A DNA stretch of 63,955 nucleotides, filler included, from Reclinomonas americana ATCC 50394 (Eukaryota), in the NCBI GenBank assembly GCA_048213135.1. It is 6 parts of 5 records of this genome, joined end to end, with 100 filler letters (N's around TTAATTAATTAA, not from the genome) between each part and the next. Parts side by side here need not be neighbours in the genome. Positions count along the whole stretch, not along the records: positions 14,709 to 43,561 come from PS015441.1; 5 more parts are not named here. One strand, written 5' to 3'. Below the pieces are notes generated by a model. That model was not told where the DNA came from, made no database searches, and saw only the letters and a program-made list of their open reading frames with translations. The position numbers were made by a program, and so were the translations under genes. This document shows, piece after piece, positions 1 to 63,955 of the stretch. The first letter of the stretch is position 1. Each line of letters opens with the position of its first letter.

Positions 1-697
1 TCCGCAGCGCACTCACGGAGCTTCGATACCTGCCATTCTCGGCCACCACCTGCACAATGCTTGCCTACACTGGGGGCGAGGATGGCGAGTTTGTGGATGC
101 TGTCGATCGCGATCCGCGCAAATGAACTCCCACATTCTTTTTGTGGCCGGGGTCACGCATTTGCAGACACTGGTCGCGTGTGAATGTGCGCACGGGGAAT
201 CCGGAGACTCATGGCAGTGCATATGCTTTCTTCATTCAAGCAGCACACCGCAGCGAGTTGTGCAAACAACAACAAATTCATTCTGAACAAACCGGCCAGC
301 TCGAACACCTTCTCATCTTACTGGAAAGCCGTGCACGTGACTGCGAGTGTGTAGTCACCAGTGACTGTGGCCACGATGACGGCGGCGGTGATGGTATCAG
401 TGACTCGGAATTATTTCGACAACACCGGGTGTGGCAAATATGGTTCTGCGAACATTTATGATGTCGCGCGGCGACGACACCTTCTTCGTGTGCCTCACCA
501 ACGCACACAGTGGCGATGCTGAGGACGTGGTGAGTGGCAGAAGGAAGAGAATAGGAAGTGTAACTCCGAGCGCACAATTGGAAATCGATACTTCCCAAAA
601 GCGGACATAAGTGCATTGATTTCAATTTTTGCTTGACTTTCGATTTTCTCATTTTCGCCAGTGCGGCGCGACGAGGTCGATTGCTGACTCGCCCGAT

Positions 698-1754
698 TCA
701 TCCAGCCAATGATTGTTTGTGTGACTCCGGCTCTGATTCACAGCGGTCACCGGCGCCGGCCGGGATATATCGATCGCGACCTGGATCCCTTGCGGCGCGA
801 CGCTGCGTGGCTTGCGTGTCGACGTCGGCGCAGCACTTGCTGACCATGCCACCAACGGAGTCGCGATCGAAGAAATTGGGGTGGCGAAGCAAAACACACA
901 CACCTCGAATTCACTTGGACGTGCAGCAAAACATGACGACAAACATAACACACATCCCGGCCAGCACCGAAGAGTAGCCGATGAACAGCGAAGAGATAAT
1001 GTCGCGTCCGCTGTCGTCCCCGCGCGGTGTCAACTTGCTGGTCACCACCCAAAACACAATGCAGCAAATGCACTCGGCAGTGACGAGAAGCATAAAGAGA
1101 CCGCGACGTCGAAACCTGGGTTCAGAGTTGTCGTAGCGACTGGCAGTGTTGCAGACGTTCATGCACGACCACAGCACGAGCGCGACAGCCAGCACCCCGT
1201 TGCCGACAGCGAGCGTGGCCACGCCTGCAATGCTGACAGTGGCGGAGCCGGCGCACACTGTGTCGTAGATCCAGCCACTGCCGGTGGTCACCCACGATGC
1301 ACACGCCATCGTCGCAGCAGTAAAGCCGCCCACACACAACACAAATCCGACCACCAGGCTCAGCCAGCTGGTGGTCACTCGGAACTGTGGACCCGAGCAG
1401 GCGCCCTGAAAGTCGCAGTCGCAGTCACAGTCGGGGCATGCAGGCTGCCTCGGTGCGCGTTCTGGAGGCGCACGCAGTGGTGCATCTGTGTGAATCATTG
1501 CGTGAGATGACACGTCACACACACACATGAGTGCGTGTGCTCGTGTGCTCACCCTCGGCGTACTCGTAGTCGTACTGCGCCTGTGGTTTGGGGGGTGGGG
1601 GAGGTGGCGACGATGGCACAGCCACTGGTGGCTGCGATCGCGCATGATGACCATCTGCTGCGCGGCCATTGGGCAGGAGGCCGTTGTAGGCCTCCGGCGA
1701 CGAGTAGTTGGAGCCGCCACTGCCGTGGTCCTCCCATGGGCCGTTCTTCACCAT
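698..1754 (-). CDS. Hypothetical multi-pass membrane protein (spliced)
   Basis: ATG at 1754 (MVKNGPWEDH...). After an intron there is a Cys-rich segment and 4-5 hydrophobic stretches (WLSLVVGFVLCVGGF..., LFMLLVTAECICCIVFWVV...). A 75-nt GT-AG intron at 840-914 removes the apparent TGA at 911 and extends the frame to the stop at 698. Confidence 0.55.
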
Positions 1755-2015
1755 GCTCGTCACACTCACACAGAGAGCAAGAGAGTAGGGAAGAGCAGGT
1801 GATTGCAGGACACCTGCCAACATTCATGACCTATTGTTGTTGTCTCTCCGTGGCTCGTCCACTCAGTGCGCAGGTTGTAGGTGGCGAATGGATTATTGCA
1901 TCCGCCGCGCAGCGATCAAGATGTGATGCGGCATAGTTCATGAGTGCACTGTGACACTTCCGTGTTTCATTGTCGTCGGCATTTTTCCGAAGCCATCCAT
2001 GCATGACACGCACAC

Positions 2016-4156
2016 TCAGTACAAGTCAGGCAGCTTCCACCACTGCGACGGGTCGTTGAGACGCATCTGGAACTCGATGCTGAGGCGGACGAGTTGTTAA
2101 CGCGACACACTTAAAGAGGACGTGCAATGGTAGTTGCCGAACACACCCCGACACCTTGTCCATGTCTTCGTCGGTGACCTTGTCGAGGATCTGCAGGGTG
2201 CCATGCAGATTGGCGTCGATGCGTCCTGGTACCACCGACTGCGAGAGCACCAACGATGAGTGGCACGGAACTGCAGGGCAGCTTGCGGAGATGCACACAC
2301 CTTGGGAAGCACGCTCGTGCCACGCTTCAGTCCCCACGCCTGTTATGCATGCGTGTGATTATCAGGTGGCGTGCTCATGTCAAGAAAGGAGGCACATACG
2401 CACCAGAGCAATTTGTGCCGGGCCAGTGTCGTACTTTTTGGCGAGCTCCAGCAGGATGGAGTCGTCGAGGACGTGACTCGGAGCCACCTTGGGTCTGCGC
2501 GCGTGGCGATTAGCAAAGCGGTGAGCGAATTCGTGAACAGCACGCCATCACACGCGACTTCATGTCGGGACTGCCACCCTGTTCCANNNNNNNNNNNNNN
2601 NNNNNNNNNNNNNNNNNNNNNNNNNNNNNNNNNNNNNNNNNNNNNNNNNNNNNNNNNNNNNNNNNNNNNNNNNNNNNNNNNNNNNNNNNNNNNNNNNNNN
2701 NNNNNNNNNNNNNNNNNNNNNNNNNNNNNNNNNNNNNNNNNNNNNNNNNNNNNNNNNNNNNNNNNNNNNNNNNNNNNNNNNNNNNNNNNNNNNNNNNNNN
2801 NNNNNNNNNNNNNNNNNNNNNNNNNNNNNNNNNNNNNNNNNNNNNNNNNNNNNNNNNNNNNNNNNNNNNNNNNNNNNNNNNNNNNNNNNNNNNNNNNNNN
2901 NNNNNNNNNNNNNNNNNNNNNNNNNNNNNNNNNNNNNNNNNNNNNNNNNNNNNNNNNNNNNNNNNNNNNNNNNNNNNNNNNNNNNNNNNNNNNNNNNNNN
3001 NNNNNNNNNNNNNNNNNNNNNNNNNNNNNNNNNNNNNNNNNNNNNNNNNNNNNNNNNNNNNNNNNNNNNNNNNNNNNNNNNNNNNNNNNNNNNNNNNNNN
3101 NNNNNNNNNNNNNNNNNNNNNNNNNNNNNNNNNNNNNNNNNNNNNNNNNNNNNNNNNNNNNNNNNNNNNNNNNNNNNNNNNNNNNNNNNNNNNNNNNNNN
3201 NNNNNNNNNNNNNNNNNNNNNNNNNNNNNNNNNNNNNNNNNNNNNNNNNNNNNNNNNNNNNNNNNNNNNNNNNNNNNNNNNNNNNNNNNNNNNNNNNNNN
3301 NNNNNNNNNNNNNNNNNNNNNNNNNNNNNNNNNNNNNNNNNNNNNNNNNNNNNNNNNNNNNNNNNNNNNNNNNNNNNNNNNNNNNNNNNNNNNNNNNGTC
3401 CACATCGATGCCCTTGCCATCCTGCGCATACGCACTCGATGTGAGAACGAATCGCGATGGCTATGTGCGCGACGCAGTCGACATTTGCTGCACCTCCCGC
3501 ATGGGAAACAGCACCGGGTTGTGAATGTCGCTGACAGTCGGCCAGTGTGCCAAGTCGGTGCCCGTCGGCAATCTTGCCAACCCGTAAAGGGTCAGCAGCC
3601 GAGCAAGATCGGCCACAAGAGACAGAAAGAGAGACACACCTGAACGCCGGATACAAGTGCACGAGCAGCAGATCCACATAGTCGACACGCAGGCGCTCGA
3701 GCGACCCCAACACCGCCTCGCGCACATGCTCCGGTCGCCGCACAGTGCTCCACAGCTTCGTAGTGATCCACACCTGTTCACGAGTCACCTTGCCGTCCTT
3801 CTCACCACCAAGGAACTCCTCCAGTGCCACTCCCACCTCCTGCTCGTTGCAGTAGATTTGCGCCTGCAGATCCTGATGTTAAAGATTCGCTTCTGCATTG
3901 CGCTCTTCTCCGCCCCCTCGTCACGCAACACAATCAATGTGGCGATACCCACTCTCCAGTGCACACCGCACTGCGCTCTCTGTCTCTCCACCAGTCTGCG
4001 ATTTCCATGTGCCTGCATGCAACAACAATGCACGCATTGTGAGAACGTGCACAGTGTGTGCGTGCGTGCGTGCGTGCAAGACAAAAAGAAGGCACCGTAG
4101 CCAATGCCCGGCATGCGAGCACCAGAGGCAAGCGTGAAGGTGTGATCGGCGTTCAT
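2016..4156 (-). CDS. Aldo-keto reductase (middle lost in N-gap)
   Basis: Spliced motifs MPGIGYGTW, GYRHIDCAQIYCNEQEVG, REQVWITTKLW, LERLRVDYVDLLLVH and C-terminal RIDANL...EDMDKVSGIEFQMR are typical of AKRs. Introns are GT-AG. Confidence 0.9.
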
Positions 4157-4203
4157 TGAGAGACAACAGAGAGGCTGTCCTGCAGTCACACTTCGTCTTT
4201 GAA

Positions 4204-5235
4204 ATGGCCGGGCGCAGTGCACTCGACCTGCTTGAGCTCGAAGACGATGAGGTGTGTCTCTGTGCATGCGCGTGCGTGCATTGTCTGCTCACTCTCTCTA
4301 TATAGCGTGAGCCAGCGACCAAGAGACAGCGCACTGCTCGTGAGGAGGACTACGATGACGAGGAGGATGAGATGGCGGATGATGAGGATGAGGATGAGGA
4401 AGAGGTGCTTTGCCTGCTCCATATGTAAGAGAGGCCGTGCATTTGTTGAACCACTGTGTGTGTGCGCAGGGTCGTGGTGCGGGAGGTGTCGATGATGAAG
4501 AGGACGACTTCCTCCCGAGTGCGCTTGGTCCGTCGCGCTCGTCACAGGCCTCGGCGAGCGACTCAACAGCAGCCGCAGGAGGCGGAGGAGGAGGTGCAAG
4601 GTCAGTGAACACTCACATTGCAGTCACTGCAGGTGACTGATTGCNNNNNNNNNNNNNNNNNNNNTGTGCTGTGCTGCTCAGTGGTGCTGGTGGGGGAGGG
4701 TCGGACTCTGGCTCCGGCTCCGAGGACGAGGAGGAGAAGCGGCGAGAGCGTGTGCGTCGTCGGCGAATGAGAAAGGAGGCGTCGCGAGTGGGAGATGCCA
4801 GTCGAGTGGCGGCCGAGGCGGCGCGCAAGGCGGCGGTGACCGAACGCAGTCGTCTGTTGTCGCTAATGGACGCGGAGCAGCAGGATCGATACGAGAGCTT
4901 CTACCAGTCCAAGTTCGACCGTGGCACGGTGCGGCAGCTGATTCAGGGGTCGTTGAACACCAAGTCCAAGCTCAGCAACACCGTGCTGGCCATTATCGGC
5001 GGCTGCTCCAAGGTGTTGGTGGGCGAGCTGATTGAGGAAGGTGCGGTGTGCTTGCTGCGTTGTTGGTCCTTGATCGTGCCGCTCAACACTTGTGTGTGTG
5101 TGTGCGTGTGCAGCACTGGCGGTGCAGGGCCGGTGGAATGCCGTGGGCCCCCTGGAACCGGCACACATTCGCGAGGCGATTCGACGGCTGCGGCGGAAAC
5201 CCAACTCGCCGTTTGCCAGCAAGTATGCGCATTGA
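4204..5235 (+). CDS. TAF11: TFIID subunit TAF11 (acidic N-terminus plus histone fold)
   Basis: Spliced EQQDRYESFYQSKF...IIGGCSKVLVGELIEE|ALAVQ...GPLEPAHIREAIRRL matches the TAF11 (TAFII28) histone-fold signature. Confidence 0.85.
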
Positions 5236-5348
5236 AAAACGAGGGACTCTCCGTCTCGTCATTCTTTCTTTCTTTTTGCATCTACACTTGAGAAGAAAAA
5301 ACAAGCCACACGAAGGAGAACGCGAGAACGGGGGGAACGGGAGACCGC

Positions 5349-8300
5349 TCACTCGCGCCCACCGCCGCCAATGCTCAGCACACCGGCAGCAATGAGCTTC
5401 TGCAACCGTCCCTGGACCACGGGGTTTGACAGATGCGTGCGCGCGGCCTGTGGGTCGGTCTGGATCTGATCCAGCACCTGCTTCATCGCGGGGTCGGTCA
5501 GGATGTTTTGGATCTCCGGATCCTCCTGTGCTCGTCTGCGAGTACATTTGTCAACAAACATGGCCACGCACGCCCACATGGAATGAAGTACACACCTCAC
5601 GCGCTCTGGATCTGGCTTGCCCTGGTTCATCGAAATGGCCGTCGAGACGCGCGCCAAGCCCTCCTGAGCCTCGGCATTTTCGGGNNNNNNNNNNNNNNNN
5701 NNNNNNNNNNNNNNNNNNNNNNNNNNNNNNNNNNNNNNNNNNNNNNNNNNNNNNNNNNNNNNNNNNNNNNNNNNNNNNNNNNNNNNNNNNNNNNNNNNNN
5801 NNNNNNNNNNNNNNNNNNNNNNNNNNNNNNNNNNNNNNNNNNNNNNNNNNNNNNNNNNNNNNNNNNNNNNNNNNNNNNNNNNNNNNNNNNNNNNNNNNNN
5901 NNNNNNNNNNNNNNNNNNNNNNNNNNNNNNNNNNNNNNNNNNNNNNNNNNNNNNNNNNNNNNNNNNNNNNNNNNNNNNNNNNNNNNNNNNNNNNNNNNNN
6001 NNNNNNNNNNNNNNNNNNNNNNNNNNNNNNNNNNNNNNNNNNNNNNNNNNNNNNNNNNNNNNNNNNNNNNNNNNNNNNNNNNNNNNNNNNNNNNNNNNNN
6101 NNNNNNNNNNNNNNNNNNNNNNNNNNNNNNNNNNNNNNNNNNNNNNNNNNNNNNNNNNNNNNNNNNNNNNNNNNNNNNNNNNNNNNNNNNNNNNNNNNNN
6201 NNNNNNNNNNNNNNNNNNNNNNNNNNNNNNNNNNNNNNNNNNNNNNNNNNNNNNNNNNNNNNNNNNNNNNNNNNNNNNNNNNNNNNNNNNNNNNNNNNNN
6301 NNNNNNNNNNNNNNNNNNNNNNNNNNNNNNNNNNNNNNNNNNNNNNNNNNNNNNNNNNNNNNNNNNNNNNNNNNNNNNNNNNNNNNNNNNNNNNNNNNNN
6401 NNNNNNNNNNNNNNNNNNNNNNNNNNNNNNNNNNNNNNNNNNNNNNNNNNNNNNNNNNNNNNNNNNNAATGTGAGCCACACTCGCAAGGGTGATCATGAA
6501 TGAAATGCAGCAAGCGTACCTCGGGGTACTTTTGCTCCTGGAAGAACTGGTTGCCCTTGGTGCGGTGCTCCATGCTCAGTGCCGGGTTCTGGTACGCCTC
6601 CTCCTTTCTCTTTCGCATGTCGCGCTCCAACTGCACACCTCCATACAAATGAGCTTCGCAAAAACAACACAGTAGACACAAAATAGAATAAGCGTACGCA
6701 ACAGCGGTCTTGCGGTTGAGCACTTCGCGATCGCGGTGCTCAATCAGACTCTGCTCGTAGGCCTTGACGGCGTCCTCGTCACGTCCAAGCTTGGCCAGCG
6801 CGTTGCCCATGCGGAAGTAGGCCCTGCCGCGGGAAAGAAAAGCCATGAGCTGATGACGATAGGCTCAGCAAAAACAAAATAAACGCAACTTGGCAATGAG
6901 CTTAAAGTCGGCGAGCACACTTCGGCCCTTCTGCACCGCCTCCTCGCACTCCAGAATGCACTTCTCGTAGTCCTCCATGCCAAAGTACGCCGACGCCGCA
7001 TTCAGACGGTACACGACATTCTCCGGGTCGAGGTCCGCGGCCTCACGGTAGAGTGCCAGCGCCGCCTCGAAGCTCTTTTGCTTGTACAGCTCGTTGCCGT
7101 CCTCCTTGAGCCTTTCCGCACGCTGGCACGCCACAAGTACCAGGTTAGCCCAAGCAATGGAAGAGAGTAAGAGTAAGAGAGAGCAAGAGACACACCTGTC
7201 GGCGATCGCGCTTCTCCAATTCCTCGGGTGACAAGTCCTCTGGCTCCGGCTCTGGTTCCGGCGCCTTGGCCGCCTCCTTCTGTTGATCAACAGTCGTTTC
7301 AGTATCAAAACGCACGACAGAGGTACGTGCACTTCACGAACCTTGGGAGGAGCACTGGACGACGACGAGGACGACGACGACGCACCGCCACCATTCGGCA
7401 TAGGCGGCTCATCGGCAAACATAAACTGGTCGCCAGCCATCAACGTGAGCACCGCCTGCAGGATACGCTGATCCGACATGTGCTGCTTGAGGTTGGAGGG
7501 ATCGCGCTGCACGTCCTCCAGCTTGCGCACAAAGTCCGGCTGCGCCATGAGATGCGCCAGACGCGGATTTGACGCAATCCTCTGCTTGAGATTCGGATCG
7601 GAGAAGATCGACGACAGTTCCGCCAGTGGATTGCCAGCCGGTCCCGGTCCGTTCGACAGACGCGCCAGTGAGTCACGCAGACCCGTCTGCATCGCAGCGT
7701 TGTCCGGGTCCAATTGCAGTCCGCGCTCATACGCCTCCTTTGCGTCCGCAATGCGCCCGAGTCCATACAGCGCATCGGCCTTACGATGCCATCCGCGTGC
7801 CCAATCCGGCTTCACCGAGGTCACATGATCAGCATCCACAAGTGCCTCCTCGTACCTGAATGATGATGATTGCGTCAGAGAGTGACATCACTTATCGTCC
7901 GGCCTCTCTTCCCCGCGCGCTCTGCTCACACACACTCTCTACATGCGCGTGTGCAGTACACGAGTGATGCCTCTCTCTGTGTGTGTACGCGTGCAAGAGT
8001 GTGCGTGCGTGCGTGTGTGCATGCGCAAACACGCACACACGCGTCACTCCCTTTTTTTGTGAGCACGCAACTTGTGCAGGTTGAGGTAAGAGGCAGCGCG
8101 ATTGGAGTAGAACACGTGGTTGCTGTTGTCGAGCTCAATGGCCTTGGAGAAGAGCTCAGCGGCCTCGGCGTACTGTTTCGCAGAGAAGGCCTCGTTGCCG
8201 CGTGCTTTGAAGTCGTCAGCAGACTGTGAGCAAAGAGAGAGGGGAAGAGTCAGTCAGAGGAATCCTCTGTCGACAAAGCCTCCATGTGCGTGCGCACCAT
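5349..8300 (-). CDS. STI1: Hsp70/Hsp90-organizing protein STI1/HOP
   Basis: TPR1 (KARGNEAFS...NHVFYSNRAA, KPDWARGWHRKA), DP1, TPR2A (KEDGNELYK), TPR2B (TKGNQFF) and DP2 (DPEIQNILTDPAMKQVL...IAAGVL). The first coding exon is the ATG alone (8298-8300). Part of the gene lies in an N-gap. Confidence 0.95.
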
Positions 8301-8360
8301 GTGTAAAAGTAATTGCGAATCCCGGCGGTTTCCGGCAGCACTTCGCGACAACTGTTTCAT

Positions 8361-9532
8361 TCATTCATCGTCACCAAGCAGCTCGGCTTGCATGTCTTCC
8401 TCTTCTCCTTCCTCTCCTTCTTCTTCTTCCTCTTTTTCGATTACCGCGGCAGCCGCGGCGGGTTCCTGCGCATCGCCGCCCAGCATTGAACGATACAGCG
8501 GCTGCCATGTGTTGCACGACAAGTTGAGTGTGTAGGGGAAGTGGAGCGACGACGAAGAGCACGCAACTCGCACAGGACGGCCATTGCCACTGCCTGTCGA
8601 CGACCGATGGTGCTGACGCGACGATCCAAAGCCTCCGCCTCGATGCCACTTCCCGTCGCCATTCGCCGGCTCGGGCGAGAACAAGTCGTGTTTCCAGCGA
8701 CCGGCGGTGGCATCGGATCGCGCACGTGAGGAGCCCTCTGCGCTGCCGCGGTACGGGTCGAACCGCCCACCCGACAAGCGCTCTGCAGCAGCATAAGAAC
8801 ACACATTCACTTGGTCGCTGGTGTGTGCATTGTTTTAGAACCTCCACCGTACTGCCGACCGCCTCGCGACGCCATTGCCCCATCGCCAGGATACCGTCGC
8901 TGCTCACGCCGAGCACCCTCGCGCTCCATTTGCTGCATGCATACACGTCAGCTCTCACTCACTCACTCGACCAGCAGCACTCAACGAACCAGCGCAAAGA
9001 TCTCCTTTTGCGACGCGCCCATGGCCACGCGCTCCGCAATCTCCTCGTCGACCTGCTCACGCGCAGTCAACCAGCACGCACTTTGCCTGTACACCTACAG
9101 CACATACTCACAGAAGGCGACTTGCGTGTTGTCGACGAGCGTCCATCACTGCGTCGATGCCGGTACTCGTCGGGCAACGACGACGATCGCGGACGCCCTC
9201 TGTGCACACACACACACACACAGACGAGTGTTTGACACTATGTAGACCCCTTGCTCTCTCTCGCGCTGGAAACGCACTGGTGACGCGGTGGAGAAGGCGA
9301 GCGCGGATGACGATGCGGATACCGCCGCTGTCTACGGTCGAAATCGGGTGTGCTGGGCCCGTGTGCGTGACTGCGCGGGAGAGGAGGCGGGAGAGGTGGC
9401 GAGAGAGCACGTGACTCGTGGCGGTGATGATGGCGAGCAGGAGAGCTGCATGTGTGAGAGAAGGCGGACAAGTGAGTGCAAGCAGTGAGTGTGTGAGTCT
9501 GGGCATGTCCACCTGCGTCGTCGGTGGTCCAT
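8361..9532 (-). CDS. Low-complexity Arg/Pro/Gly-rich protein with a W-x-H-D motif (possibly RNA-associated)
   Basis: A frame-consistent five-exon model gives MDHRRRSSPARH...VDEEIAERVAMG...GGRFDPYR...GRWKHDLF and an acidic tail. Function is inferred only weakly. Confidence 0.5.
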
Positions 9533-9625
9533 CTTTGTGCGTGAAACACACTGTCGCGCGCGCTCTTGGCTCGCTTTAATGACAACGAGCTGATGGACAA
9601 CTAAGCTGATGTCCTGTGTGTGCTC

Positions 9626-11992
9626 TCATGCCTCGAAGGTGACGTTGAAGCTGCGCTTGACGAGGGAGCGATCGGGTGTGTAGTCGCCGGGTGCCACTGG
9701 TGCTCGGTTGCGCATCTCTCGTTCTCGTGGTGCGAAGCGGTCCTCCTGCGTTCATTGACACAAGGATTAGGCGAGGCAAGTTGCAATGGAACATTCGCTG
9801 GGGGGACGCAACTGTTGAGAGGAAGGTGTTGGGCTTGGTTGAGGAGACCTTGGGTATGGGTTGTGGCTCGTATGCGCCCGGTCCGGGTACAGCAGCTGCA
9901 CGGGAGTGAGAATGGCTGCGAGAGGGAGACAACTGTCGTGTCGCGGCGTACCCTTTGCCGAGTCCTTCGAGAAACGAGGTGCCGAGGCCGCGAATGCGTG
10001 ATTGTGTGTGAGTTCCCTGCGCGGCTTGGTGTCAAACGTGCCCGGCAGATCGTAGGCTCCCGGTGGTGGGGCCGCTGTGCGATCACCGCGCGTCAGCACA
10101 CAGCGCCAGACAACTCGGCACTCGAGACAAACACACAAACCATCTGGCTTGGCGGCAACCGGGTCGCGATGAGAGCGTGACGCGAATACAGCAGAGCGCT
10201 TGTCGCTTCGTCGCCGTGTGACTGGATCGATCTTGACAGGTGGGTCATACGAGGCCGGTCCCGGCTGCGTCACCACCTCGGCTGCAGGTCCTCGGAAGCG
10301 CGCTGTGGTCGACCCAAACACGCCAAAGCGACCCACCGCCTGTCGCGGTGCACTCATTGACATGCGAGGCTGCAGCAAGCACACGCCAAGGGTGAGCGCG
10401 GGATGGAAGGAGACAGCGAGAGACACCGACAACAACAAACCGCCATGCCATCCGTGTACTGTCCAGGTCCGGGAGCATCGCTGGGGCGATACACAAAACG
10501 TTGCGCAGCAGTGTCGAAGCCGGGGCGATTCTGTGACAACAGAAGAATGACATTGAGCGATGGCGGTGGGGGCGAAGAAGATGATGATGTGGACGGGGAC
10601 TGACCCTTGGTGGCGACAGGCCCGGAATGAGGTCGGCGTACGGCGCCATGTCCTTGGGCATCTTGATGGTGGTCGGCAGGTCGTACGCTCCCGGGCCGGG
10701 AATGTCGCGCACTTGTGAGCTGGCGCCCGGCAGGCGTTCCGAGTTGCTGCCAAAGTTCTGGAATGGTTGCGGCACAAACGAGCGGCGAATGGACGACTGA
10801 TAGTCGTAATCGCCTGGACCCGGCAGCTGCAAGCATCATCATGGCGACGTGGTGAGAGGGATGCAAAGAGAGGTGCAAGTCAGCCATCACACAGACGCAC
10901 CGCATTCTTCTGTCCCACCCAGTCGGTGCGCTTGGAGCCGGATGCAAACGCCGCGTGTGGACGATAGTTGACGGAAATGTTTTTCCGCAAATCCTTACTG
11001 GGATCGTATTCACCAGGGCCCGGCGTATGCGTCGCCACACCCGCCGTCTTGATCAGATCCGGCCGTGTGGTGGTCTTGGAAAAATCAGGCGCCGTTCGCG
11101 CATGCTTCACCGCATTCACCGCGTGCGCCGTATCATACTCGCCGGGTCCCACCGTGTCCACACCACGCCCTGCATGCCCCACCGTCGGCGGCTTCTGCAT
11201 CACCAGCTCACCACCCACACCTTCCTCGTAGCCATACGATTGCGATCGTGCGGGAATCGACGGTGCCGTGGCCACTGTGCGCGCACACGTGAGCACGTGT
11301 GGATCGACATGAGGAGTGGCTTGAGCAAGCGGCTGACCTTGCACCCAGTTGATCGCTGCACCGCCTGGTCTCCCTGCTCTCCCGCCTTGTGCGCTTGCCG
11401 TCGGCGCCGAGTGCGGCTTCTTCGGGTCGACCCACGGCTGCGACAAGTCATACGATCCCGGTCCTGCACAACAACCATGAGCCTCCTTCTTCCACTCTTT
11501 CTCTCACACACTTCTCTCTCTCTCTCTGCGCACCTGGTGTCCGCGACGGCTTGATCACATCGCGCGGCACCGCCGAGGAGAACACCGCCGAGGTCTGCAG
11601 ACCACTGCCACTTCCGCCCTTCTTCCCGCTCGCGTCAATCGTCAAATCGCGAGTGTACGCGCCCGGACCCGGAGTAAACGTGCTGCCCTCCATAAACCCA
11701 CGTCGTGTGGTGCTCGTGAACGGTGCCTGACTGAGAGAGAGAGAGTGAGTAGAAGATTGATTTCTCCTTTCCTTCTTTCTGCTCTTTCGCTTCTTCTTCT
11801 TCTTCTCGTGCTGTTGCTGCTTGTCTTGCTTCTGCTCGTGCTCCTCCTGCTCGTGCGTCTTCTCACTAAGAGTGAAGGAGTGAGACGCAACGCATGCTTC
11901 ACTTGATGATCCTTGGGCATCTCATAGGCGCCCGGACCAGGCGCGTGCACCTGTTGCGCATTGAACCGCTCAGAGCGCGTCGTGAACGCCAT
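9626..11992 (-). CDS. SHIPPO/ODF3-STPG2-like PGPG-repeat axonemal protein
   Basis: More than 10 PGPG(A/E/D/Q)Y repeats (PGPGAYE, PGPGEYD, PGPGDYD, PGPGQY), F-x-S-x-x-x-RF spacers and C-terminal KRSFNVTF. Confidence 0.85.
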
Positions 11993-12116
11993 GGCACTGC
12001 TGTAAAAAAGCAAACAAGCAAACGCACGGGGACATTACTCGCACTGTCCACTGTCCCACCCCACATCACACACTCCGCGCCTGCTGCTGAGACTCCGTGC
12101 ACACACACGCAAAAGA

Positions 12117-12693
12117 ATGTCTTTCCTGTACCGCTTGGCGGCCTCGTCTGGCCTGACAATGAGCAACTCTGCGCGAGTGACGCTGATGGTGTCGTCGGCG
12201 TCGCATGGCGCGACGGGCATGGCCTCGGTGGCACTGCCTCGAGTGATGCAGCAGCGTGCGTTTGGCAGTGGTGCTGCATCAGCAGCGGCACCAGCAGGCG
12301 CGTCGGGGCTGGACCCGAAGGAGGTGCAGGAGCGAGTGATTGAGGTGCGTGTGTGACTTTTGCTTCACGTACTCTCACGCGCGTGTTGACGCTCATTACT
12401 TGCGTGTGTGTTATTGCGCAGGTGGTTCGCAAGTTTGACAAGGTCGACCCCGCAAAGGTGACACCGACAAGCCACTTTGCGAATGATCTCGGTCTGGATT
12501 CACTCGATGCTGTGGAGGTATGACGTCTCTTGTGTCTCTGGCACTGTCTCTTCCGCTCGCTCACTCGCCGGCGCAGGTTGTGATGGCGTTTGAGGACGAG
12601 TTCGCGATTGAGATTCCTGACGCTGACGCGGAACGGATTCAGTCGGTCGCCGATGCCATCAAGTACGTCTCCGCCAACTCGGCCTCCAAGTGA
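12117..12693 (+). CDS. ACP: Mitochondrial acyl carrier protein (NDUFAB1-like)
   Basis: Transit-peptide-like N-terminus, then spliced [47 protein letters not shown] with the DSL phosphopantetheine site. Two GT-AG introns. Confidence 0.95.
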
Positions 12694-13019
12694 GGAGGAC
12701 TCGCGCCCCCACTTTCCTCAGCGTGCGGCTTCGTGCGATTTGTGCCCAGACTGTGCACTGCATTCGTTTCCGTCTCTTCTGTCTGTTCTCTCTCGCTGTT
12801 CTCTTGTTGCTTTGTATCTCTCTATTTTCTGTGCCTCTCTCTCTCTCTTGACATGCATGCATGCCTACCCTGCCTGCGGGCAGAGAAACAACACACACCG
12901 TAGGCGTTGACTTGTGTGCGCGAGAGAGGGAGAGGTGCAAGAACAGAGAGAAGATTGGAGAGAGGGAGAGGGAGGGAGAGTGAGGGGAGGAGAGGGTGAC
13001 ATGAATGTGGAGTGTAGAC

Positions 13020-13475
13020 ACGGGAACTGGCATGCAGAATGCAGTGTGGATTGTGCAGCCTGACCTTTCTTTGCGTGCGCGCGCGTACACACAGGTTGTC
13101 TTGTGAATGCAGCACGGGAATGCAGCCTGGCACGAATGCATGCAGGGAATGGAGTGGGAAGGATGCAGGCCGGCTTTGATACGCTGGATGGCAGTCTTGC
13201 ACGAGCGCTTGCACGCTTCTTTCTTTTGCAGGTGTACATGCACTGCTTGTGTTGCCAGTGCAGCTCGAGTTGCTCCCGGGCACGAATGCATGCAGGGAAA
13301 GGAGTGGGATGGATGCAGCCCAGCTTTGACGCACTATTTTCGTGCAGCTTCACAAGTGCACGCGTGGATTGCAGTCTTGCATGAGCGCTTACATATGCTC
13401 CTTTCTTTTGCACGTGCACATACACACAGGCTGCAGCCTAGCACGAGTGCTAATGCAAATGCAGCCTGGCAATGA
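13020..13475. repeat. Degenerate TGCA-rich tandem repeat (~150-nt unit, 2-3 copies) between convergent genes
   Basis: GCACGAATGCATGCAGGGAA.GGAGTGGGA.GGATGCAG occurs at ~13130 and ~13280. GCAGTCTTGCA.GAGCGCTT...TTTCTTTTGCA occurs at ~13191 and ~13371. Confidence 0.7.
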
Positions 13476-13623
13476 TACTCTCCCTCCGAGCAGCACACAT
13501 AGATCGCACCCTGACACGTTCACCTGCACGCGCTCCTTTCCCATATACGTCCCACGAGCGCATACACTGGTCGTCGTCCTTGCAGCATCACACATTGCGC
13601 CTGCACACACACACACACAGAGA

Positions 13624-14199
13624 CTACTTCTCGTCGAGATTGATGGAGGAGCCGAACTTGCCATACAGGACGGCCTTGAGTCGCGTGGTGGTGGCGCTAA
13701 TGGTCTCCACCTCAGCCTCCTTTCTCGTCAACTGAGACAACACACAATGAACGTTTTGGTGTGGGTGACAAGCGCGCACACACAAACACACGCAACGTCC
13801 TCCTTTAGTGAGGCGCCCAACTCGGTGAGCATGCTCTCTGCCTGATCCGAGGTCACCTTGACAAAGCCGTCGCCCATGGCAATCCTTGTGTGACAGTGTG
13901 TGTGTGAGCAACACTCAGGTTGTCTCTCTCACACACATGTGCGTACCTCACATCGTCGCACAGCATGGCCTCGTCCACTGCATTGTCGATCTTGGTGATC
14001 TCAGCCTGCACCGCAAGAGAGCGCTGTGAGGAGCGCGCGCGTGAGTGTGTGCAAGAGCGCGTGTATGTGTGACCTTCAGCGCATTGATCTCTCCATCCAG
14101 CTGCTTCAACCGCGTGGTCAACCGACCAAACGTGTTGATGTTGCGCTGATCCTCTGCGGTGACCTCTTGCGCCTGAGCCGGTGCCGTCGCCGTCGCCAT
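13624..14199 (-). CDS. PFDN4: Prefoldin subunit 4
   Basis: EVTAEDQRNINTFGRL...LKAVLYGKFGSSINLD, with three GT-AG introns. Confidence 0.93.
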
Positions 14200-14260
14200 T
14201 TGAAGTGCGTGTGAGTGGAATGCCAATGGATCAAAAGTCACTTTCACCTCACACAACACA

Positions 14261-14608
14261 ATGCGCGGTCGTGGAGGTGGCTTTGGCGGTGGCGGTGGAC
14301 GAGGTGGCTTTGGCGGTGGCGGACGCGGTGGAGGCTTTGGCGGTGGACGCGGTGGTGGCGGCTTTGGGGGTGGACGTGGAGGCGGTGCGATGTGCATGTT
14401 TCGGCCATGTCGCGTGTGTGTGTGTGTACTCACTGTGCGCGTTGAGCAGGTCGTGGTGGTGGTGGCGGCTATGGTGGTGGCGGTGGCTATGGTGGCGGTG
14501 GTGGAGGCTGGAGGGACGAGGGTCCACCAGAGGAAGTCATTGGTGCGATGCAATCAACCTTGACTCTCTTTGCATGTGAGGTCGCTCACTGTCACGCGCA
14601 CACAGCGG
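14261..14608 (+). CDS. GAR1: H/ACA snoRNP subunit GAR1 (5' part, truncated at scaffold end)
   Basis: An RGG-box N-terminus followed by DEGPPEEVI, the start of the GAR1 core. Confidence 0.8.
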
Positions 14609-14708
14609 NNNNNNNNNNNNNNNNNNNNNNNNNNNNNNNNNNNNNNNNNNNNTTAATTAATTAANNNNNNNNNNNNNNNNNNNNNNNNNNNNNNNNNNNN
14701 NNNNNNNN
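14609..14708. other. Artificial scaffold spacer (N44-TTAATTAATTAA-N44)
   Basis: The six-frame stop linker is at 14653-14664. Identical linkers lie at 43606-43617, 56397-56408, 58695-58706 and 62673-62684. Confidence 0.97.
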
Positions 14709-14761
14709 TCGTTTTGGCCAGGGTTCTGCTTTTCTAACCGAGAGACATTATTTTTTTGCAG

Positions 14762-17649
14762 CACGCGCCGGCCAGTTCGCCACGCACGACCCCCACCAAG
14801 GCTGCGGGAAAGTCGGTTCTGTCGCCCACGTCGCCCACGTCACCCTCGGTGGCGGCCGCGGCAGCGGTAACCGCGGCGGCCACGGCTGCTGCGAAGCGAT
14901 CACGAGCACTGGTACTCTCGTCCGAGTCGCCAGCCAAGGGCACGTCTGCTCGTGGCGCCTCGAAGCCCTCGTCGCTTGCCGCCCAGTCGTCGCGTTATGT
15001 GGCACCGCCACGGCCACCACCGCCACGGCCACCACCACCGCCTCCTTCGTCGACATCGCCGTCGCCGTCGTCGCCGTCGTCGGCAGCAGAGGATGCGGCC
15101 AGGCTTGCTGCCTTAGCAGCGCGTCGGCCGCAGTTTTTGTATGACGACACCGCGCCGAGCAAGTACACGATGGTGCAGCCGCGTGGAGTGGCTGGCGATC
15201 CCAGTTCGAAAATGTACTACTCGCGCAAGGACAAGAGCCTCGGCACTTTGTGTGCACGGTGAGACGGCCGCCTGGGTGGCGTGCCACTCCTGTCGTTGCT
15301 CACACGCTCCCTGTTTTATTTCTGTTCTCCAGGTTTATCGGACACTATGGGCCCATGTTGGACCACGACATCTGCATTGATCGTGCAGCCACGATTCTTG
15401 GTGGGTGGTTCTCCCGCAGTTGTATCCGTTTCTTGTTCAGTTTGCTCACTTACTGCATAGGCGTTGAGCGGCGTCGAATCTATGACATTGTGAACGTGCT
15501 CGAGAGTATCGAAGTGGTGGTACGGATCGCGAAGAACAGCTACCGATGGAAGGGCTTGAGTGGCGTTGCTGGTGTGCTTCGGCGAATGGAGGTGTGTGGT
15601 GCTCTTTGATGCACTGCATTCCACAAAATACTCATTGTGCACGATGCCGTGCAGGATGAGGCGCAAGGCATGACGGATGCGGATTTCTTGGTGGCTGGTA
15701 CGAGCAGCACACGTGCGCGCGACATGGACTCCAAGGCCGCGGTGTGTGGCAAGCCAGGCGGCAAGTTGCGTGGTATGCACACGTCATGTCGCCTCCACAT
15801 TGCTAAAGTGCTGGAGGGGGCGGTCACAGTGAGGGTACAGATGGGACCAATGCCACGTTGTCGACAGCCGAGCCGCAACCAGTTCCGCCCATTTACTTAC
15901 ACCAGCATCACACGTGTGATGCTTGACACTGACCTGTGTGCACGCCTGCGCAGATATTCATGTCACCGGCGGTTGCTGGAGGTGCTGCTGCTGCTTCAGG
16001 GCCCTCGATCACGGTGCTCATGGCGTCGTCATCCTCGTCATCTGCGTCATCTGCGTCACCGTTTGCACCACTGGTCGCGGCGGCGAGCATGGCAGCGGCG
16101 AGCGAAGAGGAGCACGATTTTGACGTGCAGTCTGCGATCGGCGATGATGGAGATGGCCGACAGGGTGGTCGGGAAAAGTCACTGGGTTTGCTCAGCCGTC
16201 GCTTCATTCAATTGTTCTTGACGATGCCGCCGGCGAGGGTGCGTGCGTGCTTGAATGCGTAATCTATTCCACCGCCTGTGCTCATCATTGTCGTGCTCCA
16301 GAGGCGACCTCTCTCGCTCGACGTCATTGCACAGAAGCTGCTGGGCACACCCGTCAACCCCACGACCCAGGAGAAGCAATGTTGCGGTGTACCTTGTACG
16401 TGTCTGTTCACGACAGGCACTCACCCGTGTGCCACAGCCGCCAGCAAGATCCGCCGTCTCTACGATATTGCCAATGTCTTGTGCGCGGTCGTGATCATTC
16501 AGAAGACACACATTGACGGTGACGGAAGGAAACCGGGGTTTAGCTACTGCTTTCAGGAGCAGTATCTGCGTGCGTCATTCTTCCCCCCTCCGTGTCCAGC
16601 CAGTACTTTCTCTCACCCACCATTGCGTGTGCAGGTGATCCGCGTGAGCTTGCCGACATGGTGCTGGAGCGATTCGGGTTGATGTCCGCAAGCCGCAAGT
16701 CGCAGACGGCGCTGTCGTCCACCGGAGCGCCTGTTGGTGAGCTATCGCTTTGTGGATGATGGTGGCATGGAATAATGACACTCATTTTTTTCCTGTGATG
16801 ATGCAGTCAAACAGCAGGCATCTCCGGGACTCACCAGTGCGGTGGCTGCTGTTGCAGGTTCGGTAGTCGTTTGCCTGTTCCAAAGACAGAGTGCGCTGTG
16901 ATGCTCATGTCGGTTGAATACAGGCCTTCCCATGACCGGCGGGTTCATGCTCACACAACTCCTGGCGTCGTTGCCGCAACACAATGGTGGCAGTGCGTCA
17001 CTGCCGGCTGCTGCAGCGGCGGCCGCTGCGGCCGCCGTCATGTCGGCGGCTCGAAATTCCGTGGCGAGCACAACGACGACGACGACGACGACGACGACTG
17101 CCGCCACCTTCACGCAGCCGTCAGTGCCGCCTAATGCACTTGCACTGCTCGGGCCCTCCATTGCTGCTGCTGCGGCGGCGGCATCTGTGGCTGCGCGCCA
17201 GTCTACCACCAGTATGGCTCCACCCATGTCATCAACACAGCCGCTGCAATTGCAGACGCCGGCAGGTGTGTGTGCGTGTGTGCTTGACGTGGAGCACGTC
17301 TGTGTTGTGTGGGTGTCTCACCATTCGTCACAGCAGCTGACAATGCGGCACAACTGCGCGCCTACTTGGAGGCGCTTGCATCGTGGAATGAGCGTTGCGT
17401 TTGTCTCGTTGATGCCATGCGATCGAGTTCACGAAAGGAATGACACTGGTGGGTCGTGGTGCAGACTACAAGCGCGTTGTGCAGAGCAATAATGCAGCAA
17501 CAGCTCCCACTATTGCTGTTGCGTCGCCCAGCCTGCCAGCAGCTCTCCCTCCACCACCGCCACCACCACCACCACCACCACCACCACCACCACCGCCGCC
17601 GCCGCCGCCGCCGCCAGCACTAGATAGCGGCTACCCATATGCGAGATAG
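14762..17649 (+). CDS. Atypical E2F transcription factor with two DNA-binding domains (E2F7/8/DEL-like), 5'-partial
   Basis: DBD1 YSRKDKSLGTLCARF...GVERRRIYDIVNVLESI...YRWKG and DBD2 REKSLGLLSRRFIQLFL...KIRRLYDIANVL. Ala/Thr/Pro low-complexity tail. Confidence 0.9.
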
Positions 17650-17672
17650 TAGTCAATTTACAATATCATTAA

Positions 17673-20600
17673 TTATGTTCTAGGTGACCTGTGGCGTCGC
17701 CGGCGATGCGTGTGCGAACGAGAGCTCACACTTGTGCTCGCATCGTCCGACGGAGTCACGATAATGTTTTCTTCAGAGGCACGCGGGAAGGTGATGAGCT
17801 CGGTTCTCGCGGCCGTCGAGAGCTGCCGCGGAAAGGAAACGGAAGAATGAGAAACAAAAAGTCGGCGCCTCGCTGTGCTGTGCGTGCTCTTCGTACGTAC
17901 CTCGAGGAAGTTGTGCACGCGCCCTCGCTTCTTCTCGTCGCGCGTAAAGGCCACCCGCACCAGCTCGCCAGTGGACTGCGTGCGGAAGTACACAAAGGCC
18001 TGCTGGCCAGTGGCCCGCAGTCGGAGCATTTCGTCGTTCGTGAGGCACGGTTGGTCGTCGGCTGTGAGCAGGTGAGAAATGAGAGAGGGGAAGGGGGGTT
18101 GTACATGTGGCAGAACGGCAGGACGCACTGTGTGGCAGCTGCTGCGTGGAGTCGGCTATCGCTGCGTGCTTGGCTGGCACGTGGAAGAAAGTTGACCGAA
18201 TGGCTTGCCGCGTCTTGCGGCCCTTGTAGGCGGCCTGAATGTATGTGGCGGCAAAGTACTCGCCACAAAAGTATCGCGGACTCGGCAGACTCTGAAGTGA
18301 GGGGAAGGCGCGTTTCCAGATGCGCTCGTGATGTCGCCGTGTCCTCTCCGGCAGAATGATCTTGAAGACCTTGCGGGCCAGTGGGATCAGCGTCTCTACA
18401 AAGTGGATGACGCCGCCGCGGTCGGGAATGTCGAGCGACACCATCTTTCGGATGACAAGTGCGCGGCCGACATCCTTCTCCAGACCCAGTGGCTCGCCGA
18501 GTTCCGCCAACAGTGCTTTAAGTTGGCACTGAAGATCGGAACTCAATCAGCGCACTGCGATACAGACGGAGATTGGTCGCAAGGCTGCTGTTGCACGTAC
18601 CGTGGGAATCAAGTGGGTGGCTCCAGGATCAAACTTGGCCCACACCTCGATGAATCTAGTGACGACGCGAGTGCAAGATATAAGTACACGAGGAGGGGAG
18701 CAGTGAATGTGAAAACTGGTGCATTAATGGGGAGTGGGACACACCGGAACAAGTCGTCGGATTTCAGAGGGCTCTCCTCGATGCGCATGGTGTTGTAGAA
18801 CTCGTCGAGAATGACAGCAATGAACAGATTGGTCATCACAAACGAGCCGATCAGCATGAATGTGACGAAAATGAGCCAGGCCCACGAGGTTCCACAGTTG
18901 CCCTGCACACCACAATGGTGAGAATGCAATTGATGGGAAAAGCTCGCGACAGCAACGCCAACGAAACCAGATCATTGCTGCACGTCGGTGGTTCCACCAT
19001 GCAGTCACGCATGATGCCGTTCCAGTTTTCACCAGTACTCATGCGCAGCAGCGTAAGCATGGCCACTCCAAAGGTCTGCAGGGGTGCATGCGGTGAGACG
19101 TCGTGTGGCACATGTACCGACAGCTTCGCAGACGCAACTGAGAAATTCGCGTGCTCACTGAGTGCAGCGCCATCCTTCACGTTCCAGAACAGGTTCACGC
19201 ACAGTACGGCGTACATGAAGAACAAGAGGAACAGGAAGGTGCCGACGTTGAACAGGGACGGAATGGCGTAGTAGATGGTCTGGCAGTGAGGCACAACACA
19301 TTGAGAGAGTGAATGGTCGGTCAGCAGTCGCGCACAGAAGATCTCCTCTACGCACCTGCAACAACAGCCGCACACTCTTGGCGCTCTTGAGGAGACGCAA
19401 GATGCGCACAAGGCGGAAACTGCGGAACACTCGCAGAATCGACGGCTGCAGTGCTGCTGTGGTGAGCATCTCGGCCAGCAGGCCGAACCACGACAAGGCC
19501 AGAATGATGAAATCAAACGTGTTCCACGGGTCGCGGAAGTACCTGTTGAGGGGTGAGTGAGAGGCAGCACACACATGTTATGTCAGTGCAGGTGTGCAGG
19601 AAACGCACCCACGCGGCGAGTTGCCAATCATCTTGAGTGCCGCTTCGACGGTGAAGATGACGGTAAAGATGAGATTCACCATTTCCAGAGCCTTGTCGTA
19701 CGAGTCGGGGGATGGATAGTGCTCGGTCATCATGGCGATAATGTTCAGTACCAGCAAGACCGTGACCTGCGTGGCAAGAAAAAATAAGCGTACCACATCG
19801 GTAGCAGAGGGTGATGCGTGGCGTAATTGCTTACTCAACAATGGCTTCAAACACGACCGAGCTGACGATGCGATAACAGAAGAGGCGGATTGGGTTTTTC
19901 GGTGGCTGTGGTCGGAAGATTGGTTTGAAGTGCATAAGCACTCGCTCTGTTTCCTGCCACTCTTGCTGGGCCTGTGTACAGACACACATGCACAACAATA
20001 AGAGAGGGGAGCGACACAGCAAACTGTGTGCGTCCGTGATCGAACCGGTGTCAAGAACAGTAAGCCATCTAAATCGGATTTGACGCGGTTGAAGTTCCGG
20101 ATGATGACTCCGACCAGCAGATTCATGACAAAGAAGGCACCAACGACAATGAAGCCCACGTAGTACAGTCCCATGTACGGTCGATTGTTGAGTTGTGGAG
20201 CCACGCCGACGCCTGTAAGCACACGCATGAGAAGCATGAATGGCACTCAAACGGTACCTGCCAGCAAGACTCACCGACTGAATCAATGCCGCGGTACATG
20301 TGCAGAGGCCAGCCCTCCAGTGTTGACAACTCAAACAGCACTATGCCATGCAATATCAGCGAGTGAAGGGTATAAGAGAAGAGTTAGCACGTTGCGGCAC
20401 ACCGAGGATAGCGTTGAGAATGTTGTCAAAGTTGCCGTTGTCGGACACCCACAGTCGTGTGGCTACCAGCCCGTCGCTGTCGATAAAAGTTCCCACGCAC
20501 GCCTGCGAGGGGATTCATTGTCAGCAACATCTACCGGCACTGATTGTGATGTACGGCACCACACGCACATTCAAGGTCGTGATGTCGGGATCGGTGCACT

Positions 20601-23600
20601 GGTAAAAGGTGCCGGCAAAGAACTGCACGCCCACAATGCCAAACAGCAAGTAGATGATACCGGCCACGATCACGACATGCCCAATGTACGGGATTGCACC
20701 GAGAAGCGAAACCACCACGATGCGAAGACCTTTGGATCGCGACAGCACACGCAGAGGTCGAATGACTTGGAATAGACGGAGCTAGTCAAAGGCCAGCAAC
20801 ATGTTGAGCACATGGCGACAGTATGAATCGAATGTGCAAAAACAATACTTTCTTCGTACCGACTTCAGAGAACTGATGGCCGATGAGCTGGCCACCTCCG
20901 TAATCACCGACACGATGAGGATGAAAAAGTCAAGCACATTCCACGGTTGGCGTAGATATGTAGTCTGTGTGTGGCCTGTTAGCAAGCAGTTCACCACACC
21001 TTTGCATGTATCTGTAGAGATTGTGTGGTAGTAACCTTGCCCGACACAAAGCCGAGGGTGATGATCTTCGCCACAGCCTCCACAGCAAAAATGACAAAAG
21101 TCACTTCGTTGAGTATCTGCAGAACTACGTACCGCTGTGGCAAACAACATTCAGAATGCATGCCATCCAGCTGCAGACCACCGTTGCACGTAACAGTGGA
21201 GGTAATGGACAGATTCGGATGGTCGATGGCGAGACTGGCGCTGCTGACCAGAATCGCCATGACCACAATGAACTCGAACAGTTTCGAGAATGTCAGTCGG
21301 CCAGCAAGGATGCGAATCAAGTTGTCCTTGCTCAAGAAGCCCAGTGACAATTCTGCGACCGGGGAAATAGCGTAAGGTGAGTTTCTCAGTGCTTTTCTCT
21401 TCCCAGCATAGACATTGTGTGAAGCGCGGTGACCTTCCAAGTTGGCGAACTCTTTCGGCCTGCGATATAACCATCATGGGTGTAAGTTTCAACAAACGTC
21501 GCTGGAGCAACTTGTTTCATGCGGCGGCCGACGCAACGCTCGTGAGCCGTTCTCGCCCACCTCCAAGCAACAGAATGTGTCCACACATCGACGACTGCAA
21601 TCACATCCGTGAGTTAGCTACAACGAACGATACATCGCGTGCCACAACTGCACATACTTGGAGCGCAGGGCATCGACACTCGGTCCACGAATGAGGAGGC
21701 CGTCGACCTTCTGCTTGAGGTCGCTCGGCAAACTGCCCTCGTGCTGCAATTGTTGCGAGATGGCCCGCACATTGACGACGGCCGATTCTGAGGGCGACGT
21801 TGACAAGGCAACAGAACTGCTGCGACTGCTGCGACGATCGACCGGCGGTGGTGGCGGCGGCGGGCTCTTGCGAGCAACACTGGAGGCTGATGAGCCCGCA
21901 TCTTGTGACAGTCGAGAGTGTGGAGATCGATCTGCAGCACTGCTGCCTGCTTCGCTGTCTTTGCCGGATGGCTTGCCTGTCACAGGCGCGTCAGGAACGG
22001 ATCGCGGTGACGAAAACTATGGGTGGAGAGACGGGCGCAACTCTTGCTGGCCTTTCGCGTGCCTGGTGATCGCAGTTTGCTGAGCTGCTGCTGAATCCAC
22101 TCTGTGGACTTGTTCGCAGGATCGTTGTCTTGCACAAACATGGACCGTATGCCGCCGGTATGCTGGCGGCCCTCCCCCTCGCCAGCATCGTCTTCGTCGT
22201 CAGACCAGCCGACGGTGTCGGATTCGCCACTGCCCGCGCTCTTCTCTTCGTTGTCGTCCTGATCTCCATGTCGTTTGTGAGTGCACGCGCACAAACAACT
22301 GCGTGGATGCCAGTCAGTCAATCAGCATGTTAGGAAACTGAAAAATTGAGCAAAGCTACACACCCACACCACCGCGGTCTGGCGTGCTGTTGTGCTTCTT
22401 GGACCTTGAGGTAGCCGAGAACCGGGTCGAACTCATCCGCTGGCGACTCGGTCGAGTCGTCTGAAGACTGCATTGCACTCGAGTGGTGAGTATGTGAGCA
22501 CAAAATGAAGAAGCTTGCGTGCGTACCTCTGACTCATCAAAGAGGGCACCGACAGAGCCCTCGGAGGACATCTCATCGGAGAGATGTGAACGGGCATCGG
22601 CATCTGCATCGCCCTCATGATTGTGAGAAAAGTCGAGTGTGAGAGATCTTGTGATGCACATGTACGCACCAGAATGAGCCGATGCGGCCTGAGCTAATCG
22701 CATGCTGCGTCCGCGAGGCAGATCGCTCGTCAGGCCACGCTGACTTCGCCAGCTGGAGTTGTGCAACACTTCTTCCACGTCGCCGGCTGCTGCCAACAGT
22801 CGCTGACGCGAGAGGCTGCGTAGAGGTGCACCGGCCGATACTGCAACACAGGTGGTGTGTGAGTATTTTGCAGCAGACTCCCCTCGCGATAGATCTATAC
22901 CTGTTGACAGTGAGTTGTCAGAACTGGGTGCCACAGCTGGCGAACGCCGCCGCTTCTTTTGCGGCTTGATCGAGAATCCTTTCTTGCCGAGCACCGATTG
23001 CTTTCGCATGCGGAACAACAGCGCAGCCGGGTGGATGCTATCACCGCTCACTGCACAACAGGTAATGGTTGGATTGATGATTGATTGCTGCATGTGCGCG
23101 CAATCGACGTAACTTGTCTGCAGATGTGGCACTGCACCGGGGGTGGCAGTGACTTCTGGAGTGCTCTTGCCCTCCACAGTGACTTCTGGAGGCGGTTTCT
23201 GCAGTCACGGGTAAAGGCGATGATGAGCTCATTGCGCAGTCTGTTTCGTTCGATGGGCAGCAGCAGCGGACGCACCTCAGCCTCGGCATCCTGATTCTCT
23301 TTGGTGGCATCGATCTGGGAGTCTGTGCTCGATTGTTTAGCGACAAAGGGAGAAAGACAGACAGACAGAGAGAGAGAGAGAGAGAGAGAGTTTGACGACG
23401 ATCCGCACCGTTTACATGCGAGATAAAAGAGAAGCGCAGCTGCGGAGCTTGAAGGAAAATCAACGAATCCTCAGTACTGCACGATGAATCGGTGCTGTCT
23501 TGTTCACCGTTGTCGTTTTCGCCCTTGCCCTTCCGAGCCTCCTCCTGCACATGACGCGCAGGCAAGTGAGTCGAAGCTTGCGTGCTCAGCACGTGCGACT

Positions 23601-26600
23601 ACACAGCAAACCCTCTTCTCCTTCTTCTTCTGGCGCTCGTCAAAGCTTCGGATGAGAATGGCGAGGAACAGGTTGAGAAGAATGACTGCGATGAGCCGGA
23701 GGAAGTTAAGGAGGTCAGACCAGCACGGCAAATCGACAATAACAGGCAGCAATCAAAAAAGGATACAGTTGCCAAAGACCACCACCGACACAAAGAAAAT
23801 GGACGAGACGACGCCGGCTGCATTCATGCCCTTGGTGAGAACATCGTTCCAGTTCTCGCTGGTGATGAGCTGGAACACCGTCAACGAGGCCCACACAAAA
23901 TCATTGAAGCTGGCCCGGTTGCTGCTGACATTGGGGTCCATGCTGGTGCCAAAGACCTGCATGCCTGCGCGTGTGCATGCCAGAGAGAGTCAGCAATTAA
24001 CACATCACCACGATATAGACTAAATTTGAGTAGCTGCCACGTACCGATCAGAGCAATGACGAACAAGAACAGCAAGATGACCAAGCTGAGGTAGCCAATG
24101 TTGATAATGGCCTTGGTGATGATTTTCATGACACCATTCAGACGAGTGGCACTCCTGCGGATTGATAATACAGCAGCACGCGTCAGCTCGGGGAGACAGC
24201 GGTGCATCAGGAAACAGTGCTCAACTTGAACAACTTGAAGATACGAAGCACGCGGAGTGAGCGCAACACGGAGAAACCGAATGTCCCTCCATCCGGGGAC
24301 GTGATGGAGAGATCAATAATGCTGACGATGACAACCACACCTATTGCGCCAGTCAACACGAGGGGTAAAAAATGACAATGAGCGCTCTTGCAGCAGACGT
24401 ACCATCAAAGATGTTGAAGGTGTAATTCAGATAGTCTCGTACTCCCATGGCGTACACCTTGAGCACCATCTCACAGACGAAAAACACAGTAAAGGTCACG
24501 TCGCCGGCATCTGTTCGGCGTAGTGAGCGCTCAGTGTACACACATGAGCACGCCGCATGTTGTTGTCTGTCACACTCACCGAGAATGGACTTGAGTATCT
24601 TCGGCATGTTGTAGTATTGCAAGGCGAGAGCAAGAGTGTTGAGGAGAATGACGGCAAGTACCGTGCGCCCGAACCACTTGTTGGCCACAAAGCGCATAGT
24701 TAGCGCTCGAGAGGCAGTCCAGAAGCGCCGCAGTAGACCGGCGGTTGGCTGCTGCAGGGGCGTCGCAGGTCGTCGAGCAGAAACGGGCGGCTCGTCATCC
24801 AAATTTGTCGGCGTCACCGCCACACGCACGCTGCGAGTACGCGGCCTCTCGTCCGCATCAGCCACAGCACTCTGTGGGGCTACGACCTGGCTCAGCGACT
24901 CCAGCGACTCCTGCGACGCACGTCTCTCGAGCTTGTCGCCGACGCCATCCAGCGATTCACACACATCCATGTCCTCCAAGTCGGAGTCGTCTTCGTACTC
25001 GTCACGTTGTCGGCGACACTGCGCAGCATCGTGACAAGACAGAGAGTCAGACTGTTAGAAGAAGCAAGGGCGAACGGCAAGGTGTGGATGGATGGACGCA
25101 CACGACCGACGCATGCCGAGATGAACTCGGCAGTCTTGTCGTAGATGCGCACAACACAGTTACGGGGTCGTCGACCACGGTCGAATTCTCCTCTGGCACC
25201 ACCATTGTTGCGCCCGCTGTCGCCTTGTGCGTTGTCACCGAGAAGGTTATTCCTGCTGGCGTCGAGATCACGCAGACTGATCTTGTGAATGACAAAACCG
25301 GGAATGCTGCGCACGACGCATCAGTGATTAACAGGTTGCAGAAGGCGTGACAACGACGACATGCATCCGCACCCTGTGGCGTCCGACGCCACGCTCATCT
25401 CGCTCCTATGTGAAATGTAAGTGATGCGATACAAAGCAACCAGAGTACGAGTTGCGCTTACGACGGACCCTCGGCGCGCGCTGTGTATCTGACTCGCATT
25501 GCTGGCCTCCCGAGTCATGAAACTGTGCTGCGAGCCCATCATGTGTGAACGCGAAAGCGCCGCACTGCGATGCCGATTGTAGAGGGTACTGTGGCGGTAC
25601 GCAATAAGACCAGTCAGCACATCGCAAGGACATGTGCAAAAAGAACTAATGTATCTGTATGACGAACTTCATGCGTAGCCGTTTCTGTTTCTCGTCGATT
25701 CGCGTCTGATTGCGCAGGAACCTGTCGTTGATGACAGCCAGAGCCAAGTTGAGGATGAAGAATGCACCGAAAATCACGACCACGATGAAATAGATGCAGG
25801 CGTATGGATTCCAAGCGTCTTGCGTCTGCGCACGTTAAGATACGACGTGAGATCGTGACACAATGTGCTGCGCCACTGCGTGTTTGATTGCCAACGCAAC
25901 AGCATACATCACGTCGGACCAGCCCTCGAGAGTGATGCACTGGAAGATGGTCAGCACGGCCCAGCCGAGGTTGTCAAAATTGGTGTACCCTGAGTTCGGA
26001 GCGATGCCGACCGAGATGCACGTGTGGCCACCGGGACACGCGTAGCCGGTGCCGTCCACGCTGCACAGTTGATCGACTCCGAACAGGTTGCCTGTGCGTA
26101 AAGAGCATGCGTTGTGAGCTGTGGTGCACCGCCACGCGGAAGGGAATATACCAGAATGGGCGCCAGGGACGCACCATTCGCATCCACGCATCGGTACTGC
26201 AGCATGCCTTTCCACAACTGCACGGCCAGCGTGCCAAAGATGACAAAGAACAGGCACGCAAGTCCAAGCACATGGACGAGTCGAGGCAGCGATAGCAGGA
26301 TGGAGGACACAATCACTTTCAGCCCTGCAATGCCAAAAACAAAGAGAGCGTGAGAGGACTGCGACGATACCCCCAAAAAAACGTGGGCACACATCATCGT
26401 GCACCTGGAATGGTGGTAATGGTGCGCAGTGGGCGCAGTACACGAAGTGTGCGCAACACGGTGAACGACCCAATGCCCGGCAGCTGGCCAATCCAGCCCA
26501 CCGCCACAATGGAAAAGTCCATAATGTTCCACCCGTTTCGCAGATACGCGCCAGGGTGTGCCACAAATCCGAGAACCGACACCTAATCATCGCAAACTCA

Positions 26601-28052
26601 GCACGCAGAAAGGAGGAGAGAAGGAGAGGGAGAGAGACCTTGATGAGCATCTCCACAGTGAAGATGGAGTTGAACACGAGCTCCGAGATTCGCGAAATCG
26701 CTCTGCATCCACCAGTGTTGGTTTTTGTGGTCAAGGGTCAATGACGTGCGCTCGACCACTGCGACGCAACGACGACGAGTCTTGGGGAGAGCTCGAGGGG
26801 CTGTCCATAGCCAAGAACACGCAGTTGAGCAGAATCACAATCATGATCGTCCTGTCGAACCACGTAATGGCAGCAGCACGCAGGAGTCAAGGACACACAC
26901 ACAAGGAGGCCAGTCAACAAAAGAAGCAAAAGAGAAACAATGAAGGATATTTGTTGCGCATAATGTCGGCCAAGAACAGACGCAAGCCGTTCTCTGGGCC
27001 GAGGCATCCCAGAGCCCGCGAGTCCATGGCCCTGGCGAATTCTGCGTCGCTGCCGGCCTGTGTATGTGTGTGTTCTTCGTCAATCACGTGTGACACAGAT
27101 CGACAATCGCGCACGCCAGCGTACCTCACTCGAGTCGATAGCAGAGATGAGAGACACATCGCCAGAGGTGCATGAGGTGATGGAGTGGCGCGGTTGCATC
27201 GGGTTTCTCGCTCCTCCATCTGGCGTCATAAAGCCACCCAATGTGGGCAGTGCACTCACTGCGACGCGATCCATCGGTGGCTGCGAAAAGTGACGCAACG
27301 CCGCAGGTGTTTCGGTGGCAGGAGACGCCGCTGCGACGGGGCTGGCGAGGGCCGGCGAGAGCGGATGCGGCGCAGTGTCTTCAGGCAGGAGCACAATGGC
27401 GGGCACACCGGTGGTGAGCAGCGCATTCCCGCCGCCGCCGCCGCCGCTGCCGCCGCCGCCACCACTGGTGGGCATGTGACGTGCACTGCGCCGAAACGAC
27501 ACTGACCGCCCGCTCCCGCCAGCAGTCATGGGCGACAAGAGTGAACTTGGCGCCAACGCGAGTGGTGGTTGTGGCGGCAGCGGTGGTGGCACCAAGAGCG
27601 CTGTGCTATCACCACCCCGACTGCTGCCCACTCGTTCCGCACCATACGCATGCTGCTGCTGCTGCGGCTGCTGCTGCTGTGTTGTCGGTGGCGTCGCTGC
27701 TCTGTTCACCAGTGGATTACGCAGCGCGCTGGGACGTGCACGAGCCGACAGAGGCACACCGAGCGCGCCCTCGCGTGGACTGTTGCCCGCCGACAATACT
27801 CGTTGCGCTGGTGCGATGGGCGACTGATGCGTGGACGTGTGTGTGTGAGAGAGAGAGAGAGAGAGTGTGTGTGCGTAAGTCTGAACATACTGCTGTGCAT
27901 TGATGATGCCTTTGCCCACTCACCTGCTGCTCAGTGCTCTCACTCGGCGACGGCAACGACAATGGAGGCACCGCATGGGGCAGTGGTGGTGGTGGTGGTG
28001 ATGGTGATGGTGGTGGTGTTTCACCCCCTCCCGAGCGGCGCGGAGACGACAT
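17673..28052 (-). CDS. Four-domain voltage-gated calcium channel alpha-1 subunit (EEEE filter, EF-hand-like region and IQ motif)
   Basis: P-loops [27 protein letters not shown] and [10 protein letters not shown]4 helices [33 protein letters not shown] and [15 protein letters not shown]6 helices end in NLFLAIL and [11 protein letters not shown] motif [13 protein letters not shown]. Dozens of short introns; the start at 28052 is inferred. Confidence 0.93.
23686..23766 (-). other. U12-type GT-AG intron (81 nt) in Cav domain II S6
   Basis: Donor GTATCCTTTT, branch TCCTTAAC (23705-23712) and acceptor CGCAG. Removal gives [16 protein letters not shown]. Confidence 0.92.
26864..26950 (-). other. 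U12-type AT-AC intron (87 nt) just before Cav domain I S1
   Basis: Donor ATATCCTT, branch TCCTTGAC (26886-26893) and acceptor TTAC. Removal gives [24 protein letters not shown]. Confidence 0.93.
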
Positions 28053-28216
28053 GGCGTCTCTCGTCAAACACCACAAAGAAAAACTCGCGCGCGCTGACCG
28101 TTTTGTGGAAAGGCGCGGGAAATCCCGTTTGCTCCGAATGTCCACTGTCCTCCACACTCCGGCTCATCGGAGTCCTAGTTGGCCCTAGTTGACTGTGTGT
28201 GAGAAGCGACGAGTTC

Positions 28217-28806
28217 ATGCAGTCGTCACACGAGAGGAGGGTCGGCTTCTTGTCACTCCCGCGGGAAACCATCATGGACGTGCTGTGCTACCTGTCGCTG
28301 CCGGATGTGCTGGCGATGCTGAGCACGTGCCGCTCGGTGCGAGCGCTGGGAATGTCATCGATCGCAGCAACAGTGGGCAGACCAAGACCTCCTGTGGGAG
28401 ACGAGGAAGAAGAAGAAGAAGACGCTGCGGGTGGGAGCAACAGTGGCCATGTCGTCGACACTGACCAAACCGAGGACGTGCAGCAGGAGCATGCTCACAA
28501 CAGCGTGCATGTACTGTGGAAGCGCTTGTTGCGACGAGACTTTGTGCCTGCGGTGAGTGAGCGTGCGTGGGTTCTGTGGTGGGGCATGGTGTAGCAGTCG
28601 ACATCGCGCGATTTTCGACCCCCATCCACCCCCTTCTTCTCGCACTCGTCTGTCGCACGCATGTCATATGTTGAGCTCGTCTACTGCGCGTGTGCTACAC
28701 CTGTCGCCGCGTGTTTGTTTCGTTTGTGAGATTCTATGATGTGTGTCTGACCTTCGCCGTTCCTGTGTGCACAAGTCGATGTGCGGTTAGTGGTATATTG
28801 TACTGA
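28217..28806 (+). CDS. Small F-box-domain protein (3' end uncertain)
   Basis: FLSLPRETIMDVLCYLSLPDVLAMLSTCRSVR...LWKRLLRRDF fits the F-box pattern. Confidence 0.6.
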
Positions 28807-30129
28807 TCTCCGCATTGAATATAGAATCGTGATGTGGCTGCACCCACGCTCTCCATGGGCTTGTCATCGGCGGCGTTGTTGGATGGGGCCAGTGCCACGG
28901 CGCTGAGGAGAACGTATGCGCGAGCGCATGGGCTCACTGACCGCGTACAACGGTATGTGACAGTCAACACATTGAANNNNNNNNNNNNNNNNNNNNCCCC
29001 ACACCACAGCGTCGCGTGTCGGCAGCAGCGAGTAAATCGGTCGCATCGATGGCCGCGCAAATGCATCCAACGCAGGCTCACTGGAAGATGAGGGGGGAAA
29101 GGAGTGAGCATCATCGATCGACACAGCGCGAGGAGAATAGTAGCGGGAGCGCAACTTGGCTGTCAGCGACCACCGACTCAACCCGCCCGCCACATCACCC
29201 GCAAACGCCACCGTGCCCGACGGCGCAATGCGCACACTCTCCACGGAGAACGAGTGCACCTCGTACCGACCCAGCACACTGCGCGAACAGGGCAGATATC
29301 AGTCACTGTTTGCTTCATGTGCCACGCATGTCCATCCACTCACCGATGCATGAGACGTGCGTCGTAGAACGAGACAAGACCATCGTTGCCGCCGGTGATC
29401 AGCGTGTTGTCGTGCGCATCCATGCTGATGACACGCTGCGACATGGCACGCACGACATTCACAAAGCGACCAGTGCGGTTGTCAAACACGCGAATCTTGC
29501 CGTCGAATCTGTGGCCACGATGCAGAAAAGAAGAGTGAGACCACTGCCATCATCATCATGCACACAGGTTGCCGAGCATCACGCACCCTCCGCACGCCAA
29601 CCAGCCGTGCTGCTGAATGGCGGCCAACGAGTACAGTGGCTCCTGGCTGTTTGGTCTGACTACGGACACCGCCTGGCCCGTGGCGGCGTCGAGTGTGACC
29701 AGATTGGCGGAGTTGCACGCCAAGTTCAGCCGATGCAGGGTGCCGTCAAACACAAAATCGTTGATGCCCTCTCTGCACGACAGAAAGAAGAGTTCTTCTT
29801 TCAGCCTCACACCTCATAAACGTGATACACACGCGCGCGCATGCACACGCAACTGGTCAATCATCAGCGATAGTGGCTTCTGACCCAGAGACCACACGCC
29901 CAGCGACCCATCCCTCGACGACGACAGCAACCGACCCTTGGTCCACCGCATCCGCGTGACACTGGCCGTATGCAGCGCCACCACCGAGTTCACCGGCGTC
30001 CCCGACGCCACATGCGCCACCGTGACGCGTCCATCCGAGAAACCGCACGACGCCAGCATGGTCGCCAGTGGTGACTGATCGCCACTGCCGGCCTCACACA
30101 CCGCCGTGCACGCCGCGTCATCGTTCACA
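28734..30129 (-). CDS. WD40-repeat protein (5' end in gap, 3' end uncertain)
   Basis: HTASVTRMRWTKGRLLSSSRDGSLGVW and HSFSVESVRIAPSGTVAFAGDVAGGLSRW repeats. Confidence 0.7.
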
Positions 30130-30149
30130 NNNNNNNNNNNNNNNNNNNN

Positions 30150-30907
30150 GCCGCCGCCGTCTCCTGCGACACACGATCGAGCAGCTCATGCACGCGGGCC
30201 ACACCATCCGAGGCCTGATCCCGCTCGAAACGCACCCTCGGCACCGTATACGCATGCCGCAGTCTCTCCGCCAACTTGCCCCGCACATAGCCCGCCGCCT
30301 TGCGCAAATACTCGTGATACTCGCGTTCATCGCGCACCGCCGGCGTTGCCGACACCAACGACTGCTCCTTCTCCTGCTCCTGCTGCTGCTGCAGCGACGA
30401 TCGCGGACTCCAGTACACAGTGGCATCGCGCAGATCGCGAGTGATCGCGACCGACACCACATGAATCGCCGCCGCGTTGCGCGGTGCCGCCGACCCGCCC
30501 TGATGATACGCCGCTCGCGCCAGCACCTCTTGAATCTACTCACCCACACACGCATCAGCGCACGCGATCAACTCTCTCACACACAGCGAGAGACTGACCT
30601 CGCGATGCAACACACTGCTCATTCGCGCCTGCCGCAACGTGCGCGCAGCCGACGCTGCCTGTGCGCCCTCCGACTGCTGACTCACTCGTCGCCGATACGC
30701 CTGCGTTGAGCGCTCCAGTCGACGGAAGCGCTCAGAGGCGACCACACCTCCTCTTGCCTCATCTTCCTCATCATTGTCATTGTCGACGTTCTCCTCTTGT
30801 CCATCGTCGCTGATGAAGCGACCGGGTTCAGTGGACGCCCATCGTGCTCGCAGCAGTGGTCTGCACAGCGACGAGGAGAGCAGCAGGCGACGCGCACAGA
30901 ACAGCAT
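30150..30907 (-). CDS. rbfA: Organellar (mitochondrial) ribosome-binding factor A-like protein
   Basis: Transit peptide (MLFCARRLLLSSSLCRPLLRARWAS), then RQARMSSVLHRE...VSVAITRDLRDATVYW...LRKAAGYVRGKLAERLRHAYTVPRVRFERD, an RbfA KH-like pattern. Confidence 0.8.
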
Positions 30908-30947
30908 GTGAGTGGAAGGAGTGAAGTGTGTCCTGCTGTCTTGTGCG

Positions 30948-32695
30948 ATGCTGTGTTGCGATGAGAGTGCGCCTGCCATTGCGCAGCACAGTGATGCAGT
31001 GTGGAGTGTGAGTGAGTCGGCGTCGGGACGGCGTTGGGTGACTGGATGGTGCGTGCATGCCTCTCTTTGTGTCTATATGTGTGTGAAGGCGTGACTGACG
31101 TGTGTTGCGATCAGTGAGGACGGCAGTGTGAGTGTGTGGGAGAGTGCCACGGGCGAGCTGCTGCATCGCGTTGTCATTGCAGATCCACCTGCGACACCAG
31201 TTGCGCGCGTGTGCATGCTCACTCACTCACTGCCTCTCAATGCATTATTGTTGACTTGTCGTCATGCAAGATCGCTGCGTGTGCGTTTCTGCTGACTGCG
31301 CAAGAGAATGTGGTGGTGGCTGCGTGCGGGAACAAGGTCTTTCTCTCTCTCTCTCATTGTCTGTGCATGCTCGTGTGCTGATAATGTTCCGAGGCAGCTG
31401 TGGCGAGTGGAGATGCCGGGCGGAGAGGAGCCGCGATGTGTGTACGAGACTGAGGATGACATCAACACAGTGAGCTTCTATGCTGCTCTCGTGCCAGTGC
31501 GGAAAGGTTTTGCTGAGCTGTTGGTGCGGGGCGCAGCTGGACGTGCATGAAAAAGAGGGATTTGTGTTGCTGGCCGATGATACCGGACGAGCGTTTGTAC
31601 TGGAGCCTCGACGGTTTCAGCGACGCGCTGCGTTACGACAGCACTCGCAGGTGGGCATACATGTGCTCGCGTATGCGATTCCGTTTGTGGAAGTGTGTCT
31701 CACGTGGGGCAGATGTGTACGGCGGCTGTATTTCGACCGCGACGACCAAAGGAAGGTGTGTGACCTTGTTTGGGGGTTGTGTGCTGCATGACCACTGATG
31801 CGTCTGTCTGTGCAGCGATCACGGGCTCCCTGGACGGCTCGGTGTGCTTGTGGGACTTCACAAGACCGCGGATGCTGCATTCGTTTTCGCTCATGGAGCA
31901 CGCTGCCACGGGCGAGTTGCGTGCTCCTCGTCGTCTGTTGACCATGAGAGTTGCTGACGCGCTGTGCAGCGGTGGATTCCTCAACCCACCACTGGTGCAC
32001 TCGACGATTACCACTCCAGACGGCGGGTATGCACTTGCTGGCGCCGCCAGTGGATCGTTGTATGTGCTCCCGCTGCGCCCTCCATTCTTGCCTGTGATTG
32101 AGCGTGAGGGTGCGCACAAGGTCGGCAAGTCGATCGGTCAACTGTTGCGTGCACTTGTCCGCACTGGCATGACCCGAGAGAGCTCACACGTCGGTGCAGA
32201 GCCGTACTGCAAGTTGTGCTGCCAACGCCAGAGGGAGAGAGTGCTGCCGCCGCTCCACCACCTAAAAAGGGGAAAGGAAAAAAGGGCAAGGTGACCTCGT
32301 GTCAATACCTTATACATGTACCTTCCCTTCTTGCTGACATGCGCGTACAGGGAGCGGGCGCGCCGTTTGTGCCACGCGAGAGATATGTGGTGACGGCGGG
32401 AACCGACAATGTGATGCGCGTGTGGCGCTTCAACGACCTGACTGCGGCGGCACGAGCCGCTGCCGTCGATGCCGACGACGACGAGGATGCAGAGGGTGAC
32501 AGCGGTGGCAGTGGCAGTGGCAGTGGTAGCGCCCTATCGCCACCTCTGGTGCGAACGGCTGTCGCGCCACGGCAAGTGGTGGAACTGCAGGCACCGGTCA
32601 ACGTTCTCCTCGCGACTGCCGACGGCAGCCGGTTGCTGGTGGGCGACACTGAGGGCCGGCTCACCGCGTATCGCATGCAGTGCACCAATGCATGA
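30948..32695 (+). CDS. WD40-repeat protein (WDR53-like)
   Basis: HSDAVWSV...WVTGCEDGSVSVWE, EDDIN...LLADDTG, ITGSLDGSVCLWDF, GGFLNPPLVHS and VVTAGTDNVMRVW. Confidence 0.75.
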
Positions 32696-32732
32696 CACAT
32701 AAAAACTATGCACCCTTGTCATTATGTATTTA

Positions 32733-33978
32733 TCATGTGGGTGCCTCGCCGCCAAGTGCTCTTAGCCACTCTGCGCGTTCTTCTCTTGACGCGCACGCAA
32801 AAAGGTATTCCGTCTTGTTTGTTGTTGCTGCGTGCAGAGAAGAATTGAGGAGGGCGAGAGGACGCCACGCGAGAAAAAAACACGACGAGCGAGACGCAAC
32901 AAGCTTGTGGTCGTACGATCCACGTGTAGAGAGTGTCGCGACTCTTCGACACCACCTCGCCCTCCTGCACCTTGATACCCTCCAGCGACATAACGCCCTG
33001 TGCCTGCTTCTTCTTATTCTTAAAGTACGACAAGGTGCGTCCGCTAGAGTCCAGCACCAGCCGCCGTTCCTGCCAGCTGCGTCCGAAAAAGCCGCCGCGT
33101 TTGAGAACCATGCCCACCCGGTCGCCGCCGTGCTGATCATCGCCATTGGCGGTGGCCATCGCTGCGCCAGCACTGAGTGAATTACGTGCGGTGGAGTATC
33201 TGCCATTTGCGGTCGCACTCGTTGCCGTGGTGTTGGTTGTGGTGGTGGTGGTGACCGTCGTGGTGCCGCCCTCCCCTCCTGAGCGCGCTGCATCAGCTGC
33301 CGCAACGTCTGTCGTTGGCGGAGGCGGGGTGGAGCCCGCTGCTGCACCGCCGGCGCGAGGTCCACGCAGTGCTGGAGTGCCTNNNNNNNNNNNNNNNNNN
33401 NNNNNNNNNNNNNNNNNNNNNNNNNNNNNNNNNNNNNNNNNNNCCGGCCATCACCATGGAGGAGATGGACGGGGAACGACCGAGTGCTCCACCCAGTGTT
33501 GTCGTCTGCTTGGGTGTGTACAACACGTTGCGATGGAGCGTCTCGCCCGTGCCGGCCTGTAACCGCGCCGCCAGCGACAGGTAATTCTTCGAGGCGGCAA
33601 TCTGCGCCGCCGTCATGCCGCGCTTGTTGGTCATTTTCCAGTCGGCCCCGGCCTCCAGCAACAATCGACAGACCTACAAAGAAAAACACCATCGCAATGA
33701 GCGAAGCGACGTAAAGAAGTTGTGTGACGAAAAAGGGGGAGCGGACCTCGACGAGATTCTTGCGCGCGGCCGCCATCAGCGGAGTGGTACGATCGTGAGT
33801 ACGCGCTTGATTGACATTGGCACCGGCCGCAATCAACAGCTGCACTTGATACTCCAAATTCTGCTCCACCGACCACAACAGGGCGAACTCGCCGCGCGAG
33901 TCCATGCGATCCACACCAGCGTTTGGGAGATGAGACAGCACCTCCACCACTTCTGTGTTGCCGAGCTTGGCGGCCTGT
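32733..33978 (-). CDS. Ankyrin-repeat protein with C-terminal PH domain (5' part may extend across the gap to ~34812)
   Basis: Ankyrin repeats (LIAAGANVNQ...TPLMAAA, LLEAGAD...GMTAAQIA) and a PH domain (GMVLKRGGFFGRSWQERRLVL...LSYFK...ASREERAEWLRAL). Confidence 0.85.
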
Positions 33979-34018
33979 GGGTGGATGGAGATTAGAGGAG
34001 AGAAGGGAGAATGGGGAA

Positions 34019-34123
34019 GAGCATGGGGGGAGAGCATGGGGGAGAGCATGGGGGAGAGCATGGGGGAGAGCATGGGGGAGAGCATGGGGAAGGAGAAGGG
34101 GAAGAGCATGGGGGAAGAGCATG
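34019..34123. repeat. 12-nt minisatellite (GAGCATGGGGGA)n, intronic, running into an N-gap
   Basis: About 8 near-identical units are visible. Confidence 0.85.
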
Positions 34124-34903
34124 NNNNNNNNNNNNNNNNNNNNNNNNNNNNNNNNNNNNNNNNNNNNNNNNNNNNNNNNNNNNNNNNNNNNNNNNNNNNN
34201 NNNNNNNNNNNNNNNNNNNNNNNNNNNNNNNNNNNNNNNNNNNNNNNNNNNNNNNNNNNNNNNNNNNNNNNNNNNNNNNNNNNNNNNNNNNNNNNNNNNN
34301 NNNNNNNNNNNNNNNNNNNNNNNNNNNNNNNNNNNNNNNNNNNNNNNNNNNNNNNNNNNNNNNNNNNNNNNNNNNNNNNNNNNNNNNNNNNNNNNNNNNN
34401 NNNNNNNNNNNNNNNNNNNNNNNNNNNNNNNNNNNNNNNNNNNNNNNNNNGCACCCGCAGTGATCCGCACGCACTGTACACCACAGCGCGCACCTCGCCG
34501 CCCACTTGAATCGCCGATACGCGAGTTCTACACAAGACGAAAGATTAGTTGTCTCTCTCGAGCTCAGCGTGTGTGTGCAGAGGTGTGTGTGTGTGTGCTT
34601 GTGTGTGTTGTGTAAGGTGCGTGTCTTTCTCTCTCTCTCCCTCCCTCACGCACGTCCTCACAGGTGTTGGCGGAGGTGGCGCTGCCGTCCGTCGCGGCTC
34701 AAACACACTCGGCGTATCATCCACGTCGAACAACATTACTTTTGCCGTGAACGCAAGCAGCCCGCGCTCACTTGCAATTGATGATCAAAGTGAAATCACG
34801 TCGAGTCGACATCGACGCGGCGCCAAAAATACACACGCTGCCCGGTTGATCGCAGTGGAGCGGTGGAAATCGAAATCGGGTTGCATGTGTGTTGGGGCGC
34901 ACA

Positions 34904-35867
34904 ATGGCGGACCTCAGTACGTCGCCACGCGAGCGGCAACGCCGCGCCTCCACACACCTGCAGCTCATGACCGTGCGACAAGAGTCACTCAGCAAGGAAC
35001 TCGTTGAGGCCGCCAGGTATGGCTGCTCCTCTTCACACACACGCTCACTTTCGACTCACACTTTCGACTCGCACACGCGCAGGTTACTCGACGCCGAGGC
35101 CTGCTCGCGTCTGATCCGCGAGGGCGCGAACGCCGACTACCGCGACGGAGCGCCTCCAGCGGCCTCGGCAGTGGTCTCGTTTGCGACCACGGGTGCGCCT
35201 CCGTTGGTTCCGCGGTTGAATGTGGGCGGGAATGCGCCGAGTGTGGTGTCGCCGCTGGCCATGGGAAACACGCCGCTTTTGGTGGCATTAGGCGCGGGTA
35301 ATGCGCGCAAGGCGTCGCTGAGTGCGGCGCGCGGTGGCGGGTGAGTGCAGCGAAAAAGTGGACAACATGGCGAGCGACTTCTCACACACACTCGCATGTG
35401 CGTGTGCGCAGTAATCGTGTGGATGATGATGATGGGCAGAGTGAGATGGTGGCATTGGCGACTGTGCGAGCGTTGTGTGTGGGTGGCGCGGACCCCAATG
35501 CCAAACGATTGAGTGATGGATTGTTTCCGCTGATGCAGGTTGAGTGATTGATTGCATTTGTTGCGTTTCTTCTTCTTTCTGATTACGAGTCAGGCGGCGA
35601 TTGCTGGTTGGGTGTGTGTTATTGAGTATCTGGTGCGTGACGCACGCGCGAATGTGAATGCGGCAAATGCGCGCGGGCAGACGAGGTTCGGTTCTGTTTC
35701 TCTTCGTTGGGATTGTGCTTTCTCTTGCTGATCATGTGGATCGGCATAGTTTGTTTGCGGCTGCGTCGCGTAACAATCTGCATGCGTGTCGTGTGTTGTT
35801 GGAGCTGGGCGCGGAGCCGGAGACGGTGGCGTCGACCGAGTCTGGTGGAATGACGCCGTTGTTGATT
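34904..35867 (+). CDS. Ankyrin-repeat protein, 5' part
   Basis: LIREGANADYRD, GNTPLLVAL, GGADPNAKR and LFAAASRNNLHACRVLLELGA...GMTPLLI. Ends at a (CT)n tract and N-gap. Confidence 0.75.
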
Positions 35868-35875
35868 GTTGCGTA

Positions 35876-35925
<50 letters not shown>

Positions 35926-36348
35926 NNNNNNNNNNNNNNNNNNNNNNNNNNNNNNNNNNNNNNNNNNNNNNNNNNNNNNNNNNNNNNNNNNNNNNNNNNN
36001 NNNNNNNNNNNNNNNNNNNNNNNNNNNNNNNNNNNNNNNNNNNNNNNNNNNNNNNNNNNNNNNNNNNNNNNNNNNNNNNNNNNNNNNNNNNNNNNNNNNN
36101 NNNNNNNNNNNNNNNNNNNNNNNNNNNNNNNNNNNNNNNNNNNNNNNNNNNNNNNNNNNNNNNNNNNNNNNNNNNNNNNNNNNNNNNNNNNNNNNNNNNN
36201 NNNNNNNNNNNNNNNNNNNNNNNNNNNNNNNNNNNNNNNNNNNNNNNNNNNNNNNNNNNNNNNNNNNNNNNNNNNNNNNNNNNNNNNNNNNNNNNNNNNN
36301 NNNNNNNNNNNNNNNNNNNNNNNNNNNNNNNNNNNNNNNNNNNNNNNN

Positions 36349-38017
36349 GTGTCGCGATCACAGACGACTGCGCGTTGTTTGCTGATGGCGTGTTTTGCTT
36401 GCAGGCATCGTGCTCCTCCGACAAGCGTGTGCGAGTGACGCAGACGGAAGATCTCACGCAGCAGCAGCAGCGCCACCATCAGCGAGTTCGCATTCCGCAC
36501 TTGCGTGGTCGTGCGGAGGAAGTGGAGGTCGGGTCGGTGATCAAGACGGTGGGCGAGCCGACTTGTTTGGCGTTCTCGCCGGATTCCATGTGCATTGCGT
36601 GGATCACCGAGTGGCCAGAGGCTGCACTCGAGGTGTGTGTGTGTGTGGCACATCCGCTGTCGTATCACGCGTGCTTATTTTCTCCACAAGATGTACCACG
36701 TGCCGCTGCATGCGCGCACCATGTATCGCACGCTGCCGCGATTCCAACGGAGTGCCGATTTGCATTCATTTGTGCACGAGGACTGCCGTGAGTTGTCGGC
36801 GTTCACCTTTGTGGCGCCCAGCAGCTTCCGCGGCCTGTTGCGGATGGTCACTGGTGCCACCGACGGCTCACTAGCGGTGTGGTTGCGCACTCAAGAACGG
36901 GGCCTCGGCGCCGTGTGTGAATGGCGCTGGACGCGAGTCTTCCAGTACCACGGTCACGCCGACGAGGAGGATCCAACGGTGAATGCGGTGTGTGTGGATG
37001 AATTTGGCATGACGCTGGCCTCGGGCGGCGACAGCGGCGTCATTCTCATCCACGGCATTCCACCCCTCGACGGCACCGGCGGTCTGCCTGCCGATTTCGA
37101 CACGACGCCCATTGTTGTGCTGCGACCACCACGGACAGCGTCGTCCGCCGGCGCCAGCCGCGATGCATCCGCGGCAATTCGTGCGCTCTCCTTTTGCAAC
37201 GTGTCGGGCATCCTGGCCTCGGGAGGCGACGATGGCCTGGTGCGTCTGTGGAATGTCGACACGGGCGAGTGTGTGGTCTCCCTGCGAGGTTTGTGAGAGA
37301 GATCGATTGCCGTCATCGGCAGCGTCGTGCTTATTAACAGAGATGTGCAGGCCATCGGGGTGATGTGACGTGCTTGGCGTTTTCGCCGGATGCCACTCGC
37401 CTGGCGTCGGGATCGACGGATGGTCGGGTGGCCATCTGGAATCCGTACTCGCGCTCTATTCTCGGCCTCATCGAGCCCAAAAATGTGCGTCTCTCGTGTT
37501 TTTTTGCGGTACCGGGGCGGTGCGTCTGACTCCCTTACAGGACGCGGTGCATTCCATTGGGTGGGAGCCGTCTGGCGTGCACCTGGCGGTGGGCACGGTC
37601 GGCAGCATTGATTCGTGGCGCGTGACCGGCGAAGGTGTGCTTCTCTTGCACGCGCGTTTGTTGCCTTCGCACTGCCCTCACGTGTTCTCTCGTGCAGCTC
37701 CCGTGGCACAGGAAATGGTGCTGGCACGGCAGGCCTTCACGCTGCTGAATGCGGAAGCCGAGGACCCCACACTCGACGCCAAGGAGGCTCGCCTCCTCAC
37801 GTTCATCACGCAGGGAATGTACGTTGTGCTGGAGCACACCACCCTCCTGTGGCGCCGCAGCATGGAGCAGCAGCAACGGCCGGTCGCACACCCCGAACCG
37901 GCAAGTGGCTCGAACCCCGTGCCCGCACACACTGCTGCTGCTGCTGGTGATGATGATGGTGATGGTGATGGTGACTATGATGATTACGAGGACGACGGTG
38001 GTGATGGCGACGAGTGA
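36349..38017 (+). CDS. WD40-repeat region, 3' part (may or may not belong to the upstream ankyrin gene)
   Basis: VTGATDGSLAVW, LASGGDSGVILIH, LASGGDDGLVRLWNVDTGECV...GHRGDVTCLAFSPD and an acidic tail. Confidence 0.75.
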
Positions 38018-38079
38018 GACTCACCTGCCGACTTAATACATACCACACTCATGCACACACACTCACAACACACGCTTCA

Positions 38080-39163
38080 ATGCCGACATTGTCAAAACCG
38101 CATGGTCGAGAGTTGGTTGCCCGCGCTCTAGCAGACGATTAGCTACCGTTCAAGCTCCACACTCGGTGCTACCAGCAGTCTCTGAAACCGATGTAGGGTC
38201 ACTGCGTGCGGCAACAAAGTGAGAAGCAGTCGCGCAGGGCAGGCAGTCATTGAGCGTGTATACCTCCCGAATACATCGTACTCGCCACGTCCCATGGAGT
38301 GCGGCCGCTGTTGTCGCACTCGCCAATCAGTGCCCCTCGCTCAATCAGCGCTCTGGCCGTGTCCACATGCCCGCCCTCCACGGCACGATGCAGCGGCGTC
38401 TTGCCTGTGATCATCAGCACCGGTTGTCAGTTTGTCGCCGCCATTGTAAGCGACCAACAGCCCAACTGACCGTCAAATCGCTGTGCATCCACATCAGCGC
38501 CGAAGCGGTCCACGAACAAGCACACCTGGTACCCCACGAGGTGTGTAAGTGCGAGTGAGTTGCGCGTGAGCCGATAGATTGACTGTGCTTGCTTACCAAG
38601 TCGGTGTGCCCCATGAAACAGCATCCATGCAGTGGTATCGCCCCATCCACTTGCACGTGATGCACACTGCATCCAAATTGCACCAACAGCTCAGCCGCAT
38701 CTGCGCGGTTGTGCTTCACTGCATAAAAAAGCGCCGTCTGCCGAAATCTATCAAGCACAATGGATCGTTGACAACTGTGAGCCGCGCGCACACGCACAGA
38801 GAGAGAGAGAGAGAGGGTGGTGTGTGTGAGACACACACCCATCGAGTACGTTGGGGTCGTAGCCAGCGTGCAACAGGCGCGACACCTCCTCAAACTGGCC
38901 CTCGATGGCCGCAGTCAGCAGTGGACCTAATTGCCGTCGTGATCCTGTGATGAAAGCACACAGGAAGAGAAGAGAAGAGGAGAGGAGAGAGGCGCACGTG
39001 TTATGATCAGCATGAGACTCACTTCACAACTGCACAAGTGACAGTCCACGCGCGCGCGAATGAATGGACTGCAATTTCTCACACAACTTCGTTGTTGCTG
39101 CTGCTGTGGATGATGATGGTGCGTGGCCTGCGATGAGGGCTCCACTGCGGCAACAGAAGCCAT
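38080..39163 (-). CDS. Ankyrin-repeat protein (3' end approximate)
   Basis: PLLTAAIEGQFEEVSRLLHAGYDPN, QTALFYAVKHNRADAAELLV, IPLHGCCFMGH and FGADVDA. Confidence 0.75.
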
Positions 39164-39237
39164 CGTTTCTCTCTCTCTCGTGCAATGCAGCAAAATCAAC
39201 AGACAGGACGAGCGGGACTTGCGACGTACATCAAAAC

Positions 39238-40806
39238 ATGACAACAATTGAGGAGCGAAGGGTGGAGGAGGAGGTGGAGGTGGAGGTGGTGGGTGAGGAG
39301 GAGGAGCGGAATGAGCGCACACTGGCGTACGTGCAGTACATGGTGGCGACGCTCGGTGGCAAGGTGCTTTCTCGCACACGCACACACAATGTCACCAAAA
39401 AAACGAGGCTAATTATGTGCCTCAGGTGGATTTTCGCCTGTATCGACTGGGCGATGCCAAGCTGCGGCATATTGTGGGAGTGGCACTGCAGCGTTGCGGT
39501 GATGAGCTGCGATCGTTGGATTTGACCGGTTCGCGCACACACAACGTCGTCGCGCACCAAAAAAAGGAGCTTTTTTTGAACCCTCTTCTCGCTCTGTGGC
39601 AGGCAACGAGCTGACGGATGCCTCGGCGCAGTCGCTGGCACTGTGCATGCCATCGCTGGAGAGCTTGCGCTTGTCAGGTTTGTGCTCCGTACGCATCCAT
39701 TTCACCCTCTCAGCTGCTGATCGATCATCGTTCACAGTGAACATGCTCACTGGCGATGGCATGCGACAACTGTTTGCCGACGATCGTGGACCTGTGCTGC
39801 GACCGCGACTGCGCGAGCTGGACATGTGGAGTTGCGATGAGCGCATAGTGTGCTTTCCTTTCTGACGCGGTCTCACCCTCTTGCATATAGACAACTCGAT
39901 CGGCGATGATGGAGTGGAGGCGATCGCCCGCGCGTGCCCCAACCTCACCAGCATCAACGTGAGTGAGACGGGCGTCGGCAATGCGGGTATGTTGGCCCTG
40001 TGCACGCACTGCACGCAGCTGCGGCGAATCCAGGCGAGCGGTGCGTTGTGGTTTATTCTCTTCCTTTCGCCATCGCCATTGCCAGCGAGTCGCCGACCAT
40101 ATGTGCCGCCCGTGCAGAGAACCGTATCTCTGACGCTGGTCTGGCGCTGCTGAGCAACCTGGCGCAGCTGCGGTACCTGTCGCTGTCATGTTGCGTCCAT
40201 CGCAGCGAGCGTGCACACCGTGATGAGCGCTCATCTTATATTTTTTGTGCGCCAGTCAACAAGATCAGCGACGCTGGCGCTGAGAGCATTGCCGACTCAC
40301 GTGCGCCGATTCGCGAGCTCCGCTTGTCGTCCACGGGAGTGCGTGAGCAGGGCATTCTGGCGATTGCGCACAGCCTGCGCTTCTTGAGTGACCTGGACGT
40401 CGATCGGCGACTCCGCATCGTCGCGGCTCCGGTGCTGCAGTGCACGACCGAGTTGGGCGCCCTGCGCGAGGCGCACGAGTTGTGCAGTGTGCGCACGCAC
40501 GACCCGCGAGTGCCGCCGGACGTCGCCAAGTATTTTGAGTTCTGCATGCAGGTGCTGCAGGTGGTGGCCGATCAGTCGGCGCTGCTGTTCCGCCAGCGTG
40601 GCTTGCTGACCGACCGTGTTCCGATCGAGCGCGGTCCGTCGCGACACCGGCCGCGTGGTGGATGGCACGGGCATCGTGGTGGTGGTGGTGGTGGTCAGGG
40701 TCGAGGGCGGGGAGGAGGTGGAGGAGGTGGAGGTGGTGGTGGTAATCGCGGCCGCGGTGGTCGGCGACCGTGGCGGGGAGGTGGGCGTGGTGGTGCGAGG
40801 CAGTGA
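39238..40806 (+). CDS. Leucine-rich-repeat (RNI/AMN1-like) protein with RGG-rich C-terminal tail
   Basis: Spliced repeats LRSLDLTGNELTDAS, LRELDMWNNSIGDDGV, LTSINVSETGVGNAG and LRYLSLSFNKISDAGA. Tail GRGRGGGG...GGRGGARQ. Confidence 0.85.
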
Positions 40807-40923
40807 CAGGGTATTGGCATGTTTCTTTTTGTTTGGTTTGCAATAATAATAATAATAACAAGTAACAACAAAACAAAACTCAATCACTACACACTCCCCC
40901 CCAACCGCTGCCACCGCTCAGCA

Positions 40924-41594
40924 TCATGGATCCGTTGGTGGCGGCCGCTCATTGGTGTCACCCGCTGTCGCGGAAGCTGCCGCCGCCGCAGCTACTGCTG
41001 CTGCTGCAGCAGCAGCCGTTGCCGTTGCAGAGGGTGCAGTCATGTGCGTCTTGCTCGGCATGGTCGCAGGCGAGGGCATGGAAGACGACGATGAGGACGA
41101 GGAGGACGATGACGACGACAAATTCGCGGTGGGATTGGTGAAGGGGAACGAGGCCGCTACCACCGGTGGTGCATCGGTGTCGGGCGTGTAGAGGCCACGC
41201 TCAACCACCCAGCTGTGCACCAAAGACAAGGATGAGGAAAGCGATGACATGAAGGAGAGAAAGTCAACACCGTACTCAACTTGGCCAGCCACGAAGCACT
41301 CGGTGCGCTAGTGATAAACGCCGACGTGAGCAGGTGCTGGGCGGTGGGTCGCTGCTCTGGGTCGCGCTTCAAACTGGAAACACGAAAGCAACGGATGAGC
41401 GCGTCGGGAGCACAAAAAAAGGATTGTGACTTCTGTGTCGCACCAGCTGCTGACAAACTCGCGGAATGCCTCCGAGTGTCCGCTAGGCAGCTCGGGAAGC
41501 GGGTACGTGCAGATGCGATTCATGAGGCCGAAATGATCCGGCGCTGTGTGCACACATCAGTAAAAGCGAGGCTGCGCGACTTGACAAACGCGCT
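40924..41594 (-). CDS. Protein kinase C-terminal lobe fragment (MAP2K/STE7-like)
   Basis: LMNRICTYPLPELPSGHSEAFREFVSSC|LKRDPEQRPTAQHLLTSAFI corresponds to kinase subdomains X-XI. Confidence 0.75.
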
Positions 41595-42037
41595 NNNNNN
41601 NNNNNNNNNNNNNNNNNNNNNNNNNNNNNNNNNNNNNNNNNNNNNNNNNNNNNNNNNNNNNNNNNNNNNNNNNNNNNNNNNNNNNNNNNNNNNNNNNNNN
41701 NNNNNNNNNNNNNNNNNNNNNNNNNNNNNNNNNNNNNNNNNNNNNNNNNNNNNNNNNNNNNNNNNNNNNNNNNNNNNNNNNNNNNNNNNNNNNNNNNNNN
41801 NNNNNNNNNNNNNNNNNNNNNNNNNNNNNNNNNNNNNNNNNNNNNNNNNNNNNNNNNNNNNNNNNNNNNNNNNNNNNNNNNNNNNNNNNNNNNNNNNNNN
41901 NNNNNNNNNNNNNNNNNNNNNNNNNNNNNNNNNNNNNNNNNNNNNNNNNNNNNNNNNNNNNNNNNNNNNNNNNNNNNNNNNNNNNNNNNNNNNNNNNNNN
42001 NNNNNNNNNNNNNNNNNNNNNNNNNNNNNNNNNNNNT

Positions 42038-42475
42038 GCTGCTGCCGCAGCCGGCACTGGCCACGAGCAGGGCGCCGATGTGGCGCCGCCCGCGCCGCTC
42101 GAGTTCGACACCATCACCGACGTCAAGTTCTTTGCACGTTTGCTGGACGATGATGACTCGGACTCGGAGGATTCGGACTCGGATGAGGCTGACGGGCAGC
42201 CGTCGCCGCTGCGTGCGCGCAGCGATCCGTGGGTCCTGCGTCTGTACGTGGCGCTCGCTGGCCTGGCTCCCGGCAACGTGCCGGCCAATGTGGCTTTCGG
42301 CATTGACGCTCGTCGCAGCGATGTGGCTCGTGCCACACGTCGCGCGCAGCACGAGGTGCAGCGTCGCGCCCTACGCTCGGCCACCTACCACGTGTCGTCG
42401 CACGTGAAGGGCGTGACCGCCGGGGTGGATGTGCACCGTCAGAGTGGCGCACAGCGTTGTCGCCGCGGCTCGTGA
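42038..42475 (+). CDS. Hypothetical protein, 3' fragment
   Basis: An open, coding-like frame from the gap edge to TGA at 42475. No family recognised. Confidence 0.4.
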   Translation, partial: AAAAAGTGHEQGADVAPPAPLEFDTITDVKFFARLLDDDDSDSEDSDSDEADGQPSPLRARSDPWVLRLYVALAGLAPGNVPANVAFGIDARRSDVARATRRAQHEVQRRALRSATYHVSSHVKGVTAGVDVHRQSGAQRCRRGS

Positions 42476-42743
42476 AGCGGCGCCGCCGCCACCATTATTT
42501 TTTTTTGCTGTTGATTCTCTTTTCTCTCTCATGTTTTTTCGTTCATTGCGATTGTGTGTGATTATTACGTGTTCTTGCTCTTCTGTTCTCGCGTGTTAAC
42601 GAGAGTTAATTCACGCAAGCTAACAGAAGCGCAGGGCGGGAGTAATAAACCCCAACCGCCGCATGAGATCAAACAACAATGCATGAGTCCCATTGTCATG
42701 ATCGCGCTCGTTTGTTCGTCATCACGCAGAGAAACGTCTGAGA

Positions 42744-43509
42744 ATGGACTCACCCATCGCGCCTCCACCACCGGCGCTGGTTGAGCGCAAAGTTCCACTC
42801 TCTTCCCTCTCTCTGCTCCTCCTCTCCTCCCTCTGTCTCACTCACTCACTGTCACACTGTGACACACACAACAGGAGGAGTCGTTTGACATTTTGCGTCG
42901 CGTGGGCACCGGTCGCTTCTCAGAGGTCTTTCTCGCCCGCGAGAGAGCCACACAGAAGCTAGTCGTACTCAAGGTTCGCGCTCAAAAAGTGTTCCTCCTC
43001 GTCTTCCCTCATGACATCACTGACTGATTGCGCATATAGTTTGTGCAGGTGTGATCACTCTTTCTCTCTCGTTGTCAACACACACACACACACTCACATA
43101 TGTGCTTCACATAGTGTGATGTAGTGGAGATGCCTGGTGAGAGCGATCTGGAGCCTGTGGATCGAGAGCACGACGCATTGTCGGCGTGCAGTCAAGCTGC
43201 GCATCCGAATGTCATGTCGTGCGCAGGGTGGGTGCTGCGAGCGCATCACGTGGGCTTTGTGCTGGAGTGGATGAATGTGGGCACACTCGGCCGACTCATG
43301 GAGGTCTATGTCTGAGCACCAGGCAGCAACAGCGCGTGCTCATTCATGCTCTTGCTGACTCTTTGACGCAGGTGTGCCCGAACAAGTGCGTTCCTGAGCC
43401 TGTGTTGGCGGCTGTGGCCAAGCAGGTGCTGCGTGGCTTGGCGTACATCCACAGGCCTCCACTGCGCCTCCTGCACCGCGATATCAAGCCCGATAACATT
43501 CTGCTCACG
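42744..43509 (+). CDS. Protein kinase N-terminal fragment (MAP2K/STE7-like), truncated at scaffold end
   Basis: VGTGRFSEVFLA...VVLK, FVLEWMNVGTLGRL and VPEPVLAAVAKQVLRGLAYIH...LHRDIKPDNILL. Confidence 0.85.
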
Positions 43510-44221
43510 GTTGCGTCTGTCTCACAGCGTCATTCGCTATCGTCGTGCTCACATAAGGCGTNNNNNNNNNNNNNNNNNNNNNNNNNNNNNNNNNNNNNNN
43601 NNNNNTTAATTAATTAANNNNNNNNNNNNNNNNNNNNNNNNNNNNNNNNNNNNNNNNNNNNCATCCATCATTCATCATCAATGCACGCACGCACAGTGTC
43701 CGTCACTCACCAAAGAACATACAAGGGATGACGGGGGCCGGCGGTTTCGAGAAGGAGGTGGCACAAAGGCAGAGAGAGAGAGAGCGGAACACTCACTCAC
43801 AGAACACTTGTTGCTCGGGGAGAAGGAGCACACAAACGCACGCGCGTCGAACTTAATTAACGACGCACCGCGGGGAGAGACAGAGAAGAGAAGAAGAACA
43901 CCAGTGTCTTCTCTCTGTTATTAATAAACGCTTTCTTCGTCACACACTATGCCAGTGTGTGTGTAGGAGAGAGCGGAACGGACAACAACTGTGACGCGTG
44001 TGCAATGTCACCACGCGCACACACGAAAAACACAAGAGGGAGGAGAGGGCACACAGAGGCGAGGAATGGAGCAGGTCTCGACAAGCTGCAGGGTATCACA
44101 CAGAGAGCAACAGACACACACACAAAGAGGTGGGGCTATTATTGGCTCAGAGACGCAAACAACGATAAAGGTAATAGCTTCTGTAAACCTCGTCTACATA
44201 AAAACATCGCACACCGTTTTT

Positions 44222-46684
44222 TCATTGCCACTGTCTCACCAGTCGCGTGTACTGCAAGCAGACTTCGAGCGCGGCGCTGCTGAGGCGAGCGATGGAGGCC
44301 ACTCGACGATCGCACGATTGCAAGAGTTGGCGCACAGAGAGCGCGAGGCCGCATTGCAGCGCCGCAATCTCTGCGTTGAACTGGAGGAGGTGGTCGCAGC
44401 GGGCTTGCCACTGCTGCCCACTGCCGCCGTCCACTGGTGCGCTGCGACGTGCACCGCGCCGCGAGGAGGAGGAGGAGGAGTCGGTAATGTCGACGGTCAG
44501 CAGCGTCTGATTGCCGACAAGCATCTCGTGCAGCGTCGCGTACACGGTCTCGGTGATGGCCACTGCGACGAACCACATGTGTCAGCCACCAAGCACGAGG
44601 ATGAAAGAGACGTGGAGGCGACGCAACGCTGCATACGCAGGTGCCGTAAAGTGTGATTGTTGACCAGGGCAGCAACGAAATCGACGGCACTCTCGCTCAC
44701 CAGCGGCGAGTCTGCACGCACCGTCAGCACTCATTCTCTCCCGTGCACACCCATACACAGATGTACCAGGCAACGAGATGGTGAGCGAGGCGAGATTGGG
44801 AGCCGAGTTGTCCACAAACACGTCGGTGAGCACCTCCATTCCCTGCGCGTCGAGACACTCGCCTGTGTGCGCACAACAATGTCATTTTCCACCGCGCGCT
44901 CTTCATCGCATGTGTACCGCTTACGCACCGAGCAACGAGAGTGACGTGAGGTGCGCGTTGGCGCGCAGTAATCTGCACAGTGTGTGCACGGCCACCGTAC
45001 TGAGACCACCACCTGTGCATGAAAGTGTCAGGTTCAACCCCGCTGCGCTACCACGTGCTGATGACAATCGGCCGGCATACCATTCCACACAAACTCCTCC
45101 ACCGTCCAGTTGCGATGCAGAGCCGCCACGAGGGCGTAGAACTGTGGTCTCCTGCGGAATGGTCTCGTGCACACTGCACCCGGCAACAAAAGAGATCAAC
45201 AACTCGCATTTCCTTCAGAGACACATCACACACAAACCATCATCAAACGTGGCGACGGCGTTGCGCCGAATGGCCTCCACGGGTACACCACACAACGACT
45301 CGAGTGTGGCACTGCGGTTGACGGCAGCCTCGGCCAGCTCGGCACTGGCAGCGTCGCCGATCGCATTGTCGTCCACATCAAGGTGACGCAAGTGAGTCGC
45401 CGCTCGTGGATCGTCCAGCAGACGCACCAGCGCCAGCGCGGACACATCGCTTAGTTGACTCTCTGCGCCACGATGGGGTGAGATCGACTGGCTGGCAGAA
45501 GATGCTGTGAAAAAAACGAGCGCTCAACTCTGCAGCGACACTTGTGAGAGCGCGCACGACGGTGTGCGCAAATGGCCAATCACATGCTGCACGCCCGAAT
45601 CGCCCAGTGGATTATCTGGCGCGCCTCGCACAGTGAGCGCGTGGATGGACACAGCGGCATCTTTGCACAAAATAACGCAACCGCTGAGACTCAGTCGAGA
45701 GAGGGCGGTGGCTGTCGACAGGCGTCGCGTCAGCATGCGAATGTGACGCGCTTCGAGTGCATTGCCGTCCAGCGCCAGACATTCGAGCGATGGATGGTCC
45801 GCCAGCGAGTCGGCCAGCGACGCCACGCAGTGCAGGTACTGGCCGAGGCCACAGTCTGTACGGCACTCGGTGAGCATCGTACGAGGCGCACGTACGAGCA
45901 GAAACGCAACATTGAATCGACAGCGACTGCAGGTGCCGGTGCACGCCCACAGCGCTGCACAGAACGGAGAGCAGCGGTTCGCCAACAGTGCACGCTGCGA
46001 GAGAGACGCGCGAGTGAGCGCAGAAATCGTCAAGGGAAGGGAGAAGAAAGAAGAAGAGTCGCCACCTTGCAAGGCCACACGGCGCACATGCGGGCAGTGC
46101 ATCATCACAAACGCCACCGCCGGCGCCGCCTCGTCCGGCAGCGTACACCGCACCAGCGACAACGATGCGAGGCACGAGGTGGGCGGACCCAACGACCGAC
46201 ACAGCATACCCACGCGCCGCACATCCAGCTCCGTCAACGACGTGTCGGCAATCTGCATCTCCTGCTGACCGCCGAGCGTCGCCATTTGCTCGTAGTCCAT
46301 CTCCGGCGAGCCCACATACTCGACCGCCGACATGAACGCGCTCTCCACGTGCCGCGATGGCGCCTCTGCCAGCTCACTGACCATAAACTCATCATCATCG
46401 CCATCATCATCGTCCACTCGCAACATGCCACTCATCATCGCCACCAGCTCATCTGCATCCTCCGTGTCGACCCACTGCGACTTGCACGCCACATCATGCA
46501 CTGACTCCTCTGCATCATCATCATCATCATCGTCGTCGTCGGCATCATCAGAGAGGCGTCGCCTGCTGCGTCGCCACCGCAGCTGCTTTCGCGCGCGCAC
46601 AGGCCACTCCATCACCTGCCCCCCTTCATCATCACCACCACCATCAGTGGTGTCGGCCTTCATCTGCAGCAGCACGGCCGCCAA
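44222..46684 (-). CDS. Leucine-rich-repeat (RNI/NLRC3-like) protein, start uncertain
   Basis: LECLALDGNALEA, LSRLSLSDNPLGDSGV, LRHLDVDDNAIGDAASAELA and NHTLRHLRM, after an acidic N-terminus. Confidence 0.8.
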
Positions 46685-46822
46685 TCAGCGCACAACGTGT
46701 GAGTGAGCAGCAGACAAAGGCACGCACGCAACACTGTGATTGCGTTCTATTCGTTTGTTGTGTTGTGTGGCTGTCCTATGCCGCTGTCCTTCTTCGTTCT
46801 TTGTTGTGTGTGTGCAGTGAGC

Positions 46823-47034
46823 ATGGATCTCGATGATGGGGCGCATGGGCACGGAGCAGCAGCTGCTGGTCTCCTGGCGCTGACCATGCCCTCGAGTCAG
46901 CGACAGCTGCGCGCGTGTCTCACCTGTCGACTGATCAAGACCATGTCGCAGTTCCTGGCCGATGGGTGCCAGAACTGTGCGTGGCCGGCGTCAGATGGCA
47001 GGCAAGAGACCACGACCTTGTTTGAAGGGTGCGC

Positions 47035-47072
<38 letters not shown>

Positions 47073-47402
47073 TGTGTGTGTGTGTGTTGCTGATGGTGAC
47101 TGTTGCAGGTTCTTGTGTATCATCAACCCGCGCGACAGTTGGATTGCGCGATGGTTCAAGAAGAGTTGCGCGCATAGAGTGGAGCGGCTGCTTGGCGTGT
47201 GCGTCTCACCCTGTGTGCGTGTTTGTGTCTGTGCGCAGCGGATGTGGTACCTGGCGCCTATGCATGTGAGTGTGTGTTGTCGTGGTGTTTGCAGCAGGGT
47301 GGATGGCTCACTGGTGGTCGTGTGCTTGCAGCGAGGTTGCTGATTGACAAGGATGCTGAGGTGGAGGAAGAGGAGGATGAGTATGAAGATGAAGATGACT
47401 GA
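46823..47402 (+). CDS. SPT4: Transcription elongation factor SPT4
   Basis: LRACLTCRLIKT..QF..DGCQNC...TTTLFEG|FLCIINPRDSWIARW...VPGAYA zinc-binding signature. Confidence 0.93.
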
Positions 47403-48402
47403 GTGTGTGTGGGTGTGGTCAGATTGAAACTCGACCGCTGTGTGTTTTTGTGATTGTGTTGCGTGCGGCAGTGAGTGGTGAAAGAGAGAGGGAGAGAAAG
47501 GGGAGAAGGGGGACGAGTTGTCGTTTCTTGGTGCTGGTGCTGCAGCTCGCTGCATTGCAGTCGAAATGGGGAAGGGGGAGAAGGAGTTCGAGTCAGAGTT
47601 TCTATTGCTGTAGCTCGCTGGAGTTGCAGTCAAGGGGAGAGAGCCTGATTGGGGCACGAGAGCAGAGGGAACAAGGGGAGGCGGAGATCCACTGGTTCTT
47701 GCTTGGCTCGAGACAGCCAATCCATTAGCCGGTATTTTCAGCTCGACGTCATCCGAAGACAACAAGAGTTGTTGCAGCTCACCGTGAGGAGCCAGCGGGA
47801 TGGCACGGGTAGATGCGTACTGTTATGTATTCCTGTCGAGCCAGCCAGGTTGCAGATGGACAACTTCCCAGATCCGGATCGCCCATGACTTCCGGAGTTG
47901 ACGGAGACACTGTGTTTGATCTTTATGAACCAAGGCCAGCACGTGTGCAGGCCAGTGGATTCGCCAGTCCTGCAGCGCTGTACATGTGCTCGGGCATCCG
48001 ACAGCCTTTGCAAATTGGTCACGGCTAGCGTTGCGGCCAAGCATGCCCAAGTGGCTCCGAACTCCATGACCACTCAACCGTTGTCGCACGGAGCTGCAGC
48101 GCAGGCAACTGCAACAGTTGCAGTCGCGCGCGCGCGCTGGGAGCTCGAGCGCATCATTTCCTTTCTCGACTTCATCAGCGCTAAGAAACACGACAAGAGC
48201 GCGAACGGGGAACAAAACGAGAGGTGCACTGGTGACCACCACCTCTTCCCTCTTTCAAAGCCGCCAAGCCCATTGTCGTCAAAAAGGCGGAGAAAGATTC
48301 GCATCCGGAATCCAAGCGCGCGAAAAACGCACATTTTTCGCATTTTTCTTTTCAACTCTCATCACCGAGCGCTGACAAAGCTCAAACATCAACAACAACA
48401 CT

Positions 48403-50835
48403 ATGGCCGCTGAGGATCAATTCCGCCAGTCTATGGCTGGTGTGCTGGCATCGTCGCCCGTCGACACTGCTGGCGCCGCCATGCTCCAAGTTGCGTGTGT
48501 GTGTGTGTGTTCGCGCGCGGGCAATCGCCCCCCTCCTCTCTCNNNNNNNNNNNNNNNNNNNNTCCGTCCTCCTCTCCTCCCTCCTCTCTCTCTCTCTCTC
48601 TCTCTCCACCTCTTTCCCGTCACTGCGTGTGCGTGTCTGCGTCTTCACTTTTGTTCAGTTGTCTCGAGATGTCGCACCATCTCTCGCTCTCTTGCTCTCT
48701 TCTGTGCGCCACGCACCTCGTGAGTTGCTCCCCACCCTCTGTCCCCGTGCCTTTCCTTCCCGCCCGCCATCTGCTGCCTTGCGAGGAGAGAGATTCCTTT
48801 CACTTGTTGCTGCTGGTGCTGACGTGTTTGTTTTCCGGTCAGACGTGGACCACGTCAACGTGGAGGTTTGTCTTGGTGTCTCTGCGCTGCTCATTGTGTG
48901 TTTCCGAGATCTCACTTCAACTTTGACCAGGAATACGGTTTGACCACGCAAAAGATTTTCCGCAATGCCTCCGTGCCTGTGCTCTACGAGCAGGCGTTGC
49001 AGCGCGAAAAGGTGCGTAAAGACAGGCAGCCGCTCTGCGTCTGTCTATACTCATCCCCCCCGTTCTGTTCGCAGGGCTCCTACATGACCAGCACTGGTGC
49101 TCTGATCACCCGTTCGGGTGCGAAGACTGGCCGCTCGCCCAAGGACAAGCGCATTGTCGAGGAGCCGTCGACCAAGGAGGACGTGTGGTGGGGCCCCGTC
49201 AACATCAAGCTCGACGAGGCGTCGTTTTTGATGTTGCGTTTCTTTTCATCTGCAAGGGTGTGCATCGACAGCTGCATGCATGCTGACCTGTGGTATTGCA
49301 GTAACCGCGAGCGCGCCATTGATTACCTCAATACGCGCGACCAGTTGTACGTGTTTGACGGCTACGCCGGGTGGGATCCCGTGTACCGCATCAAGGTGTG
49401 TTCCCTATATTTGTTGCATCCTCTTTCTTCCCGCTCCTCCCCTTCCCTTCCTCACCCCATCGCCCAGATCCGTGTCGTCTGCGAGCGTGCCTACCACGCC
49501 CTGTTCATGCACGACATGCTGATCCGCCCGACTCGTGAGGAGCTTGCCGATTTTGGTGAGCCCGACTACATCATCTACAACGCCGGCGCCTTCCCCGCCA
49601 ACCGCTTCACCAAGGGCATGACGTCGTCGACATCGGTGGCCATTCATCTCGGCCGCCGTGAGATGGTCATTCTCGGCACGCTGTACGCCGGCGAGATGAA
49701 GAAGGGTGTGTTGACGATTATGATGTACCTCATGGCCAAGTTGGACGTGTTGCCGCTGCACTCGTCAGCCAACGAAGGTGTGTAATTGTGCTGTGTTGCT
49801 TTCACTTTCTCTTCCCACTCATTGCGATCACCGCCCTCGTGCAGGCCCCGACGGCACCACCACTCTCTTCTTTGGTCTGTCGGGCACCGGCAAGACCACA
49901 CTGAGTGCCGATCCGCACCGCAAGCTCATTGGCGACGATGAGCACGTGTGGACCGACGGTGGCATCTTCAACATTGAGGGCGGCTGCTACGCCAAGTGTG
50001 TGGACCTCACGCACGAGAAGGAGCCGGAGATTTTCGATGCGCTGCGCTTTGGTGCTGTGCTGGAGGTTTGTCGCTCACGCGCAACATCATCATCACGTGT
50101 GCGGAGTGTATTTGTTCCTCATCCGCGCGCACACAGAATGTGGTCTTTGACGAGCACACTCGCCTGGTCGACTACCACGACATCTCCATCACAGAGAACA
50201 CGCGTGCTGCGTACCCGCTGGAGCACATCCCCAACTGCAAGATCCCCGCCATTGGCCAGCACCCGAACAACGTCATTCTGCTCACCTGCGACGCTTTCGG
50301 CGTGTTGCCGCCGGTGTCGAAGCTGACGACGGCGCAGGCCATGTACCACTTCATCAGTGGCTACACTGCCAAGGTGGCCGGCACTGAGGTCGGCATCACC
50401 GAGCCGGAGGCCACGTTCTCTGCTTGCTTTGGCGAGCCGTTCTTGGTGTGGCACCCGACCAAGTACGCCGAGATGTTGGCGCAAAAGTTGGTCACATACG
50501 GCGCCCAAGCGTGGCTGCTGAACACGGGCTGGGTCGGAGGCTCGTACGGCGTCGGACGCCGTTGCTCGCTCAAGTACACGCGCGCCATGGTCGATGCGAT
50601 TCACTCGGGCGAGTTGGCCAACCAGGAGACGGTGGAGAACGCCATCTTTGGTCTGCACGTGCCGAAGCACTGCCCGAATGTGCCCGACGAGATCCTGCAG
50701 CCGCAGATGATGTGGAGGGACGTGACGGCGTACGACGCCACCCTCACTCGTCTGGCTGTGCGCTTCATCGAGAATTTCAAGAAGTACGAGGATCGCGCCT
50801 CGGACGAGATTCGTGCCGCCGGCCCGCGCTTGTGA
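48403..50835 (+). CDS. PCK1: Phosphoenolpyruvate carboxykinase (ATP-dependent)
   Basis: [69 protein letters not shown] and FSACFG. About 9 exons. Confidence 0.98.
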
Positions 50836-51439
50836 GCTCTCTCTACCCTCGCCTGTTTGTTTTTTCGTCTGTGTTTTGAAGTGTGTACAAGTGAAATCGG
50901 CGGTGTGCTGCGTCACGCAAATCAGGGAGAGGAAGTTGCTGATACGATCATATTGCTCGAGTTGTGAGCTTGTGAGTTCTAGTAGAGATATCGATCTTAC
51001 AGCAGCGACCAATCGATTGTCTGCACTGCGGTTTGTTCACAAACACAAAGCTGCCCTTCTTGAAGTGTGCAAGTCGTTCACCGACCCATGCAAATCTCGG
51101 CGGAAACTAGTGCCTCTACATCTTGAAACTGCCATGATTGTGTTGGAGNNNNNNNNNNNNNNNNNNNNTGTAGAACAAGCGACGTCCACGCTTCTTCATT
51201 GATGATGATGATGACAACAACAACAGCAAAACCACTACTACATACGGTGGCACAGTCAGCAAGCAAGCAAGCAGCTCGACTGGCGCGCACCGACTACAAA
51301 ATCGAGCAGAAACAGCAAACACAGAAAGAAACGCAAACAACATACACAAACACATCCCTCCCTCCCTCCCTCCCACAGCTTGGTCCTCGCATTCTGCAAT
51401 GCGGAGCCGGAAAACAACACATGCACACCGTCCAGATCA

Positions 51440-54400
51440 TTACGCGGTACCAAACGCCACCCACGAGAAGTCCGCCTGAGTCTGGTGGTTGCCGCTGTTG
51501 TAGATGCCGCCGCCGCTGCTGTCCTCAGCACCACCCTCGGCAGTGAAGCCAGTGGGTGCCACCGACGCAATAATCACGTCAACAGTCGCACCCCATGCAG
51601 ACGACGTGCCGTCGGCAGCCAGAGTGGCATTGTCGGAGCTGTCGACCTGCACACCTCGCAGGAACGTCAGCACCTGCGGAGGCGCGTTGAAGGCGTTGCT
51701 GAAGGTGATGGACGTCGTGCCGCCAGTCAGCGTGCCCTCGCCCACCAACATCTGGTAGCCGCCATTGACGCCAGTGGGGAACGACATCCACGAGTAGGCA
51801 AGACGGGCAATGCGTGAGTCGAGCAGCGCGCTCGCCTCGTGCGAGAACTTCTCCGTCGTGATCGAGGCCAGTGGCAGAGTCGCAGTGAAGCGCACGTCAC
51901 GGCCGCGGCCAGTGTACAAGTGGCGCAGACCGTGAGCAATCACCGGCGGCGAGTTGTACAGCGACGGCAGCTGGCTGTGGCGCTCCGTCTTGGTCTGAGT
52001 GCGCGTGCCGGCACCAGTAGACGGCACACGCCACCAGTCGGCACGGCCCTGCGACGAGTACAGCAGAGTACCCGTGTTGGAGCGAGCCAGATCGCGCGGC
52101 GTGAACTGCGCCAAGATGCTGATGCTGAACGACGTGATCTGAGTGTCGCTGTAGGTCACGCAGCGAGTGGTGATCGACCGCGTGTCGAAGCGCTCAGCAG
52201 AGCAGTACAGGCGACCATCCGAGTTGTTGGCCAACAGGAACGAGTTCATGCCAACCAGAATCGCCGGGCGGCGCGCAAACTCCTCCGAGAAAGTGGTGGT
52301 GGTGGTGAACACACGAGTGCCGACGCCATCATCAAAGTTGGCCGCCTGCCACGCCGCAGCGTCGCTCATGTGGTCGATCGAGAGCGATTGCACGTCTGCA
52401 CAAAAACAACGAAAAAGAACAGTGTGAGAATCATCGTCGTCACCACAAAAACGACAGAGTAATAACGCAACGAGAGCCAACGCTGATAATGCCGCGCGGC
52501 ACCTCCGCCCACACCGACGTGTTGACCTTGCGGTAGCACACCTTGTACGAGCCGCCAGTGGCAATGGTGGTGGGAATCACGGCCTTGCCGCAGAAGCCCG
52601 ACTCGTCGCACTCCGACATGGCCGTGGCACCGACCGTCACACTGCTGGCATTGCCGGGGCCGCACACCAGGCCCACCTTGGCAATCGAGAACAGCGTGCA
52701 CTCGGTGAAGAAGTCACCAAGCACAGTCAGCGAGAACGGCGCGCCAGCAGTCGCCACATTCGGGAAGCTGAGCGTGGCAGCCGGCTGCGTCGAGGCTGCA
52801 AACGAGAGGACAGCAAAAAGGTGGTCACACAAACTTGCCTTCTCCCGCAAACAATCGCAAACAACACATCACTCACCAGTCACAGTGATCGTCGCAAGCG
52901 ACGTGTACGCCTGGATGCGGTTAAAGCGACCGCACAGGTTGTACGAGCCAGTCGCCAGCAGATCTGAGCACGTCGGGTTGAGCGACGACACCGGGTTGGT
53001 GCGCGTGTCCACACGGAGGAACAGCGCATTGGCGAGGCCGCTAGTGACCGCGCGGACACCCATGTTGCCAGAAACCGGCGGGTTCGGGCCATTGCCGCAA
53101 GCGCCAGAAACAATGTAGAACTGGAAGTTGGACGGCGTCTGGCTGAGCAGAGACAGATTCGCGCCCGAGATGGTCACCACAGCATTGGCAACGCCCGACG
53201 GCAGCGACGTCGGCGACACTTGCGGGGTCACTGCAATGGTTTTCACACACAAATGTCAGCGCACACGCAACACACAACACAGAGAGGAGGAAAGAAGGGA
53301 AGAAGAAGAAACGCAACAAATGTTGATCGAGACATTCAGCACCGGGCTCCACACCGGAGTACCGACAGTGGTGTCGGGCGACTGGCACAGGTACTGGTTG
53401 CTCGCCGCAGTGCTCTGCGTCAGCGTGGCAAACGAGATCAGCGCGTGCGTCGCGGTCGGCGTCACAGTGGCAGTGATGTTGGCATTGCGGTTGGCGCAGT
53501 TCTTGTCCGAGGCAACAGCAAACGCCTGGTTGGCACCAGTGTAGAAGCCACCGCGCACGTCAAGAGTCTGGCCAGGGCCAGCCTTGCCAGCAATCAGCGG
53601 CACAACAATCGGGTACCACACGCACGGCGCCTCCACCGTCAGCGTCGCACCAGTCGGGCGGTAGCGAACCGGCGCCGTCTGGTCCAGCGGGTTCGAACAG
53701 ATGAGGTACGTGCCAGGCGCAATACCAGTGGTGCGATCCGCCCACGTGAGGATGGCCGAGGTGGCACCATTCACAGTCACCGTGTGTTGGGCGAGCTGTT
53801 GTTGAGACGTTGTGTAGTTGAGTACGCAAGAAAACAAAAAACAAAAATCACTGAAAGCAATAGCAAGCAGCACAAACCTCCGGAACGTTGCTAGTCGGCG
53901 CCACAGTAGTGGTAGTCGCGCACGAGCCGTCAGTGGCCTGAGCGTTGAACACAGCGTACTGGTAGCCGACAGCGTCGTTGAAGTGCGTGCCAGCCAGCGT
54001 AATGGTCTTGCGACGGCCAGAGCCGAGCTCAATGTTCTCAGGCAGCGACGCGTCGGGCACATCGTCAGAGTCAATTCCGCACACGCCGCGCTGAATCGAC
54101 TTGTTGGCGTTGATGCATGAGCCAGCCACACGCATGGTCGCGCCAGTCCAAGCAGGGTTGCTGCCGCCATTCGACATGCAGAGGAAGTACACGCCAGGCG
54201 GAGTCAGCGCGCTGGTGAGTAGCGAGTACTGGCGGGTGCCAGCGCCGGCCTTGGCAATGCTGATCGTCGTGTCGACAGACTGCGGGACACTGCCGTAGCA
54301 GTTGGCCGAGATGGCGGCCGTATACTGAATCGACGACGACGGCGCAGCCTCGGAGAAGATGCCACCGGCAGCCGCAGTCACCGTCACCGGCGTCGAGCCC

Positions 54401-56134
54401 TGGCAGCCCGGAGTCAGCTGAATCTCGCTGAACTGGTTGAGGGCGCCACCGAGGCCAAAGTCGGACAAGCACGTGCCGTCGTTGCGGGCCACAATGCCAG
54501 TCCACGCCCACACCAGCGAGCTCGGAGTGCGAGTGCACAGGTAGAGACCGCCGCTCTGCGGAGCCGATGCCGAGCGCACGGCAAACTCGAAGCTGTTGCC
54601 GCCATTGAAGCCGCCGCTGGTAACAGTGCTGTCTTGGCTCGGGATGGCGATCACAGTCGACGGCGTCACACAAGTCTGGTCGCTGAAGAGACCGACCGAG
54701 AGGGGCTTGTTGAGCGGCATGTTGAAGCCTTCGGCGATGATGGTCACCGGAGAGAGCGTGCTGCACGGGCTGGCACCGTCAGTGGCCAGCAGCGGGCGCG
54801 GCGACGTGAAGCACGAAGCGTCGACCAACAGCGAAGAGCCGGTGGCGACCCAATCAGTGCCATTGGCCGTGTAGCAAATCTGCAGCGCGCTCGAGACGGC
54901 GCTCGTCTGCGCCGAAGTGTCGAACGACACCGTGGCAGCGGTGGCCGAGCTCGCCGCGACCGTGATGCCAATCGCCTGGTTGGCCGTCGTGCAGGTAGCG
55001 TCGGTGAAGGCGCGGTAGATTCTGGTGTTGCCCGACGAGCTGGCCAGGTTGGCGCCAGTGATAGCGTACTGCTGAGTGCCGCTGAAGCAACCGCCCAGAG
55101 CGAGCTGGAGGGAGAGGAGGAAGAAGATTTTGAGCAAAGACACCAAGCAACAGACCAAAACTACAAAACACAAACCTGGAATGCGTTGGCAGGCGTGGGC
55201 TTCGACGCCTCCTGCTCGACAGTGCCAATGCACGCGCCAGCAGTCGACACCACAATGCCCGTGTTGTAGAACACCGACGCGGCATCAGTTTGGATGCACA
55301 GGTAGTACAGCGAGTTGTCGGTAAGACCAGTGCTGTTGATCGTCAGCGTCTGCGACGTGGCAGTGCCATTGGTGGCGCTCGTCGCGGCCGTGGCCGAGGC
55401 CGGTGCCGCACCCGAGCAGGCACTGGTGCCGGCACTGAAGCTAGTAAACAGACCAAGGGTCGAGCCATTGGCCAGCGCCGAGCCGTTCACGGCTTGCGTC
55501 TGTGCAGTGATCGGAATCGGCGTCGCAGAGCACGACGCGGCCAGCACGAGCACATAGCTGCTCGTGTAGGCTGTGCGAGGAGAGAAGGTGGAGGAAGAGA
55601 GACAACGAATAAGATCAGTCAGCCACAAACACGACAAACGGTTACATGCAGCAAAAATCGCGTGTGTCCGGAAACGAAACTGGGTGCGTCGGTAACGGTG
55701 AAAGCGGTCGTTGCAATCACGTCGGCCTGCGCCAGCTGGCGTGCAGTCACCGTCAGAGTGCCGCCGCCAACCGGGGAGTTGAGCAGCAGGTCCCACTGCA
55801 GAGTGAACGTGACCGAGGCGGCGGCTGCCAGGTTGGAACCAGTGCAGCTGCTGCTGGTGCAGGCGCCACTCGACACAGCCGTGTCATAGACCACCGACTG
55901 AGAGGTGAAGGCTGCGCCGAGGTTGAAGTCGAGCGACCAGTCCGAACCAGAGATGGGTCCCGCCGTGGGGTTGTTGACAGTGACGGAGAAGGTGAGGAGA
56001 CCGCCCTGCGGTGCCGTGACCGTGGTGATGGCGTCGATTGTGAGTTGCGCAGTGGCTGCGTGCGCCACTGCAATGAGGACGAAGGCGGCAAGCACCAACG
56101 TCAGCGCCGACGTCGAGCGGCGCTGTTGCTGCAT
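51440..56134 (-). CDS. Large secreted/surface protein: signal peptide, Ig-like (DUF11-like) domain, ~8 Cys-containing beta-rich repeats and C-terminal H-type-lectin-like domains
   Basis: Signal-like LTLVLAAFVLIAVAHA, then LTFSVTVNN...VTFTL. Repeats end in Y/L-x-L/I/V-C...TG. The C-terminus has FSEEFARRPAILVGM, YNSPPVIAHGL and FSNAFNAPPQVLTFL...DFSWVAFG. Confidence 0.75.
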
Positions 56135-56452
56135 GATGGATGGTGGTGGTGGTGGTGGTGGAGTGCGAAACAGAGCAAACAACTAAACAAACAAACAAAA
56201 AACTGCGGAGGGGGGGGGGGGATGCAGAGCGCAGCAGGGTGTGAGCTCCAAAGGGCAACGTGTATGTGTGTGTGTGTTAACGACAACAACCGCACAGCGC
56301 AACACACCTGCTTGTAGGAGACGCGGGCCACGAGGTAGTTGCCGACGCTCCGNNNNNNNNNNNNNNNNNNNNNNNNNNNNNNNNNNNNNNNNNNNNTTAA
56401 TTAATTAANNNNNNNNNNNNNNNNNNNNNNNNNNNNNNNNNNNNNNNNNNNN

Positions 56453-58650
56453 ATGGAAAAGTGAAAAAGAGCGGATGCCGCAGGCAGGCCACAAGCAGAA
56501 ACGCTCACCCTCTTTCTCGAAGACTCCATCCATGATCACGACTTGTCGCCAGTACAGCGGTGCGGCCATCATCCGGCGAGCCAGTTGCTGCGGGTCTTCT
56601 GCGCGAGTGTGGGCAAGGTGTGATGAACAGAAGCCATCATGTGATCGCACTCTCATCAAAACGCAACGTTGCAACTGTCGCAGGTCGTCATCGATTGCGG
56701 CAGCCATGCAGGCGGCTTCAGGGTTGATTACGTGTTCTGACGATTGTTCTCGCCGCTGCCGTGCTATTGTGAGAGGGGAACATTGCGCGCGACTCTCCAC
56801 CGATCTCACCCGCGAGTGTTCGCCATTCAGTGTGTGCATCAAACGATGCAGGATGACGCGGGTGCGAAACAGCGCAGAGCGCAAGTCACTCGAGAAATGC
56901 TGCATGAGCGTCACCGTGTCGACCGTGTCGTCGGGTGGCGTCGGCTGCTGCAGGCTTCCCGACGACGGCTCCAAAATCTGATTCAAGTCAACAGATGCAC
57001 ACTCACACCATCGAGGGACAGCGTTCCACACAGATCTCTCACCGACAAGACAATGTCACGCTGCTGCGCCACCTGGCCGTCACCGACATCGATGGTGGTG
57101 CGGAACACAACGCGGGGAATTGTATGTGGCGTCCTCCTGCCCACATCAGGCAAATGCTGCTTTAGTCGCCTGCCTCGCAGCTGACGAATGCCACCACTCA
57201 CCGCTCGACAATCAGTTGCACCGGGCACGCCGTAGCGCCACCCAACAACACATCGCCGAGCACCATTGGTTTCGGCAGTCGCACAACAATGTTCTCCACA
57301 AACGCAATCNNNNNNNNNNNNNNNNNNNNNNNNNNNNNNNNNNNNNNNNNNNNNNNNNNNNNNNNNNNNNNNNNNNNNNNNNNNNNNNNNNNNNNNNNNN
57401 NNNNNNNNNNNNNNNNNNNNNNNNNNNNNNNNNNNNNNNNNNNNNNNNNNNNNNNNNNNNNNNNNNNNNNNNNNNNNNNNNNNNNNNNNNNNNNNNNNNN
57501 NNNNNNNNNNNNNNNNNNNNNNNNNNNNNNNNNNNNNNNNNNNNNNNNNNNNNNNNNNNNNNNNNNNNNNNNNNNNNNNNNNNNNNNNNNNNNNNNNNNN
57601 NNNNNNNNNNNNNNNNNNNNNNNNNNNNNNNNNNNNNNNNNNNNNNNNNNNNNNNNNNNNNNNNNNNNNNNNNNNNNNNNNNNNNNNNNNNNNNNNNNNN
57701 NNNNNNNNNNNNNNNNNNNNNNNNNNNNNNNNNNNNNNNNNNNNNNNNNNNNNNNNNNNNNNNNNNNNNNNNNNNNNNNNNNNNNNNNNNNNNNNNNNNN
57801 NNNNNNNNNNNNNNNNNNNNNNNNNNNNNNNNNNNNNNNNNNNNNNNNNNNNNNNNNNNNNNNNNNNNNNNNNNNNNNNNNNNNNNNNNNNNNNNNNNNN
57901 NNNNNNNNNNNNNNNNNNNNNNNNNNNNNNNNNNNNNNNNNNNNNNNNNNNNNNNNNNNNNNNNNNNNNNNNNNNNNNNNNNNNNNNNNNNNNNNNNNNN
58001 NNNNNNNNNNNNNNNNNNNNNNNNNNNNNNNNNNNNNNNNNNNNNNNNNNNNNNNNNNNNNNNNNNNNNNNNNNNNNNNNNNNNNNNNNNNNNNNNNNTG
58101 CTGCGTGATGACGGTGCCGTTCACTCGCAACGCCGTGTGCGAAGGTGGCTGCCACAATGGAAACAGTGTAAGCAAGAGCCACCGACTACCGAGGCGAGAA
58201 CAAGGCATGTTACCGTGACGGGCGACAATGGCGACAGTCCCTGCGGCAGCACGTTGAGCACGCTGCGTGTCGACACGGGATGTCGTGCGGCGATCACTCC
58301 ACGAATGGCCGCTAACCACTCGCTCATGCTGTGCTCCGAGTCAAGCGACACGCTGAGTGACTTGTTGGCGCCAACCACCGTCACAATGAACGCTGACGAT
58401 ATTAATGATGATGATGATGAGATCACAAGAAATAGTTCAGGCACAAGGCTGACGACAGCGGCGCACGTTTTCTGGTCGACTGCTCCCGCGCCACATCGCG
58501 AGAGACTTGCGAATCACGTCGCAAGAGCACGACGTTCAGCGGGCCTCGCTCGACAGAGTGCGCAGCGGACTTGTCGGCAAAGTAGAACACCGCCTGCGGT
58601 GTGAGTAATATGTATCGCTTCTTCCACGACTTGACACGCGAGCCTGTATC
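56453..58650 (-). CDS. PH-domain-containing protein fragments (two contigs)
   Basis: VIMDGVFEKEG lies at the 56453 end. VFYFADK...AFIVTV...SEHSMSEWLAAIRGVI lies in 58099-58650. Confidence 0.5.
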
Positions 58651-58750
58651 NNNNNNNNNNNNNNNNNNNNNNNNNNNNNNNNNNNNNNNNNNNNTTAATT
58701 AATTAANNNNNNNNNNNNNNNNNNNNNNNNNNNNNNNNNNNNNNNNNNNN

Positions 58751-60157
58751 TGTATAGAGTGGACAAGTGCTCGACGGGTCGCGTGTATGTGCTGGCGTGC
58801 CCGACGGCGTCGCGGGAGCTCTTTTTCTGGATGCAAGAGCCGTCGGAGGAGAAGGACGAGGAGTTTGCCAACAAGATCAACGAGTACATTGCCAGTCCGC
58901 CAGATCCCTCCATGGCCATGGGCGGGGCGGGTGGATTCAATCTCGGTGCTCTCCTCGGGCAAATGGGTGGCGGTGCTGGTGGTGCTGGTGGTTTGTAAGA
59001 CCTCTCTCTGTCTCTCTCTGTCTCTCTGTGAGTGTGTCGTAGATTGTCGTGCGCTCTCTCTTGTGGTTGACGGCGCGAGGCTTTGTTGTTCTCGCTTGTC
59101 GTCGTCGGTGTCGTGCTCGAATGAAATGTCAAAAAGATGGTTGTAGTTTTGTTTGCTCATGCACGTCTCTTCTCTCTTTGCTTTTTCTGCTGTCTGCGTG
59201 GCAGAGTCTCGTGCGATGCGGCCACCGCGCACCCCGGCCACACCCGCCACATCGTCGAGGTGAGCACCGCGGCACGCAAAGCTTGTTCCCCCCTCCCCAT
59301 CCGTCCTCCGACCGTGCTGCTTGTGTGCAGTGTGCCAGTGGCGGTTCCTGCTGCTCCGGCTCGTCCTCCGGCCCAGGCGCGCCAGCCGGCAGCGCCTCCC
59401 GCACCTCCACCAGCAGCTGCTCCTGCTGCTGCTCCTGCCCCTGCCCCTGCCCCTGCTCCAGCCGCGCCAGCTGCTGCCGCCGGTGGTGGGTTCTCACTCG
59501 ACGATTTCCAGCGCATGCTGGCGGCATTCAGCAACCCGATTGCCGGAGGTGGGATCCAGCTTTGATCGACTCAGTGCCTTGCCCCCTTTTCCTCATCTGC
59601 CCTCCTGCACAGGCGCGCCGGCTGCGGGCTCCGGCTCCATGGGCTCCATGGGCGGTTTCGGCGATTTGGCCAGCATGATGGGCATGCAGATGAGGGACGA
59701 CGGTGTCAAAATCACCGACGTGCTGGAGCTGGAGGAGCTCATTCCTGTGCTGCAACGGCATCCCGACATCACATCGAATGCCGAGTTGCTGGAGCACTTG
59801 CCGGTGATGCCGAGTGGTCAGCCCGATCAGGTGTACGAGACGTTGGCGTCGCCGCAATTCCAGCAGGCCGTCGGTGTGCTCGAGTCGGCGCTGTCGTCGG
59901 GTCATGTTTCGTCTACTGGTGTCGGTGTGTGCTGAGTAGTTCTGCGAGTCCTAACACGCTTGCAGGCTCGCTCCTTGCTCGCCTCGTTTGGTCTGCAACC
60001 GGCGCCGAATGCACGGCCAGGAGGTGCGTACATTGTGGTCTCCCACCCGTGTTGTCTTTCCAATGATTCTCAACGCTGAGCGCGTGCAGGTGTGGAGGCG
60101 TTCCTCGCTGCCATTCAGGCCAAGGCCGATCAAGACAAGGCCTCCAAGTCCTCGTAA
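58751..60157 (+). CDS. RPN13: Proteasome ubiquitin receptor Rpn13/ADRM1, middle and C-terminal part
   Basis: TGRVYVL...LFFWMQEPSEEKDEEFANKINEYI (end of Pru domain) and LLEHLP...LASPQFQQAV...LESAL...GVEAFL (DEUBAD). Confidence 0.92.
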
Positions 60158-60362
60158 ACAACACGTTTCATTTCAGCGGCGACTGTACACTGACAACGGA
60201 AGAGACAGTGGGAATGCACAAGCGTGGGAGGAAATGAAACAGTAAAGGAGAGAAAGGGAAACGAATGTACACGATATGTAGGTTGGTTGGGAGGGAAGGA
60301 AGGAAGGCAGGAAAGGTTGCTCTAAAGTGTGCAAGTATGTATGTGACAATGAACAAGAAGAA

Positions 60363-61231
60363 TCAACGCTTCGGCCACTGCGACGGCGACGGCTGGGAGG
60401 CCGCTCCGCCACCACCTCCGCTGACAAACGTCGCCGGGGCCACACGACTCTTGGTGTTGCGAATGCGACCCGGGTTGCCGGCACGTTGCTGTTGGGAGAG
60501 AGAGAAAATACATCAGAGACCTTCTCGCAAGAAATAATGCACGATGGACGCAACTCGTTGGGTTTGCTCGTCGAGAGCCGGGAACGGATTGAACACTCGC
60601 TGGTGGGTGCTGCTGACCGGCGGCGGCGGAGCCATGGCCCCGACACCCATGGCCAGTGACGGGTTGGCGGCTGCCGACTCGGCATAGTCGAATGCGCTCG
60701 ACGCCGAACCACCACTGCTGGCGCTGCTGCTGCGCTTGCTCTTGCCGCGGCGACTGCTTCGCTTCTCTTGACGCCGCGGTCCAGAGCCGGGCGACGAGGG
60801 AGGCAGCATCTGTCCAGCACCACCACTGCCGCCAGCTGCAGCGCTGCCAGCAGCAGCGCCTGCCGCGACCGACGGACCACTGGCGCCAGAAGCTGCTGCA
60901 GCGGCGGCAGCGGCAGCAGCAGCAGCGTCCGACGGTTGCTGTTGCGGATTGAACTCGCTTCCTGAGACGCGAGAAAAACGTCAGCGAAACAGTGGGTAGC
61001 CACAGCAGTGGCAAGAAACAGAGAGACGCAACGAGATCCGTACGGCCCACTGTCGCCGGCGGTGCGCTCGGCGTCTTTCAGCCACCCGACGCGTTGCAAG
61101 AACTCCTTGACGTCGCCCGTGGCGGCCGTGCTGACCTCTTCCACTTCCGGTTTGCGTGAACGCTTGCGCTTCGTGTCGTCGACCTCGGCGTCTTCTGCCT
61201 GGTCGCTCGACTGCATCTCGTGCTTCCGACG
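60363..61231 (-). CDS. C-terminal fragment resembling the tail of exosome nuclease RRP6/EXOSC10
   Basis: Basic/low-complexity tail with AFDY, FNPF and terminal WPKR. Recognised only from short motifs; no catalytic domain is visible. Confidence 0.4.
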
Positions 61232-61639
61232 NNNNNNNNNNNNNNNNNNNNNNNNNNNNNNNNNNNNNNNNNNNNNNNNNNNNNNNNNNNNNNNNNNNNN
61301 NNNNNNNNNNNNNNNNNNNNNNNNNNNNNNNNNNNNNNNNNNNNNNNNNNNNNNNNNNNNNNNNNNNNNNNNNNNNNNNNNNNNNNNNNNNNNNNNNNNN
61401 NNNNNNNNNNNNNNNNNNNNNNNNNNNNNNNNNNNNNNNNNNNNNNNNNNNNNNNNNNNNNNNNNNNNNNNNNNNNNNNNNNNNNNNNNNNNNNNNNNNN
61501 NNNNNNNNNNNNNNNNNNNNNNNNNNNNNNNNNNNNNNNNNNNNNNNNNNNNNNNNNNNNNNNNNNNNNNNNNNNNNNNNNNNNNNNNNNNNNNNNNNNN
61601 NNNNNNNNNNNNNNNNNNNNNNNNNNNNNNNNNNNNNNN

Positions 61640-62330
61640 GAGACAAACGAAAGCATGCGCCCACCTGGCCAACACGTGCAACTCGGTCGACGATCCACAC
61701 CACACCGGCGTGATCTCCATTCGCAAACACTGCAGCGCCTCATTCACCTGCTGCCGCGCCACCAACTCCACATACTTGAGCTCCAAGATGCGACACACAA
61801 GCTCCCGCCCGCGCGTCGGATGATGCCGCACACACTCACACGCCTGGAGAGAGACGCGTTGAGCCCCGACGACGACAACCACAAACGCGCACACACCGAA
61901 AAGAACCTTATCCCAGTCACCGGCCAACAAGTGATCCCTGAAGCGCAACACATGCGACTCAAACAAGCGCACACCAGACTCACGTTCCAACTGCGTCACA
62001 CTCTCCCTACAAAAAAACACAATGAATCCACAATGCTCAATCAATCATCACTCAATCATCACACAAACACACACACAAACCGATACCCCAGCGAGTCCAA
62101 TCCCTGCAGAATCAACTTGACAACCTCTGTGCGATCCAAGCCCGCAAACGCCGCATCGTCGCCATCGACCATCATCTCCGCCGCAGACATTGTGCGCGCA
62201 ATCTTGCGTGGAGGCTCCTCTTCCTCCTCTTCTTCTTCTTCTTCTTCCTTGTGTGACTCCTCCACCGACGCCACCTCCCACTCGCGCTTGTGTCCGGCTG
62301 CTCGCCTCAGTGTGACAGCCTGCTCTTCCT
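61640..62330 (-). CDS. LisH-CTLH protein, N-terminal part (WDR26/GID7-like)
   Basis: DRTEVVKLILQGLDSLGYR|ESVTQLERESGV...FRDHLLAGDWDK...ILELKYVEL...ALQCLRMEITP. Confidence 0.8.
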
Positions 62331-62405
62331 CGCCACACACGCACACCAAAGAAAACGCGCAATTTATGTGTGCAAATTCGTTTGTTTGCTTACACACTCA
62401 CACAA

Positions 62406-62628
62406 TGGACGAGCGGTTGTTGGCGGCACTGGCGGCGCAGCATGGCATGGGCGGTGCTGAGGTGCGCATGCTGTCTCTCTCACATACAGAGAGAGATGCG
62501 TGTGTGTGTGTTTGTTTGCTGACACACGCACAATGTCGCGCAGGAGGGCCCTCTGGTGGAGTTCCGCGCGGGCACGCTGCACTTGAACAGTGGCATGGTG
62601 ACGGCAGACAAGCGGAAAGGCATGGTTG
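62406..62628 (+). CDS. RPN13: Rpn13/ADRM1 N-terminal exons
   Basis: MDERLL...|EGPLVEFRAGTLHLNSGMVTADKRKGMV matches the start of the Pru domain (LVEFRAG...VT.DKRKG). Confidence 0.85.
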
Positions 62629-62728
62629 NNNNNNNNNNNNNNNNNNNNNNNNNNNNNNNNNNNNNNNNNNNNTTAATTAATTAANNNNNNNNNNNNNNNN
62701 NNNNNNNNNNNNNNNNNNNNNNNNNNNN

Positions 62729-63444
62729 ACACCGTCAACAATATGAGGACAAGGAGAAGAGTGATGACTTGCGCGTGCCAACGCAACGTTCTCGTCAATC
62801 AAGTGCAGGCAACCGTCATTGGGGACGAATGCCGTCACCTTCTTGCCGTTCTTGATGAGCTGCACACGCACGCACTTACGAATGGCAGAGTTCGGCTGCT
62901 TGGCCTCAATGCCGACTGCACAATAGCGAATGAACATGAGCCCAAAGAGACAAAGCGTTGGGTGAGAGAGAGCACACACGCACCCTTCTCGACGACGATG
63001 CCCTTGGCGTGGGACGAGCCTGCGCGCATCACAAGCAAAATCAGTCTCTCACACAAACTATGCCTGCTCCCTCAAAGACTCAATCAAAAGTGCACCTCCG
63101 AACGGGTTGGCCTATCAAGAAGGAGCACAACAGTGAGCAACCACGCACAGTCACACTCTGACACTCTCTGTTGGCACACACCTTCAGGGCAGTGCCAAAG
63201 TGAGCCTTCTTGTAGGTCTTGTCGGCTGCACACAGAAAGTGAGTCACTCTGGAACCTCATCACAGCTGCTCTCTCACAGACACGCACCCCAGCGGTTCAG
63301 CTGACGAGTCAGCTGTTCTCACACACACGCACAAGGAGGCGCAAACGAGTGAGCGACATGACGCACTTGAGCAAAGACAGGCACTCACACACAAACCTTC
63401 AGCTTGCGACCAGCGTTCACACCACGAGGCTTGTGCGATCCCAT
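62729..63444 (-). CDS. RPS23: 40S ribosomal protein S23 (uS12), 3'-truncated
   Basis: Spliced [93 protein letters not shown]. Confidence 0.97.
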
Positions 63445-63739
63445 GTTTTTCTCGGTTGTGTACAGAAAAGTCTGCGCACACGAGAGAGCGAGAGAGTGTG
63501 AGAGAGGAGAGGCGCATGCCGCACATGCACATGACCACCATCACGCACACACACGCAAACGCTCTCACAACGACGACACGCGCTGTCTGACTCCCTCGCA
63601 ACACACACACGCCACACACGCACAGCAAGACGACAGAAGGCAGCGAGAGACACAGAGGAGGCAATGTGCGCGCCCAGACACGAACCTGTTGATGGTGAGT
63701 GAATCAATGGAACGGACGGTGAATTGACACACACTCAGA

Positions 63740-63847
63740 ATGTCTTTGCGCGGCGACATCACAGAGCAGCAGGTCGTTGGCCGTCTGCAAGAAAGCGGAC
63801 GCTTTGATGCATTCCGCAAGCAAATCATCGAGACACTGCATCAGAAT
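63740..63847 (+). CDS. First exon of a BOD1/SHG1-like domain protein
   Basis: MSLRGDITEQQVVGRLQESGRFDAFRKQII resembles the L..sG.FD..R motif. It is followed by a GTTGCGC donor. Confidence 0.5.
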
Positions 63848-63898
63848 GTTGCGCACGATGAGTGAGAGACAGAGAGGGAAACCCCATCGGAACTGACA

Positions 63899-63904
<6 letters not shown>

Positions 63905-63955
<51 letters not shown>
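63905..63955. repeat. (CT)n microsatellite at contig end
   Basis: Pure CT run. Similar CT/GA and CA/GT tracts occur in many introns (e.g. 35876-35925, 47036-47068). Confidence 0.95.

Follow-up and report, generated by a model that had tools for sequence, protein, structure and literature searches.

GTTGCGT as a probable second 5' splice-site form of GT-AG introns in Reclinomonas americana ATCC 50394

Introduction

The 5' end of standard U1 snRNA is ACUUACCUG. Shifted-register 5' splice sites in human genes were reportedly described by Roca and Krainer in 2009. All validated non-canonical registers together were estimated at 1.5% of human sites, and the human GUUAAGU-like type pairs well with standard U1, with an example at -6.5 kcal/mol, according to the part of Tan et al. 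2016 (PMC4856993) used here. Atypical donors are also found in Ostreococcus lucimarinus, where introns outside chromosome 2 have a GTGCGTG donor consensus; in the portion of their text considered here, Irimia and Roy ask whether the Ostreococcus snRNAs changed to match these donors (Irimia and Roy 2008, PMC2483917).

We analyzed a window of 63,955 nucleotides from R. americana ATCC 50394 (GCA_048213135.1), composed of six parts of five records joined with filler. An earlier sequence-only reading of this window had listed 29 introns starting with the heptamer GTTGCGT rather than with an ordinary donor. Here, we report the distribution, exon context and predicted U1 pairing of these sites and weigh the explanations for them.

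Materials and Methods

Cut positions were derived from the GT-AG rule, reading frames and homology, so that all junctions are inferred. In a donor-agnostic gene-finder run, GT was the sole donor requirement. The best model set, from a run with the shifted donor modelled, contained 141 predicted introns; exon positions were not scored in its donor model. These introns were divided into those with ordinary donors (class A, n = 104) and those with GTT-type donors (n = 37), the latter including 23 exact GTTGCGT. A single 3' model with a bonus for the branch motif was applied to both donor classes, and a GT start and AG end were required. The duplex energies ignore pseudouridine and the U1 proteins.

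Results

The window contained 38 copies of GTTGCGT, compared to 15.19 ± 3.37 expected from 100 dinucleotide shuffles, none of which (0/100) reached 38. The heptamer was present on the given strand at all 29 first nucleotides listed in the sequence-only reading. Its enrichment over background extended to the donors themselves: in the donor-agnostic run, 13 of 115 donors were GTTGCGT, while 0.5 were expected with 0.48% of the 7983 GT dinucleotides starting the heptamer (p = 2e-14). Twenty-nine copies were in the sense orientation of a predicted gene, none was antisense only, five were in the vicinity of genes on both strands, and four had no gene nearby. The surplus over expectation was approximately 22, matching the 23 predicted GTTGCGT donors. 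Nine copies lay beyond the 29 listed, of which two were predicted donors (15765 and 29853), two were candidates (46732 and, by eye, 21537) and five were non-donors.

Of the listed sites, 21 were donors in the gene models, and 13 of these had already been picked by the donor-agnostic run. Seven of the 21 were pinned by gap-free homologue alignment (49233, 3929, 6702, 6889, 8071, 19138 and 25900), and at each, removal of a U2-type GT-AG intron restored both the frame and the alignment. The conserved residues cited in the sequence-only reading for the PEPCK, aldo-keto reductase (HIDC-AQIY) and calcium-channel (NFS-TFG) genes did align in this way. In the PEPCK gene, whose best match in the protein collection was 75% identical, the 69-nt intron at 49233..49301 (+) corresponded to a 23-codon gap in 4/4 homologues, and the junction was gap-free against PDB 1ii2. 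The HIDC/AQIY junction of the predicted 66-nt intron at 3864..3929 (-) was gap-free against PDB aldo-keto reductases. Three pinned introns were located in the STI1/HOP gene: 6631..6702 (-, 72 nt), also predicted in the donor-agnostic run, with a spacing equal to that of homologues P0149 and P0174 (a 24-codon gap each); 6824..6889 (-, 66 nt), with a 22-codon gap in 3/3 homologues and the junction ADFKLIAK/AYFRMGNAL; and 7856..8071 (-), unusually long at 216 nt, with the junction LNLHK/YEEAL and a 30-residue SNR..KPDW spacing as in P0147 and P0174.

The two remaining pinned introns were in the calcium-channel gene, which held at least 40 introns in this very intron-dense window. At 19076..19138 (-, 63 nt), ANFS/TFG..STG was gap-free against 7/7 homologues, and at 25826..25900 (-, 75 nt), the junction gave a 22-residue spacing equal to that of 5/7 homologues. 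A third GTTGCGT intron of this gene, 26703..26770 (-, 68 nt), was predicted also in the donor-agnostic run but fell in a variable loop and hence had no pin. The gene further contained three introns with variant donors. A predicted GTTTCGT intron at 18903..18967 (-, 65 nt) gave a C-x-N-x-L-x-N-C-G spacing that fitted P0002, one of seven homologues. A GTTGAGT intron at 19767..19839 (-, 73 nt) followed a 132-nt exon (19840-19971) that tblastn searches with P0016 and P0019 brought to light; the intron was recovered in the run with the shifted donor modelled. With a GTTGAGC intron at 24155..24225 (-, 71 nt), 13-14 residues of the S4 helix were restored; the rival donor call at 24267 deletes them and was rejected as false. 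This false donor and two long 'introns' hiding exons are the known gene-model errors, exposed by homology.

The other modelled GTTGCGT introns were spread over the window. Those predicted also in the donor-agnostic run were 13732..13796 (-, 65 nt) in an unnamed gene, 40190..40255 (+, 66 nt) in a leucine-rich-repeat gene, 44563..44627 (-, 65 nt), 60489..60554 (-, 66 nt), whose flanking exon had no PDB homologue, and two introns of an H-type lectin gene, 52396..52471 (-, 76 nt) and 53231..53317 (-, 87 nt), the latter with a second, unused GTTGCGT inside at 53271. Predicted introns were further placed at 9746..9812 (-, 67 nt) in a SHIPPO-repeat gene, with no homology pin, 17394..17464 (+, 71 nt) in an E2F-like gene, 31916..31969 (+, 54 nt), 32144..32199 (+, 56 nt), 45616..45681 (-, 66 nt), which follows an exonic G, 45839..45910 (-, 72 nt) and 60962..61032 (-, 71 nt), for which a search for a PDB homologue found none. 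Two introns beyond the 29 were predicted only with donors modelled: 15765..15829 (+, 65 nt) in the E2F-like gene, where the branch motif was not clear, and 29773..29853 (-, 81 nt) in a WD40 gene, for which the agnostic run picked 29848. GTT-type and ordinary introns coexisted within the same genes.

Four listed sites were missed by prediction, and a manual look gave each a frame-keeping acceptor and flanking coding sequence. The candidate intron seen in this way at 8502..8567 (-, 66 nt) lies towards the end of an unnamed gene located upstream of STI1; it is in phase 0 and open on both sides, with a weak coding score. At 11731..11891 (-, 161 nt), a phase 2 candidate joins two PGPGAY-repeat exons of the SHIPPO-repeat gene. 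The phase 1 candidate at 32828..32900 (-, 73 nt) had a good coding score upstream and the downstream frame TEYLFACASREERAEWLRAL; here the model picked 32923/32814. The candidate at 56599..56667 (-, 69 nt), again from manual inspection, follows a short ATG-starting first exon, in phase 1 with open frames and weak scores. In addition, a candidate 5'-UTR intron beyond the 29 was noted at 46664..46732 (-, 69 nt), with a branch motif, an AG at offset 69 and a predicted ATG and gene start at 46663.

The introns of a further four listed donors cannot be closed, as they meet N gaps 52-59 bases downstream. The sequence-only reading had placed the acceptors of three of them in gaps, which held for each: 35868..35925 (+) runs into the gap 35926-36348, with an Ank match in the upstream frame of an ankyrin-repeat gene; 43510..43561 (+) is followed by a gap from 43562, and the Pkinase match of this protein-kinase gene stops at residue 123 of the frame 43141-43560, the codon directly before 43510; and 62729..62787 (-) enters the gap 62685-62728, with the predicted gene 63759-62788 stopping exactly at the donor. 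That list was incomplete in that the candidate donor at 48490..48542 (+), upstream of PEPCK and judged by its sequence context after ATG CTC CAA, also meets a gap, of 20 N, 53 nt downstream.

The gene models carry known errors and their junctions are predictions, which would leave room for the heptamers to be chance occurrences, coding or regulatory motifs or artefacts of the models rather than donors. We consider this very improbable given the seven homologue-pinned junctions, the frequency of the heptamer in the donor-agnostic run, the lack of antisense-only copies and the agreement between the copy surplus and the number of predicted donors.

At their 3' ends, the GTT-type introns resembled the ordinary ones. 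All 37 started with GT and ended with AG, as the model required, and 33/35 had C at -3. The branch motif CT[CG]A[CT], for which the model gave a bonus, was present in 23/35 GTT-type and 75/99 ordinary introns of 45-120 nt, at a median distance to the acceptor of 19 and 20, respectively. Intron lengths were alike, and the GC content was 0.524 and 0.525. Part of the likeness on the 3' side was imposed, because the 3' model was identical for both donor classes. U12-type donors have the word RTATCCTT, and the branch word of the minor spliceosome is TCCTTAAC. A U12-type identity was rejected, as the donor differs and the branch motifs CTCAC and CTGAC are those of the ordinary introns.

The 3' ends also bear on where the cut is made. 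If it were one base later, G would be the last exon base and the intron would extend from TTGCGT to one base beyond AG; both classes would then share one register and the exonic G. Homology is compatible with this, because a one-base slide of the two ends leaves the frame intact and alters no more than one residue (I would become M at 49233, with no change at 3929, 6889 and 8071, the following exon base being G at each). However, the introns would begin with TT and end with AG plus a variable base, G following AG in only 5/23 GTTGCGT introns, whereas the AG, with C before it, is kept in 33/35. Moreover, the homologous residue at 49233 is I or V, in agreement with GT-AG splicing. The later cut is accordingly very unlikely.

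An exact heptamer common to the introns and indifferent to exon context might also be expected if these introns were copies of a mobile introner-like element bringing its own 5' end. The intron bodies were not alike past the heptamer, with no consensus at +8 to +20, and a shared 8-mer was found in 12/231 pairs of GTTGCGT introns (22 of the 23, the 216-nt one excluded) compared to 434/4851 ordinary pairs. This origin was judged very improbable.

The two donor classes differed strongly in the preceding exon base. At the 29 listed sites, the -1 base was T in 10, C in 9, A in 8 and G in 2, the last being 43510 and 45681, exactly the two named in the sequence-only reading. Among the 141 predicted introns in the window, -1 G preceded 72/104 ordinary but only 2/37 GTT-type donors (Fisher p = 2.9e-12). 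Where the exon ended in G, 72 of 74 predicted donors were ordinary, and where it ended in any other base, 35 of 67 were GTT-type. In the donor-agnostic run, -1 G was found at 0/13 GTTGCGT and 30/36 GTNNGT donors. GTT-type donors made up 37/141 predicted introns and exact GTTGCGT 23/141, approximately 1 in 6, which agrees with the description of GTTGCGT as a major donor class dependent on exon context.

The commonest class A hexamers were the four originally listed as ordinary donors, GTGCGT (21), GTGTGT (16), GTTTGT (11) and GTGAGT (7), and, as stated there, they usually followed G. Ordinary donors had C or T at +4 in 88/104, and GTAAGT was absent among the 104. GTT-type donors had G at +4 in 32/37 and C at +5 in 31/37. 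GTTGCGT equals the commonest ordinary donor together with its exonic G, (G)GTGCGT, displaced by one base. The part GCGT occurred in 23/37 GTT-type and 21/89 ordinary donors (p = 7e-5). GT[ACG]GCGT, present in 39 copies, was never used as a donor; only T was used at +3, which fits a one-base shift better than an any-base bulge. GTTGTGT (19 copies) and GTTTTGT (8 copies) likewise had no donor uses, set against 12 for GGTGTGT and 9 for GGTTTGT. On the exon side, positions -3 to -1 of the GTT class gave a log-likelihood of -152.3 when slid by one base and -184.1 in the same register, the former exceeding background by only 4 log units. The strict heptamer showed no preference for A at -1; the exon side is therefore better evidence for the lack of G than for a genuine slid consensus. 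Of the shifted register originally proposed, the one-base offset stood; the class is not a general shifted repertoire, being nearly confined to GCGT.

Standard U1 could instead pair in the normal register, with one U of +2/+3 bulged or mismatched and the -1 effect being ordinary exon-intron compensation. Bulged registers were validated at human sites, as covered in part of Tan et al. 2016 (PMC4856993), and in the window, a non-G base at -1 was somewhat commoner for GTGCGT (7/21) than for the other four main hexamers (7/38). In this pairing, however, -1 would face C9 and G should be favoured, contrary to the 2/37 observed, and a bulge at +3 should take any base, contrary to the 0/39 above. The best predicted U1 duplex was in the normal register in 3/37 GTT-type donors and in the slid register in 17/37. 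We regard normal-register pairing as unlikely.

With the canonical U1 5' end, the predicted duplexes of GTT-type donors had a mean of only -1.49 kcal/mol, compared to -2.67 kcal/mol for decoy GT sites (AUC 0.324). Since the predicted duplexes were weaker than those of decoys, human-style shifted pairing to standard U1, as invoked in the sequence-only reading, probably does not explain the GTT-type donors, and a diverged or second U1 becomes a live possibility; the earlier suggestion of divergent or duplicated U1/U6 snRNAs would fit this weak pairing. A U1 snRNA of that kind, the product of one diverged gene or of an additional paralogue, would have an altered 5' end complementary to GUUGCGU and give a perfect rather than a shifted match. 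The +5 C and +4 G of GTT-type donors, each a mismatch or wobble to canonical U1, would suit it, as would the preference of ordinary donors for C/T at +4 without GTAAGT. A trial U1 5' end complementary to the heptamer gave -10.05 kcal/mol and an AUC of 0.906 for GTT-type donors, but this good fit is circular because the trial sequences are complements of the motif. The same end fitted ordinary donors worse (AUC 0.617), so that a single RNA would not suit the two classes, and no Rfam snRNA match was found within the window. GC-rich algae have GTGCGT donors with standard U1, which also counts against an altered end. For the Ostreococcus GTGCGTG donors, Irimia and Roy, in the part of their paper drawn on here, deem snRNA change worth exploring but judge a single unchanged spliceosome likelier (PMC2483917). 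On balance, an altered U1 that matches the heptamer perfectly appears possible but doubtful.

Discussion

In the sequence as modelled, the GTTGCGT motif is enriched, strand-specific, located at intron starts (seven of them pinned by homology) and tied to the -1 base, with 3' signals like those of ordinary introns. We propose, with a probability of about 0.6, that GTTGCGT is a real and abundant second 5' splice-site form of ordinary GT-AG introns, excised by the same spliceosome in a reading slid by one base. The recognized word would span seven bases (G-N-T-G-C-G-T). With ordinary introns, the exon would end in the first G of this word and the cut would come ahead of its second position, as in G/GTGCGT. 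In the second form, used where the exon cannot supply G, the first G of the word would become the first intron base, as in /GTTGCGT, with the downstream GCGT one base farther from the cut. The same spliceosome would excise both.

The word is presumably read by the U1 5' end, in a pairing displaced by one base. GTTGCGT should be hardly recognizable to standard U1 RNA. Since C at +5 is nearly constant and the predicted binding of canonical U1 is poor, we infer that this reader departs from the textbook 5' end of U1 or is aided by another factor.

Ostreococcus lucimarinus, as described in the part of Irimia and Roy 2008 considered here (PMC2483917), resembles this window in its preferred ordinary donor GTGCGT, short introns and CTGAC-like branch motif. 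It differs in being intron-poor with near-uniform signals, whereas the window is intron-dense with varied ordinary donors, and the offset GTT class present here is not described for it in that part of the paper. U12-type introns are similar in that they too form a second class, marked by a rigid 5' word and interspersed with ordinary introns within genes. In contrast, the branch and acceptor sides here are indistinguishable from ordinary ones, and the share is 16-26% compared to approximately 0.36% for U12-type introns in man, the latter figure and those for human registers below being from the portion of PMC4856993 cited above. Human shifted-register sites are like those found here in that they belong to GT-AG introns, carry consensus-like bases one position farther from the cut, replace the exonic G by the first intron G and have U at +3. 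Unlike them, the class here is almost one fixed heptamer. Its predicted pairing is -1.5 kcal/mol for GUUGCGU, below decoys and calculated with the canonical U1 5' end, compared to -6.5 kcal/mol for the human example. While the human non-canonical registers together account for 1.5% of sites, GTT-type donors here make up 37/141 predicted introns and 35/67 of those after a non-G base.

Gene content of the window

The window comprised 63,955 bases of eukaryotic nuclear DNA with 23 runs of N and approximately 55% G+C. Pfam searches with its long open frames named genes for an aldo-keto reductase, TAF11, STI1/HOP, a SHIPPO-repeat protein, an E2F-like factor, a four-domain calcium/sodium-type channel, F-box, WD40, ankyrin and leucine-rich-repeat proteins, RbfA, a protein kinase, Spt4, an ATP-dependent PEPCK, an H-type lectin protein and Rpn13. 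The best protein matches were 75% (PEPCK), 44% (STI1) and 28% (channel) identical, and protein searches with these three found no close relative. A metagenome scan with an STI1 exon yielded a single weak locus (L001, 44% identical across 49 residues).

Introns were very short (median near 70 nt), with a CTCAC/CTGAC-like motif approximately 20 nt upstream of a CAG acceptor. The channel gene (17510–27475, minus strand) contained 40 or more introns of approximately 55–110 nt in 10 kb; two stretches of it remain poorly modelled, including 21353–21628, which holds a donor-like GTTGCGT at 21537. Several genes seemed to have an intron directly at, or a few codons past, the start codon. The STI1 ATG (8298–8300, minus strand) was followed at once by GTGCGC (donor 8297), PEPCK may start with ATG CTC CAA (48481–48489, plus strand) followed by GTTGCGT, and the first exon of the gene at 56667 had 13 codons (56668–56707, minus strand). 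On the same strand as STI1, the frame of the upstream gene stopped at 8361–8366 (minus strand), approximately 60 bases before the STI1 ATG, which leaves very little room for untranslated regions. The gaps at 14609–14708, 43562–43661, 56353–56452, 58651–58750 and 62629–62728 all consisted of 44 N, 12 bases and 44 N, a layout more suggestive of an assembly or masking artefact than of biology.

GTTGCGT at predicted donor sites

A sequence-only reading had listed 29 introns starting with GTTGCGT, and the heptamer was verified at each of these sites on the strand assigned to it. Counting both strands, the window contained 38 copies against 15.19 ± 3.37 expected, a number reached in 0 of 100 dinucleotide shuffles. 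When predicted genes with 300 or more coding bases, plus a margin of 300 bases, were taken as reference, 29 copies were sense, none was antisense only, five lay in a both-strand neighbourhood and four near no gene. The lack of antisense copies among the 29 assignable ones, where several were expected from composition, may reflect avoidance of the reverse-complement word in sense strands.

Genes were predicted with a purpose-written small dynamic-programming program, which allowed partial genes at N gaps and scored codon usage, intron length, branch motif and acceptor. Codon usage was trained on Pfam-supported stretches and then on the program's own exons. A first run without donor, branch or length information was noisy (80 introns, many of 200–300 nt), with GTTGCGT as the top heptamer (five introns). 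In a donor-agnostic run, in which an intron start was defined only as GT, or as GC with a penalty, GTTGCGT was the commonest start heptamer (13 of 115 predicted introns). Of all 7983 GT dinucleotides, 0.48% begin this heptamer (binomial p = 2 × 10−14), and the proposed enrichment at donors over background was borne out. All 13 donors belonged to the listed 29, and none followed an exonic G, compared with 30 of 36 GTNNGT donors. A chance origin of the heptamer was rejected on the shuffle excess and the donor-agnostic enrichment.

A donor matrix was added next, covering intron positions alone; exon positions were never scored. With this matrix, 21 of the 29 listed sites were predicted donors. 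Site 62787 (minus strand) lay at the end of a partial gene running into a gap, and N runs followed 52–58 bases downstream of 35868, 43510 and 48490 (plus strand). Sites 8567, 11891, 32900 and 56667 (minus strand) are candidate donors, for which manual inspection found a frame-keeping acceptor with weak to fair coding scores. Outside the list, GTTGCGT donors were predicted at 15765 and 29853, and 46732 is a candidate donor for a 69-nt intron in a 5'-UTR, with its end directly upstream of a predicted ATG. Unused copies of the heptamer occurred within predicted introns at 53271 (minus strand, in 53317–53231) and 17518 (plus strand, in 17476–17531).

Donors starting with GTT and with the signal moved by one base are referred to as GTT-type, and those without this shift as ordinary. 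A separate GTT-class matrix gave a false donor at 24267, which would delete 13 residues of an S4 helix, the right donor by channel alignment being GTTGAGC at 24225; this matrix was replaced by the ordinary one after a one-base slide. Likewise, a modelled 279-nt 'intron' concealed a 132-nt exon (19840–19971) ending at a GTTGAGT donor (19839). Applying the slid matrix to the GTT class brought both donors back.

Junctions pinned by homologues

Alignment with homologues pinned seven predicted GTTGCGT junctions (49233, 3929, 6889, 6702, 8071, 19138 and 25900). At 49233 in PEPCK the reading frame was open right through the intron, and the alignment gap was exactly 23 codons (69 nt) in all four homologues, chosen from 120 listed, and in PDB 1ii2. 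The aldo-keto reductase junction at 3929 (HIDC/AQIY) aligned gap-free with HIDS-AHLY of AKR1C3; the GT at 3931 was rejected as donor, as it cannot yield this junction with an AG acceptor. STI1 was compared with three homologues taken from 108. Its junction at 6889 (ADFKLIAK/AYFRMGNAL) corresponded to a 22-codon gap in all three, that at 6702 had spacing equal to the homologues P0149 and P0174, and that at 8071 (216-nt intron) gave the 30-residue SNR..KPDW spacing found in the homologues P0147 and P0174. When seven of 26 channel homologues were aligned to the predicted product, no gap appeared at 19138 (ANFS/TFG) in any of the seven or at 25900 in five of them, while 26770 fell within a variable loop and was not pinned. 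The gap-free alignments agree with the sequence-only reading, in which conserved residues were held to pin the PEPCK, aldo-keto reductase (HIDC-AQIY) and channel (NFS-TFG) junctions. PDB searches with the exons flanking 61032 and 60554 gave no useful match.

The channel gene also had gap-free junctions without G at +5 or +6 (26638, 23766, 20843 and 21035, minus strand), with the donors GTCTCT, GTATCC, GTTTTT and GTTACT. Approximately one in ten donors fitted neither class.

Two donor classes and the last exon base

The slid-matrix run predicted 141 introns, 104 ordinary and 37 GTT-type (26%; strict GTTGCGT 16%). Ordinary donors included GTGCGT (21), GTGTGT (16), GTTTGT (11) and GTGAGT (7) but never GTAAGT, and 15 of the 104 lacked G at +5. 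GTT-type donors were GTTGCGT (23), GTTTCGT (3), GTTGAGT, GTTGCGC and GTTGTGC (2 each) and five others once each. An exonic G at −1 preceded 72 of 104 ordinary donors and 2 of 37 GTT-type donors (Fisher p = 2.9 × 10−12). Ordinary donors made up 72 of the 74 that followed an exonic G, and GTT-type donors 35 of the 67 that followed any other base. This matches the exon-context dependence previously proposed for GTTGCGT, including the observation that among the listed 29 only 43510 and 45681 follow a G (T 10, C 9, A 8, G 2). The sequence-only observation is confirmed: within the reach of sequence and homology, both the donor class and its link to the exon base are real.

The surplus of GTTGCGT (38 copies, 15.6 expected) was approximately its number of predicted donors, 23. 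GTTGTGT (19 copies, 14.2 expected) and GTTTTGT (8, 6.0 expected) provided no predicted donors, and neither did GTAGCGT, GTCGCGT and GTGGCGT together (39, 38.1 expected). For GGTGTGT and GGTTTGT, 34 and 14 copies (14.5 and 6.1 expected) included 12 and 9 predicted donors, respectively. Since GTTGTGT and GTTTTGT were unused, the GTT class is not a slid copy of the whole donor repertoire. It is nearly one word, and GCGT was more frequent in GTT-type donors (23 of 37) than in ordinary donors having G at +5 (21 of 89; p = 7 × 10−5).

The introns themselves were compared between 45 and 120 nt (99 of 104 ordinary, 35 of 37 GTT-type). The classes were similar in branch motif (75 of 99 and 23 of 35, respectively; p = 0.27), branch-to-acceptor distance (20 and 19), C at −3 (84 of 99 and 33 of 35), G+C (0.525 and 0.524) and median length (71 and 68), the 3' likeness being partly built in because the model applied one 3' scheme to both. 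They were intermixed within genes (32 ordinary and 8 GTT-type introns in the channel gene). Both classes are probably handled by the same machinery, and U12-type introns were rejected on the comparison of branch and acceptor sides with those of ordinary introns. Leaving out the 216-nt intron, a shared 8-mer was found in 12 of 231 pairs of GTTGCGT introns and 434 of 4851 ordinary pairs. Apart from the heptamer, GTTGCGT introns have no sequence in common; an origin as copies of a mobile, introner-like intron was rejected.

Register and predicted pairing with U1

With its exonic G included, the commonest ordinary donor reads GGTGCGT; this word and GTTGCGT can both be written G-N-TGCGT, and the cut would fall before whichever GT is present. 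The first intron G of GTTGCGT would then face C9 of U1, where the exonic G usually sits, and the U at +3 would take the position facing A7. A one-base offset is the best description of the class, and a slid register the most likely mode of its recognition. In GTT-type donors an exonic G at −1 was nearly absent, which goes beyond its being dispensable, and T alone was used at +3. Exon positions −3 to −1 of the GTT class also fitted the slid ordinary class (log-likelihood −152.3, only slightly above the background of −156.6) far better than the unslid one (−184.1). These three results fit a bulged base in the normal register less well than the slid register.

Pairing was calculated with nearest-neighbour energies in any register, ignoring pseudouridine and U1 proteins, and compared with 600 GT sites from these genes that served as decoys. 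With the canonical U1 5' end (ACUUACCUG, as printed in Tan et al. 2016, PMC4856993), mean energies were −5.40 kcal/mol for ordinary donors, −1.49 for GTT-type donors and −2.67 for decoys (AUC against decoys 0.774 and 0.324, respectively). Normal-register pairing was predicted for 80 of 104 ordinary donors. In GTT-type donors, the C that is nearly fixed at +5 (31 of 37) would be a mismatch to standard U1, and at +4 ordinary donors had C or T in 88 of 104 cases and A in only 10. A 5' end complementary to GUUGCGU gave −5.72 (ordinary), −10.05 (GTT-type) and −4.86 kcal/mol (decoys), with AUC values of 0.617 and 0.906; such trial ends prove nothing, because they are mere complements of motifs.

The data would be more easily explained with a non-textbook U1 5' end as the site reader, or with two readers, and a diverged or second U1 must be taken seriously as pairing partner. 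An Rfam scan of the window returned no hits at the gathering score. We give roughly one chance in five to a re-tuning of 5' splice-site recognition in this lineage by a U1 or U1 paralogue with a non-standard 5' end, in which G/C replaces the two pseudouridines and possibly A replaces C8. In that case GUUGCGU would match perfectly over seven bases, one base off the usual register, and ordinary donors would be imperfect matches needing the exonic G. Such a change would be a rare exception to the near-universal conservation of the U1 5' end, combined with a second donor class across the lineage.

Comparison with known systems

Among the papers listed in literature searches, none described a GTTGCGT/GUUGCGU donor class and, for GTGCGT splice sites with U1 snRNA, none was relevant; this weakly suggests that the class is unpublished, though the organism's own genome paper may describe it. 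Human slid-register 5' splice sites were reportedly described by Roca and Krainer in 2009. Gene finders trained on one donor matrix will overlook or wrongly place GTTGCGT introns here and in relatives. Since poor pairing of GTTGCGT with a standard U1 is predicted, the case would allow a direct, cheap test of co-evolution between the U1 5' end and splice sites, and it offers a natural system for how the cut is fixed with U1 and U6 contacts one base further off.

Ostreococcus lucimarinus has an atypical GTGCGTG donor consensus, for which matching snRNA changes were considered worth exploring (Irimia and Roy 2008, PMC2483917); the portion of that paper covered here mentions no offset donor class. 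The GTT class resembles rare human slid-register sites, as far as these are treated in the corresponding part of Tan et al. 2016 (PMC4856993), where validated non-canonical registers are estimated at 1.5% of human 5' splice sites, compared with 26% of predicted introns for the GTT class here and 16% for the strict heptamer. Reading one base off, a rare exception in man, would be a main rule in this organism: the exact heptamer would serve approximately one intron in six, and the class with its variants approximately half of the introns preceded by an exon that ends in a base other than G.

Follow-up and report, generated by a model that had tools for sequence, protein, structure and literature searches.

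A gene for a four-domain voltage-gated channel, carried by a eukaryote that looks like a poorly sampled non-animal lineage, is interrupted by two short introns that appear to be genuine U12-type introns placed at the codons, and in the phases, of minor introns in animal channel genes. Because both introns share codon and phase with animal minor introns, the most likely reading of the sequence comparisons is that they were inherited from a common ancestor with the animal channels, and we think this reading likely. One, with AT-AC termini, lies at the start of domain I S1 (the D1S1 intron); the other, with GT-AG termini, lies in domain II S6 (the IIS6 intron). The minor introns of Nav and Cav genes are a textbook example of U12-intron conservation, and the D1S1 minor intron and its conservation are already known for animals.

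The features discussed are listed below. Coordinates run along the window, that is, the whole stretch of 63,955 bases that was analysed, filler included; in sequences, a slash marks a splice junction.

17773..27225 (-): host gene, minimum span, from four Ion_trans sets, tblastn and a rough exon model
27124..27058 (-): GT-AG intron before the pre-S1 exon, from the intron table
26951..27057 (-): exon upstream of the D1S1 intron (pre-S1, ending in AA), from frame, splice sites and homologue alignment
26864..26950 (-): U12-type AT-AC intron, 87 nt, phase 2, at the start of domain I S1, from motifs and homologue alignment
26943..26950 (-): D1S1 donor ATATCCTT, 0 mismatches to the donor 8-mer, with exon CAA before it
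26886..26893 (-): D1S1 branch-site motif TCCTTGAC, 0 mismatches to the branch-site 8-mer
26864..26865 (-): AC acceptor of the D1S1 intron, the sole AC or AG 3' of the branch site
26777..26863 (-): exon downstream of the D1S1 intron (starts with G; S1), from the Ion_trans start and a rough DP model
23767..23964 (-): exon for domain II S5-pore-S6, up to ..VVVFGN plus T
23686..23766 (-): second U12-type intron, GT-AG, 81 nt, phase 1, in domain II S6, from motifs and homologue alignment
23766-23759 (-): IIS6 donor GTATCCTT, 0 mismatches
23712-23705 (-): IIS6 branch site TCCTTAAC, 0 mismatches, 19 nt before the acceptor

The channel gene and its host

Stop-to-stop frames covering roughly 27.9 to 17.8 kb contain four successive blocks of Pfam Ion_trans matches, and a tblastn comparison of 150 channel relatives with the whole window gave matches confined to 18-27 kb. 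The gene was modelled as a homology-weighted exon chain, built from coordinates and homology counts, with introns of 41-126 nt. The resulting model has at least about 20 short introns and is rough, in that the linkers lie outside it, some in-frame introns are kept as exon and several donors are ambiguous. At its 5' end the gene probably extends into an open reading frame reaching 27919. A stop-to-stop reading frame consisting mostly of intron gave no match when used as a homologue query.

In the model translation the four pore loops read TLEGW, TSENW, TLEGW and TGENW, an EEEE filter. A GPHH domain is divided between two exons (25.6 and 13.1 bits, with a cut-off of 26.8), an IQ-like motif is present in the tail and the tail has a weak match (E = 0.43) to the proximal C-terminus of Cav2.2. 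The best relatives of one channel exon are 36-44% identical to it, and for the two exons tested the relatives of solved structure rank in the order Cav3, Cav2, Cav1, Nav and NALCN. The best-scoring PDB match of the S1 exon is the Cav3.1 stretch WFERISMLVILLNC. Two exons match Cav3 best, the GPHH domain and IQ-like tail are as in Cav1 and Cav2, and the pattern of minor introns is Cav1/2-like. With four Ion_trans repeats and a glutamate in each pore loop, we call the predicted product a Cav-like four-domain channel, with no assignment to an animal subfamily.

Elsewhere in the window there are coding sequences for an ATP-type PEPCK, HOP/STI1, Spt4, RPN13 and two E2F_TDP domains, as well as for SHIPPO repeats and for H-lectin, ankyrin and WD40 proteins. 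For PEPCK the best relative is 81% identical, followed at ~75% by sequences from bacteria, blastoclad fungi and transcriptomes; the best relative of HOP is 44% identical, with matches spread over algae, animals and fungi. Since no close relative is apparent and the gene content is unlike that of animals, 'protist' is a reasonable, if provisional, description of the host, which is probably flagellated.

Splice signals and boundaries of the two introns

The exon before the D1S1 intron ends ..GAC ATT ATG CGC AAC AA and the intron begins ATATCCTTCA..; its branch region reads ..TGTGTCCTTGAC, and the next exon opens G TGG TTC GAC AGG ACG ATC ATG.. The phase-2 join AA/G encodes Lys, followed by the Trp-Phe-Asp-Arg of S1, and the Pfam Ion_trans match starts at the W that opens the S1 exon (the W of WFDR). 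The presumed branch A is base 26887, 23 nt from the last base of the intron. After TCCTTGAC come 22 nt ending ..CCATTAC, in which the only AC or AG is the terminal AC. The U12 donor, the branch site about 22 nt from the end and the AC acceptor, all claimed by an earlier note on this DNA, are each present as it described them. The 3' end of the S1 exon is uncertain, with several in-phase donors between 26776 and 26760. Retention of the D1S1 intron introduces in-frame stops.

The same holds for retention of the IIS6 intron, which reads ..GTC TTT GGC AAC T/GTATCCTTTT..CTCCTTAAC, then 19 nt ..CGCAG/TC ATT CTT CTC AAC... It divides the codon after G-N (GN/F, T/TC) in phase 1, and its acceptor AG is the first AG or AC past the branch site.

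Both introns agree with the U12 consensus in the donor (/[AG]TATCCTT), in their termini and in taking the first AC or AG as acceptor, and both have the branch consensus TCCTTRAC near the 3' end. The branch-to-acceptor distance is 23 nt in the D1S1 intron and 20 nt in the IIS6 intron. In mammalian U12 introns the optimum for this distance is roughly 11-13 nt, and because the spacing seen here exceeds it, the agreement in distance is only a loose one.

Counted on both strands of the 63,955 bases, the donor motif RTATCCTT occurs twice, against 0.55 copies expected, and 9 of 100 shuffles reach two copies; each copy is at an exon end, on the coding strand of the channel gene. The composite pattern, in which TCCTTRAC follows the donor and has its next AC or AG 6-28 nt further on, is also present in two copies; 400 Markov-1 simulations average 0.005 copies, two of them having one or more and none having two or more. 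In the rough model of 21 introns, only the D1S1 and IIS6 introns match both the donor and the branch-site 8-mer perfectly; each of the remaining 19 departs from the donor at three or more positions and from the branch site at one or more. A scan of the whole window with relaxed motifs added nothing further except one weak match in a TC repeat. No Rfam family, the minor snRNAs included, reached its gathering score in the 64-kb window.

The boundaries were compared with homologues from a single metagenome scan, which supplied 72 loci whose products are related to the IS3-S4 exon. The 64-residue pre-S1/S1 peptide, taken as spliced, was searched against them and matched 49 upstream of IS3-S4; 29 of these matches cross the D1S1 junction, 28 of them without a gap, and one locus, L019, has a 2-residue insertion. 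Examples of sequences running across it are ..LVYNKWFDRLILLTILTNCVFLA.. (L017, which reads ..YNKWFDRLILL.. at the junction), ..VRWRWFDRIILM.. (L013) and ..IKNKFFDKTILF.. (L001). The other 20 matched loci, judged by eye, mostly have open frames through the site. Because homologues align without a gap to the spliced product, we regard the D1S1 boundaries as validated. The claim that phase-2 removal of the intron restores a conserved S1 reading is thus borne out by 28 uninterrupted homologous loci. At the IIS6 junction, 25 of 27 loci align without a gap (some of these matches may stem from other domains), and three (L037, L041 and L056) have the same residues there as the window has after splicing.

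All in-frame GT/GC-AG and AT-AC pairs were also listed around the D1S1 site, giving 33 candidates. Only one GT-AG pair, 26938..26852, keeps the length of the protein, and it yields ..RNKYPSL-TIMIV.., with YPSL in place of WFDR; the other canonical pairs lose 7-13 or more conserved residues. The earlier note had found no GT-AG alternative that restores S1, and this stands: a same-length, in-frame pair exists, but it destroys WFDR.

Comparison with animal channels and other lineages

Animal Cav and Nav alpha genes were said in the earlier note to carry a minor-class intron at the start of domain I S1, and on alignment the window intron shares codon and phase with human SCN5A minor intron 3. In the Nav1.5 chain 8vyj_A (2016 residues), F133 is the residue opposite the F of WFDR, which puts the split codon at residue 131. 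The available text of PMC13602164, which describes the variant c.392+3A>G, puts the donor of SCN5A minor intron 3 at c.392+1. Codon 131 has c.392 as its second base, and the SCN5A intron and the window intron therefore divide the same codon in phase 2.

Further donors at this site are given in the accessible part of Olthof et al. (2019; PMC6717393, supplement file 1). SCN donors read [CT]TC/ATATCCTTT, the CACNA1G/H/I donors CCC/ATATCC and the mouse Cacna1a donor GCC/ATATCC, whilst the mouse Cacna1s and Cacna1f donors read GAA/GTATCC, that is, GT-AG at D1S1. These published triplets, spanning the SCN and CACNA1 genes as far as the source gives them, are all compatible with a phase-2 split of the codon before L, W or P followed by F, the Cav triplets CCC, GAA and GCC not fixing the phase by themselves. 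The window intron resembles the animal Nav/Cav D1S1 minor intron in its AT-AC subtype and its ATATCCTT[CT] donor and, measured against residue 131 of Nav1.5, in its codon position and its phase 2. In its donor 12-mer, CAA/ATATCCTTC, the nine intronic bases are those of the human CACNA1G donor, and the branch site TCCTTGAC is shared with human CACNA1G, CACNA1I, SCN5A and SCN9A in the portion of the published data available. It differs in size and setting, the mammalian introns being kilobases long and the window intron 87 nt in a non-animal host, and in having its branch site 22 nt from the acceptor. Sodium-channel genes also contain U2-type AT-AC introns, which are alike in having AT-AC termini within a channel gene but carry G at +5 and are substrates of the major spliceosome (PMC2831892); the window intron has instead a full U12 donor and branch site.

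The second intron also has an animal counterpart. Two minor introns, 2 and 13, are reported for rat Cacna1c in the available part of PMC8767276, and an ACT/GTATCCT donor is found in all seven human high-voltage-activated CACNA1 genes (A/B/C/D/E/F/S) in that of PMC6717393. The donor 12-mer of the IIS6 intron, ACT/GTATCCTTT, is identical in 12 of 12 bases to those of human CACNA1C and CACNA1E.

The position was mapped in CACNA1A, whose minor intron lies at hg38 chr19:13303614-13303766, minus strand (supplement file 8). In the accessible text of PMC9416002, the variant c.2039_2040delAG of NM_001127222.2 corresponds to hg19 chr19:13414645_13414646delCT, p.Gln680. Two tables put the start of the SCA6 repeat at 13318673 and 13207859 respectively, which gives a build offset of 110,814. 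From these coordinates and the offset, the last base of the exon before the CACNA1A intron is hg19 13414581, or c.2104, with which codon 702 begins, provided that the hg19-hg38 offset is constant over ~96 kb and that the 2-bp deletion has no alignment shift. In the Cav2.1 chain 8x90_A, the Q of KSQ (residue 723) precedes the Y of GNY (residue 745) by 22 residues; this chain is 43 residues longer than native Cav2.1, which we take to be a tag offset of 43. The 22-residue spacing makes codon 702 the Y of GNY, split in phase 1 like the GN/F of the window. The ACT triplet (AAC + T) agrees independently with the mapped site. The IIS6 intron and the second minor intron of animal high-voltage-activated genes are thus alike in being of the GT-AG U12 subtype, in phase 1 and at the residue after G-N, and differ in the residue split there, Tyr (T/AY) in animals and Phe (T/TC) in the window. 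The site was mapped for CACNA1A only, the other six human genes being compared by donor triplet. Of the two animal sites, D1S1 is occupied in Nav and apparently also in Cav1, Cav2 and Cav3, and IIS6 apparently in Cav1 and Cav2.

Amongst the metagenome loci, at least 28 of the 49 protist-like loci matched in S1 are free of an intron at the D1S1 site (some may be transcripts). One locus, L015, opens with CCCCAAAA repeats and its start reads CCCCAAAACCCCAAAACCCC, which we take to be the telomere repeat of spirotrich ciliates; its conserved frame includes TAA and TAG codons. This locus probably has a U2-type intron of 116 nt at the D1S1 site, in the same phase: GAA TGG AA/GTAAGT..TACTAATAGTTATATAG/G TGG TTC GAG (GTAAGT..TACTAAT..TATAG), with the spliced reading ..YLTEWK-WFERWVLFVIFLNS.. 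(..TEW-K(AA/G)-WFER..). Read with ciliate code 6, the locus could instead start at an internal ATG and have no intron there, the frame from that ATG to WFER being open; the intron reading is favoured because the open frame from ~96, adjoining the telomere-like end, crosses further small GT-AG introns.

In two other loci (L045 and L046) a U2-type acceptor lies 3 nt upstream of the D1S1 site. A Cav1-like, animal-looking locus (L033) reads TTTTCCTTGAC GAAACTTAC/CGA CCA TTT GAG, with a U12 acceptor that precedes the corresponding position by 2 nt, apparently in phase 0. This offset indicates that the D1S1 site is not perfectly fixed amongst animals; on these comparisons the site looks old, though imperfectly fixed. 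At the IIS6 site, none of the related metagenome loci has a U12 donor. U12-like donors noticed in L006 and L008 were set aside, as they are sited in coding or unrelated sequence.

Introns of the same class are found in Acanthamoeba, Physarum, Phytophthora, some fungi and Protostelium. According to the available parts of PMC2846911 and PMC10639083, the positions of human minor introns are partly conserved in distant lineages (11% with Protostelium aurantium, for example); minor splicing is missing in some protists (Monosiga) and retained in others (PMC2846911). In the literature searched, neither channel minor intron was reported outside animals and the IIS6 minor-intron site was not described by domain; earlier description of either is possible, and the figures of Fux et al. 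include a choanoflagellate.

Origin, splicing and significance

That the D1S1 intron might be homologous to the animal one, and of great age, had been suggested from the first reading of the sequence. The matching position and phase, together with the second intron, support this, and both introns are probably homologous to the animal introns and of an origin before animals. The presence of the IIS6 intron at an animal minor-intron site in its own right strengthens the case for D1S1, both as a minor-class intron and as a homologue.

The alternative that most deserves weighing, though an unlikely one, is that these are real U12-type introns gained independently at the proto-splice sites AAG/G and ACT/T, or otherwise not descended from one ancestral intron. 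AAG/G is a classical proto-splice context, at least 28 of the 49 S1-matched loci lack the D1S1 intron, and the offsets of 2 nt (L033) and 3 nt (L045/L046) imply that the neighbourhood tolerates differing intron positions. Independent gain would nevertheless have to account for both minor introns of the gene, two out of two, coinciding with animal introns in codon and phase, and for the subtypes being matched as well, AT-AC at D1S1 as in SCN, Cav3 and mouse Cacna1a and GT-AG at IIS6 as in the seven human high-voltage-activated genes, in two of which the donor is the same at every one of 12 bases. New U12-type introns are considered to arise only very rarely. In addition, the positions of U12-type introns are more conserved than those of major introns, according to the available part of PMC8767276.

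Two further readings leave inheritance aside and concern how, or whether, the D1S1 intron is removed. The major spliceosome might excise the 87-nt GT-AG pair 26938..26852, which exists, is in frame and gives a protein of equal length, the U12-like motifs then being coincidental. We consider this extremely improbable: excision would delete W-F-D-R, conserved as WFDR, FFDK, HFDK and WFER in homologues and Cav3.1; the donor GTTTCT is unlike GTG[ACG], the commonest in the other predicted introns of the gene; and a perfect donor and branch site, repeated in the second intron, would be left unexplained. It is also very unlikely that the intron goes unremoved, in a pseudogene or retained-intron locus, given that four domains, pore glutamates and tail are intact over ~20 exons and that retention creates stop codons. 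The same estimate covers removal as an AT-AC intron by the major spliceosome, in the manner of the second SCN AT-AC intron; such U2-type AT-AC introns are known in sodium-channel genes (PMC2831892), but the base at +5 here is C (ATATCC) and not G, and a U12 branch site is present.

On the preferred reading, that of inherited U12-type introns, a functional minor spliceosome is predicted for the lineage. We infer the mechanism from the established U12 pathway, the window itself supplying the cis elements and the exact product. U11 snRNA would pair with the donor ATATCCTT and U12 snRNA with TCCTTGAC, leaving A26887 bulged, and the U11/U12 di-snRNP would recognise donor and branch site jointly. 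U4atac/U6atac.U5 would join next, with U6atac displacing U11. A26887 would then attack the donor, after which ligation would use the first AC, which lies 23 nt downstream, as the acceptor.

More tentatively, the four-domain gene may already have carried both introns in the ancestor that this lineage last shared with animals and ciliates, which would be at or near the last eukaryotic common ancestor, with the D1S1 intron later converted to a U2-type intron in the ciliate-like locus L015; we see this as possible, at somewhat less than even chances. If true, both would be amongst the oldest individually traceable introns, and the four-domain Cav architecture, intron positions included, would be dated to that ancestor.

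For gene annotation, predictors that recognise GT-AG introns only would mis-model S1 of the channel gene. For the channel family, common inheritance would push the origin of both channel minor introns back before animals, and the two introns would offer a concrete marker for reconstructing how four-domain channels diversified.

Intron positions in channel relatives

Two metagenome loci that encode relatives of the channel bear on the AT-AC intron at the start of domain I S1.

L015:671-786, probable intron (GTAAGT..TACTAAT..TATAG, 116 nt)
L033:2775-2783, ATATCCTTT donor
L033:4243-4262, U12 branch site and AC acceptor, TTTTCCTTGAC GAAACTTAC|CGACCATTT

L015, whose product is a channel relative, looks ciliate because it starts with CCCCAAAA repeats and contains in-frame TAA and TAG codons. 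This intron probably interrupts the channel-relative coding sequence where the AT-AC intron of the window does, splitting the same codon in the same phase (AA|G, Lys, followed by WFER). In the animal-like Cav1 locus, L033, the AC acceptor is apparently in phase 0 and lies 2 nt upstream of the point equivalent to the AT-AC junction; the donor is found ~1.5 kb upstream of the branch site and acceptor and is preceded by a 36-nt candidate mini-exon (..MTQSS).

Other introns of the channel gene

26325-26404 (-), GT-AG intron, phase 1
18550-18723 and 18208-18546 (-), intron-split halves of the GPHH domain (Pfam)

The GT-AG intron falls right after ..TITTIPG at the end of IS4 (segment S4 of domain I), a point at which vertebrate SCN genes presumably also have an exon boundary (..IPG|L..). 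Since an intron divides the GPHH domain in the tail of the channel, each half alone scores below the Pfam cut-off.

Other genes and N runs

15145-16679 (+), two E2F_TDP winged-helix domains in adjacent frames
48823-50835 (+), ATP-dependent PEPCK gene, at least three exons
10248-11503 (-), SHIPPO (sperm-tail PG-rich) repeats
14609-14708, 43562-43661, 56353-56452, 58651-58750 and 62629-62728, N runs

Ns total 4,584 in the window, with paired runs of 44 + 44 bases (12 bases between) and larger blocks besides; the five stretches listed coincide with the filler between the six joined parts, and the remaining Ns presumably stand for repeats that were masked or withheld.

The two E2F_TDP domains suggest an E2F7/8-like gene. 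E2F genes form a family rich in minor introns; no U12 donor motif was found in this region (15145-16679, +). The closest database relative of the PEPCK is only 81% identical, and the SHIPPO repeats suggest that the source organism builds flagella or cilia.
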